Position numbers and translations under genes: made by a program | Part shown: piece by piece, positions 1-64,000 of the stretch | Numbering within the stretch: position 1 is the stretch's first letter | How the letters are laid out: each line of letters opens with the position of its first letter | Source: a virus | Taxonomy: Duplodnaviria; Caudoviricetes | Direction: 5' to 3' (one strand) | IMG/VR virus record: IMGVR_UViG_3300032332_001787 | Location: 32,001 to 96,000 of that record | DNA length: 64,000 nt | Notes under the pieces: generated by a model | Database searches by the model: none | The model's input: only the letters and a program-made list of their open reading frames with translations | What the model was told of the DNA's origin: nothing

Positions 1-635
1 TCTTCTATTCTTTTGATTCTTTGTTCACGGGTAGCCTTTAGATCTTTACTGATTTTTTGTTGTTCGTTTAATAGTTTGGTATATTCGTTAGTATAGTTGG
101 CGATACTATTACGGGCAAAACTTAATTGGGTCTCTAAATTAACTAGTCGTGGAACATCTCGATCAATTTCTAATTTGGAGTATTCTTTATCTACTTCTTT
201 TTGTAGTTTTTCAGTTTCGCTAATGTGGCGCTTTCGTTCTTTCATGCTTCTGTTAATCAGAATGTCTATGGTGATAAATTGTTTGATCTGAAGTTCTTCT
301 GCAGGTAAAACATCTTCTCTAAACTGTTTGATAAGATTGACCCATAAGCTTTCAAAGTATTCTAGTTCACCACTATCTTCGTCAAACTGTCTTTTGATTT
401 CTGTCCAGAAATTTTTACTATGTAGTTTGTGTCTTAGTACCTTAGCGTCGTTGTATTCGTTGGGATCTAAACCTAACTTATTTTCTTCAATATATCTTTC
501 AACAGGGGCGGGATTTCTGTTGAGCTGTTCCGCAATTTGTTCTATGGTTAATGAGAGCACATTGTCTCTGATATATTTTTCTTCATCTAGTGCGAGCTGG
601 CCTCTTTTTTTAGGTCCTTTAGTACTCATAACCAT
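1..635 (-). CDS. partial hypothetical protein (N-terminal HTH-like segment, coiled-coil), runs off the window start
   Basis: Open minus-strand frame from ATG 635 (MVMSTKGPKKRGQLALDEEKYIRDNVLSLTIEQIAEQLNRNPAPVERYI...) with no stop before base 1; absent from the track because truncated. Confidence 0.6.
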   Translation of the reverse strand, partial: MVMSTKGPKKRGQLALDEEKYIRDNVLSLTIEQIAEQLNRNPAPVERYIEENKLGLDPNEYNDAKVLRHKLHSKNFWTEIKRQFDEDSGELEYFESLWVNLIKQFREDVLPAEELQIKQFITIDILINRSMKERKRHISETEKLQKEVDKEYSKLEIDRDVPRLVNLETQLSFARNSIANYTNEYTKLLNEQQKISKDLKATREQRIKRIE

Positions 636-1299
636 GTTCTTTCAAAATATCTTGAATAACAGAATATAGTTTGGTCATGTCGGTTTTATAAATTTTTTCA
701 CCATATTTGAGTCTTAGGTAAGTTTCACGACATGATGATGGAATATGTTGGTCTAGCAGGTCGATAATTTGTTGATTAAATACTATATCAGAAACATCGG
801 GGCTTTTTGAGGATGGAGAATGAGAATAATCATTAACGTCTTCCATTCCTACGGGTTTCATGATATTCTTTTTGCTATTGTTACGGGTTTCCCATGCTGC
901 ATAGAGGGTACAGTCATTTTTATTGGAAAATTCCAAACATTGATTGGTGCTCTTTTTGCAGTGGGCGTCGTATAGTGGACAAGTAAAACAAGGTTTGTCG
1001 GGTCTTTGGTAATTATCTCTTTTATAATTGAAAAGACGATTACGAACGTGGGTCCATAAGAAATTTTCTAATGGTCGTTTATTGTCATATTTTTGAAGTC
1101 CTTCAAGTGCAAATATAGCAGCTTGTTGCTTCATATCATCAAAACTGTGATATCCAAATTTAAACTTGTGGCCTAGTCTTTTGCTTATATTATCTAAAAC
1201 AACTAAAAATTGTTCTTCTGTAACACCGTGGGGCAAATTGCTAGGATTTTGAGTTTTCTTCTTTGAGATTTTGGGGGTCTTGGAAATTTTCTTGGTCAT
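619..1299 (-). CDS. RNA polymerase sigma-70 family factor (region 2) with Cys-rich insertion
   Basis: FDDMKQQAAIFALEGLQKYDNKRPLENFLWTHVRNRLFNYKR resembles sigma region 2; followed by CFTC..C..C..C. Confidence 0.7.
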   Translation of the reverse strand: MTKKISKTPKISKKKTQNPSNLPHGVTEEQFLVVLDNISKRLGHKFKFGYHSFDDMKQQAAIFALEGLQKYDNKRPLENFLWTHVRNRLFNYKRDNYQRPDKPCFTCPLYDAHCKKSTNQCLEFSNKNDCTLYAAWETRNNSKKNIMKPVGMEDVNDYSHSPSSKSPDVSDIVFNQQIIDLLDQHIPSSCRETYLRLKYGEKIYKTDMTKLYSVIQDILKEHGYEY

Positions 1300-1513
1300 A
1301 TAATAATTGAGCTATACTCTTTCCTTGTGGTAACAACAAATCCATAGTGGCTTCATCATCTAGTGAACCAGAGGCTTTGATTGTTAAGGTGGAATTGACC
1401 AAATTAAAATCAATTTTAGGATTAGTCATTTATTCTCCTTGCGCGAAACTTGCCAACTACTAGTATAATAGTGTTCTTACACTTTTAGTCAACTTTATCC
1501 AAGAAAGTAAAAA

Positions 1514-1747
1514 ATGGCAACATATAAAAAGTGGTCATCTAGTGAAACAGAATTTATTCAGCAGAATCATACTTTGTTGTGTGATGAAGTTTTGGCCGTA
1601 AAACTAAGTCAAATTACTGGTCAAAATATAACAACAGCAATGGTTCGTCGTCAAAGACGCAAGCTAACTTTAAAGAAGGCTAGGGGGCGACCAAAGAAAA
1701 ATAAGGTGGTTGATAATAGCAATAATGATAGTGTGATTTCTAGCTGA
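1514..1747 (+). CDS. small DNA-binding protein (Myb/HTH-like plus AT-hook-like RGRP)
   Basis: WSSSETEFI...VRRQRRKL...KARGRPKK; basic protein. Confidence 0.5.
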   Translation: MATYKKWSSSETEFIQQNHTLLCDEVLAVKLSQITGQNITTAMVRRQRRKLTLKKARGRPKKNKVVDNSNNDSVISS

Positions 1748-1772
1748 GTATTATAATGTTTCTTTTTAAGAG

Positions 1773-1816
1773 AATAGTTCCAGGTGGCATTGGTGTCATC
1801 TGGAATTATTTTTTTC
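1773..1816 (+). terminator. intrinsic terminator
   Basis: AATAGTTCCAGGTGGCA-TTGG-TGTCATCTGGAATTATT followed by a T-run. Confidence 0.75.
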
Positions 1817-1891
1817 AAGGCTATGAAGGATGAGTGTCGATGTTAAACTTGTGGAAATCGGTCAATTTACTTTATTAACGAGGGATTTTTT

Positions 1892-2185
1892 ATGAAAAAG
1901 ACTTTATTATTAGCGACATTAGGTTTGAGTTTTTGTGCAGGAAAGACTTGCGTGGGGAGTGATTGGGTGCCGATGGCTCCAGTAGTCCAAAAGGTGGAAT
2001 ATGTTCCATACTACTATTATGTTCCGGCTGTAACTATGGTTCCATTGGTTACTCAGTATGCTCCGGTGGTAAAGTATGAGAATGTGATGGTGGAAAGTCA
2101 GAGCTGGTGTCTTTTAAAGAAATATCAGGTAGTGGCAGTGCCAAAAGTAGTTTATGTTCCGATGACTCAGACTATTAAGTATTAG
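1892..2185 (+). CDS. secreted/membrane small protein with signal peptide, V/P/Y-rich
   Basis: MKKTLLLATLGLSFCAG N-terminus; RBS-like GAGG upstream. Confidence 0.6.
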   Translation: MKKTLLLATLGLSFCAGKTCVGSDWVPMAPVVQKVEYVPYYYYVPAVTMVPLVTQYAPVVKYENVMVESQSWCLLKKYQVVAVPKVVYVPMTQTIKY

Positions 2186-2195
2186 GAGTATTTTT

Positions 2196-3335
2196 ATGAG
2201 AATAAAAGGAACCAAAGATAAAAAGAAAAGAAAAATTAAAACTATTTTGGATGGAAACCAAGAAAGAAATTTAATTGAGGATTATGAGCAAGGAGTAGCC
2301 ACTTCTGAATTAAGAAAAAAGTATAATGTGACAAAATCTTATGTTAGTAATATGTTTAAGCGCAGAAATATTAAGAAAAGAATAGATTGGTCAGTAATTG
2401 ACCAGTGGTCGGAGGTTGATGATATAGAAGCAATTGAAGAGGGGGCTCATGGGATTTATGCATTATTTTTTGTAAATATCTTAGATAGTAATAATATAAA
2501 AGTATATATTGGTAGTAGTACAAATATTAAAACTAGATTAAAGTGTCATACCAAAGATTTAAAGATAGATCAACATAAATCTACAAATTTATCAAGAATA
2601 TATAAAGACAATAATTATACTATGAGATATGCTATTATAGAAATTTGTTCTGATAAAGAAATTTTGCAGAAAGAGAGTGAATATCTGAGAAGATGGTCAG
2701 ATAGTTGTTTATTAAACAGATCGAAGCCTACCAATGAGGAAGACATGGGGCCTTGGTTGAAGGCTGTATTAAAAAATAAAGCATATAGAGAAGGATATGT
2801 AATTAATAATCAAACAGGATGTAAGGAGAGCGTTAGCGTATCTAAGAGCGGATATGGTAAAGCGAAAGTAACTCTTGGGGGATCTAATATTGGGGGCAGG
2901 GGTGTTACAAAGTATTTGCTTAAGCACCGTGTAGCTTTTTGGGAAAAAAACGGAAGTTATCCAGAATTAGTGAGACATACGTGTGGAAATAGAAAATGTT
3001 ATAATCCTGATCATTTAGAGCCTGGAAATCATAGAGACAATAATTTAGATAAACGAGGGGATTTTCCAGAAATTTTTGAGAAAGCGTGGTTGGAATTAAA
3101 TGGGGATTTGGAAAAATTAACGGAGCATTTTTCTGACCGATGGACAGCTTGTCAGATGTGGAAAGGAAAAACTGTTTCATATGCTATATATAGCTGGGAA
3201 AAGAAACTGGGTCTAAGGAAAAAGTATCCAGAGATATTAGATGCTAATAGCGACAGAAGATTCAGCTTGTCTTATCAGAAACTAAGAAGAAATAAGAAGA
3301 AGAAACAAAAAGGGCTACCGACAAAGTTTAGCTAG
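2196..3335 (+). CDS. homing-endonuclease-like protein with both GIY-YIG and HNH (His-Me finger) domains
   Basis: GIYALFF...VYIGSSTNIKTRLKCH, then HRVAFWEKNG...VRHTCGNRKCYNPDHLEPGNHRDN. Confidence 0.85.
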   Translation: MRIKGTKDKKKRKIKTILDGNQERNLIEDYEQGVATSELRKKYNVTKSYVSNMFKRRNIKKRIDWSVIDQWSEVDDIEAIEEGAHGIYALFFVNILDSNNIKVYIGSSTNIKTRLKCHTKDLKIDQHKSTNLSRIYKDNNYTMRYAIIEICSDKEILQKESEYLRRWSDSCLLNRSKPTNEEDMGPWLKAVLKNKAYREGYVINNQTGCKESVSVSKSGYGKAKVTLGGSNIGGRGVTKYLLKHRVAFWEKNGSYPELVRHTCGNRKCYNPDHLEPGNHRDNNLDKRGDFPEIFEKAWLELNGDLEKLTEHFSDRWTACQMWKGKTVSYAIYSWEKKLGLRKKYPEILDANSDRRFSLSYQKLRRNKKKKQKGLPTKFS

Positions 3336-3425
3336 TACATTTGCTTTAAAGTCTCCTTACTATTTCTAAACCTCCCGGCATTTTTTGAAACTCTCAGAAA
3401 ATTGACCTATAAAACAGAAAAACAC

Positions 3426-3507
3426 CCTAACTCTATATAGGGTAATAACTTAGGGTGAGTATGAGACGCCCGGCTTGACGTAAGTACCTGCTATATATAG
3501 ACTTACG
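3426..3507. repeat. 82-bp bipartite palindromic repeat R1
   Basis: CCTAACTCTAT-ATAGGGT-AATAACTTAGG / 24 bp / CGTAAGTACCT-GCTATAT-ATAGACTTACG. Confidence 0.8.
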
Positions 3508-3568
3508 ACAAATTCTAAAAAATATTTTGTTTGGCATGAAATTATATTTAAAAATCCAAAGATTTCTC

Positions 3569-3596
3569 TTGAAAGCGTCGATAAATACTGTATAAT
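3569..3596 (+). promoter_or_regulatory. sigma70-type promoter after R1
   Basis: TTGAAA-16-(TG)TATAAT with CGATA in the spacer. Confidence 0.7.
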
Positions 3597-3627
3597 AGGA
3601 TCAACACAAGAGAAAAGGAAAAGAATC

Positions 3628-3777
3628 ATGGAAAACGTCGTTACCGTCTACTTCACTTCTGACTGCTGCGGTTGCAACATGACTTTCGCTCAGACCGATT
3701 ACGGTATCTGCCCTAGCTGTGGAGAACACTGCGAGGTTATCGGAGAGGAAGTGATCGAAGATAATGGGGAGTATTGA
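3628..3777 (+). CDS. 49-aa Cys-rich zinc-finger protein (below the track cut-off)
   Basis: MENVVTVYFTSDCCGCNMTFAQTDYGICPSCGEHCEVIGEE...; directly downstream of a promoter and AGGA RBS. Confidence 0.6.
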   Translation: MENVVTVYFTSDCCGCNMTFAQTDYGICPSCGEHCEVIGEEVIEDNGEY

Positions 3778-3826
3778 CAAGCAGATAGCCGATAGGATAT
3801 AGTGAAATCAACACAAGGGAAAAGAA

Positions 3827-3976
3827 ATGACCATTCAAGTACAAAACACGATTCGCCGCCTAGTTGCTCGACACGGATATTCGGCTACATTTGTTCAGCA
3901 CTTGGGAGAAGGTATTCTTTTGTACAGTATCGGGGGTATCATGTATCGAATTCGTGGAGATGGTACGATTCTCTAA
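3827..3976 (+). CDS. 49-aa hypothetical protein
   Basis: MTIQVQNTIRRLVARHGYSATFVQHLGEG...; stop codon 8 bp before R2. Confidence 0.55.
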   Translation: MTIQVQNTIRRLVARHGYSATFVQHLGEGILLYSIGGIMYRIRGDGTIL

Positions 3977-3984
3977 AAGCTTGA

Positions 3985-4066
3985 CCTAAAGCCTTACCCC
4001 ATAAGCACTTAGGGCTAGGCGGACGGGCCGGGCTTGACGTAAGTACTTGCCCCATAAGACTTTACG
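3985..4066. repeat. 82-bp repeat R2
   Basis: CCTAAAGCCTT-ACCCCAT-AAGCACTTAGG / 24 / CGTAAGTACTT-GCCCCAT-AAGACTTTACG. Confidence 0.9.
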
Positions 4067-4072
4067 ACAACT

Positions 4073-4090
4073 TAGCAAATGGTATGCCAA
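4073..4090 (-). promoter_or_regulatory. sigma54 (-24/-12)-like site
   Basis: Minus strand TTGGCATACCATTTGCTA: GG-N10-GC spacing with TGGCA and TTGC. Confidence 0.55.
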
Positions 4091-4153
4091 TATGTAGAAA
4101 AATGATGAAAAGTTTTGTCAAATTCTCTTGACAATAAAATTTGCAAATTTCTC

Positions 4154-4182
4154 TTGCAATCTCAAGTATGGGATGGTATAAT
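4154..4182 (+). promoter_or_regulatory. sigma70-type promoter after R2
   Basis: TTGCAA-17-TATAAT then GTCGATATAAG. Confidence 0.75.
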
Positions 4183-4221
4183 GTCGATATAAGAAGTAAG
4201 AGAGAAAGAGAGAAAGAGAAA

Positions 4222-4440
4222 ATGAGAAAGCCTCCAAAAAGTTCGACTGTCAAGGGTAAAATCAACGCCTATGCCTACAAGTGTGGGTTTACGTTTCACC
4301 CGAAAGAGGATGGTTCGTTTGCCCTGTTCGACATTCACATGGGATACTACGTCTGCCGTGGTTCCCATGATCGTGTTGTCCAGTTCGTGATTGATGAACT
4401 GTGGGCAAAGTATTATCGGTCACAGCCGACCCCCGTATGA
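4222..4440 (+). CDS. hypothetical protein
   Basis: ATG after a purine-rich leader downstream of the R2 promoter. Confidence 0.6.
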   Translation: MRKPPKSSTVKGKINAYAYKCGFTFHPKEDGSFALFDIHMGYYVCRGSHDRVVQFVIDELWAKYYRSQPTPV

Positions 4441-4739
4441 GGGGGTTGATTAGACATTCGTTTTAGGCTAAAATACAAACACAAGAAAGAGAGACTCTAA
4501 TGCTGACGATGATTGATTATATTCAACTGTTTGCTCTGATTGCTGGTTGTGCTTTCATCACCTATACTGTGCATGAAGTGGGTAACGCTATCCATTCTAT
4601 GCTACATGAAAACGACTGAGGAGAATATGTCTAGGTATCTGCCCGATGGGTATGTAGATTATGCTACATACAATATTAAAGAGATTTTACAGTTTCTTCA
4701 ACAATTATTAGGGATGATCAGCGAAAGCTGGTAAACAAA

Positions 4740-5057
4740 ATGACACATTTTGAAGCAGTGAAGATGGTTCGTGGTAAGACTAATAAGAATACTCGCAAGG
4801 TTGGTAATAATACCTATGCGGAAATTCTTCCCGATGGTAGCGTAGGGATCATGCTGCATAGTACCTATGTGGTAAAGATTCATCCCGATAATAGTGCTAC
4901 CCTTAATAGTGGGGGTTGGCGTACTAGTACCACTAAGGATAGAATTAACCAGTATTCGCCCGTGCGTGTATATCAACGCAAGGGAGAATGGTATCTGGAA
5001 AGTGGTTTAGAGTATGAAGATGGTATGGTTGTGGCTGATATGAATCTTATCTACTAA
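4740..5057 (+). CDS. hypothetical phage protein
   Basis: 105-aa ORF; stop codon 1 bp before R3. Confidence 0.7.
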   Translation: MTHFEAVKMVRGKTNKNTRKVGNNTYAEILPDGSVGIMLHSTYVVKIHPDNSATLNSGGWRTSTTKDRINQYSPVRVYQRKGEWYLESGLEYEDGMVVADMNLIY

Positions 5058-5058
5058 A

Positions 5059-5140
5059 CGTAAGTCCTTGACCCTAAAGCACTTAGGGCAAGGCGGGCCG
5101 GCCCCGCTCGACGTAAGTGCTTATACAGTAAGGGTTTGCG
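5059..5140. repeat. 82-bp repeat R3
   Basis: CGTAAGTCCTT-GACCCTA-AAGCACTTAGG / 24 / CGTAAGTGCTT-ATACAGT-AAGGGTTTGCG. Confidence 0.9.
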
Positions 5141-5151
5141 ACGAATACCTA

Positions 5152-5169
5152 TAGCAAATGCTGTGCCAA
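5152..5169 (-). promoter_or_regulatory. sigma54 (-24/-12)-like site
   Basis: Minus strand TTGGCACAGCATTTGCTA, close to the TGGCAC-N5-TTGC consensus. Confidence 0.6.
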
Positions 5170-5203
5170 TGCAACCTTACGACATTGTAAGGAAACTTTT
5201 CTC

Positions 5204-5232
5204 TTGCAAGCTCAAGATGGGCATGGTATAAT
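5204..5232 (+). promoter_or_regulatory. sigma70-type promoter after R3
   Basis: TTGCAA-17-TATAAT then GTCGATATAAG. Confidence 0.75.
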
Positions 5233-5728
5233 GTCGATATAAGGATAAGGGAGAAAAGAGATGAAGAACAAGATCAATGTGGGTGATGTGGTCGAAATGT
5301 CGTGTGGGTATGGTACGGTTCAGCAGATCATCGGGAAAAACTATCGGATTCTGCTCTCTGGCCAGTATGGGTATGGTGAGTGGTATACCCTGAGTGATAT
5401 GATATCCCACGCTACCCTGTACCCCAAATGAGGGGTTGACAAAAGATAAAAAATTGTCTAGAATAACAACACAAGAAAGAGAGAAAAGAATGTACGAAAT
5501 TGGTGATAGTGTGGTACTCAAAGGATTTGAGAAAAGGATCGTGGGAAAGATTGTTTCCTATCATTACGATGAGGGTAATGTGTGGGTCGTGCGAACTGAA
5601 GGCGGAAATCTTTGGGATTGTTGCGACAACGAATTGGATATCCTTACGGTATTGTAAGGTTGACACAGTAAAATCCGTTTGGTATAATGCACACACAAGA
5701 GAACGATAGACCTAAGAGAGAAAAGAAA

Positions 5729-6103
5729 ATGAAAACCAAGTATCCAATCATCGAAAATGCCAAGCGTCAAGCCCGTATGATCTTCAAGGGTATCGCAGTG
5801 CCGATGCTCGTGGAAATTCCCGATGATCGAATCACGGAAGATACCGATTACGTCTACGGCGTGACCGACCATAAGCGTTATGTTGTGAGCGAGAAGGTAA
5901 TCAAGTTCAATCGTACCGCACTGAAGAACATTGGCAAGGTTCGCAAGGAAAAAGCCGATCCCCGCTATGTGGGGGGTGAGGATACTATGATCGTTGCGGT
6001 TGGCAAGCCGGGAAGTCGTGAGCGTGTTGAGGAACTGACCAAGCAATACGGTGCGGTTGCTCATCTGGAAATCAGCCCGTTCAGCTTCAAGGGTGATGAA
6101 TAA
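5729..6103 (+). CDS. hypothetical protein
   Basis: ORF downstream of promoter 5660-5688. Confidence 0.65.
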   Translation: MKTKYPIIENAKRQARMIFKGIAVPMLVEIPDDRITEDTDYVYGVTDHKRYVVSEKVIKFNRTALKNIGKVRKEKADPRYVGGEDTMIVAVGKPGSRERVEELTKQYGAVAHLEISPFSFKGDE

Positions 6104-6136
6104 ACGATCACTACTGCACAAAAGCATAGCAGTTGA

Positions 6137-6218
6137 CCTAAAGCGTTACCCTGTAAGTACTTAGGGCGAACGCGGCCCGCCCCGCGAAGCGTAAGTACTT
6201 GTGAGATAACGACTTATG
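6137..6218. repeat. 82-bp repeat R4
   Basis: CCTAAAGCGTT-ACCCTGT-AAGTACTTAGG / 24 / CGTAAGTACTT-GTGAGAT-AACGACTTATG. Confidence 0.9.
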
Positions 6219-6262
6219 ACAACCTTACGATATTGCAAGGAAACTTTTCCTACTCTACCCTA

Positions 6263-6291
6263 TTGACAAATGACGATAATACTTGTATAAT
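6263..6291 (+). promoter_or_regulatory. sigma70-type promoter after R4
   Basis: TTGACA-17-TATAAT. Confidence 0.85.
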
Positions 6292-6319
6292 GGTGACAGA
6301 AAGAAAGAGAGAGTTGAAG

Positions 6320-6823
6320 ATGGAAAAGGTTACGAGTGTGAATGGTTTTATTGGTTCGCTTCCCAGGATTCGGAGGCGTAGGATTTGGAGTGTGACGATT
6401 GACGGAAAGGTTGTTCAAGGCGTGAGTGCCGATGACAACCGAAAGGAAACTGCTGAAGCGTATATTGCTAGCAAGTACCCCGGTCAAGCTTTCACTCTCA
6501 AGTTTGTTGAGTGGAGAATCTGAACCTTACGGTATTGTAAGGTGTTGCAGGCTAAAGGTTGATGTGGTAGAATGTCGATAATAGGTATAGAGAAGATGAC
6601 CAGTAACCAAGAGGAAAAGATGAGTAACATTGTGTTGCCCCAGCGGTATGATTGGGTGGAGTTTGACTATAAGGGTGAGAACTTCCGTGGTGAGGTTCGT
6701 AGGGTTGAAGATAAGCCCAAGGGTAAGTTGATGATTGTGAAGATTGGACATACTGAGTATCGGTCGTGCTACCTTGACCAGTGTGAGAATCTGACCACCA
6801 CCCCTGCTGAAACGGAGGCTTGA
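6320..6823 (+). CDS. two small hypothetical proteins (6320-6523, 6620-6823), each with its own promoter
   Basis: ORFs following promoters 6263-6291 and 6545-6573. Confidence 0.6.
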
Positions 6824-7181
6824 GCATGAGAATGATCGAATATCCTTTTGTGTGGGTTATGGGGGCTTTCCTTAAAGTGATGGAAACTCTCTGTGAAGTT
6901 TGGCAGAGGATCAACGAATATGAGAATATGAAGTCTAGGGGTTATACTCTTATGAAAAGTGATAAGGGTGATGATTTCTGGGTAGGTTATGGGGATTGAC
7001 CACTTAAACAAAATGGAGATACAGGGATGTATCAATTTGATTTTATTAGTGTCGCTTTCGGCTATGTTTGTGGTATTATTCTGTATGCTAGTATGTCAAA
7101 TATCATGTATATGGAGGAAAGTGATGAAAGTGAGTGACTACATATTGTGGGGGGTGTGTTTTGTTATTGGCTGCACTATGA

Positions 7182-7263
7182 CGTATCTCCTTCATCTGTA
7201 AGGACTTACGTCAAGTTCGGCCCGCCCCGCGAAGCGTAAGTGCTTATGCTGCAACACTTTACG
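7182..7263. repeat. 82-bp repeat R5
   Basis: CGTATCTCCTT-CATCTGT-AAGGACTTACG / 24 / CGTAAGTGCTT-ATGCTGC-AACACTTTACG. Confidence 0.9.
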
Positions 7264-7306
7264 ACAACCTTACAGCATTATAAGGAAACTTTTCTGTTGA
7301 AAGGTA

Positions 7307-7335
7307 TTGACAGTTGACGATAATAGATGTATAAT
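7307..7335 (+). promoter_or_regulatory. sigma70-type promoter after R5
   Basis: TTGACA-17-TATAAT. Confidence 0.85.
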
Positions 7336-7368
7336 CCTAGCATCTTAACCCCAACTGAGGAATGTCTA

Positions 7369-7548
7369 ATGTCGAATACTTTCTACTGTCTGGAATGTGA
7401 TGCTGACTGTGGGTCTTTTGAGCATTGCTGTGCTTGCGAGGACAATCCCGCGATGGAGAATCGTGAGCATCCCGGTTTCATCTCAAGTGCAGAGATTGAG
7501 AGTGAAATTCAGACTGAAAATTTCTGGTATGAATACGATCAGCGTTGA
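7369..7548 (+). CDS. acidic CxxC zinc-binding small protein
   Basis: FYCLECDADCGSFEHCCACE. Confidence 0.6.
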   Translation: MSNTFYCLECDADCGSFEHCCACEDNPAMENREHPGFISSAEIESEIQTENFWYEYDQR

Positions 7549-7607
7549 CAGAGTTGATTAGACTTGGTAGAATAAGCCCATAACCCTTACCTTTGGAGAG
7601 TTTATCT

Positions 7608-7805
7608 ATGAACGAAGATTCCTTTCTCGACTCCTACATGGAATCCTATATCGGTGGTTGGACAGGCGATGAGGATGCCTATTACGCCGAAGATGAGGCG
7701 GAGGATGGGTATCTCAAAGAACCTGAAGATTACGATATCTGGGATGATGAGGACGATGGTGGAGATGGGTTCATGACCTGTCCAGAGGACATCGGAGACT
7801 ATTGA
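7608..7805 (+). CDS. highly acidic small protein
   Basis: D/E/Y/G-rich with a single Lys; stop codon abuts R6. Confidence 0.65.
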   Translation: MNEDSFLDSYMESYIGGWTGDEDAYYAEDEAEDGYLKEPEDYDIWDDEDDGGDGFMTCPEDIGDY

Positions 7806-7887
7806 CGTAACCCCCGGCCCTATAAGGACTTAGGGCAAACCGGGGCGGCCCCGCGTAGCGTAAGTCTTTATCCGTCAAGAGTTTACA
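7806..7887. repeat. 82-bp repeat R6
   Basis: CGTAACCCCCG-GCCCTAT-AAGGACTTAGG / 24 / CGTAAGTCTTT-ATCCGTC-AAGAGTTTACA. Confidence 0.9.
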
Positions 7888-7995
7888 ACAACCTTACGAA
7901 ATTGCAAGGAAAAACTTTTATGGTAGGGCTTGCAATGGGTCGATAATAAGTGTAGAATACCAACATCACGAACGGAAACCACAGGAACCAGAATC

Positions 7996-8169
7996 ATGCT
8001 GAACTTTGACGAGATCAACGATATTCTGAACGATATGGCTGAAGCCGGTATTCTTGAGCCGATGGTCGAGCCGATTGACGATCCTAGTGTGGAAGTCAAC
8101 TTTTGGGATTGGGCAGATGTGGTGGGTGCTGTTGACGAATTCGTTCCCGAGGAGTATACTCATGCTTAG
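7996..8169 (+). CDS. acidic small protein
   Basis: MLNFDEINDILNDMAEAGILEPMVEP... Confidence 0.6.
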   Translation: MLNFDEINDILNDMAEAGILEPMVEPIDDPSVEVNFWDWADVVGAVDEFVPEEYTHA

Positions 8170-8229
8170 TGCGATTGCTTTCGTTGTGGGCTATATTGGC
8201 TTGTTTTACATTACTACCATCGTGAGGGA

Positions 8230-8511
8230 TTGACCATGAGCTACGAATATGACGATCTTGAAGATTTTTATGGTATCGACGCTGATGATCGTACTAATGA
8301 TTATTGGGCTGGAAATGATGACCTGGAGAATGATTCTGATGATTCATTTGATGATAGTATGGATGGTGATGCTGAATCTGCGTTGGCTTCCGCTGGATGG
8401 GGAACCGACGAAGACTATGGTTACTATGGTGACGATGGAGTAGAAGATTTCCACGCCGATGAGGCTATCGGATTCGTTGATTACAACGACGATGGCCCAT
8501 ACGATGACTGA
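8230..8511 (+). CDS. extremely acidic protein (about one third D/E)
   Basis: 1 Arg and no Lys in 93 aa. Confidence 0.7.
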   Translation: MTMSYEYDDLEDFYGIDADDRTNDYWAGNDDLENDSDDSFDDSMDGDAESALASAGWGTDEDYGYYGDDGVEDFHADEAIGFVDYNDDGPYDD

Positions 8512-8520
8512 ATTACTCGC

Positions 8521-8602
8521 CGTAAACCCTTTGTGCCTAAGCACTTAGGGTTGGCGGGGCGGGCCGGATTTGTCGTAAGTCTTTATCCTGCAACACTTTG
8601 CG
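8521..8602. repeat. 82-bp repeat R7
   Basis: CGTAAACCCTT-TGTGCCT-AAGCACTTAGG / 24 / CGTAAGTCTTT-ATCCTGC-AACACTTTGCG. Confidence 0.9.
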
Positions 8603-8699
8603 AGAACCTTACGAAATTGTAAGAAAACTTTCTAGTTGACAACTAAAGTTTCATGTGCTAAAATGTCGATATAAGAGATAGAGAAAGAGAGAGTGAAGA

Positions 8700-10280
8700 A
8701 TGAGTTGGAATGGGTATCAGATGAGTAGGGATATGTGGGGTAACATGAAGCATGAGCATATCCATGTTGGTTGGACTGTGACGTTTGATATGGATGGTAA
8801 GCGTTACTCGTGGAATCTTAATGCAAAGTATAGAACTAAGATTGACGTTGAACGTAGGGTTTTTGAGAAGTATCCTACTGCTACTAATGTTCGTTGCAAC
8901 AAGAATATTTGTGAAGTTTGAAGGGAATAAAATGAGACAGTTAACCAAAAACGAAATAGCCGATCTAGAATTTGACGCTGAACTTATGGGCTTTCGGGTA
9001 GTGTATCTTCCCAAACCTCTTGACTGGAATCATTTTGTGTTGTATTATCTCAAGCCAGAATTGACTTATGTTGGTCACTATCGTGGTTTGAATGAGGTCA
9101 AGCTAGGTATGCAGAAGCACTACAAGCCGGAGTATAGTGAAAAATGAACGATCTACATTATGAATTTTTGTTGAAAGCGATGTATCAAAAACCTAAAAAG
9201 AAAAAGGTTCAACACGGGTCTGCTGGTCGTAACTACTACGGTGAGTTGAAAAGATTTAAAGGCTATCGTGGCCCATTAAAGAAAGATGAAGAGCAGAAAT
9301 GACTAATGAAGAAAAATGGATTGAATATCGTAAGTCTGTAGGCTTGACTGAAAAGTCTCCAGAAATTGAAGCTGGTTGGAATAAGGAATATAATTGTTCT
9401 AACCGAGTTGGTCGATTAATTTACATGAACGATTCTGATACTTACGGAGACTGAAATGAAAACGAAAAAGAAGGTATTGACAGCACACGAAAAAGCTGTT
9501 ATACTCATGAATCGTGAAGCTGGTCGTGCAGTGAATCGTGTGAAGATGTTGGAACGGTTGTATCTTGAAACTATGAAAGCAAAGGAACTTGTTAAATGAA
9601 GTGCGTTGTTACCCATACCGATACTTATGGTGGTGAAGCTAACTATGGTTGGGTGAATCGTTATGAATTCATCCCCAAGAAGAATGCTAGCCAGCGTAGC
9701 GTTATTCGTAAGGCTAAGGCTCTGGCCGGTATGACAGCAGTCAAGGCTGAGACCTATGACTATGGCGACGGCTATACCGTTAAGCCTCGCGGCTATGCTC
9801 AGATCATCTTTGTTGATTTTGAGTAAACTCTCCCTCGTCGTAAACCCTTTGTGTTCAAGCACTTAGGGCCGACGGGGCGGGCCGGGCTTGCTGTAAGTCC
9901 TTATCTACCAACACTTTACGAGAATCCTTACAATCTATTAAGATTCAAGTTACCCCCTTGCAATAGACGATAATAGATAGTAGAATACGATATAGAAGAA
10001 AGGCAAGGGTGAAGACATGAGTCCTGACGGAAGCTATAACGGTTATGTAAACTACCAGACATGGAATGTTTGCTTGTGGATTAGTAATGATGAAAATCTG
10101 TATAGTCTGGCAAAACAGTGTGGTTCTTACGAACATTTCAGGATTTTGATTCGTGAGATTTTTACCACAGCCCCTATCCGATTCGAAACGCCCGATTGTG
10201 TGGCTTGGAATGATAGTGGTATCAACATGGCCGAAATGGTAGAGTATTGGGAAGAAAATTTTTCTAAAGTTTGTGCTTGA
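8700..10280 (+). CDS. small hypothetical proteins 8700-8921, 8931-9147, 9596-9826, 10017-10280
   Basis: Codirectional ORFs inside cassettes R7-R9. Confidence 0.6.
9839..9920. repeat. 82-bp repeat R8
   Basis: CGTAAACCCTT-TGTGTTC-AAGCACTTAGG / 24 / TGTAAGTCCTT-ATCTACC-AACACTTTACG. Confidence 0.9.
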
Positions 10281-10350
10281 CAAATGACGATATATAGTGT
10301 AGACTTGGCGTATGGATGTTGTGATCGATTTTCAATTTGAAAGGGTTTCT

Positions 10351-10755
10351 ATGAACGATGTGATTTTGTTTGGTTCGATTCTGTCGGCTGTTGCCGCTGC
10401 TGTTGTGGGCTTTGTCTTCTATTCCGTTTACGGTGGAAGTAAGGCCAGTTTGGCGAATGCTCAAGAGGGTCAGGTTTTCAACTTTGTCTACGAACAGCCA
10501 TTGCATGGAACGCATGAGCGTTTTCTTGCCAAGGTGATCGGAAAGCAGACGCTGACTGCTGACCAGATTAAGAGACTGAATCGTAAGAGTCGGTATCGTA
10601 TCAATGATCCTGAGTTTGTGCGTACTACCAATCTGGTAACGTGTCGAACTGCGGATGGTAAGGTGCGTAATTTCTATGCAGAACGAGTAACCAAGTGCCG
10701 AAAGCCGTTGCTGGCCGGTGCTTTGTTCAAGAGCGGGTTTGCTAACCTGTTCTAA
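10351..10755 (+). CDS. membrane-anchored protein with WYL-like domain
   Basis: N-terminal hydrophobic helix; VFNFVYEQ...ERF...LVTCRTADGKVRNFYAERV resembles the WYL pattern. Confidence 0.4.
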   Translation: MNDVILFGSILSAVAAAVVGFVFYSVYGGSKASLANAQEGQVFNFVYEQPLHGTHERFLAKVIGKQTLTADQIKRLNRKSRYRINDPEFVRTTNLVTCRTADGKVRNFYAERVTKCRKPLLAGALFKSGFANLF

Positions 10756-10789
10756 AAACTAGCAGTCTCTGCCTACTAACTGACCAACC

Positions 10790-10871
10790 CCTAACCCTTT
10801 GACACCAAAGGACTTAGGGCGAGGTCGGCCGGCCCGCTTCGTCGTAAGTCTTTACGTATCAACGCTTTACG
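10790..10871. repeat. 82-bp repeat R9
   Basis: CCTAACCCTTT-GACACCA-AAGGACTTAGG / 24 / CGTAAGTCTTT-ACGTATC-AACGCTTTACG. Confidence 0.9.
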
Positions 10872-10899
10872 ACAATCTTTTTTGTTCAAGTTTTTCCTC

Positions 10900-10928
10900 T
10901 TGACAGGCCGATAATAGTAGTGTAGAAT
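10900..10928 (+). promoter_or_regulatory. sigma70-type promoter after R9; equivalent promoters at 7930-7958, 8636-8664, 9958-9986, 13617-13645, 14868-14896, 16277-16304, 20073-20101, 21490-21518
   Basis: TTGACA-17-TAGAAT; the others are TTGACA/TTGCAA/TTGACT-16/17-TAGAAT/TAAAAT/TAAGAT/TATACT/TATGAT. Confidence 0.8.
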
Positions 10929-10954
10929 ACAAGGAATCAAAAGGAGAAAAACAG

Positions 10955-11227
10955 ATGTTTATGTTCAATAAGCCGTATGCTTTGACCGATGCTGTGACTC
11001 GTGAGGTTAGTGACGAGGATATGGTAACTTTTAGTGGCCTTAGTGTTGGAGGTCGTGAGTTTAGGATAGTCACGCGACTTGACGATGCCCAGCGTTGGAT
11101 TAATGGAGAGTTGATTCAAGTTGCTTTTCCGTATCTGTCTGCTGATGATCGTGAGATTCTCAAGACGGGAATCGATGCTCAGGATTGGGAAACCATGTTT
11201 GCAGGAACAAGAGAGGAGGATGAGTGA
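10955..11227 (+). CDS. hypothetical phage protein
   Basis: WINGELIQVAFPYLSADDREILKTGI; first gene after the R9 promoter. Confidence 0.65.
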   Translation: MFMFNKPYALTDAVTREVSDEDMVTFSGLSVGGREFRIVTRLDDAQRWINGELIQVAFPYLSADDREILKTGIDAQDWETMFAGTREEDE

Positions 11228-11677
11228 TGAATACTGATACTTATATGGTGATGAAAGGCAATAAAGTTGTAGGTTATGTTCAAGCGTACAGTACCTATCA
11301 TGCCTTGTGTCAGGCGGAAAAGTTGTATGGGAAGAATTTGCTACTTGAGCGAATTTCCAATAGTTGTCCTGCCTAATCCTTCGGATTTGGGCTGGATGGG
11401 TATAGTCAGCCAGTAGTCGGGGCTTGACAAAGAGTCTTTAATAGAGTATACTTGGAGTAAGGAGAAAATTATGCTGACAAGTGAAGAAAAGGGTTTGATT
11501 GCTGGTCGTGTGGCTAGTTTTGCTATGAAGATGGTTATACAGGCTAATGATTATAATCCTGAGGTTATGACCGCAGAACTGGATAAGTTTCAGGCTTTTA
11601 TCTGTAGCGCTCTTGAGGCTGCTATTCGTGATGGTAGGCGTGAAGCACTCGTTACAACTCTTAACTAAGGAAGTATC

Positions 11678-11857
11678 ATGAGAATTTGTCCGTGTGGGTC
11701 TGGCAAGAAAAGTTGGTGGGAAAGTGATGCTAGGGGAATTCCACTGGGTAGGGTTTGTTTGGATTGTTTGGATAAAAAGTTGAGTAAGTATAGGCCAGAA
11801 GTGTTGACCAACTCCAACTACTATGCTGACGAGCCTATTGAGGCCGAGGACTACTGA
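11678..11857 (+). CDS. SEC-C-motif-like zinc-binding small protein
   Basis: MRICPCGSGKKSWW...VCLDC; stop codon 1 bp before R10. Confidence 0.6.
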   Translation: MRICPCGSGKKSWWESDARGIPLGRVCLDCLDKKLSKYRPEVLTNSNYYADEPIEAEDY

Positions 11858-11858
11858 T

Positions 11859-11940
11859 CGTAAGTCCTTATCCTTAAAGAACTTAGGGTAAGGCGGGCCG
11901 GCCGACTTTGACGTAAGTGCTTGTGTATCATAGGGTTACA
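11859..11940. repeat. 82-bp repeat R10
   Basis: CGTAAGTCCTT-ATCCTTA-AAGAACTTAGG / 24 / CGTAAGTGCTT-GTGTATC-ATAGGGTTACA. Confidence 0.9.
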
Positions 11941-11979
11941 TCAACTCTAAAAAATTTTTGGAATTCCTATAGAAGCCTC

Positions 11980-12008
11980 TTGACAAGTGACGATAATAGA
12001 TGTATACT
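11980..12008 (+). promoter_or_regulatory. sigma70-type promoter upstream of the candidate large ncRNA
   Basis: TTGACA-17-TATACT; predicted start near 12015. Confidence 0.85.
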
Positions 12009-12016
12009 TAGCACAT

Positions 12017-12707
12017 AAGCAGATGAGGGCCGCTGGCAGAATGATATCAAAGTAGCCACGGTTAAATGGCTGTCGAGTATGGCTCAACCCTATCTGCTTT
12101 ACAATACAAAACTCGTGGGTCCATGCCTTGGACTAGGTTGGGTAACTCATTACGATAAGCATCGCATGTCGCGGCAGCGATGATGCTGACAGTGCCGGTT
12201 ACGCACTGGATAGTAGTGCTAATCTATGGGGGATCGCGTCCTCACCACGTTATAATACAATCCGGTATTATCCCTCATCGGGTAATAGAGTGAATTAACA
12301 CTGCAACAATGCGCTTGCATTTTATCCTTCATCGGGTAGAATCACTGAAACAACAGCCGGATACCGAACAATCAGTAACCGTTCCCAAGAGCCAGACCAG
12401 AGCGATCTGTTGCTAGCAGACAATCGCTTTGCAGGGAGGATTTCCGTGGACGGTTTCCACCAGTTTTTACCTTGCTCCAAGGGTTCATAATATCGGAGTA
12501 TTGGTGGGTTATAGAATCGGGGCGTAAACGATTCGCTGGTTACAAACAGGGGTCGGATAGAAACCACCAAATGACGGTCTGTGGTTGGTTAATGCGTGAT
12601 ACCGGACATTATCTGTAAAACTATCGTGGTGATAAAACAAGCACGCTCTAGCAGCGTATGGGTGCGATTCCCATATCATCATAAGTCGATCCATTAACAG
12701 CCGGTAT
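12017..12707 (+). ncRNA. candidate large structured ncRNA (~690 nt)
   Basis: Own sigma70 promoter, no + strand ORF >=60 aa, five domains closed by 5-8-bp stems, AC-rich linkers. Confidence 0.7.
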
Positions 12708-12902
12708 ACAATACAAAGGAGAAGAGATGACTAAAGAAGAATCAGACAGAAACGCAGCAATAGTTTATGTTCTTAGGGTTCTAAAAAGCCCAATGATGAT
12801 CAGGAGTCCTGCTAAAAAAGACGCATTGACTTTAGCAGAGAGGTATGGTATAACGGTGACTGATTTGATTAATGAGTATGATGAGATAACAAAGAGAATA
12901 TA

Positions 12903-14400
12903 ATGAACTGGCATTATGGTGATCCGATTTTGAATGGTCAATATCTGTGTTGTGTTAAGGATTATTCTTTCCCCTTTCCGTTGTTCTGGAGTGTGGAGAA
13001 TGGTGGTTGGGGAGATTGGTGGCATGGTTCTCTTGGAGATGAGCTTGAGTCGTGGAATCAGTTTGACAATTCGTTAGTGGTGTGCTATACTAGCTTTCAA
13101 GAAATTCCTATGCCGGAGGGTTGGTAATGATCTACTTAAATATTAATGAGATTGAACGATTGGCCGAAATTGTGGCCGAACTGGTTAAACTGAACATGTG
13201 TGTGGTTGCTGAGTTGAAGGGAACTAAGTGGAGTATTGAGGTAACTAAATAATGGAATGGATTAGTTTTTTTGAACGACAGCCAGAAGATGGTCAGGGTA
13301 TTTGGTATTATGGTGAGCATATTGGTGTGTGGGCTGGAGAGTATTCTTATTCTCCAAATGACCCTTTTAGTCCTCATCTTATATTTTGTCATGAATCTCC
13401 CGGTCTGGTTGACCGAATGGACGCTCCGTGGTGGATGGTTGATGATGGGGTAATGAACAGGCCAATCAAACCAGCAAAAGATTATCCAGCCGATTATCCT
13501 AGTTGACATAAGTCCTTGCTGCTAAAGCACTTAGCTCAAGGGCGGGCGGGCGGTTTCGTCGTAAGTCCTTGCTACTAAAGACTTTATGATTAGCAATATT
13601 TTTTCAAGATTTTCTCTTGACTTGTCGATAATAGTAGTGTAAGATACTAGCAACACGAAAGGGAAAATGATGACTGTATATGAGCTTATCAAAAAGTTAG
13701 AAGATTATCCATTGGACATGAGGGTTTTGACCCTTGGGTATGAGGGTGGGTTCAATGATGTCTCGTTGCAGACCGACGAGATTGTTTTCAATGTGAATGA
13801 TAAGGACAGGTGGTACTATGGTCCTCATGAGTCTGTGAGACATATGGATGGGGATAAGGGTGAGAAGTGCTTGATTATTGGGAGAGGAAAATGAAAACGG
13901 TAGAAAAACACGCCGAAGTACGATTTCATTTGCTCAACGGTAAAAATTTCCGAAAATGGCAAGTAAATATTATGCAAGGTAAGAAAAGGGTTGATCAATT
14001 TTATGTAGACCCGGCCGAGTACCAGTTGGAGATGAGGGGTTGCAAGCTGGTAAATAAGGTAGCTAGGGCGAAATGGGTCAATAAGAAACAGAAAAAGAAT
14101 GTTAGTGGTTGGGTGCAGTGTGAAGAGGTTATGCTTCGCAAAGATTTTTATCCCTCTTTGCCTATTGACAATCTTGAGAAGTTGTATTATAATCCCATTC
14201 GTGATGTTCACTGGCGACGAGAGAGTGATGGTGGTGAGTTTGTTTGGGATAACAGTGAGTATGACACCTTAGTTACCGATGGGCGACAGGTTCATATTCT
14301 AGAAGAACGTAACGGAAATTTTGACGGTATTTACGAGATCGACCCTAAGTATACAGAAAGTTTTGGAATTTATGATCAAAATCGAACTGAGCGTCCGTGA
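12903..14400 (+). CDS. hypothetical proteins 12903-13127, 13252-13506, 13667-13894, 13891-14400
   Basis: Codirectional ORFs; 13506 stop codon abuts R11. Confidence 0.6.
13507..13588. repeat. 82-bp repeat R11
   Basis: CATAAGTCCTT-GCTGCTA-AAGCACTTAGC / 24 / CGTAAGTCCTT-GCTACTA-AAGACTTTATG. Confidence 0.9.
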
Positions 14401-14746
14401 GTCGTTGAACATGATTGCCAACGGTTGCAGTCTTGATATGTTCGACAAGATTGTGTGTGCATTGGAAGTGGCACTGGGTGTGAACCAGCGTCGTATGGTG
14501 ACGATTACCGGAGGTCTGACTCTGGACAATCGTATCCATTCCATCAAGGCTATTCGACTCCACACCGGATGGGGTCTCAAAGAGGCCAAGGATTGGAGTG
14601 ATTATCTGGTTGGTGGCTGGCATTACGACAAGTTCGTTCCTGCCAAGTCCGGGGCCAAACAGAGCATCACTCTGAAAACGCCCGAAGCGGCAGAGGCACT
14701 GCTGCGTGATTTGGTTGGGCTGGGTTGTGAGGGTTATCTCTCATGA
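14372..14746 (+). CDS. protein containing ribosomal bL12 (L7/L12) C-terminal-like motif
   Basis: RIHSIKAIRLHTGWGLKEAKDWSD versus the bL12 pattern KIxVIKxVRxxTGLGLKEAKxxVE. Confidence 0.6.
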   Translation: MIKIELSVRESLNMIANGCSLDMFDKIVCALEVALGVNQRRMVTITGGLTLDNRIHSIKAIRLHTGWGLKEAKDWSDYLVGGWHYDKFVPAKSGAKQSITLKTPEAAEALLRDLVGLGCEGYLS

Positions 14747-14828
14747 CCTAAAGCCTTGTCCCTAAAGAACTTAGGGCGAGGCGGGCCGGCCGAATTTGAC
14801 GTAAGTCCTTATCAGCAAACAACTTAGG
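14747..14828. repeat. 82-bp repeat R12
   Basis: CCTAAAGCCTT-GTCCCTA-AAGAACTTAGG / 24 / CGTAAGTCCTT-ATCAGCA-AACAACTTAGG. Confidence 0.9.
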
Positions 14829-15029
14829 ACAAAATAAAAAATCTTTGAGGCTCACTCAAGTTCCCCCTTGACAATGACGATACTATACTGTAGAATGAGA
14901 GTATCACGAGACAAGACTCCGCAATGATGCCAACAACAGAAACCATCACGACGGACTTGACAAGTGGGTATCAGTAACGTATACTGGTACTAGAACGATT
15001 GGTAACTGTAACATTTTTGGAGAAATGAC

Positions 15030-15287
15030 ATGAAGAAGTTTAGTTTTGTGGTTGATGTTGTGGCTGATGAGCTTGATCGTGATTCGGTTGTGGATTCGAT
15101 TCGTGACTGTCTGAGCGGTAGCCTTCCTGGCGATGTTCATGCGAATGTCAAGGCCGGTGAGGTCAAGGCTTTCAGCGAGCAGGGTTATAAGGTGTGGCGA
15201 GCGAGGGTTACGGGTGTGACAGCCGAGCAGGCTGGCGATGCCCATGATGGTAAGGTAGAAAAGGAAACTGCCGAAGCGGTTGCATGA
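15030..15287 (+). CDS. hypothetical protein
   Basis: First gene after the R12 promoter. Confidence 0.6.
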   Translation: MKKFSFVVDVVADELDRDSVVDSIRDCLSGSLPGDVHANVKAGEVKAFSEQGYKVWRARVTGVTAEQAGDAHDGKVEKETAEAVA

Positions 15288-15358
15288 TCGACCGCAGGGA
15301 GTTATAATGGCTGCGAGCCTCCACGGGACGCCGTGGGGGCTTGCGGTATTGACGAGAC

Positions 15359-15432
15359 GACTCCGTAGCTCAATTGGATAGAGCGAGCGGCTTCTATCCG
15401 CTAGGTTGGGGGTTCGAGTCCCTCCGGGGTTA
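15359..15432 (+). tRNA. tRNA-Arg(TCT)
   Basis: Cloverleaf; AGCGG-CTTCTAT-CCGCT; TTCGAGT loop. Confidence 0.9.
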
Positions 15433-15437
15433 TTGTT

Positions 15438-15512
15438 GGGGGTGTAGCTTAATCAGGTTAGAGCGTCGGCTTGTCAAGCCGAAGGTTGCGGGTTCAAGTC
15501 CCGCCACTCTCG
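15438..15512 (+). tRNA. tRNA-Asp(GTC)
   Basis: TCGGC-TTGTCAA-GCCGA; TTCAAGT loop. Confidence 0.92.
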
Positions 15513-15528
15513 TTTATTATCTGAGTCG

Positions 15529-16116
15529 CTATTGATAGAAATGTTCTTCTCTGTGACAATTACTGCATAAGATAATACATTTATCTATTTCAGTCTTAAT
15601 ATCTTCTAGAGAAGCATTTTTATCTCTGAGCATAGCACCTATTCCATCTGTCTTATTGTTTTCTGTATGATGGAAATCTAAACATTCTGGTGACGACAAT
15701 CCGCATTTATGACATGAAGATTTTTGCTTTAGTTCTAATACATACCTAGCTTTTTTAGTAAGATATTTATATGTATTAGTATGTTCTTTTCTATGGCAGT
15801 TAGAGCAAATAACGTCGCATTTATTTATTTCTGCTAAAACTATTTCGGTTGAATATCCATGACGAATAAGATTGCATACTGTATCTTTTTTTGTATCTGG
15901 ATTTCTATGGTGAAAATCTAGACAATAGAATCTAGTCTCTCCACAGATTTTGCATGGGTTATTTTCTTTGAGGTTTTGAACTAGAGTTCTGTTATGATCT
16001 TTAGTTTTGTTCTTATATCTCTGTTTATATACTCTAACTCTGTCAATATTTTTATTAGCCCATTTAGTATTATTGGTTATTTTAGCTTTGCTTGTTTTAT
16101 TCTTTTTCATGGGCAT
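15529..16116 (-). CDS. HNH endonuclease with two tandem HNH modules
   Basis: Twice CxxC...LDFHH...KCxxxCSNCHRxEH. Confidence 0.85.
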   Translation of the reverse strand: MPMKKNKTSKAKITNNTKWANKNIDRVRVYKQRYKNKTKDHNRTLVQNLKENNPCKICGETRFYCLDFHHRNPDTKKDTVCNLIRHGYSTEIVLAEINKCDVICSNCHRKEHTNTYKYLTKKARYVLELKQKSSCHKCGLSSPECLDFHHTENNKTDGIGAMLRDKNASLEDIKTEIDKCIILCSNCHREEHFYQ

Positions 16117-16165
16117 CTCCTGTATAAATTAATACACCAAATCTTAGCAATACGAGGGGATTTGT

Positions 16166-16247
16166 CGTAAGCCTATACCATCAAAGAACTTAGGAGAAAT
16201 GCGGCGAGCCGGGTTTGACGTAAGTCGTTCTCGCATAAGGACTTAGA
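16166..16247. repeat. 82-bp repeat R13
   Basis: CGTAAGCCTAT-ACCATCA-AAGAACTTAGG / 24 / CGTAAGTCGTT-CTCGCAT-AAGGACTTAGA. Confidence 0.9.
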
Positions 16248-16327
16248 GCAAAATATTTTTCACTAAAGAATATCTCTTGACTTAGCCGATTATTAGGTTA
16301 TACTTGATAGACACGAAAGGGAAAAGT

Positions 16328-17032
16328 ATGAAATACGCTATTGGTAATGACAAGTTGGGTAAGAATTGCTTGGTCGTGAGTCGTCCGGTTGGCGATACTT
16401 GCCCGCCCGATTGCGACTATCTTGGGAATGGATGCTATGCCGAAGCTACTGAAAATCAGTATAAAAATGCTCGCACTGCTGGATTCTCCAATATCATTAC
16501 GGAAAAGAATAAAATCCGTGCGATGATTCTGGAAGCAAAGCGTACCCAAAAAAGTATTCGCTGGCAAGAACGTGGCGATTGGTTTCTTAATGGACAACTT
16601 GACCTAGAATATGTTGCAAACGTAACATGGGCTTGTGAGAGTATTCTGGCCGATGGCGATACTTTGCCCGATATGTGGTTTTATACTCATATCTACGATT
16701 CTCGGCTTGTGAGTCTGGAAAAGTATATGAATGTGTACGCTAGTGTGCATGACGATAATGATATGGGTGAAGCACTATCGCAAGGTTTCAAGCTGTTCGC
16801 ATGGTGTGATAGCGATATGAAAATTGCACCCAAGCGACCCAAGAGCAAAGCAAAAGCCGAAGCATGGCGAAAAGCACTGCCGAAGCTGGTGGTTCTCAAT
16901 GCTACAAAGTTTGTGGTATGTCCAGAAATCCGTCGTGGTCGGTCAGAAATCACTTGCACCGGCACTAAAGATAGTATATCATGTGACTTGTGTGTTCGTG
17001 GTTTGGCTAATGTCTTGTTTCCAGCCCATTGA
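16328..17032 (+). CDS. Gp88-like Cys-rich (putative Fe-S) phage protein
   Basis: TCPPDCDYLGNGCYA...IRWQERGDWF...CPE...CTG...CDLC. Confidence 0.5.
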   Translation: MKYAIGNDKLGKNCLVVSRPVGDTCPPDCDYLGNGCYAEATENQYKNARTAGFSNIITEKNKIRAMILEAKRTQKSIRWQERGDWFLNGQLDLEYVANVTWACESILADGDTLPDMWFYTHIYDSRLVSLEKYMNVYASVHDDNDMGEALSQGFKLFAWCDSDMKIAPKRPKSKAKAEAWRKALPKLVVLNATKFVVCPEIRRGRSEITCTGTKDSISCDLCVRGLANVLFPAH

Positions 17033-17043
17033 AAGGAATAAAA

Positions 17044-17613
17044 ATGAGCTACGTTGGATTGTATGATGATGCAGGAAGTAAAAATGCTTTCTATATTATC
17101 AAAGACAAAAAGATTGACCGTAAACGTGTGGGCTTCAAAGAGTTTGAGAGTGAGAAAGAGGCTAAGTTTGCCCATCGGGTTCAAAAGCATCTGGCACAGT
17201 TTGATTTGGCCCCTATGGTATATGGGGATGTTGGTTTTATTCGTAGGAATGATGGACAATTTACCTACTATGGTTATTTGACCGAAGTTGCTCGACCTAT
17301 GCCAACGTGCCATGATGATGATTGTGATGGCGAATGTTTTCAGAGTGAATGTAGTAATGGCACTACTATCAGTGAAGTAGTTTATGATTTGGGTGAACAT
17401 GGACTAGAATATAACGATGTCCACAAGGGTAATTTTGGTTATGTTCGACGCAAAGGATCATGGGTTCCGGTTGCTATCGACCTTGGGGTTGAGAGTTTTA
17501 CTGATTGGGATGAAGATATTTATGGGAAGTTTGATTATGATGCCGATGAAGATGTTGACAGCTATGGTGCGTGTAATTGTGCTCACTGCAAACAATTTAG
17601 AGACAGGGGATAA
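17044..17613 (+). CDS. protein-kinase-like fold protein
   Basis: GFKEF...LAPMVYG...LTEVA...NDVHKGNFG...VAIDLG (catalytic DxHxxN and DFG-like motifs). Confidence 0.65.
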   Translation: MSYVGLYDDAGSKNAFYIIKDKKIDRKRVGFKEFESEKEAKFAHRVQKHLAQFDLAPMVYGDVGFIRRNDGQFTYYGYLTEVARPMPTCHDDDCDGECFQSECSNGTTISEVVYDLGEHGLEYNDVHKGNFGYVRRKGSWVPVAIDLGVESFTDWDEDIYGKFDYDADEDVDSYGACNCAHCKQFRDRG

Positions 17614-18017
17614 TCATGGCAAAGTATTATATCAAATGTGGAACACTAGAACTAATTTACTCTTGCAATAAATGTCCAAGGGATGCTGCAATGGATGCTA
17701 TATGGGAAACGAATGAAAATGATACACTAGATGAACACTTCTATATAGATGAGCGTGGGTATAGAGACTATGTTACTGCTGATGGACATACTTGTGTATT
17801 AAATACTGGTCATATTCTCATAGACGCAGGATGGAGTATTGAATAATGTGGACAAAAATAGACGATAAAAAAGTAAGACACTTATGGGAATGTGCTGATT
17901 GTGATAATCTAGTTTATGTAGAGCCTTGGTTTTATTCAGAAAACGGCGAACCTTTTTGTACAACGTGCGAGAAGGATATGGAGTATATTCGAACAGAAGT
18001 AGATATGTAGCCTTTTC

Positions 18018-18099
18018 CGCAAACCCTTACTGCATAAGCACTTAGGGCGAGCGGGGGCGGCCGAATTTGACGTAAGTCCTTAGCCCGCAACACTTTAGA
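18018..18099. repeat. 82-bp repeat R14
   Basis: CGCAAACCCTT-ACTGCAT-AAGCACTTAGG / 24 / CGTAAGTCCTT-AGCCCGC-AACACTTTAGA. Confidence 0.9.
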
Positions 18100-18153
18100 G
18101 CAAATTCAAAAATCTTCTAAAGTTTCCCTACTGGATTAGTCGATAATATTGGT

Positions 18154-18549
18154 ATGGAAACGAAGCAAGAAACCAAAAGGAATGGACAGATGATCCAGTG
18201 GGTAGGGATTCTGATTACTCTGGTGGGTTTGGCCTATACGGGAATCAAAGATTATCAAAAAGGTGATATAAAATTCCCTCCCATGCCTCAGAAACCGGCC
18301 TTGACAAAGGTAGTTTATCCGGTACAATACTGTCTGATGGCTTACGATCCTAATGTTGACAAAGTTTTTTATCTACACGAAAACGGACAATGGCATGATT
18401 ACGCTCCACAACAACGACGATATGAGACCACGCCGCAACCATATCAAACTCAAGGTGCGACCGCAGTGGCAGGTTCCTACGGGTCACAAGGAACACCGAC
18501 ATACCGTTATGGACAATCGCCCCAAGCGTCAACGAACCCGATCCGCTGA
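18154..18549 (+). CDS. membrane-anchored protein with Q/P/T-rich tail
   Basis: WVGILITLVGLAY transmembrane segment. Confidence 0.6.
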   Translation: METKQETKRNGQMIQWVGILITLVGLAYTGIKDYQKGDIKFPPMPQKPALTKVVYPVQYCLMAYDPNVDKVFYLHENGQWHDYAPQQRRYETTPQPYQTQGATAVAGSYGSQGTPTYRYGQSPQASTNPIR

Positions 18550-18599
18550 AAACCGCAGGGCTTGCGAGAACGGAGACTATTGACTATAATAGTAGGATT

Positions 18600-18672
18600 G
18601 CCGATGTAACTCAGTTGGTAGAGTAGCAGTTTTGTAAACTGCCTGTCATCAGTTCGATTCTGATCATCGGCT
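18600..18672 (+). tRNA. tRNA-Thr(TGT)
   Basis: GCAGT-TTTGTAA-ACTGC; GCCGATG/CATCGGC acceptor. Confidence 0.92.
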
Positions 18673-18673
18673 C

Positions 18674-18939
18674 TCGGGAATGGTGTAACGGTAGCACAAG
18701 TGACTTTAATAAACTGGAGTGCGTCAAGAGAAATTTTGATGTAGAACCTCTCAAATTCGGGGAACGCTTAACTGCCAATCCCGAGCCAAGCCGGAAACGG
18801 AAGGTGTAACGACTTGACGGGAGGCACCTAAAACTTTTAGTCATGGTGATGGTAAAGTCTAGACTACAAACCGTAAGGGTAGCGAAAGCTATAGTAGTAA
18901 GTGGATCACTTTGTCTAGGTTCAAATCCTAGTTCCCGAA
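18674..18939 (+). tRNA. tRNA-Gln(TTG) interrupted by a group I intron
   Basis: TCGGGAA/TTCCCGA acceptor; spliced loop AGTGA-CTT|TGGA-TCACT. Confidence 0.85.
18707..18901 (+). ncRNA. group I intron (IC3-like, 195 nt) after U34 of tRNA-Gln
   Basis: P/Q/R/S-like CTCAAATTCGGGG, AATCCCGAGCC, GTAACGACTTGAC, AAAGTCTAGAC; ends in G and follows an exon U. Confidence 0.85.
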
Positions 18940-19631
18940 TTTAGTTTTTGCCAATAGCCTCTGCGATTAGTTAATTGGATTCCATATGCTTTAGCCCATT
19001 TACGAACAGAGTTATCTGTTACGTTATATTTTTTAGCTATAATACTCATAGGTATAGTAGCAATTAATTTTTCTAATTCCTCTTTAGATGGTCTTTCTAC
19101 TTTTCTGAGCCATGGTTTAGAAGTTTGTTTGATTTTAATCGGTTTTATCTTTTTGAATCTTTTACCAGCATAGGTATCTGTTTGGCTATGACAATTAGGA
19201 CACAAAAAACATAAATTAGATAATCTATTATCATTAGGAATTCCATTTTTGTGTTCTAGTTGCAAAGATATTTTTTTATTATTCCAGACATCTTTTAATC
19301 CGCATGACTCACACTGATATGGTATTAATTTATTTTGTATAATTCTTTTTTTTATACCACCCCTATTTGTTGTTCCGTTCTCGCAAAAAAATTGATCATC
19401 AGTTTTCTTTGGTGAAAATCTTTTACCTTTATTAGAGCCTCTACCAAGCGAAATGTGAGACATATCTATATTCTCATCTTTAGCTCGTCTTTTTACAGTA
19501 TGGTGGTTTCCTCCTTTATTATTTAAACCAAAATGACGTAGTATATCTGCTATTGTGTTTGATCTACAAACTAGAGTTTGGAATTCTTCTGTAGAAATTG
19601 ACCATATAATACTTCTTTTTTTTCTATTCAT
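18921..19631 (-). CDS. HNH homing endonuclease with N- and C-terminal HTH-like segments
   Basis: CESCG...LQLEHKNGIPNDNRLSNLCFLCPNCHSQT. Confidence 0.9.
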   Translation of the reverse strand: MNRKKRSIIWSISTEEFQTLVCRSNTIADILRHFGLNNKGGNHHTVKRRAKDENIDMSHISLGRGSNKGKRFSPKKTDDQFFCENGTTNRGGIKKRIIQNKLIPYQCESCGLKDVWNNKKISLQLEHKNGIPNDNRLSNLCFLCPNCHSQTDTYAGKRFKKIKPIKIKQTSKPWLRKVERPSKEELEKLIATIPMSIIAKKYNVTDNSVRKWAKAYGIQLTNRRGYWQKLNSGTRI

Positions 19632-19720
19632 GTTTAACTCCTTATTGGTACCATATATTATACACCATTCTGGTGTCTTGACAAGTTGCTTTATTCTGTT
19701 ATAATAGCATAAATCGACGG

Positions 19721-19792
19721 TGTCCGATAGCTCAACGGTAGAGTAGGCGGCTGTTAACCGCTTGGTTCTAGGTTCGAATCCTAGTCGGACAG
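19721..19792 (+). tRNA. tRNA-Asn(GTT)
   Basis: GGCGG-CTGTTAA-CCGCT; TGTCCGA/TCGGACA acceptor. Confidence 0.92.
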
Positions 19793-19797
19793 CTTAG

Positions 19798-19887
19798 GGA
19801 AGAGTGGCAGAGTGGTCATAATGCACTGGTTTACTAAACCAGCGATCTCTTAACCGGGGTCCGTGGGTTCGAATCCCACCTCTTCCG
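19798..19887 (+). tRNA. tRNA-Ser(ACT)
   Basis: CTGGT-TTACTAA-ACCAG, long variable arm, G73, GGAAGAG/CTCTTCC acceptor. Confidence 0.88.
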
Positions 19888-19890
19888 TTT

Positions 19891-19973
19891 GGTAGATTAC
19901 TCAAGTGGACAACGAGGGCAGACTGTAAATCTGCTGGCTATCGCCTTCGGGAGTTCGAATCTCTCATCTACCA
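19891..19973 (+). tRNA. tRNA-Tyr(GTA)
   Basis: GCAGA-CTGTAAA-TCTGC; variable arm; A73. Confidence 0.92.
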
Positions 19974-20054
19974 CTAAGTTGTTGATATGAAAGAACTTAG
20001 GACAAATCCGGCGGACCGGGTTCGACGTAAGTCCTTGCAACATAACGACTTAGG
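19973..20054. repeat. 82-bp repeat R15
   Basis: ACTAAGTTGTT-GATATGA-AAGAACTTAGG / 24 / CGTAAGTCCTT-GCAACAT-AACGACTTAGG. Confidence 0.9.
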
Positions 20055-20136
20055 ATTTTCTAAAGTTTGTTCTTGACAACTGCCGATAACTAGTGTATGA
20101 TTGCTAATCGGAGGCTGGCGACTGAGTTACGAGAGT

Positions 20137-20208
20137 GGCCCTATAGTCTAACGGCTAGGACGACAGCCTTTCACGCTGTAGATTGGAGTTCGATTCTCCA
20201 TAGGGTCA
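20137..20208 (+). tRNA. tRNA-Glu(TTC)
   Basis: ACAGC-CTTTCAC-GCTGT. Confidence 0.9.
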
Positions 20209-20512
20209 TTTGTTTCTGCTAATCCTACGGATTTGGTGGTCTTGGCGATAGTCAGCACGAATCCTAAAGTTTTGGCTCTTGACAGACCGATATTGGTATG
20301 GTAGACTATTGGAACAAGAAAGGAAAATGATGAAGAACCTTCGCATCTATGATATTCTGACTGAGGATGGTAAAACTCTGGCCGAAATTACTCTGTCTAT
20401 GCAAGAGGATTTTGATTGGGCTGATGTTTTCGACAAGCTGTATGATATGACTACAGAAAATGTAGAGAGTTATTCTTATGAGGAAATTGCCGTAAACGCC
20501 GAATAAGCTGAT

Positions 20513-20586
20513 GCGCCTCTAACTCAATTGGTCAGAGTAGCGGTCTTTTAAACCGTAAGTTCCGGGTTCGAGTCCCGGGGGGCGCA
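20513..20586 (+). tRNA. tRNA-Lys(TTT)
   Basis: GCGGT-CTTTTAA-ACCGT. Confidence 0.92.
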
Positions 20587-20639
20587 CTTGACAGTGACGA
20601 TTGTTGGTGTAGAATAGAGGTAAGAAAGGGAGTAAAAAT

Positions 20640-20813
20640 ATGAGATATGAAGATCATTATGACGGATACGATTATGACTATGATGAATTGGTAGAAAATA
20701 CCGAGGATCTTGGTCTGGACGAAGAACCTTGGATGCAAGATGCAGAAGAGGATGATGAAGTTCCGTCCTATGGTAAGAATTATTATCCTAGTATTGAAGA
20801 TGAAGATGACTGA
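20640..20813 (+). CDS. 57-aa highly acidic protein
   Basis: MRYEDHYDGYDYDYDELVENTEDLGLDEEPWMQDAEEDDE...; downstream of a promoter near 20588. Confidence 0.6.
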   Translation: MRYEDHYDGYDYDYDELVENTEDLGLDEEPWMQDAEEDDEVPSYGKNYYPSIEDEDD

Positions 20814-20818
20814 TCTTT

Positions 20819-20901
20819 GTGTGTGCTTCTAGGTGGGACTAGACCCTAATATATTTATCCTTTCTTGTAACGGGATGTTGGTTCAAATCCAACCACACAC
20901 T
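20819..20901 (+). ncRNA. tRNA-like element lacking a canonical anticodon arm
   Basis: GTGTGTG/CACACAC acceptor, TCTA/TAGA D arm, GTTGG-TTCAAAT-CCAAC T arm. Confidence 0.6.
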
Positions 20902-20903
20902 TT

Positions 20904-21407
20904 ATGAACGCTTTCCAGCAAGAGCTTGATGACTTTCGGCGTACCCCAGATGGTAAAATCATTCAAGGGGCTGCTCATACTAGCAGAGTATTAAATCACA
21001 AATATCGAAATGATGTGATTATCAAGGCTGTTTGTTCTCTGCGTAAGATTGAGAATGATTTTGACAGTATTGCTTGTTGTGGTGTGAGTGGTTTGATGGT
21101 AGTACCACAGATTGCGGAGATTCTCAATAAGAATATTATAGTTATTCGTAAGGATGAGCGGCGATATAGTGAATTCTTTATCGAAGGTGTTACTCCATCT
21201 AATTATGTTATTGTAGATGATTTAATTTGTTCTGGTAATACGGTTAAACGTATAACAAATAATATTCGTGCTGATGTTCCACGAGCAAAATGTATCGGTG
21301 CATATTTCTACATGGGTGAGGAGTGTGCCTATAATGCTTCCAATTCTAAACTTTTTGAGAAGCAGTTTGGGACGATCATCCTAAACCCTTACCGGCCAAA
21401 GACTTAG
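20904..21407 (+). CDS. type I phosphoribosyltransferase
   Basis: YVIVDDLICSGNT PRPP-binding loop. Confidence 0.85.
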   Translation: MNAFQQELDDFRRTPDGKIIQGAAHTSRVLNHKYRNDVIIKAVCSLRKIENDFDSIACCGVSGLMVVPQIAEILNKNIIVIRKDERRYSEFFIEGVTPSNYVIVDDLICSGNTVKRITNNIRADVPRAKCIGAYFYMGEECAYNASNSKLFEKQFGTIILNPYRPKT

Positions 21408-21461
21408 GACAAGGTGGGGCGGCCCCGGTCGCCGTAAGTCCTTATCTGTCAACCACTTACG
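21380..21461. repeat. 82-bp repeat R16
   Basis: CCTAAACCCTT-ACCGGCC-AAAGACTTAGG / 24 / CGTAAGTCCTT-ATCTGTC-AACCACTTACG. Confidence 0.9.
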
Positions 21462-21561
21462 ACCTGCGTAATTTTTCCAAAGTTTTCGCTTGACAGTGAC
21501 GATAACATAGTGTAGAATCAGTGAAGTAGAACGATTGAACAGAAACACGAAAGGGATGATT

Positions 21562-22515
21562 ATGGCTCATGCAGTTGAACAGATGATGTTTGTTGGTGCG
21601 ACCCCGTGGCACGGTCTGGGTAACCAGTTGGACGAGGCTCCCACAATTTCGGAGGCGATTACGGCCGCTGGTCTGGATTGGGAAGTGGGTCTGAAAGACC
21701 TGTTCACTCAAGAGGGCAGACCAGTTCCCGCCCGTGCTACCTATCGTAAGACCGACGACCATTCCATTCTCGGAGTTGTCGGCCCGCGATACACCCCGCT
21801 GCAAAACAGCGAGGCGTTCGATTGGTTCCAGCCGTTTCTGGATGCTGGTGAGTGCAATCTGCACACTGCCGGTTCTCTCCACAGCGGTGCGAAGGTTTGG
21901 GTTCTTGCCCAACTGAACCGCGACAATAGTGAGATCGTCAAGGGTGATGATGTTTGCAAGTTTATCCTGCTGTCCAACAGCCATGATGGTACGACCGCGA
22001 TTCGTGTCGGATATACTCCGATCCGCGTTGTGTGTGCGAACACGATGGCTATGGCTCACAGCAAGGGTAGTGGTTCCAAGCTGATTCGGATTCGTCATAC
22101 CCGTTCCAGCAAGAACAATCTGGAACAGGTTCGGGATATCATGGACAATATCAACGCAGAGTTTGAGGCGACTGCGGAGCAGTTCCGATTCCTCGCGTCG
22201 AAGAACTTCAACCAGAATGATGTTCGTCGATATGTTAAGGTGATGCTCGGCATCGAAGGTACTGCGGATGCGGATATTAAGACTCGCACCCGTAATATCA
22301 TGGATGAGATTCTCACCTTGGTGGAAGGCCCGAAGCAGAGTGCGACGGGGGTTCGCGGAACTTGGTGGGCCGCGTACAACGGCTACAACGAGTACCTGAA
22401 TTACAACAAGGGTCGCACGACCGATAATCGGCTCGATTCTCTCTGGTTCGGTCAGAACGCAAACGACAACGTGAAAGCGTTGGAGAAAGCTATGGAGTTC
22501 GCTCAGGCACTCTAA
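21562..22515 (+). CDS. DUF932/DUF945-family phage/plasmid protein
   Basis: TPWHGLG...GLDWEV...VVGPRYTPLQN...LLSNSHDGT...IRVVCANT...RIRHT. Confidence 0.85.
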   Translation: MAHAVEQMMFVGATPWHGLGNQLDEAPTISEAITAAGLDWEVGLKDLFTQEGRPVPARATYRKTDDHSILGVVGPRYTPLQNSEAFDWFQPFLDAGECNLHTAGSLHSGAKVWVLAQLNRDNSEIVKGDDVCKFILLSNSHDGTTAIRVGYTPIRVVCANTMAMAHSKGSGSKLIRIRHTRSSKNNLEQVRDIMDNINAEFEATAEQFRFLASKNFNQNDVRRYVKVMLGIEGTADADIKTRTRNIMDEILTLVEGPKQSATGVRGTWWAAYNGYNEYLNYNKGRTTDNRLDSLWFGQNANDNVKALEKAMEFAQAL

Positions 22516-22540
22516 TCCCTCGCAATGAGGGTTGACACGG

Positions 22541-22576
22541 GAGCCGCCACTCAGCAATGGGTGGCGGTTCTTTTTT
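22541..22576 (+). terminator. intrinsic terminator
   Basis: GAGCCGCCAC-loop-GTGGCGGTTC followed by TTTTTT. Confidence 0.85.
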
Positions 22577-22593
22577 GTGCCTAGGGCATTTCG

Positions 22594-22675
22594 TATAAAC
22601 CCTTATCAGCAAAGGACTTAGGGCGAGCGGGGCCGCGAAATCTTGTCCTAAGTTCAATGACACCAAGCACTTGCG
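22594..22675. repeat. 82-bp repeat R17
   Basis: TATAAACCCTT-ATCAGCA-AAGGACTTAGG / 24 / CCTAAGTTCAA-TGACACC-AAGCACTTGCG. Confidence 0.85.
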
Positions 22676-22909
22676 TCAATTTAGTAAAAGAATCTCGTAA
22701 GCCCCCTATTCCCAAAGGGTTGGAATGACGATATACTGTATGTGGACGTAAGGTGTGTAGTGGCAAGGGTTTAGGTTAAAATAGTAATAGAATTATAATA
22801 ATGAGTTGTATATTTTTCAAATCCGTATTTGTCTCGCCTAATCCTGCGGAATTGCTGACGTTGCTGATAGTCAGCCAGAATAGTGGCTATAATAACAAGC
22901 CTCTCTGTT

Positions 22910-22938
22910 CCTAAGTTCTTATGTTTTAACCACTTGCG
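22910..22938. repeat. solo 29-bp half of the repeat
   Basis: CCTAAGTTCTT-ATGTTTT-AACCACTTGCG; further solo or degenerate halves at 22747-22775 and 24116-24144. Confidence 0.6.
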
Positions 22939-25517
22939 TCAAGTGTTAGAGTGTGGTATACTAGAAGGAGTAACAACGATAGTAATAAGCTGATCAATAG
23001 TTGAGACTAATTCTCAATAGATAAAGATGGTTAGATTAGTAGTCTGATAATGTAGTCAGGCTAAATCACAGACCCCTTGAGAATGATGCAGGAAAGAAAT
23101 GAAAATTGTATTAGAAATAAATAGCTCTGAGGATTTTGACTACGAGTATTTTATTGACTGGCTCAATGACCAGTTGTTTGATAGTTCTATGTGTGGAACT
23201 GATGTTGATGCTGGTATTATTAGTGTGAATGGGGAGAATAAATACTAATGAAAGTTACTGATGAAAATAGACAAGAGATTATGAGTACCTATTGTAGCCG
23301 TCTCTTGGACGATATGGACTTTAATACTCTGTACAATTTTGCTTATGATATGTTGAGAGATAATAAAGAGGGATTGACCAATAAAATGTTGGAAGAACAG
23401 ATTACTGACTATTACCCTGACCTTTTGGAGACTGCATAATGCAAAAACTTTGGGATGAATCTGGTCAACCTCTTTTCTATAAAGAAAACGGAGAAAGAGA
23501 TTATCTTCAGGAAGCTCGTTATAGATACGTTTCTCCATCATGGATGAGCATGGCAGCATACTCTTGTTGTCCTGAGGAATTACAGGCCAGATTGAATAAC
23601 ATGGAGTGGGATGGAAAAACTCAATATATAATCAACAAGGAGAATAACTAATGGAAGTAGAACTTAGTAAACAAGAAGCTTGGAAGATTCTAGATGCTCT
23701 TGTTGCTTATAAGAAAGATTATACCTTAACGGGGCCAGTTAATAAGATTTTTGACAACATTACTAAAAAGCTCAAAGAGATTGTAAAGGATTAGTGGTGT
23801 AATAATTAGTAGGTTTGGGCCACCTTATTGTGGGGGCTTTATGTTGATATTGTGGAGAATATTACGAGCGATCTTTTGCGGATGTTTATTCGCCTGGATC
23901 GGAGTCTCTATGATGGAAACGGAACTAGAGATTCTTACTAATAGTTCTTATAAGGAATATATGGCTCTTGATCTGTTTTATGGATATTTGAGCATACGGA
24001 AGTTTTATGAGAATATTGTTTATGTTGCAGGAATAAACTTTATTCTAGGATTGTTAATAGGACTAATCTGGAAACCTGGTAGTATTAAAATCTAACAAGA
24101 GCGGTGAGTTGTTCTTGTAAGTTGTTTGGTTTCAAGGATTTGCGTCGAATGTGACGATATGGTATGATAGTGTTGTGGCGGTTGTGGTCAACATCCCTTT
24201 TCTTGTGAGGCACCATGTTCTATTTTGCTTTTATTATTTGTATTGGTCTTGGTGTTGCTAATGGCCTTCAAAATAGTTAAATGAATAGTATAAAAATCCT
24301 TGTTGAGTTTACTATGGCACAGACAAAGAATTCCATGAATGAAACTCTAGACAAGGCTCTATTAGATTCTTAGTATCTATTACTTATATCTTATGTGCTA
24401 TCAGAAGACTTGTAAATATTATCAATCAACCCCTGCATAATACATACTCTTTTCTCAAAACCCTGTCAAGGTAAAAAATTTCTTATGTCAACTTATTATT
24501 TATCGAGCAATGTAGATAGTCAGCCAAAGTGGTGGGTCAGTTAAAAAAGAGATAAGAAGTATAATTTGGTTCCTCAACCCTTCAGGGTATAATACAGTAG
24601 TCAACGGAGCCAATAGTCAAGCGTCATGGTGAGATGATGCGGGGCTTACGGAATCATGGGCAAAAGAGTTGTTTTTAAACTTTTACCATGAGGTGATTTA
24701 TGAAAAGTCGATTTATAGGTTCGGATAATAGGGTTGAGATTCAAAGAAAGTATATTGATCAGATCTTGGGTGAATTAGATTTCATGCAGATCAAAGATCG
24801 TTTAAGAGATTATCTGAGCAAGGAAAAAGATAAAGAATCTAATTATGCTTTGGAAGCTGAGATACGAAAAGAAGCTCCAGAAGTATTAGTAGATAATTGG
24901 GAAAGTTTTGATGGGCCAACTACCTTAATAGAGGAAGAAGGATATCATCATGCTTAAAACTTTCCATAGAATAATTTCTTTTGAAGTAGAGGGTGAGATA
25001 TATGATAACTCTACCTCTCCTGAAGATATTTTAAAAAGCTATGATTGGAGATTCAAAGGATTCCATGACAACCATGAGGATAAATGTTTTTTAGAATCAT
25101 CTCATGATAATAGTCGTGGACGTATTACTAAAATTATTCGAAAGAATAAAATTGGTAAAACGGACAGAGCAGATACAGAAACTTTTACAATCAAGAACTG
25201 AGGTGCTTTATGAATTATACATTAGTTTATTGGAGCGTTGGAGCTTTAGTAACATTGTTAGCATTAGTATCACTATACTATTACTCATGCCATTGTTCTC
25301 CTCCAGCTATTAAATAGTAAGTAAATAATAAATACCAATTACTAAGTCCGGTGGAATTAGTCCCAGCTAATCCGCCGGATTTGGTTTTATTGGTAGTAGT
25401 CAGCCAGATTGGGTGGTCAGTAAGAATCAGCAACTTGTCTAAAGCACGGATTAGCCTATTATAGTCTAAACGACAGTCGCACGGACGCGACATATTTTTC
25501 ACCAGGAGACTATTTTT

Positions 25518-25733
25518 ATGATGAAGTTTGTTCTTGTGTTCGCTCTTATGGTTCTTGGTTCGTCAACTTATGCTGGCGAATGTTCTAATGGACATTGTAC
25601 TCTACGCAGTCGCGTTGTCAATGTTACCCAAGAAATTGTTGCTGTTCCAGTAGCAGTTACCCGTCGAACAGTTGAGGCTACTCGTAATGTTGGTCGAAGA
25701 ACTGTGGCCCGCGTTCGTAGTGTGGTTCGTTAA
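25518..25733 (+). CDS. secreted small protein
   Basis: Signal peptide MKFVLVFALMVLGSSTYA-GECSNGHC. Confidence 0.65.
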   Translation: MMKFVLVFALMVLGSSTYAGECSNGHCTLRSRVVNVTQEIVAVPVAVTRRTVEATRNVGRRTVARVRSVVR

Positions 25734-25852
25734 TATTTATGGTTGATAATCTAAAGGGTTAGGATAACTTGTTGGATTATAGATCAATAGAGAATTCCCC
25801 CGAAAAAACTCGGGGGTCTTTTCTTAAATTTACTTTATTCATGGAGGAACTT

Positions 25853-26197
25853 ATGAAAAATTTTATGATTGCAATTGCTCTAGTTTTTGTCACTACTTTT
25901 ACCGCAGAGGCGGCTCGACCAAGATATTATAGTCAGCCAACTGTAAAGGTAGAAAGTTATGCAAGAACATACGTTGGTAACAATGATCAGGAGCGTTGTC
26001 AAGCAGAAGCAGATCATATGGCAGCTAATAACATTACTGGTCATGTTTGGGGTGTTATTGGTAATTTTGAAGGAGTTGGTTATGGTTCTAGTCCTAATTG
26101 TAACACTTGTACTCCAAGCAACAATATGACTCTAACAGGAGATGCGTCAGCACAAGGTCGAAATGGAATGTGGTATCGCGTAAGATCGTGGAGGTAA
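25853..26197 (+). CDS. secreted CAP/SCP-like protein
   Basis: Signal peptide ending AEA; CQAEADHMAANNITGH...FEGVGYG. Confidence 0.5.
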   Translation: MKNFMIAIALVFVTTFTAEAARPRYYSQPTVKVESYARTYVGNNDQERCQAEADHMAANNITGHVWGVIGNFEGVGYGSSPNCNTCTPSNNMTLTGDASAQGRNGMWYRVRSWR

Positions 26198-26207
26198 TCT
26201 CTACTAG

Positions 26208-26280
26208 GCAAGAGTAGCTCAATTGGCAGAGCGTTAGGTTTCCAACCTGAATGTTGAGGGTTCAAGTCCCTTCTCTTGCT
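26208..26280 (+). tRNA. tRNA-Gly(TCC)
   Basis: TTAGG-TTTCCAA-CCTGA; GCAAGAG/CTCTTGC acceptor. Confidence 0.9.
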
Positions 26281-29200
26281 TTTATAAAATGTCTTAGCTA
26301 ATAAACTAGGGACGATTTTAATGATACAGTCAGCGAGATTGTTATATGATATGTACTATTAAGATAACCCCAAACATGTCATGCGAATACATATGTCAAA
26401 GAGTGCAGGAGTTAGTAAACTATCATAACAAACATAATCAAGATCTAACAGATTCAATGATTACTATTGAGATTAAGAGACCTCAGTATGATGTTGATAT
26501 GATTCCTAAGCTAGAATTTAAAAATTGACATTTTCCCATAAGCCCCTATTATAATTTGATTAGTCCCACCTAATCCTGTGTATTCGAAATTATAGAAACA
26601 GTCAGCGTAATATTATGAAAGTAGATTCATCTCAATTTCATATTCAACATAATGCACCACAAGATGGTGGGGACTATAAACTATATACTCAAAAAAGCGA
26701 GAGCTCTTTTGTTGATGATAGTAACTATCCCAGACTATCAGAAGATAGTGACAAAGTTTACGCAAAAGCTATAAGGGATAAGCCCTCCAAGAATTTCAGA
26801 GATAAAGATAGGGTAGGTTATAGTTATTACATTAAGTCAGCTCCCAATAAAATTCTTTTTAATCCCATAAGCTTACATACTATTGAACCCAAGTTAGCCA
26901 AGTCTTTTCTTAACAAGATTTGCAAATCAGAACTAATGTTTCTAGAAGTTAGTGAGTCAGTATTCAATATGTACTTAAATTTTCTAAAAACAGAAAACTC
27001 CCAATGGTTAGTAAAAGCCCAGAGAGAAATAAAGTAGTCCCACCTAAACTGCCGGATTTGGCATTATGGAAACAGTCAGCGAGATTATACTATGGCAAAA
27101 AAGAAATGTAATTCCAAGAGTAAATCCTGTAATAAAAAATCTTGTGGTAAAAAATGTAACAGGGTCGAGTCTCAAGAAAAAAATATTGATAATGAAATTC
27201 CCCCTAAGACAAATCAGTTCTTGGGATTAATCAAGAGAGTGTTTGGGTATGAATGATTTATTTCGTACCTTAACTTTTTTTATGATAAGTTTGATTCTGG
27301 TAGAAGCAGCAGTATACTATGGAAGCTTAAGATTCATAGCTTATTTGTCTAGGAAAGATGACGATGATAGTTCAAATAATTTCCATAGTTAGAAAACCCA
27401 TCTGTCCTACTTTCATTCATGATGATCAAACCAGAATAATAGTATTACTAGTATCTCTACCCATCCTCATAGGAATACACTGGGGCATCTTGAGGTATTT
27501 TAATGTTAAATAATGATCCCCTTATTTTATATGGCCCACAGATAATTTTCTCCTGCACCATCTTCTGGTTGACTATGGTGGGAATTTTAGAAGAGTATTT
27601 ATATGAGGATGATAATTATGAGTAAATCAAAATTTGAAGAATTTCATGTTCCTTTTATCAAAAGTCTCGTATTTGTTGCTGTAATTACAGTAGTTTCTAT
27701 GGTTTCTGTTCATTTTTATCTCAATAAATCATTCTCTTCCTCTTCCTCATCAATCATTTATGCCTCTGAGAAATCCCAGATACAGTCCAAATAGGACTTT
27801 CTTTAGCTAATATCGCCTATTTAACGGCTAATTTGATTAAAATTCACTTATTATCTTGGCCCGTGGTGAAATGTGGTATAACAGGCTAAATTGTACAACA
27901 AAAGACTAAAGTTGTCAAGTCCCAAGTGCCGATGCTTGACAAAGACGAAGCTCTGTTGTATACTGTTGTTACTGATAGGGGTAAAAAACTTAATTTTAGG
28001 CTGAAAAAGATGTATAAAATGATTCAACTGACTGATAAGGAACTAGAACTCTTAGCCTCTATGATTCGGTATTATATTGACCAAAAGAGGAACAAACCTG
28101 ACTTTGAAATCAATAATGCTCACATTATGCTACGTCATATTAGTGGGAAACTGTCCCATAACAATAGAAATCAAATAGCCTTTTTGGGGAAATGAACCCA
28201 TCTCATTTATCAAATGAAAAAGAAATCAAAAAAAATGAAAATTAACGAGTATATGTCATCCGTTGCTACCTATATCGAAAACGAATATGGGCCAGACGAT
28301 GACTTTAAGGAATTAACTATGGATGAAAAATATGCCATCAAGATGATGCTGGCATTTCATTACCAAGAAAATAATAGCATCAATAATGCAGCTAGTGATG
28401 TTATTAGTTACATTCGTGATAATAGGAAATGGATGAGGGAGAATATTAAATGATTGATAATGAAACTCTACAAAATGTTGTTATTAAAGAATACGAAAAG
28501 TCCCAAAAGGATATTCAGCCAGTATGGGTGGGCGAAGGATGGTACAAGGGTACTCCTAATTCTTTTAACTATTTCTCTTCTGGATTTGAGGCGGGCATGG
28601 AGTTTTATAAACAGTTAAATATAGCTAAACAAGTAATGGTTGAGGATAGTGAGGCTCTTAGAAATTTAAGTAAATAGATTGGAAAATAATGAGTAGTATT
28701 GTAATCAAAGATAGTTATAAGGCTGATGTTTTCAATTTTGATGTTGAGCAGAATGGGGGTTTGTCAACTTTAACTATTAACAATGTTATTTCTTGGCAAT
28801 GGATTCAGATGAAATTGACCAAGGATGAAATTCGGGGATTAGCCAGTTTTCTTAACCAATTTGTAGAGGACAACCCATGAACGATAAACTGAAGAGTAAT
28901 ATCAGAAACTTTATTGTTGATTATGATAATACTGTGAGTGATTTTAATATGGCTGATTATGATTTGTGGCTTGAGACTGCTGTTAATCTTTTACAGGAAG
29001 TTTTGGATAATAAATAATGACTAAACCCCTTAATGTTGGAAAAGTATTGGTAGAAAGACTAAAAAGATTTACTGAAAATATGGAGACTAAACTAATGATT
29101 GATCAAAAAACTTGGACAGACCTTTTGGGAGAGCCTCAAGGTAATGAGAGTGTTGATGGGAAAGATATTGTGAGGGAAGTTAGTCTTCATAGATTTAAAA

Positions 29201-31533
29201 TATTGTGGTCATTTGATAGCAATAAAGAAGCTAATTGGATTTATACTTATTGGACAACTATGGAGAATAACTAATGTATACAGTTTGTTGGGAAGATACT
29301 TACGGGGAAAGGTTTTGGGAAGTAATTAGCGGCGAAGATGCTATGAATATTAGAGTTCATGAGTTATGTGAATCTGGTATTGTCGAAGAAGAAGATATTG
29401 TTGTGGGGCAAATTATCTAAAGTGGAGAATAACTAATGACTAGATTAAATTTGGATTTGACAACTAGACAAATTAATATTCTATTTAAGGCTTTGGAAAG
29501 TCTTGAGAGAGATAATAATGTGGCAAATTTTGATAGTGATCTTAGTGATGATATTATTAAATTGACTAGATATTTGGATAGTGTAGTATTTGTTGAGAAT
29601 AAATAATGACCTATCCAAAAGTAAGAGAATTAGTTGCCTCATACTGGTATAAAAACTCAAAGGCTATTCCTATAGAGTTTACTATTTATGGAGGCAGTAA
29701 TGATGTTAGTTCTACTGAGTATAGCTATTATGATGTTTATGATCGTGGTGGAATTCTTATTGGAATTAATTTAACTCCATATTCACCATTTGACCACTTT
29801 CCCTCATACGATGAAGTATATGATTTGATTAAAGACAATCTGGAGAACAACTAATGGCTGGACTTGTATTGTTTGGTATATTAGGATATATGGCTTGTAT
29901 ACGAATTTATGATTGGTGGAATGGATATGGGGAGTTATTTTAATGACTAATGAAGATAAAGAAGACTGTTTAAGTATTCTCAAAGATATCAAAGATATGT
30001 GTATCAAATGTGATTATCACGACGCTAAAACAGCAGAATTGATACATGACATAGATATGTCGGTTCGTGCGGTTATTGAGATTATCGAAAACAAACCAAT
30101 TCAAATTGAAAGAATGTTCTAATGATAGTTCATATTAAAGAAGAATTATCTAAGCTAGATCGTAATGATTTTATAGCAGTTAATGATCTTGTTGATAAAA
30201 TAATTTTTGATCTTAGTGATCTTCTAATTGATGTGGGCGATGAAATTATGCTTGATGCGGCGAAGGACTATATGATTGACCTTATTAATCCTGAGTTATT
30301 GGATTTTGATAATGACCAAAGCTGAATACAAGAAGTACCATTCTAAGGTAGTAGAGTATATTTATTCAGAATATAGGGATTTTCATTTTCATAGGATGAA
30401 GAACGGATCATTGTTAATTCAATTAAGTCCAATAGACAAGCATCTATTCCATTTGCTTATTAAAACTCTATCTAATCCAAAAGATAGTATCAATAATGTT
30501 GCTGCTCATGTAATTGAGGCGATGTATATAAACTTGTGGAATAGGTCTAAGTATGACACTTCTCAGAACTTTGATTCTTGAATATGACACTATTGAGATT
30601 CATTATAATGAACTTTTGAAGAACAAACCTTACTTGATCAGGGTTTTTAGCTATAATAGTAGTGACCCTACTGAACTCAGAGTGGATGAAAACCAAGTCA
30701 ACAATCTATATCAAACTCTTAAAGAATACTATCTATTATGATTAATCAAGAAGTTTTAAACAAAATGAAAGAACAATATGAAAAAGCTAAAGCTCTAGCT
30801 AAAGAAGTTTGGGATGATGGAGATCATGAGGGAGATGCTAATGAGAAATATTATTTTGAGACTGGATTTATTGCTGGGCTGGCTTGTGGACTAAAACAAA
30901 ATTTAGAAGAGAAATAGTATGAGAATCATTAATGAAAGACGATCTCAAATAGATGGTAATCCCCTAATATCTTGTATATTAGAATATAATGGTAAATTAT
31001 TTAAGATTTCTGATTGTCCAACTAAATTATTTATATGGTCAGAATTGAATGGATGGCTATTTATAGATTATGGAGACACAAAAGAAACTACACAAAAAAG
31101 TATAGAACAATTTTTGTGGATAATGAAAGCATACACAAATGAAAACATTTGATATATCAAAAGATAATGATATTTATCTACAATCCCCAACTTTAAAAGA
31201 AGTATTAAGAGCTGGTGAGGATTTGTGTCATCATTTAAAAGTTCCTTATGATCCTTATAAAATTAGAATAACTACTGATTATGGAACCAAGGTAGTAATT
31301 TACTACAAGGAAAATGACAAAGACTAAAGATTTTCAAAAACAATTACTCTACCTTATTGGCAAAATAGAAAAGATAGAAGATTTATGCAAAGAAGAGGTT
31401 GCTGAACCATTCGGGCCTCATCTTGATACTATAGACTTTATGAAGGTGCTTGAGGGTAGTAAAAAATTAACATATTCAGAAGGATTAGAGGCTGGAATAT
31501 CTCATATGGCAAGACAAATATTAAGGATTCTTT

Positions 31534-31992
31534 ATGATGAACGAAACTAATTTTGATATTAGACCAACAATAATAGTATTAGGAACAGTTATAGGGCTAT
31601 TATTCTCTATTTTTGTTCTTAATCCTATTCACAAAAAAAATATACAAAAACTATCAGAACCACCACTGATAACTTGTAATCAATGTAAAGGCTCTGGAGA
31701 ATATCCAACAGACATTAATAAACTTATGATGGATGCTAGTTTGGCATTATTCATAAATCATCATCTTATGGTTGACAAGTGTGAAAAGTGTGTTAAACTA
31801 CCCTACGGTGATGGTTACGATTATTGCGACATTGTTCAGAACAAATACAAGATTTTACTTCAAGAATATGGTGCTGCTGGGCCAAAAATAGATATGGCGG
31901 CTTGTGAAAAATGTATGGGAATGGGCCAATTTACCACAGTGAAAAAAGATGGGTCATATATGACTCAAGAAGAATATAATGAAACCAATTGA
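31534..31992 (+). CDS. membrane-anchored protein with DnaJ-type CxxCxGxG motifs
   Basis: CNQCKGSG, CEKCMGMG. Confidence 0.55.
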   Translation: MMNETNFDIRPTIIVLGTVIGLLFSIFVLNPIHKKNIQKLSEPPLITCNQCKGSGEYPTDINKLMMDASLALFINHHLMVDKCEKCVKLPYGDGYDYCDIVQNKYKILLQEYGAAGPKIDMAACEKCMGMGQFTTVKKDGSYMTQEEYNETN

Positions 31993-32236
31993 AGTTGGAT
32001 TTGATGGAACTTTGAGTATGAAAGTGGGAAGTAATATTCCTTTTTATAGATTGGCTCGTTCTATTGACAAAGATAAGGGGCCAGATGTTTGGCATACTTC
32101 TTGCAATGACAATATTAATGGCAAGATTACTAATACCCTTATTTGGTGGGGCAAAGAGGACGAGCCTGAGTTATTCTATCGTAATAAAGATGGTAAGCTG
32201 TTTACTGTAAATTTTGAACCTTTTGAGGCATAGTTC

Positions 32237-32626
32237 GTGACTGGTTTAAATATTCAAGCCCCGTGGTCTACCCTTTTAATTAATGGTCAGAAAACGGTCG
32301 AAACCCGCTCCTATCGACTCCCACAAAGACTAGAGGGAGTTGAGTTGGCACTTATTGAAACTCCGGGGAAATCGGCTAAGTTTAAAAGTAGAATTATTGG
32401 AACAATTACTTTTAGTAGTTGTTTTCAATATCAGAATAAAGGTCACTGGGCTTTTGATTACGAAAGACATTGTGTTCATATTACTAATGAGTATGGTTGG
32501 AAAGATGATAAGCCTAAGTTTGGATGGGTTGTAAAATCTGTCAATAAATTTGAAAATCCAGTTGACCCTCCAGCTAAACGTGGTATAATTTATGCTAAAG
32601 ACTGCCTTTTGGAGAAATTTATATGA
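32237..32626 (+). CDS. ASCH domain protein
   Basis: LNIQAPWSTLLINGQKTVETRS. Confidence 0.8.
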   Translation: MTGLNIQAPWSTLLINGQKTVETRSYRLPQRLEGVELALIETPGKSAKFKSRIIGTITFSSCFQYQNKGHWAFDYERHCVHITNEYGWKDDKPKFGWVVKSVNKFENPVDPPAKRGIIYAKDCLLEKFI

Positions 32627-32918
32627 GATGGGTTTTTATTGTTGCTAGAAATTCTACGATTGAAAAAGTTAAAGTCTTTGATGATTATTTTCAGGGAGAG
32701 ATTCACGCTAATGAATATCTTAGGATAGGATTTGGGGTCAATGAAGTTGATTTTCCAGAATATCGTAAGGGAGAGTATTATCAAAGTGCTGATTCTGGAG
32801 TGAGCGTTGGTCTTTATAAGGATAATACCTAAAAATTCAAGTTGACCGCTGAGTATGACGATGTATAATTCAAGAGTATCGAAAGGTTATTTTAACAAAC
32901 ACAAACCGGAGTTTTATT

Positions 32919-33089
32919 ATGAGCGTTTTTAAGATTAGTGTTTTGGTTGCTGCTTTTTTGAGCTTTGCTCTTAGTGTTGGTCTTTGGTTTAGCGGTATGC
33001 CAGAGGCTAAAGATAGTGGACTTTTTGTAGGTTTGTGGGTTCCTAGTATTCTTAGTCTTGGTAATCTATTCTCTTATAAGGGAGATTAA
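32919..33089 (+). CDS. small two-helix membrane protein (below the track cut-off)
   Basis: MSVFKISVLVAAFLSFALSVGLWF...GLFVGLWVPSILSLG. Confidence 0.6.
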   Translation: MSVFKISVLVAAFLSFALSVGLWFSGMPEAKDSGLFVGLWVPSILSLGNLFSYKGD

Positions 33090-34534
33090 TCATGGAAATG
33101 TTTATTTTTTTTGCAGGTCTAATAATTACTCTGATTGTTAGCTCTGGTTTGGCTATTAGTATTTTGTTTTTGGGTGACATGAATCCAGACTCTAAAAGAA
33201 ATCGTAGAGTTAACTATACATTGTCTGATTTGAAAGATAATGAAAATCTGAAAAAACTCATAGCAGAAGTAAAGGACTATAAAGAAAAAGTTCTTAGCTG
33301 ATTTTGTAAAGTTGGTTGTTGACAAACGCCGATAACACAGTATACTTGGGTATCCTTTGGAGAAAGTTTATGAGTCCAACAGTTCAACAAAAAGTTCAAG
33401 ATTTGATTGATAAGTATTTCATTGGTGAGAATAATTACTATCTGCTTATCAAACAAGATCACCTAAACAAATTCTTGTCGGAATACAACAAGATTATTAT
33501 TACTCGTACCGTAGAAGTTTGTGGCCTACATTAATAAATTGGAGAAAAACATGACAATTCAACAGCTTCGCAATAGTGGATATAAGGTTAGAGTTCTTCA
33601 CAATCGGCTTTACAATGGCTATTATAAGTGGCAAGTGGGCAGCAAGTCTAGTGGTGAACAGGGCTATGGGCCTATTGATCCAGACACTAAAGGTGGGTCA
33701 ACTCAAATTATAATTGATGGCCCATCTGGCGATCACTATGATGGACTCGCTATTTGCAGCAAGAAAGAAAACTACAATAAGAAACTGGGGGTTAGAATTG
33801 CTCTTGGACGATGCAATATTGACAAAACTTTTTATGTTAGAGCAGAGGCAACAAATGAGTAATGAAGAAAAGATGGAAGAGATTAGGCGGCTATGCTTGG
33901 GTATTATGCAGGTTTGGAGCCAAAAATCTACTTATAATGATCCTTATGAGGATGGACGAATTGTGGGCCGCTCAACATTAGCAGAAACTATTCTGGAGAT
34001 TATTAATCATGGCTAAGAGTTTTGAAGATTTATTGAAGAAAACTTGTTCCAAAGATGTTATTATTGCAGGGTATAAGAAAACTATGGATTACTGGGCAGA
34101 ATATATTGGTATGCCTGATCTATTTAAAAGTAGTGATATAGTTCTTCCTGCTGGTTTTAGTCCTAAGAAACTTTCAAAGATTTTCAAACCATACTCTATC
34201 ACAACTAAAACGGTTAGTTATTATAGTCCACCTAAGAGGCGTGACGTTTCACGACGTTGGAAATGAGAACATTTAAAGAAGAAGTAAGAAAAGTCCTTGA
34301 CGATGTAAGCTGTGATATTTGTGGAAAGAGTACCACTAACTATCCAGATGTTGGGCCAGATTATGCTACCCTAGAATCCTATTGGGGATATGGCTCAAGT
34401 AATGATGGTTCAAAATATGAGATTCATATATGCGAGTTTTGTTTTGATGAAACTCTAGAATTTCTCAAACAAAAAAGAAAGAGTGTTTTGGGGCCGTTTA
34501 GCTACCCTTTTAAGCCAGACCCTTTGGATGGAGT

Positions 34535-35146
34535 ATGAAAAACTCAATAACCCTAATTGGCGATGTTCATGGCAAGTATAAGCGTTACCATGAAATTATC
34601 AGAGAAACAGATCGTCATCCTTATACCATTCAACTAGGTGATTTTGGTTTTGATTATGGTACAGTGTTTAATGTAGATGATGAGAAACACAAGATCATAG
34701 GAGGCAATCATGACCATTATGATAGGATTATTCATATTCCTCATTACTTGGGAGATTATGGTTTCACCACATTAAATGGAATATCATTCTTTTTTTATCG
34801 TGGAGCCTATAGTATTGATCGTCAAGATCGAACTATTGGAATAAATTGGTGGGAGCAAGAACAGGTTACTATAGACCAGTTCATGAAAGCAAGAGAACTT
34901 TATAGAGAAATTAAGCCCGACATTGTTTTAACTCATGATTGTCCAGATGAGGTTAGTCTAAAAATATTGGATCGTAACCAAAGAAAATATGAGAACCTAA
35001 CAGGATGGGCTTTGCAAGAGCTATTTAATATTCATCAACCTAAGAAGTGGCGATTTGCCCACTACCATAAGAGTTGGAATATGAATATAAGTGGCACAGA
35101 CTTTAGATGTTTAAATGAATTGGAAACTGAACTATTGACAGTCTAG
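34535..35146 (+). CDS. calcineurin-like metallophosphoesterase
   Basis: GDVHG, QLGDFG, GGNHD, THD, FAHYH. Confidence 0.85.
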   Translation: MKNSITLIGDVHGKYKRYHEIIRETDRHPYTIQLGDFGFDYGTVFNVDDEKHKIIGGNHDHYDRIIHIPHYLGDYGFTTLNGISFFFYRGAYSIDRQDRTIGINWWEQEQVTIDQFMKARELYREIKPDIVLTHDCPDEVSLKILDRNQRKYENLTGWALQELFNIHQPKKWRFAHYHKSWNMNISGTDFRCLNELETELLTV

Positions 35147-35167
35147 TATCGGGTAGTATAATTAAGA

Positions 35168-35260
35168 TGTTGATGCCGAAAGGTTGGGGTCGCGGGTATC
35201 CTCACAATCAACAGCCGTAGGTTTTGTTTGCAGAAAAGTTTTCGTAAATGACCAAAACCA
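35168..35260 (+). ncRNA. candidate small structured RNA
   Basis: Promoter TTGACA-16-TATAAT at 35135-35162; TGTTGAT/ATCAACA stem, GAAA tetraloop, GGTTTTG/CAAAACC stem. Confidence 0.4.
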
Positions 35261-38200
35261 ATTCTGTCTTAATATAAAGGGTTAGATCATGTGGAATCAT
35301 AGAATAATTAGACATATCGAACATAGAACTCATATGGATGATAGTATTTATTATGCTATTCATGAAGTTTATTACGATGAAAATGGAAAAGTAAAAGGCT
35401 GGACAGAAGAACCTATTAGAATCTTGGAAGAAAGCTTAGAAGATCTGAAAGTTACCCTACAAAGACTAATAGAATCTTTTGATAATCCTGTTCTTGATGA
35501 GGAAACCAAGGAGGCTATTCTGTGACAGAAAATGAAAAGTTTGTCATATTCTGGCTATACAATACAGTTGCTAAAAGGATGCCAGATAATCCTTATGGTT
35601 CAAACGATATTTTAGTCAATGGTATTAACGTAACAGAAACCGTTAGAAAACTATTACAAGATAGACTATTTGTATGAACGAAATAGAAAAAGCTAACATA
35701 CTTGAAATAATGAAATTGTGCAATCGAAAGATTCAAGATCAAAAAGACCATGAATCTACTACCGGATATGGTGAAGATTATAATGATGGTAGGATTGTTG
35801 GCGGTGCTGCATTAGCACGAAAAATACTAAATATACTAAAATACATTGAGCTTTAATCATGAATACATTACCAGATAGCAAAATTCCTTGGTGGGATAAT
35901 CACTATGAAGATGTTTATAGTGAAGAAGTAGAAGATGGTTATCCTTATGATGTGGGAACTAAAGTACAGGAATAAATTATGTGGTTCAGACCAAGATCAA
36001 GAATTCATCATTGGAATTGTTCTAGGTTCGCGGATTTTGTTCGCGGAGAAAAGAAACCGTTTGCTTTAGAGTGGGGCAAATGGGATGAGTGGAAAAAAGA
36101 ACAAAGAAAGAAAAGACCAATTCGATTCTGGTTATCTGAAGAAGTATTACCTAAACTACAGGATTTGATCTTGTTTCCTGTGGACGTTTACACTGAGATT
36201 AGGTATTATATTAATAATCGTTGGATAACCAAAACACACTATCTAAAAACTGGATTAGAGCCAGGACATTACTATGAGCTTGATTACAGAATTCTTCATG
36301 GTTTGTTTAATGAGCTTGTGGATTTTGTAGAGATTGAATATGCTCATCTAGCAAAATGGTCTCTTAAAAAGGGTGCTAAAAACTACAAGTTTAAGAATGG
36401 ACGATCCGTTGAAGCAGGATTAGCTTATCTAAAATGGGCTTGCTCTTTAAAGTATACCAAAGATTGGGGTATAGACAAAAAAGACCCAAAGTATGGAAAG
36501 CCAACCCATCAAGCCGTTTCTGCACAAAAGATCAAAGAACTTTATCTCTGGTGGAAAGATCGTCCGAACAGACCAGAACCTATGGACGTTGCCAAATTAT
36601 CTTGGAATCAAGATAAAGAGAATAATTTGATGGACGGTAAGATAACAAGAAAAGAATTATCTCAATTCAAAAAACTTGAAAAGATTGAAATAGACTACGA
36701 AAAAGAAGATACCAAAATGCTTATTGAACTAATTAAAATCCGCAAGGAGTTATGGTCATGAGAAAAGTTAATCTAGAACACGATCTTATCAAATCGGATT
36801 ATATTACAAATAAATGTGCCAACAGTGAATCTTACAGCCAAAATCTTTATGCTGCTATGTGTAACAACTTATTCTATAAAGATGATGAAGAGTGGAGTTG
36901 TTCTTGGAGATATGCTGGGGGTGTTGTGGCAGACATTAGGACTGTTGGAGAAAGCTATCTTGACTTTTATTGCAGCGGAATAGGTAGCGGTCGTGAGGGA
37001 TATGTAGGCGAGAGTTTTGTTACTGATGAAATTCGATCAGACTTACTACAACTAGGATGGACTATCAAAGAATATCCTCAGAGCGAACAAGTTGATGCTA
37101 TCTAGGGAGTTCCTATTAAAAAGAGGGTACTGCTATCACCTTGGTTGTTTTAACTGTCCCTATGGTGACGATCCATAGGGCTTGACAAAGGAACCAAAGG
37201 ACGTTAAACTAGAACCTAACGACGAATCATCCACTAAAAAGGAAAAGCAATGAACGAGTCAGTAAATCAAGCTATTTGTGATTTCTACAATAGCGTTTGG
37301 AATTATATGAAAGCTGAATATAAACCAAAGTGGGCTAGGCTTTATAATGCTGAAAAAACTTTGGATGAAATGATTCAAATTACTGGGCAGTATTATCTTG
37401 GTGGAAATAATGTTGTAGATACTGCTGGAGACATTGTTAGGCTTCTCAAAAAGAAACATCAATGAGCTATTCTGAATTTAAAAACAAAGTTGATCATTAT
37501 TATAAACAATATGGTCTGAGATATGGTCAAACAGTTATGAATACTTTGTCAGAAGTTTGGCCTGATAAGCACAAAAAATTAATCTCAACAGATTTAGATT
37601 GTTTTTACAACGACAAAAGAGTAGAGACAACACTAAGCTACCTAGAAAAAGCATGGAACCATGAACCAAGTTGATAAATCTAATCCTTTCTTTGATATTG
37701 ATACCTATATTAATAGCTTAGAAAAAACTATTGAACAACAGAAATATACTATTGAGTCTCTTAAAAATGAGATTAGAACCCAAAGAAAAGAAATAGGTTC
37801 TTTGCGAGAAGAACGCAGACGATTATTAGATCAAGACAAGCCTCCGATGTTTGACCACAACCTATGGATAGAAAATGGAGATGATAATGAAAGATAAGAC
37901 AGAAGTTTTTGCTATTGGTACTGATGTTAAGTTGGCTGAAGATGTTTTTGGCAAGGTAACAGGTATTAATATTCGTGGCAATAATTCAATCAGCTATGAA
38001 ATCGGTTGGTGGAATGGACGAAGCTATGATTGTAAGAATTTTGCTGACTATGAAATCGAAAGCACTCTTTCAACAACAAAGCAAAAAATTGGTTTTGTTT
38101 GAAGTATTGACAAGGACTGACCGATAAGATAGAATGAGAGAGCGAATGGATTGGGATTTTACTTGGTTAATCGAACTAACTTTAGTAATTATTGTATTTT

Positions 38201-39329
38201 TTGTTTTTGGTTATTTTTTAGGAGTCTATTGGTGAACTCTACAACTACTAATTTTCATGACCATATTCATATATGGCTGGATACTCTTGAGATAAAAGCC
38301 AAACAACAAACCTATGGGGATGAACAAACCGTTTATTATTTCTTCAAAGAAAACAAGAAATACTACAAGATTACTCAGGTTTGGGACGGCGTTGAAACTA
38401 TTCATGCTTTTGTAGATAAAATTAATGGAAACATTTATAAGCCATCAAGTTATAGCACTCCCTATAAAGATGCTAGATACAACTTATTCGATGACCATAA
38501 AAAACTAATTGATGAATGTGACTGGGCTGGACGTTATTTATACAAGAGGACGGGATGACTAATAAAGATCAAATTAAGAAAGCCCTAGAAACAATAGGAA
38601 CAGAAAAAGCACTACAGTGTTTAATTGAAAGTATTGACGAAAGTACAGACTGGAGTAATGCTCCTATCTGGAAATTTAAACTTATTGAAAATTTAGAAGA
38701 TGCTTATAACTCATACATGGATCAATTTAGTAAGGAGATAACTAATGCGTCTTGATTTGGCTATGGGATTAAAGGTTGGAGACAAGATTGTTAATGTATT
38801 TATGGATGAGCTTGTTATATCAGCAATAGACCATAGTTATGATCCTAAACCACCAGTATTTATTGCAGTAGATACTATGCTACAAAAGCACTATTTGTGG
38901 TTTGATGATATTTATTATCCAGACTTGTCTGATATTTGTGACGAAGAAAAAAGTTTTGTTTTATGGGCCAAAGATAATAAACAATTTGTTGGAGAAAATT
39001 CTCGCCTATTCAAGACTGTTTATATGCAGGGATTCTCTATGGGCTTTGATCATAAAAGAAAATTATCCTATGAAGAGGCTATGCAAAAATGATGATCTCT
39101 GAAATCAAAAAGTGGGCCAAAACCCAAGGCTATGAAGTAATTAAAGATAAAGAAGATGGTCTTTATTATTGGGCTAAGTTAGATGCTGGGCCAGATGCTA
39201 GTGGAGTAGCAAAAAGCGTTAGTAAAGTAGCTACTGCTATTTTTAATCATATGACAGATGATAAGTGGGTTGAACATCAAACTAAGTTTAAAGAAGCAAA
39301 AGATGACGTTAAATTTACTGTGAGCGACT

Positions 39330-39824
39330 ATGGCTCTTAAAAATCTATATATCGACAGAGAATGGGAAACTAAATGTATAGATAAAATATGTCAAGAAAT
39401 TTGTCAGAACAGTCTTATTAATCTAGCTAGTAAAACAGCAGTATTGCAGTTAAGTTATGAGTATTCTGGATTAATGGCTCAACTAATAGCTCATAAATTA
39501 TCTAATAAGGATGAACCACTAGACATAGAACCAGTTAATATTCCATACAAAGATGAATTTGAAGCAGTTATTCATCCAGATCAATTAGACCCATACTATT
39601 CATTAATTGTTGTAGATAGTGGATGTTTGAGTGGAAATAACTTTAGAAAAATAGAGAAAAAGCTTTTAGATTATGGTTATCCAAGATCGCAGTTATTTTT
39701 TACTTGCATAGCTTGTGATCTGAATAGCGTTTTTCGTCCAGATTTTTGTCCAATATATTTTGATGGAAATAATCAAATCTGTCACTTCTGGTGGGAGACA
39801 AGAACAGATAAGTTTAAAAGATGA
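39330..39824 (+). CDS. phosphoribosyltransferase-like protein
   Basis: LIVVDSGCLSGNNF loop. Confidence 0.5.
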   Translation: MALKNLYIDREWETKCIDKICQEICQNSLINLASKTAVLQLSYEYSGLMAQLIAHKLSNKDEPLDIEPVNIPYKDEFEAVIHPDQLDPYYSLIVVDSGCLSGNNFRKIEKKLLDYGYPRSQLFFTCIACDLNSVFRPDFCPIYFDGNNQICHFWWETRTDKFKR

Positions 39825-40056
39825 AATACGTTAAATTTATATCTAAGTCAAATGAATGGTTTGATAATGGTACGGAGGTTTTTGATGCCACAATATGTGA
39901 TTGGGGTAGGACTCTAAAAAGAATGTCTATAGAAGATTATAAAAACACATGGATTAAAGCAGGTCATATACTTGGCAGAGGACTGAAAAATGGTTTTTGG
40001 GATGAAGAACTTTGTCCATTAGAAGAGTTTGAAATACTATATACAGAGGATCAAGT

Positions 40057-40704
40057 ATGAGTGTAAAATTAATTTCAGTGACTCCAGACGCAGAAAAACT
40101 TATGGCTTATTGTGCCAGAGTAAGTAATCCTAGTGGACAAGATCGTGATGATTATGCAAAACTCTTAGGTTATTGTATTAAAAATCAACATTGGAGTATA
40201 TTTGAACAAGCTTTCCTAACTGTAGAGATCAACACAACCAGAGGATTAGCTGCACAAATTTTACGACATAGAAGTTTTACTTTTCAAGAATTTAGTCAGA
40301 GATATGCGGATACTACTCTGTTAGCTGAAGATATTCCTTTGTTTGAACTTAGGAGACAAGATACTAAAAATAGACAAAATAGTATTGATAATATACCAGA
40401 CGAGATTAAAGTTAAGTGGAACAGTAAAATTCGTGAGCATTTTGCTAAAGCTAAAGCTATTTATGACGGTATGATAGCAGATGGTATTGCTAAAGAATGT
40501 GCTAGATTTGTGTTACCTCTATCCACCCCGACTAGGCTTTACATGAGCGGATCAGTACGCAGCTTTATACATTGGATTGAATTAAGAACTGGTCACGGCA
40601 CTCAAAAAGAACATATGATTATTGCTAATGAGGCTAAAAATATTTTTTCTGAACAATTTCCCACAGTATCAGAAGCACTAGGATGGAAGAATGAAAATGT
40701 ATAA
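40057..40704 (+). CDS. thyX: FAD-dependent thymidylate synthase
   Basis: HWSIFEQA; QILRHRSFTFQEFSQRY ThyX motif. Confidence 0.95.
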   Translation: MSVKLISVTPDAEKLMAYCARVSNPSGQDRDDYAKLLGYCIKNQHWSIFEQAFLTVEINTTRGLAAQILRHRSFTFQEFSQRYADTTLLAEDIPLFELRRQDTKNRQNSIDNIPDEIKVKWNSKIREHFAKAKAIYDGMIADGIAKECARFVLPLSTPTRLYMSGSVRSFIHWIELRTGHGTQKEHMIIANEAKNIFSEQFPTVSEALGWKNENV

Positions 40705-40862
40705 CATAACAGCACAAGTTTATGATTTACACGATCATTCTAAACAGCATCTTTTAATTAATCAAGTTATGGATGCAGCATCAGAAGAGGATGCTATTTT
40801 TCAATTTAAAGATCAGAACCGTATTAAGTTTCAGGTAGTTAAAATACACTCTGTAGAGCAAT

Positions 40863-41504
40863 TTGAATATGGAAACCAAATCTAATCTTACAATCAAGAT
40901 AGTTAGAGAATTACTAGATTATGAATTCTCTGTGCTGTTATACAATAAAGAACAATTGCCAGATGCTTGCGGGGGATGGTGTTCTATTGATGAAGATGGT
41001 AAAGAATTTGCTATCGCTATGAAACATCACATGAGTTTTGAGATTATTCTTCATGAATATTGTCATTTCTTACAATGGAGAGATGATCGTAAATTATGGA
41101 ATAGAAGTATGTTAACATATGATATTCTTTTTGACTGGATTAGTTATCCTTCATTAGTCTATAGTCCATTTCTTAAAGACTGCAAGATTACTTCAGAACA
41201 ATTAGATCAAAGTTTACATGATATCTTAGAGATAGAACACGATTGTGAAAGAAGAGTTCTTAAATTAGTTAAGAATTGTCCTATTGAAGATTTTGATACA
41301 GATAAATACATTCGTGCTGCTAATGCTTATTTGTGGAGCTATCATATTAATAGAGAATTAAGAATGAGACCCAAAACCCCAATATATTCACAAGAACTGT
41401 TAGAGCATATGCCTAATACTTTTAATAATGATCTGTCTTTTTATTTAGACAAGTATAATTTAACTGATCCTATTCGACAAGCATTGTTGGCTGAATACGA
41501 ATAG
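40863..41504 (+). CDS. HExxH putative metallopeptidase-like protein
   Basis: ILHEYCHFLQ...EIEHDC. Confidence 0.45.
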   Translation: MNMETKSNLTIKIVRELLDYEFSVLLYNKEQLPDACGGWCSIDEDGKEFAIAMKHHMSFEIILHEYCHFLQWRDDRKLWNRSMLTYDILFDWISYPSLVYSPFLKDCKITSEQLDQSLHDILEIEHDCERRVLKLVKNCPIEDFDTDKYIRAANAYLWSYHINRELRMRPKTPIYSQELLEHMPNTFNNDLSFYLDKYNLTDPIRQALLAEYE

Positions 41505-41579
41505 CTCTGGCGTGAAAAATAAAGATTGACACGCCGACTTGCCGATGATATAATGTCGGCTCACACAAGGAGTATACGA

Positions 41580-42494
41580 ATGGGTAGGATTGGTCTTTGC
41601 TGCATTTCTCTCAAACTTAAAGAACAAGGTTTTGGTCATCAGACCATGACTTTTAAGCGTTTCAATTCTTTGTTGCGAGAAGAAGCATTAGAAATTCTTG
41701 GATCACGAATTCAAAACAATCTGATGGTTACTGACAAGACTATCAAATTTTGTGCAGAAAATAATTATGTTTATCGTGTTAGTAGTGATATTTTTCCACT
41801 TATTACTTATGACGAAGCTAATGTGAATCTTGAGGATTTGCCTAACTATGATGCTATTCAAGACGAGTTTGATAATATTGCACAGAGCATATCCTCTACT
41901 AATGTACGGGTTTCTGCTCATCCTAGTGAATTTAATAGTTTGTCAAGTCTCAACGAAAAAGTTGTCGAAAAAACAATTACAGAACTCAATTTCTATAGCA
42001 GTTTCTTTGACAGAATAGGATTACCAGCAGACCGACGATCACCCATGAATTTTCATGTTCATAATAATAATGGAACCAGAGAAGAAATTGCTCACAGATT
42101 CTACAACAACTTCAAAAAACTGGACAATAATTGTCAAGCCCGCGTCACAATCGAAAACGACGACAAACTTAACTGCTGGAGTGTCAAAGAACTAGTAGAT
42201 ATTTTTCATCCGATAACCCGTATTCCAATATGCTTCGACTATCTGCATCATAAATGTCATCCAAATGGTCTTACAGAATGTGAAGCAATTAATATGTGTT
42301 GGGATACTTGGCAAACCACTCCATTATTTCATTATAGTGAGAGTCGCCCCGGTAATAATCCACGGGCGCATTGTGATGTTCCTACTCAGCCTTTTGATAC
42401 TTATGGTCTAGAATTTGATATTGATTTTGAGGTCAAAGGAAAAGACCTAGCTATTGCAGAATATAATGAAATTTTAACTACACTGTCTAAATAA
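41580..42494 (+). CDS. uvsE: UV damage endonuclease UvsE/UvdE
   Basis: YRVSSDIFP, RVSAHP, IENDDK, PICFDYLHH, FHYSE, RAH, DFEVKGKD. Confidence 0.92.
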   Translation: MGRIGLCCISLKLKEQGFGHQTMTFKRFNSLLREEALEILGSRIQNNLMVTDKTIKFCAENNYVYRVSSDIFPLITYDEANVNLEDLPNYDAIQDEFDNIAQSISSTNVRVSAHPSEFNSLSSLNEKVVEKTITELNFYSSFFDRIGLPADRRSPMNFHVHNNNGTREEIAHRFYNNFKKLDNNCQARVTIENDDKLNCWSVKELVDIFHPITRIPICFDYLHHKCHPNGLTECEAINMCWDTWQTTPLFHYSESRPGNNPRAHCDVPTQPFDTYGLEFDIDFEVKGKDLAIAEYNEILTTLSK

Positions 42495-43007
42495 GGAGAT
42501 AATTATGGCTCAAATAGGTGCAATTTCAATTAGTCCGAATGTTAATACCCAAGCAATTATTAACTTGCTAAAGGAAGATAAGAAGATTACTATTGGTCAG
42601 GAGCAGACTGCCGCTGATGGCTCTCGCTATATTCCAATAGAAAAGAATGGATAAAAAATGAGTGCATGGCTTATAATAGTAACAGGATGTATTTACGCTT
42701 TCGTTGCTTTTGAACAAGGTATGAAGGGTAATTATCCTCTTTGTATTATGTATATTGGATATAGTTGGGCTAATATTGGAGCTTATTTGTTAGCGATATC
42801 ATCTAACTCTGGAAGATAGGAGCAATAATATGAAAGAACCAACTAGAATTAAATTAAGTCCAGAAACACCAACACCCAAAGAACCACCTAGATATAGACT
42901 ACTATCATCAGATAAACCAGAATGGAATATTTCTGGTCAAGATAATGATGATATGTACATTGAATCTGATTTGGATGAGATAAACAAAACATTGGATAAA
43001 ATTAATC

Positions 43008-43466
43008 GTGAAGATAATTCATAAAACCATCAAGAAAGCTTACGAAAATTGGAATCCTAATTCTTTAATTCGTTGTTATCATTATGCGGCAGTTTTTGAT
43101 GGAACAAGAATGATTGAGTTTGCACAGAATAATCCTATCAAGATGAGTACGAAAGCTTTTAGAATAGGAAAAAGATTTAATATCCCCAAATACTTGGAGT
43201 ATCCATATGTACATTCAGAATCTCATCTTATTTCTAAATTACTTGATCGCTATAATTCCATTGATCCTAATTGGAGCATATGTGTCTTACGAATTAACAG
43301 ACAGGGATTAATACTTGGCAGCAAGCCCTGTGTTAACTGTTCCAAACTATTAAGTGCTGTTGGACTTAATGAAGTTTACTATAGTGACGATAATGGAAAC
43401 TTCGTTTGTCCTACTAAAACCATCAAGATTGATTGCTCTATCATACCAATTCCTCAAGTTTCCTAG
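43008..43466 (+). CDS. cytidine/dCMP deaminase-fold protein
   Basis: HSE...SKPCVNC zinc motif. Confidence 0.75.
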   Translation: MKIIHKTIKKAYENWNPNSLIRCYHYAAVFDGTRMIEFAQNNPIKMSTKAFRIGKRFNIPKYLEYPYVHSESHLISKLLDRYNSIDPNWSICVLRINRQGLILGSKPCVNCSKLLSAVGLNEVYYSDDNGNFVCPTKTIKIDCSIIPIPQVS

Positions 43467-43528
43467 TTGACAACGCCGATTCTTGTGATATAAAACACTT
43501 GTTGTCGCCGCACTACTTTGGAGAAATT

Positions 43529-43747
43529 ATGAATTGTATTTATTGCAAAAATTGTGTTGGTGTTGAACGGTATGAATTTCTTATTGAGACTAATCGTAAT
43601 ATAGTTTGTAAAGAATGTTCAGCAGAGCAAAAGGCTGTTGGATTTATGGATTGGGGACATAAGACCGCACCAAGTTTGGTTATGGTTCCCAGTAATGCTA
43701 AGGAGACTATTAGGATTTTGGATAGAGCAAATCGACGTGCCAGATAA
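43529..43747 (+). CDS. TraR/DksA C4-type zinc-finger protein
   Basis: CIYCKNCVGVERYEFL...VCKEC. Confidence 0.55.
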   Translation: MNCIYCKNCVGVERYEFLIETNRNIVCKECSAEQKAVGFMDWGHKTAPSLVMVPSNAKETIRILDRANRRAR

Positions 43748-44921
43748 TTTAAACGGAAACAGGAGAGCTAGATGATTAGCGACTATGAAATTGAGAGTTT
43801 GCTTTTTAAGCAAGTAGATAAGCCGAAAAATCATTTGATGACAAAAGTTATTAATGTATTTCATGACTATTATCGCATTAATGTTTATACTCAAATTGAA
43901 GAAGATGGATTGCTAAAAAGAAAAATTTCTCAAAGTTACATGACAACTTTTAGAAAAGACATTTTGACAATTATTCCAGATCCAGATAAAAAGCCAGACG
44001 ATCTTAAAAAGAAAAGGTGAGTTATGCCAATAGCAACTTTAAAATTTAAACTACCAGAAGAACAATACGAGTTTGATACTGCTACCCAAGCTAGTGATGC
44101 TAAAAGAATGTTGTGGGATTTTTCTCAACAATTACGATCTTGGCAGAAATATAGCAATGATTTCACCGATGCTGGTGATGCTCTTGATAAGATTAGATCA
44201 GAATTTCACAGATTAGCTACTGAATATAATATCAATATAGACTAAGGAGATTATTATGCCACTTTTTGAAGTTAGTACAGTTTCTTTGTTTCGTCACAAG
44301 TATGTTATTGAGGCCAAAAATCTTGAACACGCTTATGATACCGTACTTATTGACCATCCAGAAGCCCTAACCCAAAAGTTTCTGGACGAAAATATTATTG
44401 ATGGTCGAAAGATTGGTCGCAAAGAATTTGAAAAACTTTGTGATGATTCTATGAATGATAGTAGCGAATTGAGCAATGCTCATCTTGGAACAAAAATTAT
44501 ACATAAGGTAAATTACAATGAGTCCTGAACTAGCAGATAAATTAATCTCAGCATATCCTGAACAGTTTAAAAATCTTACATGGATAGAGTGTGGTGATGG
44601 TTGGTTTGGTATTTTGTCAAGACTTTGCTATATCGTAGATTGTCGTCTTGTTTATAAGAAAAAACTTAATGAACCTCTAGATTTTTTCTATTGGAGTCAG
44701 ATTAAAGAAAAGTTTGGTGGTCTAAGAGCCTATGCTTATGGTGCTGATGACTTTATTAGAGGAGCAATAGAAATGGCAGAAAGTATGAGTTATATTACCT
44801 GTGAAGTAACTGGTGAAAGGGGTAGGATTAGAAAACAAATGCTCAATGAAGCACAAGAGCCTATTCCAGCATGGATTAAAACTCTTTGTGACGATGAGGC
44901 TAAGAAAGAAGGATATGTAGT

Positions 44922-45608
44922 ATGACTTTTGATGCTATAGTTATTAGCGATATTCATTTAGGGAGTAATGTTTGTCAAGCTAAAACTTTGGCATCTTTTT
45001 TGTCTAGGATTGAACTTGGAGAGACCGATACTGATACTTTAATTATTAATGGGGATTTATTTGACAGTTGGGATTTTCGTAAACTTAAAAAAGACCACTG
45101 GAAAATATTATCTCAAATCCGTAAAATCTCTGACACTATTAAAGTTATCTGGATTAGTGGCAATCATGATGGGCCTGCTGATATGGTTAGTCATTTGATT
45201 GGGGTTGATTTTATGAATGAATATAGTTTTATTAGTGGAGATGAAAAAATACTAATTTTGCATGGAGATATTTTTGACAATGTTATCTCCAGATATCCTA
45301 GACTAACTAAAGTAGCTGACTATGTTTACCGATGGTTACAAATCTATGCTGGATTATATTTCTCCAACCTTGCTAAACGTAGTAGTAAAACCTTTTTAAG
45401 ATGTTCTCAGGAAGTTTGTGATAGGGCTAAATCTTATTGTTCCATTAAGAAATGCGACTCAATAATTTGTGGTCATACTCATTTAGCTACAACAGATGTT
45501 TCTGGATCAACAAACTACTATAATAGTGGATGCTGGACAGATCATCCTTGTTCATATATCTCTATTAAAGATGGTCACATTAAAATAAATTATGTGGATA
45601 TTCTGTAG
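44922..45608 (+). CDS. LpxH-like (UDP-2,3-diacylglucosamine hydrolase) metallophosphoesterase
   Basis: ISDIHLG, GDLFD, GNHD, HGD, GHTH, NSGCW. Confidence 0.8.
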   Translation: MTFDAIVISDIHLGSNVCQAKTLASFLSRIELGETDTDTLIINGDLFDSWDFRKLKKDHWKILSQIRKISDTIKVIWISGNHDGPADMVSHLIGVDFMNEYSFISGDEKILILHGDIFDNVISRYPRLTKVADYVYRWLQIYAGLYFSNLAKRSSKTFLRCSQEVCDRAKSYCSIKKCDSIICGHTHLATTDVSGSTNYYNSGCWTDHPCSYISIKDGHIKINYVDIL

Positions 45609-45709
45609 ATTTTTGAAAAATTCTCAGAATCACTAAAGAATCCCTCTTGACACTGCCGATAACTGATGTATACTTAGAGCATAACGTCAACCAATACAGG
45701 AGAAAGAAG

Positions 45710-46114
45710 ATGGCAAAGGGTCAAAAAACTTGTGATAAGTGTGGAGCCTGCACAGGCCCGCGAGCTTATATGTGTCCTAAATGCAATACTCCCTTCGTCT
45801 TTAAGGCAAAGAGTAAAGAAGCAAAGAACACAAAGATAATTAGGGACTTTAATTGGAAGGAACTGATCAAAGGCGACCGCATCAGAGTTGCTGGAGGCCC
45901 ATATTTTGCAAGGGGTGGTGACTTCATCCCGATGGGTTATAGGGGTCGTTTTGTTGTAGAGGGGATTGACCAGCATGGAATTAAAGCATGGGGTCTGGAC
46001 AAGCACCAAGGCTTCTGTCATATTTATATGGGGCCAGACTTTCAGAACAAAGAAACCCACGTTTGGAAAATTAAACATAAACTCTTGAAACTGAAACCAA
46101 AGGTAGAAGTATAA
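45710..46114 (+). CDS. zinc-ribbon protein
   Basis: KTCDKCG...AYMCPKCNTPF. Confidence 0.6.
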   Translation: MAKGQKTCDKCGACTGPRAYMCPKCNTPFVFKAKSKEAKNTKIIRDFNWKELIKGDRIRVAGGPYFARGGDFIPMGYRGRFVVEGIDQHGIKAWGLDKHQGFCHIYMGPDFQNKETHVWKIKHKLLKLKPKVEV

Positions 46115-47322
46115 TGAGTCTCACCCAAGAACAAAAAGACCAACTTAATAATTTGGTTGATTGTAGAGATGATATGGTGGATACGCTATATCATATCGAA
46201 CGTATTTTAAAAACTTATTTTCCAGAAGAATTCGAGAGAGCAATTCAATTCTATCTGCCTCAAATTACCACTGCTCTTTATGAGGATAAAAAGTGGCTAA
46301 GTAGAGGCGAGTATAGTTTGCAGAACACTATTGACAATCTGCTGGAGCGGTGTAAAATTGATAGCGATGGCAAGGGTACTACAAAATATCTTTAATTGGG
46401 AAATAATAATGGAAAGCTATAGTATTATTGATTTGGAAGGTTATGCAAAAGCCATGAGAGATGGGGCTGCATCGTCATTTGAAAAAGATTATACAGAAAA
46501 TTTGGATGAGTTCATTTCTATTGGTCAAGTGATTAATATGATCAAGAAAAATAATCTTGGTCTAGATGAAGAAGGTAATTACCTTATCAATGAACAGATT
46601 TTTGATGATGTATTCAATGATATTAGAGATTGGCTTTATGGAGTTGGTCTAGCTAAACTTGCTTCAAAAGGATTCGTAGAATGTGCTTGGGATAATGAAT
46701 CTAATGATATGGTTTTTTGGCTGGCAAACAAAGACAAGACAAGTGTTTCTGCAAAACCCTCACAGGATAACGATGACTAATTATATTAAGATTAGAAACC
46801 TCAAACTTTTCACGAAAAGTATTAGAAAAAATGTGGTAATGGTTTTCCCTAAATCGTATCATAATCAAATAAATAATCTGATTTCATTGGCTCAGGCAGA
46901 AAATTTGGTTAGAAAATATATTGAACCGGGATACAACGATGAATTTATTATTTCTGAATATAATTACAATCATCTTTGCACAGAAATTAAAAAATGGATT
47001 TACAACTCAAGCTTGAGTCAAGTAGCTTCATCTGGAAAAATAGAGTGTGCATGGGACGATGATTCTAATGAGATGGTTTTTTGGCATCCAGAGTCTAACG
47101 AAACATTCAACACTATTAAATAATATGTCAAAAGAAGAAATACAACATCTAAAAGATCAGATACATGATTTGAAGGAATATCTATATTCTGATTTATGCA
47201 AGGCTTGTGGGGATGCTGCTTTATCTCTAGATAAAATTAATGAAAGACTAATTCAACTAGAGTCACAACAAAATTCCTAAAGGTCTTGACAGTGGTTGGT
47301 CGATAGGATACAATAACATTAC

Positions 47323-47402
47323 GCTCCCGTGCCGGTGGTTCCCGGCAGTTACTCTTATAAGGTAATCCGAAAGGGGACTTGGTTCGATTCCAAGCGGGAG
47401 TA
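47323..47402 (+). tRNA. atypical tRNA with TAT anticodon (Ile?)
   Basis: GCTCCCG/CGGGAGT acceptor; TTACT-CTTATAA-GGTAA; CTTGG-TTCGATT-CCAAG; promoter 47286-47314. Confidence 0.7.
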
Positions 47403-47611
47403 TTTCATAAAATAAAGGGAATTATTCATGAGACTGCAACCACTAACAGTTATTTTTGCAGGATTATTCCTAACATCATTAGGATTTAATTTTCTTCTCT
47501 ATTCAGATATTCAAAGACTCAAAAAGCTGGACAACAAACCAGCTAGGATTATTATAGAAAGACAACCAGAAATTCATATTAAACCAGAAGTTTGGGGGTA
47601 TACTAAAGAAC

Positions 47612-47965
47612 GGGCGATTCCTGGTATCGACAGGTAAAAAGAAATATAAATTGCATTGACTGGTTGATCGACCGGCCAGTATAAAAGTCGATTAAAAAAT
47701 GTTAATTGGCGAAGTTTCAACTCTCGCTCTCGCTGCCTAATTAGTTAGGTAATGAGTGGGGCGACATGAGCCTTATTACCAAATCATGATGACTCCGATA
47801 ATCGGATATGGAAGTCTAACCAGACATAAATAGGAATGATGATTGTACTCAATCTGACGCAGATAATTCTGATAGCTTTGTTATTTGTGTGATAACAAGT
47901 AACTAACAATGTAGAAGTTTATATAGACGTTTACACTGGACGGGGTTCGATTCCCCAATCGTCCA
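47612..47965 (+). ncRNA. ssrA: tmRNA; tag (A)GEVSTLALAA at 47708-47740
   Basis: GGGCGAT/ATCGTCC acceptor with G3-U70, A73; 5' TGGTATCGACAGG; TTCGATT T loop; tag ending LAA-stop. Confidence 0.92.
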
Positions 47966-47974
47966 CTTAATATT

Positions 47975-48316
47975 ATGAGAAAAATTTGTACTTATTGTGA
48001 GAAGCGTAAAAACCTAGCAAGTTTTCCCAAACACAGTATGTACAAAGATAATCTTGATAGTAGATGTAGAAAATGCGTTAAGAAACATTCTAAGATTAGA
48101 GTTAAGCTACATAAAAAAGCTCCCCCAAGACCAGAGATTTGTGAGTGCTGTAAAAAAGTTCCATATAAATGGGCTTTGGATCATGATCATGATGATAATA
48201 GCTTTAGGGGCTGGCTCTGTGAGCCTTGCAATACTGGTATAGGTAAACTTGGGGATGATTTTCAGAGTATTGTGAACGCTATGAATTATTTTCTTTCAAG
48301 ACCAAATCGTAAATAG
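47975..48316 (+). CDS. endonuclease VII-type HNH nuclease
   Basis: CECC...LDHDHDDNSFRGWLCEPCNTGIG. Confidence 0.85.
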   Translation: MRKICTYCEKRKNLASFPKHSMYKDNLDSRCRKCVKKHSKIRVKLHKKAPPRPEICECCKKVPYKWALDHDHDDNSFRGWLCEPCNTGIGKLGDDFQSIVNAMNYFLSRPNRK

Positions 48317-48377
48317 ACGATACTTGACAAGAGGACTACCCTATGGTAGAATTTGGAAAACACAGGAGAAATTAGAA

Positions 48378-49703
48378 ATGTCGTTTGAGCATCTTAATGG
48401 TTTTGTTCGTGATCTGAAAGCAACTAGCAGCACGCTTGATAAGGTTGGAATTATTGAGGATTATACTTCATCCAATGATGATGGAGCTAAGTTTATCAAA
48501 AAGATTCTGCTCTATACCTACCATCCCCTTTGGCAATATAATGTGACCAGCGATAATCTTAAAAAGAAAAAGCATCTGCGTGGTCGTGTTTATGACTGTA
48601 TTTTTAAATTGCTGGATGATCTGAAGAATAGGAAAATCACTGGTCATGATGCTATTGGAGCAATCAATACCTTTATACATAAAGATACCTTGCAAGGAAA
48701 ACAACCAGACAAAGAGTTTGAAGATCTAGTTCACTGCATAATTGATAAGGATTTGAAAACCCGTGCTGGGGATAAGCTAATCAATAAGGCTATTCCAGAT
48801 CATATCCCCACATTTAGTGTTGCTCTAGCGGACAAGTATGTTCCTAAAATTGTAGACTGGAAGGATGGATGGTATGTTAGCAGAAAGATTGACGGTGCTA
48901 GATGTATTGGTATTGTTGATACTAATGGCGATACTACCTTCTATTCCCGCACGGGAAAAAACTTTGATACTCTTGACGTTGTTAGCGGTGGGATTAAAGC
49001 TTTGGGACTTACTAATGTAGTTCTTGATGGAGAGCTTTGTCTTGTGGATGAAGATGGTAACGAGGATTTTCAAGGGGTGATGAAGGAGCTTCGCAAGAAA
49101 GATCATACCATCCCTAATCCTTCATATAAGATTTTTGATATGATTACTCATGATGAGTTTTATAGCCAGAAGGGAGAATATAATAGACCTTTTGGTATCA
49201 GGCTCAAGAATCTTACAGAAATTATGAAGAAGAACGAGTGTCCTTGCTTGACGCTATTGGAACAATCTTTGGTTAAGGATGAAAACCAATTCCAAGAAAT
49301 GATTAAACAGTCTAGCCAGAATGGCTGGGAGGGTCTTATGCTTCGATCTGATGCTCCATATAAAGGCAAACGATCCAAAGACCTACTAAAATATAAATCA
49401 TTCTTTGATGACGAATATGAAGTTCTCGACACTGAAATGGGGCCATTCCGTTATGTTAAGGATGGTGCAGAATGTGAGGAGACTATGCTCAGTTGTGTAA
49501 CCATTAAGCATAAGGGTTATGATGTTAGGGTTGGGTCTGGTTTTAGTATTGAACAAAGACAGGAGTTTTATAAGAATCCTAAGAAAATTCTTGGTAAAAT
49601 TATTACTGTCCAATATTTTGAAGAGACAGAGAACGAAAAGGGTGGTATTAGTCTAAGGTTTCCTACATTTAAAATTCTACATGGAGATGATAGATCAATA
49701 TGA
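48378..49703 (+). CDS. lig: ATP-dependent DNA ligase
   Basis: KIDGAR (KxDG), LDGEL, FD, EGLML, LLKYK; OB-fold SLRFP. Confidence 0.93.
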   Translation: MSFEHLNGFVRDLKATSSTLDKVGIIEDYTSSNDDGAKFIKKILLYTYHPLWQYNVTSDNLKKKKHLRGRVYDCIFKLLDDLKNRKITGHDAIGAINTFIHKDTLQGKQPDKEFEDLVHCIIDKDLKTRAGDKLINKAIPDHIPTFSVALADKYVPKIVDWKDGWYVSRKIDGARCIGIVDTNGDTTFYSRTGKNFDTLDVVSGGIKALGLTNVVLDGELCLVDEDGNEDFQGVMKELRKKDHTIPNPSYKIFDMITHDEFYSQKGEYNRPFGIRLKNLTEIMKKNECPCLTLLEQSLVKDENQFQEMIKQSSQNGWEGLMLRSDAPYKGKRSKDLLKYKSFFDDEYEVLDTEMGPFRYVKDGAECEETMLSCVTIKHKGYDVRVGSGFSIEQRQEFYKNPKKILGKIITVQYFEETENEKGGISLRFPTFKILHGDDRSI

Positions 49704-50719
49704 TAGTTCTTGATTGCGGTAAAAACACCGCCACTATTTACAACTCAGATAATGATACTTGTAAAGTTATTAGTCACCTAGACGTATTAAATCTACCAGA
49801 AGAATTAGAGTCTGGAACAACTGTGATTGCAGAATATGCTCATCTTGGTTGTCCAAGACAAAAGTATTCTTTGTCTCAACCATTCACTGAAAGTCTTTTA
49901 CAAGATTTGTATAGTAGATTTGCTTCAAAAAATATCAGTTTGAAACTATTTCCTCAACAATCTACTCCTAGAGCAACAAGTTTCTCTGGATTAGCAAAGT
50001 CTGATTTGGATGATCCAAAGTCTATTTATTTGCTATTAAAAAACTTTCCTCAAATTTCATTGATGAATCCACCAAAATCATTTAAGATAGAAAATATTGT
50101 TGAAGAAGGTTGGGCTTGGAAAGATACAACAAATAAAATCTTAAATGTTGCTAGACGATACTCTTATGAGTCTGACGAAGATCAGAACTCAGTATTCATT
50201 AAAGAGAATATACAACATATTTATGACATTTTATCTCCTGTGGCTAGGGATGTTTTTGGACTTCAGTTATTCAAGAAAACATCTAAGCATGGAAAAGAAG
50301 GAACTATTAATCTTAATAAGATCAATATGTGTCAAATATATTCTATTCTAGCTATACTCAGAGATTTTGATGGTCAATTAAGACTATATAGAAATAGCAA
50401 TAATTTTCCTGGCAATAATTTCATTAAAAGATATGTAATTTGTATGACTCCATTTCATTTTAGGGGTGGAGTTGCAAGAAGTAACCTATATTATCATGGA
50501 GCTATGAATTGGATTATTAAAAAAGCAAAAGAAGATCACAATATCAATCTAAAAAGAAAAATATCTGTGACAGATGACAATGGGGATATCTCAGAAAGAG
50601 TGATTCGCAGAGGACATTTTACACCACAAGAGGACACTATTTTTCTGCAATATAGAAAACAATATTGTAAATCAATTTTTGAGCTTGTTAACTTTTTCAA
50701 ACAACATTTAATCTCTTAG
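49700..50719 (+). CDS. IS110/TasR-like RuvC(DEDD) protein with Nop/Tnp_20-like C-terminal half
   Basis: D5 (VLDCGK), E45 (VIAEY), K100-S-D102-L-D-D105; C-terminal KRYVICMTPFHFRGGVARSNLY. Confidence 0.7.
   Translation: MIVLDCGKNTATIYNSDNDTCKVISHLDVLNLPEELESGTTVIAEYAHLGCPRQKYSLSQPFTESLLQDLYSRFASKNISLKLFPQQSTPRATSFSGLAKSDLDDPKSIYLLLKNFPQISLMNPPKSFKIENIVEEGWAWKDTTNKILNVARRYSYESDEDQNSVFIKENIQHIYDILSPVARDVFGLQLFKKTSKHGKEGTINLNKINMCQIYSILAILRDFDGQLRLYRNSNNFPGNNFIKRYVICMTPFHFRGGVARSNLYYHGAMNWIIKKAKEDHNINLKRKISVTDDNGDISERVIRRGHFTPQEDTIFLQYRKQYCKSIFELVNFFKQHLIS

Positions 50720-64000: not shown

Follow-up and report, generated by a model that had tools for sequence, protein, structure and literature searches.

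Helically phased double palindromes at the early promoters of an uncultured freshwater jumbo phage as candidate paired operators

Two known systems control or rearrange genes through palindromic sites of the general kind considered here. Protein p4 of phage phi29 represses the early A2b and A2c promoters and activates the late A3 promoter from upstream inverted repeats, and attC sites consist of two simple sites that flank a central region. A third system is that of the promoter-early stem-loops (PeSLs) of the T4-like phages RB49/phi1, T4/PST and KVP40/nt-1 (PMC2839356, PMC4122927). In PeSLs, as in the elements described below, a strong sigma70 promoter is joined to a palindrome and an AT-rich tract in one repeated intergenic unit (PMC2839356, PMC4122927). 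Both kinds of unit precede early genes that are small and non-essential, within a hyperplastic region. Between relatives, cassettes have been inserted, deleted, replaced or displaced, with exchange points within the repeated unit, and a dedicated recombinase is known for neither kind. The analogy with PeSLs drawn in the original prediction is apt with respect to the promoter and its AT-rich tract, the variable small-ORF neighbourhood and the location of the exchange points. A structural difference is that the palindromic part of a PeSL is a short hairpin of a G-run and a C-run, whereas here two 29-bp palindromes form a rigid 82-bp pair of invariant spacing.

The elements were found in a window of 64,000 nucleotides (the whole stretch analysed, to which all coordinates refer) from the complete 230,097-bp genome of an uncultured freshwater phage (completeness rating 100%). 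Positions 3426-22675 contain exactly 17 double palindromes, each 82 bp long and all on the + strand. A gapless alignment gives the layout 11-7-11 / 24 / 11-7-11 for all 17 copies, with no indels; each of the 34 half-elements has inverted 11-bp arms around a 7-bp spacer (the N7 core), and the centres of the two 29-bp palindromes are 53 bp apart. The consensus pattern has 23 matches, versus none in 100 shuffles, and a profile search of all 230,097 bp returned the same 17 sites and none besides, with the + orientation scoring highest at each. The motifs ACTTAGG and CGTAAGT each occur in 15 of the 17 copies, whereas the 7-bp cores vary from copy to copy, and neighbouring copies are 559-1955 bp apart. 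The original prediction (17 copies of fixed 29-24-29 geometry in a single orientation, 0.56-1.96 kb apart, with these two motif counts and differing cores) was thus reproduced in each of these particulars. Within the element, conserved boxes have their centres at positions 4, 26, 57 and 79, and the three steps between these four boxes (22, 31 and 22 bp) approximate 2, 3 and 2 helical turns. Elements start 0-35 nt past the upstream stop codons and are all oriented with transcription.

A sigma70-like promoter, called at a threshold of at least 9 matches to the 12 hexamer positions, follows 16 of the 17 copies at a distance of 18-87 bp, one copy more than previously noted. These promoters are of the type TTGACA-17-TATAAT (9-12 of 12 matches), and the linkers that precede them contain A/T tracts. 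Copy 1 (3426-3507) precedes the first early promoter (-35 box 3569-3574, -10 box 3591-3596), which lies at a distance d of 61 bp from the end of the element; there is no early gene upstream. Copies 2 to 6 (3985-4066, 5059-5140, 6137-6218, 7182-7263 and 7806-7887) are followed by promoters at 4154-4182, 5204-5232, 6263-6291, 7307-7335 and 7930-7958, respectively (d = 87, 63, 44, 43 and 42 bp). For copies 7 to 12 (8521-8602, 9839-9920, 10790-10871, 11859-11940, 13507-13588 and 14747-14828), the promoters are at 8636-8664, 9958-9986, 10900-10928, 11980-12008, 13617-13645 and 14868-14896 (d = 33, 37, 28, 39, 28 and 39 bp), and for copies 13, 15 and 16 (16166-16247, 19973-20054 and 21380-21461) they are at 16277-16304, 20073-20101 and 21490-21518 (d = 29, 18 and 28 bp). 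The exception is copy 14 (18018-18099), which has a decayed promoter module downstream. Copy 17 (22594-22675) is followed by a weak promoter (TTCCCA at 22709-22714, TATACT at 22732-22737; d = 33 bp). Copy 17 is also the most degenerate of the 17, copy 15 adjoins a tRNA-Tyr gene, and the linker of copy 4 contains an additional 18-bp mini-palindrome.

Related freshwater jumbo phages contain more than 400 additional copies, with 14-18 per genome, all within one block of 17-20 kb. Among the relatives' copies in which both inner motifs are present, the inner-arm spacing is identical in 294 of 299. Orthologous copies are 92-95% identical in the arms, 72-79% in the N7 cores and 80-86% in the centre, compared with 90% for the flanking coding sequence; the cores of non-orthologous copies are only 32-35% identical. 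Both the information profile and the ortholog identities thus describe an element with conserved arms and a free spacer. A megablast search against cultured phages found no relative, and the RIIA protein matches cultured phages with at most 37% identity (tblastn); by these sequence comparisons, the phage is not a close relative of T4.

This distribution bears on the possibility that the unit is selfish, a MITE-, REP- or BIME-like miniature repeat that does nothing for the phage and has multiplied across the early region. Taken as a whole, the unit (82-90 bp) has terminal inverted repeats and is quasi-palindromic. Its copies are numerous and intergenic, and the REP, BIME and REPIN elements of bacterial chromosomes are likewise built from imperfect palindromes paired across a fixed linker, at gene 3' ends. 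Here, however, the two palindromes are in direct rather than inverted order, the copies are specific to a phage clade and restricted to one 19-kb block in each genome examined, and they are constant in orientation and phased in their distance from a single class of promoter. Their arms are more conserved than the adjacent coding sequence, and there is neither a RAYT transposase nor any other transposase (no Y1_Tnp match). A scan of the contigs of 185,579 bacterial and archaeal genomes found the pattern in only 7 contigs (1.2-21 kb) from freshwater MAGs, which look like mis-binned phage, and a host REP was rejected on this basis. We consider the probability of a selfish repeat to be close to negligible.

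The distance between the element and its promoter is quantised by the helical repeat, which is not a feature of PeSLs. Among 285 elements, the distribution of intervals between element end and -35 box has peaks at 18, 28-29, 39-40, 50-51 and 59-63 bp (Rayleigh R = 0.55 at 11 bp). Raw p-values are inflated by the non-independence of related copies, and the phasing persists after clustering into 79 linker families (R = 0.37, p about 2e-5). About one third of the distances are off the main series, mostly in a subfamily whose linkers contain an additional mini-palindrome.

Also unlike PeSLs, the palindrome is found on its own in a second class of promoters, where it overlies the -35 box. Three such arrangements, all on the + strand, lie at the end of the array. 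In the first (22747-22799), the right arm of the palindrome (22747-22775) supplies the -35 box TTAGGT at 22771-22776, with the -10 box at 22794-22799. In the second (22910-22962), the palindrome (22910-22938) covers the -35 box TTGCGT, and a TG-extended -10 box TATACT follows at 22957-22962, while in the third (24116-24168) the palindrome (24116-24144) again covers TTGCGT and is followed by TATGAT at 24163-24168. More generally, the right arm of single palindromes constitutes the -35 box, and the -10 hexamer starts exactly at position 48 in 21 of 197 cases, compared with approximately 2 at other offsets. The single palindromes fall on the same series of approximately 10.9 bp as the pairs. The halves of the double elements are not themselves promoters, since no properly spaced -10 hexamer is present within the pairs. 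An IHF-like core in the right arm, seen by eye in a few copies, was dropped because it is inconsistent among copies.

With modest confidence, we favour the reading that the 82-bp elements are phased paired operators, which double as recombination linkers. A double-stranded DNA site is favoured because it is the arms, and not the spacers, that are conserved, because the promoter distance is quantised, and because single palindromes lie on the -35 box. The cooperative double operator at early promoters, one of two alternatives originally proposed, is accordingly the one preferred, on the strength of the helical-repeat distances, the single palindromes over -35 boxes and the lack of RNA-type covariation (see below). 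Each element would consist of two 29-bp dyad-symmetric operators, read as double-stranded DNA by a putative dimeric protein, which on the operator pair would probably be a tetramer. The pair, the A/T-tract linker and the near-consensus sigma70 promoter form one unit, in which the linker would keep the operators in a fixed rotational register with RNA polymerase. Single palindromes at the end of the array overlap the weak -35 box of the second promoter class. We infer that one protein would repress or insulate the strong early promoters from upstream and would aid those with a weak -35 box.

Such an early-phase switch would resemble that of phi29 p4. Both phages have upstream sites of dyad symmetry in phase with promoters of the sigma-A or sigma70 type, and in each a single kind of site accompanies strong early promoters as well as a promoter whose -35 box is poor. 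They differ in that phi29 has four sites in one control region and here there are 17 pairs over 19 kb; no p4-like gene was recognised in this phage, and the sites have no sequence similarity. A more speculative extension, doubtful though conceivable, is that a single regulator bound as tetramers to all 14-18 operator pairs gathers the 19-kb early region into one nucleoprotein assembly, which would shut off or insulate the early promoters and turn on the single-palindrome promoters, with the sites serving also as standard, integrase-free connectors for the exchange of cassettes between phages. If true, the assembly would be a genome-scale switch from early to middle expression.

The binder may be encoded by the phage, delivered with the virion, or a host factor. 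No DNA-binding Pfam domain was found in 40 early ORFs, HTH_3 and HU have no match across the genome, and an HTH-looking 58-aa ORF (12727-12903) has no Atlas neighbours. A conserved core early protein (13867-14400) has a confidently predicted, beta-rich fold (pLDDT 85) with no PDB match at E<=0.001; as modelled, this fold is novel. A 29-mer or 82-mer would be a precise bait for the regulator, and the helical-phase rule and the single-palindrome promoters are directly testable by reporter constructs. Under the paired-operator reading, host-takeover genes across a widespread clade of uncultured freshwater jumbo phages would share a conserved control element of unusual rigidity.

The palindromes could instead act in RNA, as hairpins that terminate transcription, are cut (e.g., by RNase III) or protect the 3' ends of cassette mRNAs in the manner of the PeSL stem-loop. 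The location of the elements directly past the last stop codon of each unit, together with their orientation along transcription, would also suit a role at RNA 3' ends, and PeSL stem-loops, which often consist of poly-G followed by poly-C, do terminate (PMC2839356). Whole elements fold better than shuffles (z about -2.2), and some copies form one long hairpin. Nevertheless, for every candidate helix (the two 29-bp hairpins, the inner hairpin and the whole-element hairpin), the pairing frequency among 383-385 distinct copies is exactly that predicted from independent columns, with no compensatory change. The top mutual-information pairs are all adjacent columns, C-A mismatches are as frequent as G-U pairs among deviations, and folding energy has no strand bias (of 200 copies, 100 have the more stable fold on the + strand). 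Relative to shuffles, the central 29 nt (the GC block) have no advantage in folding (z = +0.15), and their self-complementarity is at chance. Thus, in contrast to PeSLs, there is no sign of selection for base pairing, and no U tract follows the elements. The same tests argue against a cruciform role.

Where the phage terminates transcription, it uses ordinary terminators, as shown by the canonical intrinsic terminator directly before copy 17 (22539-22582, + strand; a 15-bp GC-rich stem, then a T run), which ends approximately 12 bp from that copy. A scan for intrinsic terminators (GC-rich hairpin, then U tract) flags just one of the 17 elements, and that weakly (8551-8567); the region contains 18 terminator-like sites, which is no excess over shuffles (mean 14.0, sd 3.7). 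An Rfam scan of the region returned no family matching the elements, only tRNAs and one sub-threshold group I intron. RNA sequencing runs were searched as well, and none contains this DNA. Furthermore, before copy 1 there is nothing to terminate, single palindromes are located upstream of transcription starts, and an RNA reading does not explain the promoter phasing. Taken together, we regard a function in RNA as unlikely.

Cassettes are gained, lost and reordered between relatives, as can be seen from the gene maps of six complete genomes, with a 2-3.5 fold excess of synteny breaks at the elements. This would also be expected if the 11-7-11 palindrome were a tyrosine-recombinase core site, or the pair an attC-like site, at which a dedicated enzyme cuts out and inserts cassettes. 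The geometric likeness holds: arms of 11-13 bp flank spacers of 6-8 bp in core sites, two simple sites surround a central region in attC, and attC sites likewise follow the cassette ORF and all have the same direction. The remainder of the analogy does not hold. Phage_integrase, Resolvase, Y1_Tnp and IS110 DEDD have no match in the complete genome; PF00589 gave none even at E<=1, and searches with PF00239, PF01797 and PF01548 were all negative, i.e., there was no tyrosine, serine, HUH or IS110-type recombinase, which extends to the genome what had been noted for the window. One ORF proposed as IS110-like was rejected, having no Pfam or PDB match. The unrelated N7 cores of non-orthologous copies would block strand exchange by a tyrosine recombinase. 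In addition, a folded strand as in attC is unsupported here, and every cassette has its own promoter. We therefore consider site-specific recombination very unlikely.

The positions of the crossovers are also at odds with a dedicated enzyme. The crossovers that were mapped are in arm A2 (positions 51-64) or outside the element rather than at the N7 edges, and overall they are spread over the conserved arms and linker. Shared sequence gives way to unshared sequence gradually, through the element and the following 30 nt. About half of the synteny breaks are far from any element. Cassette shuffling, the other original alternative, is consequently a sound description of how these genomes have evolved, but the predicted mechanism, with breakpoints inside the N7 cores, is not what the relatives show. 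Crossovers in arms and linker, together with the absence of an encoded recombinase, fit homologous exchange, as with the PeSLs of T4-like phages. A unit repeated 14-18 times in one orientation supplies patches of homology, over which general recombination would delete, insert and reorder cassettes, as described for PeSLs. The exchange is apparently independent of a dedicated recombinase, and the PeSL idea may extend to cassette-exchange units that are operator pairs bound by a protein, in place of terminator hairpins. Mini-circles from recombination between neighbouring copies would be expected of a PeSL. Contigs assembled from DNA runs show alternative junctions: in contigs from the same lakes, different cassettes are joined at the elements. 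Among element pairs with a common flank, 436 share one flank only and 131 share both. There are six three-way chimeras, and copy 3 (5059-5140) is the left parent of the chimeric elements in L071 and L078.

The 17 copies of the 82-bp element, each a pair of 29-bp palindromes, align without gaps as 11-7-11/24/11-7-11, and their consensus pattern has 23 matches, compared with none in shuffled sequences. As originally predicted, each inner heptamer is present in 15 of the 17 copies, the copies are spaced 0.56-1.96 kb apart, and their 7-bp cores differ. A whole-genome profile search recovers only these known sites, with the plus strand scoring best at every one. The family is widespread in an uncultured phage clade: the inner-arm pattern matched more than 116 IMG/VR loci, from which a profile search yielded 416 copies, and the spacing is identical in 294 of the 299 copies that bear both inner motifs. 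Arm variants include TAAGT and TAAAC types. Five complete relatives (200-238 kb) have 14-18 copies apiece, contained in each case within one 17-20 kb block. A 21-base form of the pattern, looked for in 185,579 bacterial and archaeal genomes, was present on only seven contigs (1.2-21 kb), all from freshwater MAGs, and we therefore rule out that the element is a host repeat.

A sigma70-type promoter follows 16 of the 17 copies (canonical sigma70 promoters had been predicted for 15), and these promoters are of one recognisable class, marked by a TTCTC-like stretch ahead of the -35 box and, within the spacer, by a CGATAAT-like motif. The distance from the end of the element to the -35 box is quantised. 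In a set of 285 elements drawn from the phage and its relatives, it peaks at 18, 28-29, 39-40, 50-51 and 59-63 bp, and intervening distances are rarer (Rayleigh R = 0.55 for an 11-bp period); when the linkers, which are composed of A/T tracts, are collapsed to 79 sequence families, R is 0.37 (p ~2e-5 at 10.5-11 bp). Most off-series distances come from elements of one subfamily, whose linker contains an additional mini-palindrome of 18 bp (CCTTAC-N6-GTAAGG type) with arms that resemble those of the main element in reversed order. Six consecutive elements have such linkers (5159-5195, 6219-6250, 7264-7295, 7888-7920, 8603-8632 and 9921-9950), and the promoter distances of mini-palindrome copies are 33-44 and 63 bp.

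Unpaired 29-bp halves are also present: a position-weight scan located three single palindromes directly past the array (at 22747, 22910 and 24116). The right arm of each terminates in TTGCG or TTAGG, which together with the next T makes a weak -35 box, and a good TG-extended -10 sits 17 nt past this box. The relatives repeat the arrangement: of 197 single sites, 21 have a -10 hexamer that begins at position 48 of the palindrome, as opposed to about 2 at any other offset. The -10 box lies 33 bp from the centre of the palindrome in single sites, and 56, 66.5, 77.5, 88.5 or 99.5 bp from that of the promoter-proximal palindrome in pairs; all of these values fit one series of ~10.9 bp to within about 1 bp. 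Because it occupies fixed helical phases both upstream of strong promoters and over weak -35 boxes, the palindrome behaves like a transcription-factor binding site. The element is best read as a phased operator pair for a putative dimeric DNA-binding protein, and the pair would form part of a repeated element-linker-promoter unit. By analogy, we favour a regulatory switch like that of the phi29 regulator p4, since the promoters behind the pairs are already close to consensus and can do without help, whereas a single site stands in for a poor -35 box. Neither a Pfam search of 40 early ORFs nor HTH_3 and HU searches across the genome found a candidate for the binding protein.

A role for the elements at RNA 3′ ends is less probable than the operator reading. 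All plausible pairing schemes (the two 29-nt hairpins, an inner hairpin spanning the GC centre, and one hairpin of the whole element) were examined in 383-385 distinct copies, and in all of them the fraction of Watson-Crick or G-U pairs is that predicted by multiplying the column frequencies. The top mutual-information pairs are all neighbouring columns, the variable positions are unpaired, and C-A departures are as frequent as G-U. By folding energy neither strand is favoured, the plus strand being the more stable one in 100 copies out of 200. Shuffled versions of the central 29 nt fold just as well (z = +0.15), and it is only over its full length that the element outdoes its shuffles (z about -2.2), which any palindrome must do. 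The elements have no Rfam match and are not followed by a U tract. In addition, a terminator scan flagged just one of the 17, weakly; a textbook terminator found by the same scan (22539-22582) lies directly ahead of the last copy, and no early gene precedes the first copy. Taken together, the lack of covariation and of strand bias, the shuffle-like centre and the terminator results argue against selection for RNA or cruciform structure.

Relatives that are 70-90% identical at the nucleotide level are mosaics, and when 53 early ORFs were mapped in six complete genomes, the array divided into two zones. The right half (ORFs 13252 to 21535) is collinear, whereas the left 9 kb has presence/absence differences and real reordering (one relative has the gene order 3827, 3628, 5687, 4740, 6311, 4223 ... 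9596, 6820, 6989, 10017). In an all-against-all comparison of 392 elements, 436 pairs have one common flank only and 131 have both, and contigs from the same lakes join different cassettes at or inside elements. BLAST blocks have 31% of their left ends and 16% of their right ends within an element ±10 bp (9% expected), and about half of the ends are far from every element. The proportion of sequence that travels with the upstream gene tapers off over the length of the element and the 30 nt beyond it.

The gain, loss and reordering of cassettes envisaged in the original prediction are therefore seen among relatives, but its breakpoints inside the N7 cores (the 7-bp spacers of the palindromes) are not: crossovers in six three-way chimeras fall in the conserved arm A2 (element positions 51-64) or past the element, and none is at an N7 edge. 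With exchange points that are not fixed and N7 cores only about one-third identical between unrelated copies, dedicated site-specific recombination at the elements is unlikely. The search for a tyrosine recombinase was extended beyond the window, and no recombinase of the tyrosine, serine, HUH or IS110 type is encoded in the source record (230,097 bp; 100% complete according to CheckV); one ORF considered as IS110-like has no Pfam or PDB match. Together, these features are those expected of general recombination between short patches of repeated sequence, the mechanism proposed for the promoter-early stem-loops (PeSLs) of T4-like phages, for which mini-circles from PeSL-PeSL exchange have been observed (PMC2839356, PMC4122927). 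Of the two initial readings, the double operator is favoured by promoter phasing and the lack of RNA covariation, and cassette shuffling holds as an evolutionary pattern but is not supported as a dedicated reaction. The element-linker-promoter unit may double as a homology patch for cassette exchange, as a by-product or bonus of the operator pair. The element is of the PeSL kind, but is distinguished by its rigid bipartite architecture, DNA-level signature and phasing rule; as far as our literature searches show, this paired variant has no published description.

Within the array, a 195-aa ORF that has no Pfam match (15529-16116, minus strand) lies in a stretch nearly missing from two other lake metagenomes, where read depth is near 0 at 15669-16319; the stretch is probably a strain-specific insertion. 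Directly after tRNA-Thr, a group I intron-like match (18697-18882; 44.9 bits, cut-off 50) adjoins an ORF on the minus strand that matches HNH weakly (18921-19631). Lake contigs of relatives lack 18706-18902 or carry a replacement of 18697-19767, as expected for a mobile insertion.

The record, of which the window covers bases 32001-96000, is that of a jumbo phage from freshwater and lake metagenomes, with no close relative found among cultured phages. Giant structural genes are on the minus strand, and the plus-strand block opens with ~20 kb of small ORFs and includes tRNA genes, RIIA/RIIB, DNA ligase, thymidylate synthase and DNA polymerase. G+C is 40-45% in the early array (3400-23000), compared with 31-38% in the remaining window. 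At the boundary directly before the first element is a 379-aa ORF of the homing-endonuclease type (GIY-YIG and HNH_3; 2196-3335, plus strand). A 226-aa ORF adjoining the early region (619-1299, minus strand) is probably a phage sigma factor; its likeness to sigma-70 region 2 scores 18-21 bits, under the Pfam cut-off, and its Atlas neighbours are viral sigma-like clusters. A second, intergenic repeat family (CTAATCC ... GATAGTCAGCC) is found from midway through the early array onward (11362-11416, 20208-20262, 22827-22881, 25356-25410, 26561-26607 and 27035-27081), and it may be a promoter class for the phage’s own sigma factor. Small early proteins encoded at 7593-7805, 8230-8511 and 20640-20813 are Asp/Glu-rich (pI about 4.1), an acidity that recalls DNA-mimic or host-takeover proteins. 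Finally, the ~700 bp at 12017-12716, downstream of the element 10 promoter, have no convincing plus-strand ORF, and parts are strongly kept in relatives (identity up to 95-99% across 160-280 bp); this region may encode a structured RNA.

Follow-up and report, generated by a model that had tools for sequence, protein, structure and literature searches.

A region of about 700 gene-free nt in a complete 230-kb virus record, of which a stretch of 64,000 nt (the window) was analyzed, carries a strand-specific array of structured RNA genes, which is driven by a promoter and whose members evolve independently. We consider it likely that the array consists of five to six independently folding small RNA genes, transcribed polycistronically from the promoter in front of them, and that it acts as the precursor of stable tRNA-like RNAs. 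The same pieces, designated M1, M2, M3, M4, M4b, and M5 in the window, were found in varying combinations in approximately 100 related phage contigs, which hold at least eight RNA module families, none of them in Rfam. Our alignments predict a tRNA-like topology for M2, M4, and M5. The original prediction had proposed a single noncoding RNA of ~690 nt and, as an alternative, a precursor cut at the linkers; the latter appears to fit the data best, with modules being gained and lost at the linkers.

Setting of the array in the phage genome

The source virus, from freshwater lakes, carries an rIIA-like gene and is a distant member of the T4-type phages. The window contains 10 tRNA genes and 1 tmRNA gene. 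The tRNA genes (n = 10) are scattered across 15.3–47.4 kb, several of them alone in their own cassettes, and the phage-encoded tmRNA gene (72.7 bits, positions 47612–47968) adjoins tRNA-Ile(UAU) at 47323–47402. A + strand ORF at 2196–3335 combines GIY-YIG and HNH_3 homing-endonuclease domains. The promoter that had been predicted upstream of the array is present (Table 1), and a promoter of the same kind also precedes M1 in the relatives.

Two boundary elements (11858–11940 and 13507–13590), each followed by a consensus promoter, split this early region into cassettes and resemble the PeSL elements of T4-type phages. PeSL elements and the modular shuffling of T4-type hyperplastic regions have been described previously (PMC2839356, PMC4122927), and exchange of the array cassette would fit such shuffling. 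The array had been expected to have a cassette to itself; however, the boundary elements also enclose four small ORFs. The claim that the + strand is free of ORFs for 700 nt was correct only in part: short + strand ORFs of 30–48 aa are present in the array region, but none of them had a match in a Pfam search. The neighboring small ORFs gave no informative family match. Further downstream, a 141-aa ORF (14321–14746, + strand) gave a weak hit to the C-terminal domain of ribosomal protein L7/L12 that, at 21.1 bits, stayed below the cut-off of 25.9, and homologs of this ORF and of a 177-aa ORF (13867–14400) directly follow stand-alone copies of M1 in relatives.

Table 1. Positions of the array, its linkers, and its flanking elements in the window
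Feature	Position	Strand	Description and basis
Cassette boundary element	11858–11940	+	Double palindrome in a composite region of terminator and promoter, PeSL-like; a second, alignable copy lies at ~13507–13590
Sigma-70-type promoter	11980–12008	+	TTGACA-17-TATACT, 11/12 consensus matches; upstream of the array
M1	12017–12099	+	RNA of ~83 nt: closing stem, hairpin with a 17-nt loop and palindrome UGAUAUCA (12042–12049), small 3' hairpin
M1 closing stem	12017 / 12092	+	AAGCAGAT / ATCTGCTT
Linker 1	12100–12111	+	UACAAUACAAAA; motif statistics
M2	12112–12249	+	Cloverleaf-shaped RNA; covariation; covariance model scores 128 bits here
M2 acceptor-like stem	12114–12118 / 12245–12249	+	CGTGG / CCACG
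Linker 2	12250–12259	+	UUAUAAUACA; the last A of the motif is 12260, the first base of M3
M3 (accessory)	12260–12362	+	Closing stem and five hairpins, two with conserved YUCAUC loops (12267–12287, 12319–12343)
M3 closing stem	12260 / 12357	+	ATCCGG / CCGGAT
Linker 3 (degenerate)	12363–12369	+	ACCGAAC into AAUCAG; 5' flanks of M4
M4	12370–12541	+	Four-way-junction RNA: P1 12370–12375 / 12536–12541, P2 12377–12381 / 12451–12455, variable arms
M4b	12542–12597	+	Conserved flanks about a variable hairpin; always accompanies M5
M5	12598–12708	+	Long irregular stem (ATACCGG 12599–12605 / CCGGTAT 12701–12707) bearing a tRNA-like element
Last linker and downstream start	12708–12729	+	ACAAUACAA into Shine-Dalgarno AAGGAG (12716–12721) and ATG of the first small ORF (12727–12903)

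Structure and conservation of the modules

The five predicted closing stems, the linkers at 12100, 12251, and 12708, the twin YUCAUC hairpins, and the T-loop-like hairpin at 12657 were all found at their predicted places. Comparison of the folding energy with shuffles, which had been proposed as a check, made a weak case: the energy of the whole region was unexceptional (on the + strand, z = −1.41, a value equaled or bettered by 2 of 20 shuffles; on the minus strand, z = −0.96). The z-scores of the single modules were −1.3 (M1), −1.8 (M2), −3.4 (M3), −2.1 (M4), +0.7 (M4b), and −2.1 (M5), and each module folded alone reproduced its closed shape. Because the energy of the whole region is unexceptional, the support for structure comes from covariation; compensatory changes in M1, M2, M4, and the tRNA-like core of M5 bear out the original claim of a structured RNA.

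The core of M1 is nearly invariant, with 41 invariant columns of ~65 in an alignment of 60 sequences, and compensatory pairs occur in its hairpin. The sequence of the M1 closing stem varies between lineages, yet the pairing is always kept: duplexes formed by a copy's own flanks averaged −15.7 kcal/mol, compared with −10.7 kcal/mol for cross-pairings, and none of 5,000 permutations was as good. Among the matches listed, the center of the 17-nt loop is an 8-nt palindrome throughout ~130 distinct copies, reading UGAUAUCA in ~116 copies, UGACGUCA in 10 (six loop contexts), and UAACGUUA in 5 (three contexts). This palindrome, whose self-complementarity is kept by double changes, suggests that M1 molecules dimerize through kissing loops; alternatively, the DNA may offer a symmetric site to a protein. 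Elsewhere in the loop, G35 and G48 change jointly, to C and A, in several lineages. No consistent pairing was found for the variable M1 segment around CGAGUAUGGC. The 5' strand of the closing stem contains GAUGAGGG (12022–12029), which is complementary to CCCUCAUC (12272–12279) in the first YUCAUC hairpin of M3; this pairing was rejected because shuffled sequences gave such an 8-nt match in 175 of 200 cases and because, in relatives, the loops of M3 do not follow the changes in M1. A short motif, GCCGAGUA, is found in M1, in T4 RNAC (rnaC, L092 2909–3047, minus strand), and in an unclassified module upstream of M2 in three relatives (L060, L062, and L078), and may be a common tertiary motif or a chance recurrence.

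The predicted cloverleaf of M2 has five helices, with 97% of cells paired in 38 sequences. The alignment contains 10 compensatory pairs, compared with 5.3 ± 1.4 in shuffles (0 of 500 as good) and at most 5 in slid controls. A sixth pair, also covarying, lengthens the acceptor-like stem CGUGG/CCACG. The D-arm position is taken by a hairpin of 4 bp with a loop of 7 nt, a long "anticodon" arm leads through an 8-bp stem to two inner hairpins, one of them hypervariable, and a 5-bp hairpin in the T-arm position lies one base off the 3' strand of the acceptor-like stem. In one subclass this last hairpin reads GGUGCGAUUCC, with a near-consensus T loop. Approximately 40% of the distinct M2 copies end in CCACG-(A/G)-CCA ahead of the spacer; the M2 of the window has no encoded CCA. 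Despite the cloverleaf topology, neither M2 nor M4 matched the Rfam tRNA model.

In M4 (34 sequences), 92.9% of cells are paired, and 11 compensatory pairs were counted, with 1 of 500 shuffles as good. Its closing stem AAYCAG/CUGRUU is conserved (94.6% paired; AAUCAG 12370–12375 and CUGGUU 12536–12541 in the window), a single-sequence fold yields P1 as in the alignment, and the 3' hairpin GAAUC...GAUUC is also conserved. The stem originally proposed for this domain, GTAACC 12375 / GGTTAC 12538, is present there but lies two bases off the conserved register. The GTAACC/GGTTAC register is 81.9% paired, lacks its outer three pairs in 9–18 of the 34 sequences, and competes with the fully conserved P2 helix AAYCG/CGRUU. 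A GUGGA...UCCAC hairpin followed by a U-run inside M4 was considered as a terminator and discarded because the U-run is not conserved.

M3, which folds alone as a closed unit (z = −3.37), is represented by only seven distinct homologs and is absent from many arrays. Its third hairpin shows a compensatory replacement, and its YUCAUC loops are conserved in 14 of 14 cases. No homolog differs in the closing stem of M3 or M5, so that covariation speaks neither for nor against these stems. Modules X and Y, which are absent from the window, have few homologs, in which compensatory replacements are present. M4b alone folds unremarkably (z = +0.71).

In relatives, M5 carries a true tRNA-like core that lacks the usual anticodon loop. 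There, the core scored 35.4–37.8 bits against the Rfam tRNA model (RF00005, threshold 29), and across 13 sequences compensatory changes were found in 6 of 7 pairs of the acceptor stem and 3 of 5 pairs of the T arm. The loops of the anticodon arm are 4–6 nt and its stems are longer than in a decoding tRNA, which has a 7-nt loop on a 5-bp stem; ARAGORN called no tRNA in this core. The element in the window (12626–12682) is a shorter version without a D arm, in which a T-arm-like hairpin (12657–12674) again contains the T-loop-like GGUGCGAUUCC, and it reached only 16.2 bits, against tRNA-Sec (E = 4.4).

We considered whether these sequences are decayed tRNA genes or small nonautonomous mobile elements with no function at the RNA level, the spacers being insertion targets or recombination scars. 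The tRNA-like features, the gain and loss of modules exactly at a short repeated motif, and the homing-endonuclease genes in the genome agree with this explanation. However, M1 is extremely conserved (~130 variants listed), compensatory changes occur in M2, M4, and M5, and every module is single-copy in the window's own genome. The conservation of M1 and the compensatory changes in M2, M4, and M5 indicate purifying selection on a folded RNA, and an origin by decay or mobility alone is very improbable.

Conserved G-U pairs are numerous in the M2 alignment. Together with the strand-specific spacer, they identify the + strand as the functional, folded strand. This bears on an explanation at the DNA level, in which the region would be a protein-binding array or a site of replication or recombination, or in which the palindrome TGATATCA would act as an operator. 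The palindromic 8-mer with its preserved symmetry fits the site of a dimeric protein equally well, but the G-U pairs are meaningful only in a + strand RNA, the spacer is strand-specific, and a promoter stands directly upstream of the array; we find this explanation hardly credible.

Six lake metatranscriptome runs contain small shares of the stretch, and the contigs of four of these runs were compared with the window. Contigs from libraries of three studies cover M2, M4, or M5, with M2 covered in all three. One M2 contig (12126–12247, depth 39) consists of an adapter-flanked insert of 122 nt, a second spans 12137–12248, and both, from two studies, stop no more than two bases short of position 12249, where M2 ends. 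An M4 contig covers 12433–12522, and the contig of a tRNA-like M5 variant ends at 12704, followed by adapter. No metatranscriptome contig bridged two modules of the window or represented a full-length precursor. The contigs are read as presence only, as their ends need not be true RNA ends and DNA carry-over is possible, and the uncovered M1 and M3 are uninformative; their ends near module boundaries are a weak hint of discrete RNA species.

Spacers and the exchange of modules

The modules are separated by a spacer with the extended consensus ACAAUACAA, which stands between all modules, ahead of the downstream Shine-Dalgarno sequence, and in some arrays also between the promoter and the first module. 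The core AYAATACAA occurs three times on the + strand of the window, always within the array region, and eight times on both strands, compared with 2.65 expected. In the fetched phage DNA, AATACAA is 36-fold denser in the arrays (4.43 per kb) than on the same strand of the remaining 1 Mb (0.12 per kb). The spacer is not known to be the signal of any nuclease, RNase E, RNase P, and RegB included.

Relatives were retrieved through the neighboring small proteins and three DNA patterns, yielding ~100 IMG/VR contigs of uncultured freshwater T4-like jumbo phages; modules were mapped by reading the loci and with one profile HMM per module, and further M1 copies came from a metagenome scan. By BLAST of the first loci, positions 1–253 of the array (M1 and M2) are 94–99.6% identical in most relatives and 85% in one of them (L003). 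Domain 3 is precisely absent from several relatives, with the remainder of the array 73–81% identical (BLAST). The architecture of the window is M1-M2-M3-M4-M4b-M5; other arrays read M1-M2-X-M2'-Y-M4-M4b-M5, M1-M2-M2'-M3-M4, M1-M2-M4, or M1-M2. M3, M4b together with M5, X, and Y are gained and lost exactly at linkers, M2 and M4 keep a constant relative order, and longer gaps between M2 and M4 in other arrays contain further, unclassified modules. M1, M2, and M4 are the conserved core of this phage clade, and the other modules are accessory cassettes exchanged at the spacers.

In many relatives, M1 stands alone, with its own promoter, 1–2.5 kb downstream of an array running from M2 to M4, and in at least 12 loci it lies 4–6 nt 5' of a tRNA gene. 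A small AAUCC/GGAUU hairpin followed by AUAGUCAGC forms the 3' flank of tRNA-Glu in the window (20210–20260); the same element follows the stand-alone M1 of relatives and may be a terminator or processing signal that stable RNAs have in common. Two relatives carry tRNA-like genes with long insertions, which lie either between M1 and the promoter that follows or immediately behind the array (L025, ~9000–9100 on the minus strand; L078, downstream of M4), and these insertions are possible introns or extended variable arms.

Such variation bears directly on the proposal of a single ornate RNA of ~690 nt, GOLLD/ROOL-like or of a new class, whose domains would be parts of one folded particle. The window offers one promoter and no internal terminator, helix density is high, and the phage region is rich in tRNA genes, all of which would suit one RNA. 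Against this, domain content varies among close relatives by gain and loss at linkers, M1 is a separate transcription unit or the neighbor of a tRNA gene in many of them, and Rfam gave no match at E ≤ 10. Complementarity between modules was also no better than chance (8 nt or more in 175 of 200 shuffles), and the whole-region z of −1.41 lends the proposal no weight. We regard a single folded particle as distinctly improbable.

A second explanation concerns the downstream end. The array could be a structured 5' leader that regulates or stabilizes the small-ORF mRNA in cis, as an element for processing, for stability, or for enhancing translation, with the last ACAAUACAA feeding the Shine-Dalgarno sequence. 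In the window and several other arrays, the last spacer indeed runs into AAGGAG-ATG without a terminator, and the junction also follows M4 or M2 in the shorter arrays of relatives. In many relatives, however, the array ends after M4 in a U-run followed by the next promoter, with no ORF attached, which makes the unit a pure RNA operon; moreover, M1 occurs alone or in front of tRNAs, and the downstream ORF varies between arrays. A leader function is thus quite unlikely.

The array is not cellular: across 185,579 prokaryote genomes, the M1 pattern turned up in no more than 2 contigs, both from lake MAGs. A blastn search against 50,697 cultured-phage records gave no match.

Known systems and a proposed path to stable RNAs

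Rfam returned no match for the array at the gathering score in the window, and none at E ≤ 10 in positions 11800–12900 or in the relatives, except for the tRNA-like core of M5. The covariance models of GOLLD (RF01998) and ROOL (RF03087) were likewise silent over the same range and in the relatives, so that membership in either family, as originally suggested, is not borne out. Other parts of the original reading were upheld: the locus encodes structured, strand-specific noncoding RNA under its own promoter, is built like beads on a string, and belongs to no Rfam family. Like GOLLD and ROOL, the array is phage-borne, near tRNA genes, ORF-free, and helix-dense, and self-association is also suggested for M1; unlike them, it is composed of separable 50–170-nt units with no single conserved large architecture, and its domain set varies among homologs. 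A full-text literature search found no description of this array.

Two noncoding RNAs from the tRNA gene cluster of phage T4, RNAC and RNAD, have been known for approximately fifty years without a function. A T-arm-like hairpin is found in RNAC, and RNAD terminates in ACCA. Like these 120–140-nt RNAs, the array RNAs occur in a T4-type phage and are linked to phage tRNA genes, M1 lying directly 5' of tRNA genes in relatives; the T-arm-position hairpin and (A/G)CCA ends of M2 recall the tRNA-like 3' parts of RNAC and RNAD. In contrast, the array has at least eight module families, a conserved spacer, cassette shuffling, and an early sigma-70 promoter in place of a tRNA operon. Nhmmer profiles of all modules gave no match to the T4 tRNA region, and the M2 covariance model detected only a 2.3-bit T-loop fragment in rnaC; homology to rnaC or rnaD was rejected. 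No role has yet been established for RNAC and RNAD, also termed species 1 and species 2 RNAs (PMC3014915, PMC9697503).

In YrlA-type Y RNAs, the ends enter the tRNA-like domain through the anticodon stem. M5 resembles these RNAs in carrying its tRNA-like domain on a long stem of 5' and 3' ends and in having no decoding anticodon loop, but in M5 the acceptor stem is the point of entry. Y RNAs of this type, from bacteria and phages, have been described together with Ro60/Rsr (PMC4201824). YrlA (RF02553) had no match in the array at E ≤ 10; neither TROVE (PF05731) nor DUF2828 (PF11443) was detected at E ≤ 1 in the 230-kb genome, which also lacks RtcB, a CCA-adding enzyme, and an RNA ligase. With no RF02553 match and no TROVE, DUF2828, or RtcB gene, a Y RNA/Ro60 system was rejected. 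Type III toxin–antitoxin (ToxI-like) arrays, in which short, nearly identical repeats stand in tandem beside the gene of an endoribonuclease toxin, were rejected as well, as the modules are mutually unrelated and single-copy and the neighboring ORFs have no family match. The array shares with polycistronic tRNA operons and PeSL-bounded cassettes the tandem arrangement of putative stable-RNA genes on a single precursor and the boundary promoter/terminator elements that favor exchange (PMC2839356, PMC4122927); it differs in that its units are not decoding tRNAs and its internal exchange points are 9-nt spacers.

For a polycistronic precursor of stable RNAs, we propose the following pathway. The early promoter at 11980–12008 would transcribe M1, M2, M3, M4, and M4b plus M5 as one RNA, in which each module is closed by its own terminal stem and set apart by the unstructured A/C-rich spacer (consensus ACAAUACAA). 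M2 and M4 present an acceptor-like stem with the T-arm-position hairpin stacked on it, M2 often with an encoded 3' CCA. Host tRNA-maturation enzymes would probably cut the precursor at or next to the spacers, with RNase P acting on the 5' side of the acceptor-like stems and an endonuclease and 3' trimming acting in the spacer, thereby releasing stable RNAs of 80–170 nt, much as the T4 tRNA operon yields RNAC and RNAD. M1 may then pair with itself through its palindromic loop, and the released tRNA look-alikes may act on host proteins that recognize the elbow of acceptor and T arm, for example, processing or modifying enzymes or tRNA-targeting defense toxins. The likeness to tRNA has a limit, in that the acceptor-like stems comprise 5–6 bp plus a mismatch, compared with 7 bp. 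A more speculative and, in our estimation, unlikely extension is that the array is an RNA island for counter-defense or host takeover, in which shuffled mimics of the tRNA elbow, produced by host processing, would titrate factors that bind the acceptor and T arm, with M1 as a kissing-loop homodimer.

This clade shows how extensive a repertoire of stable RNAs linked to tRNA operons can be, with strong conservation and active reshuffling, and the alignments contain enough covariation to define the structures. Three features offer testable handles: the palindrome in the M1 loop, the cloverleaf of M2 with its CCA end, and the invariant spacer. Should the RNAs prove to act as decoys or to modulate enzymes, the takeover of the host by the phage would gain an RNA layer. 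Even without a function assigned to them, the modules are ready-made new RNA families for the annotation of freshwater viromes.
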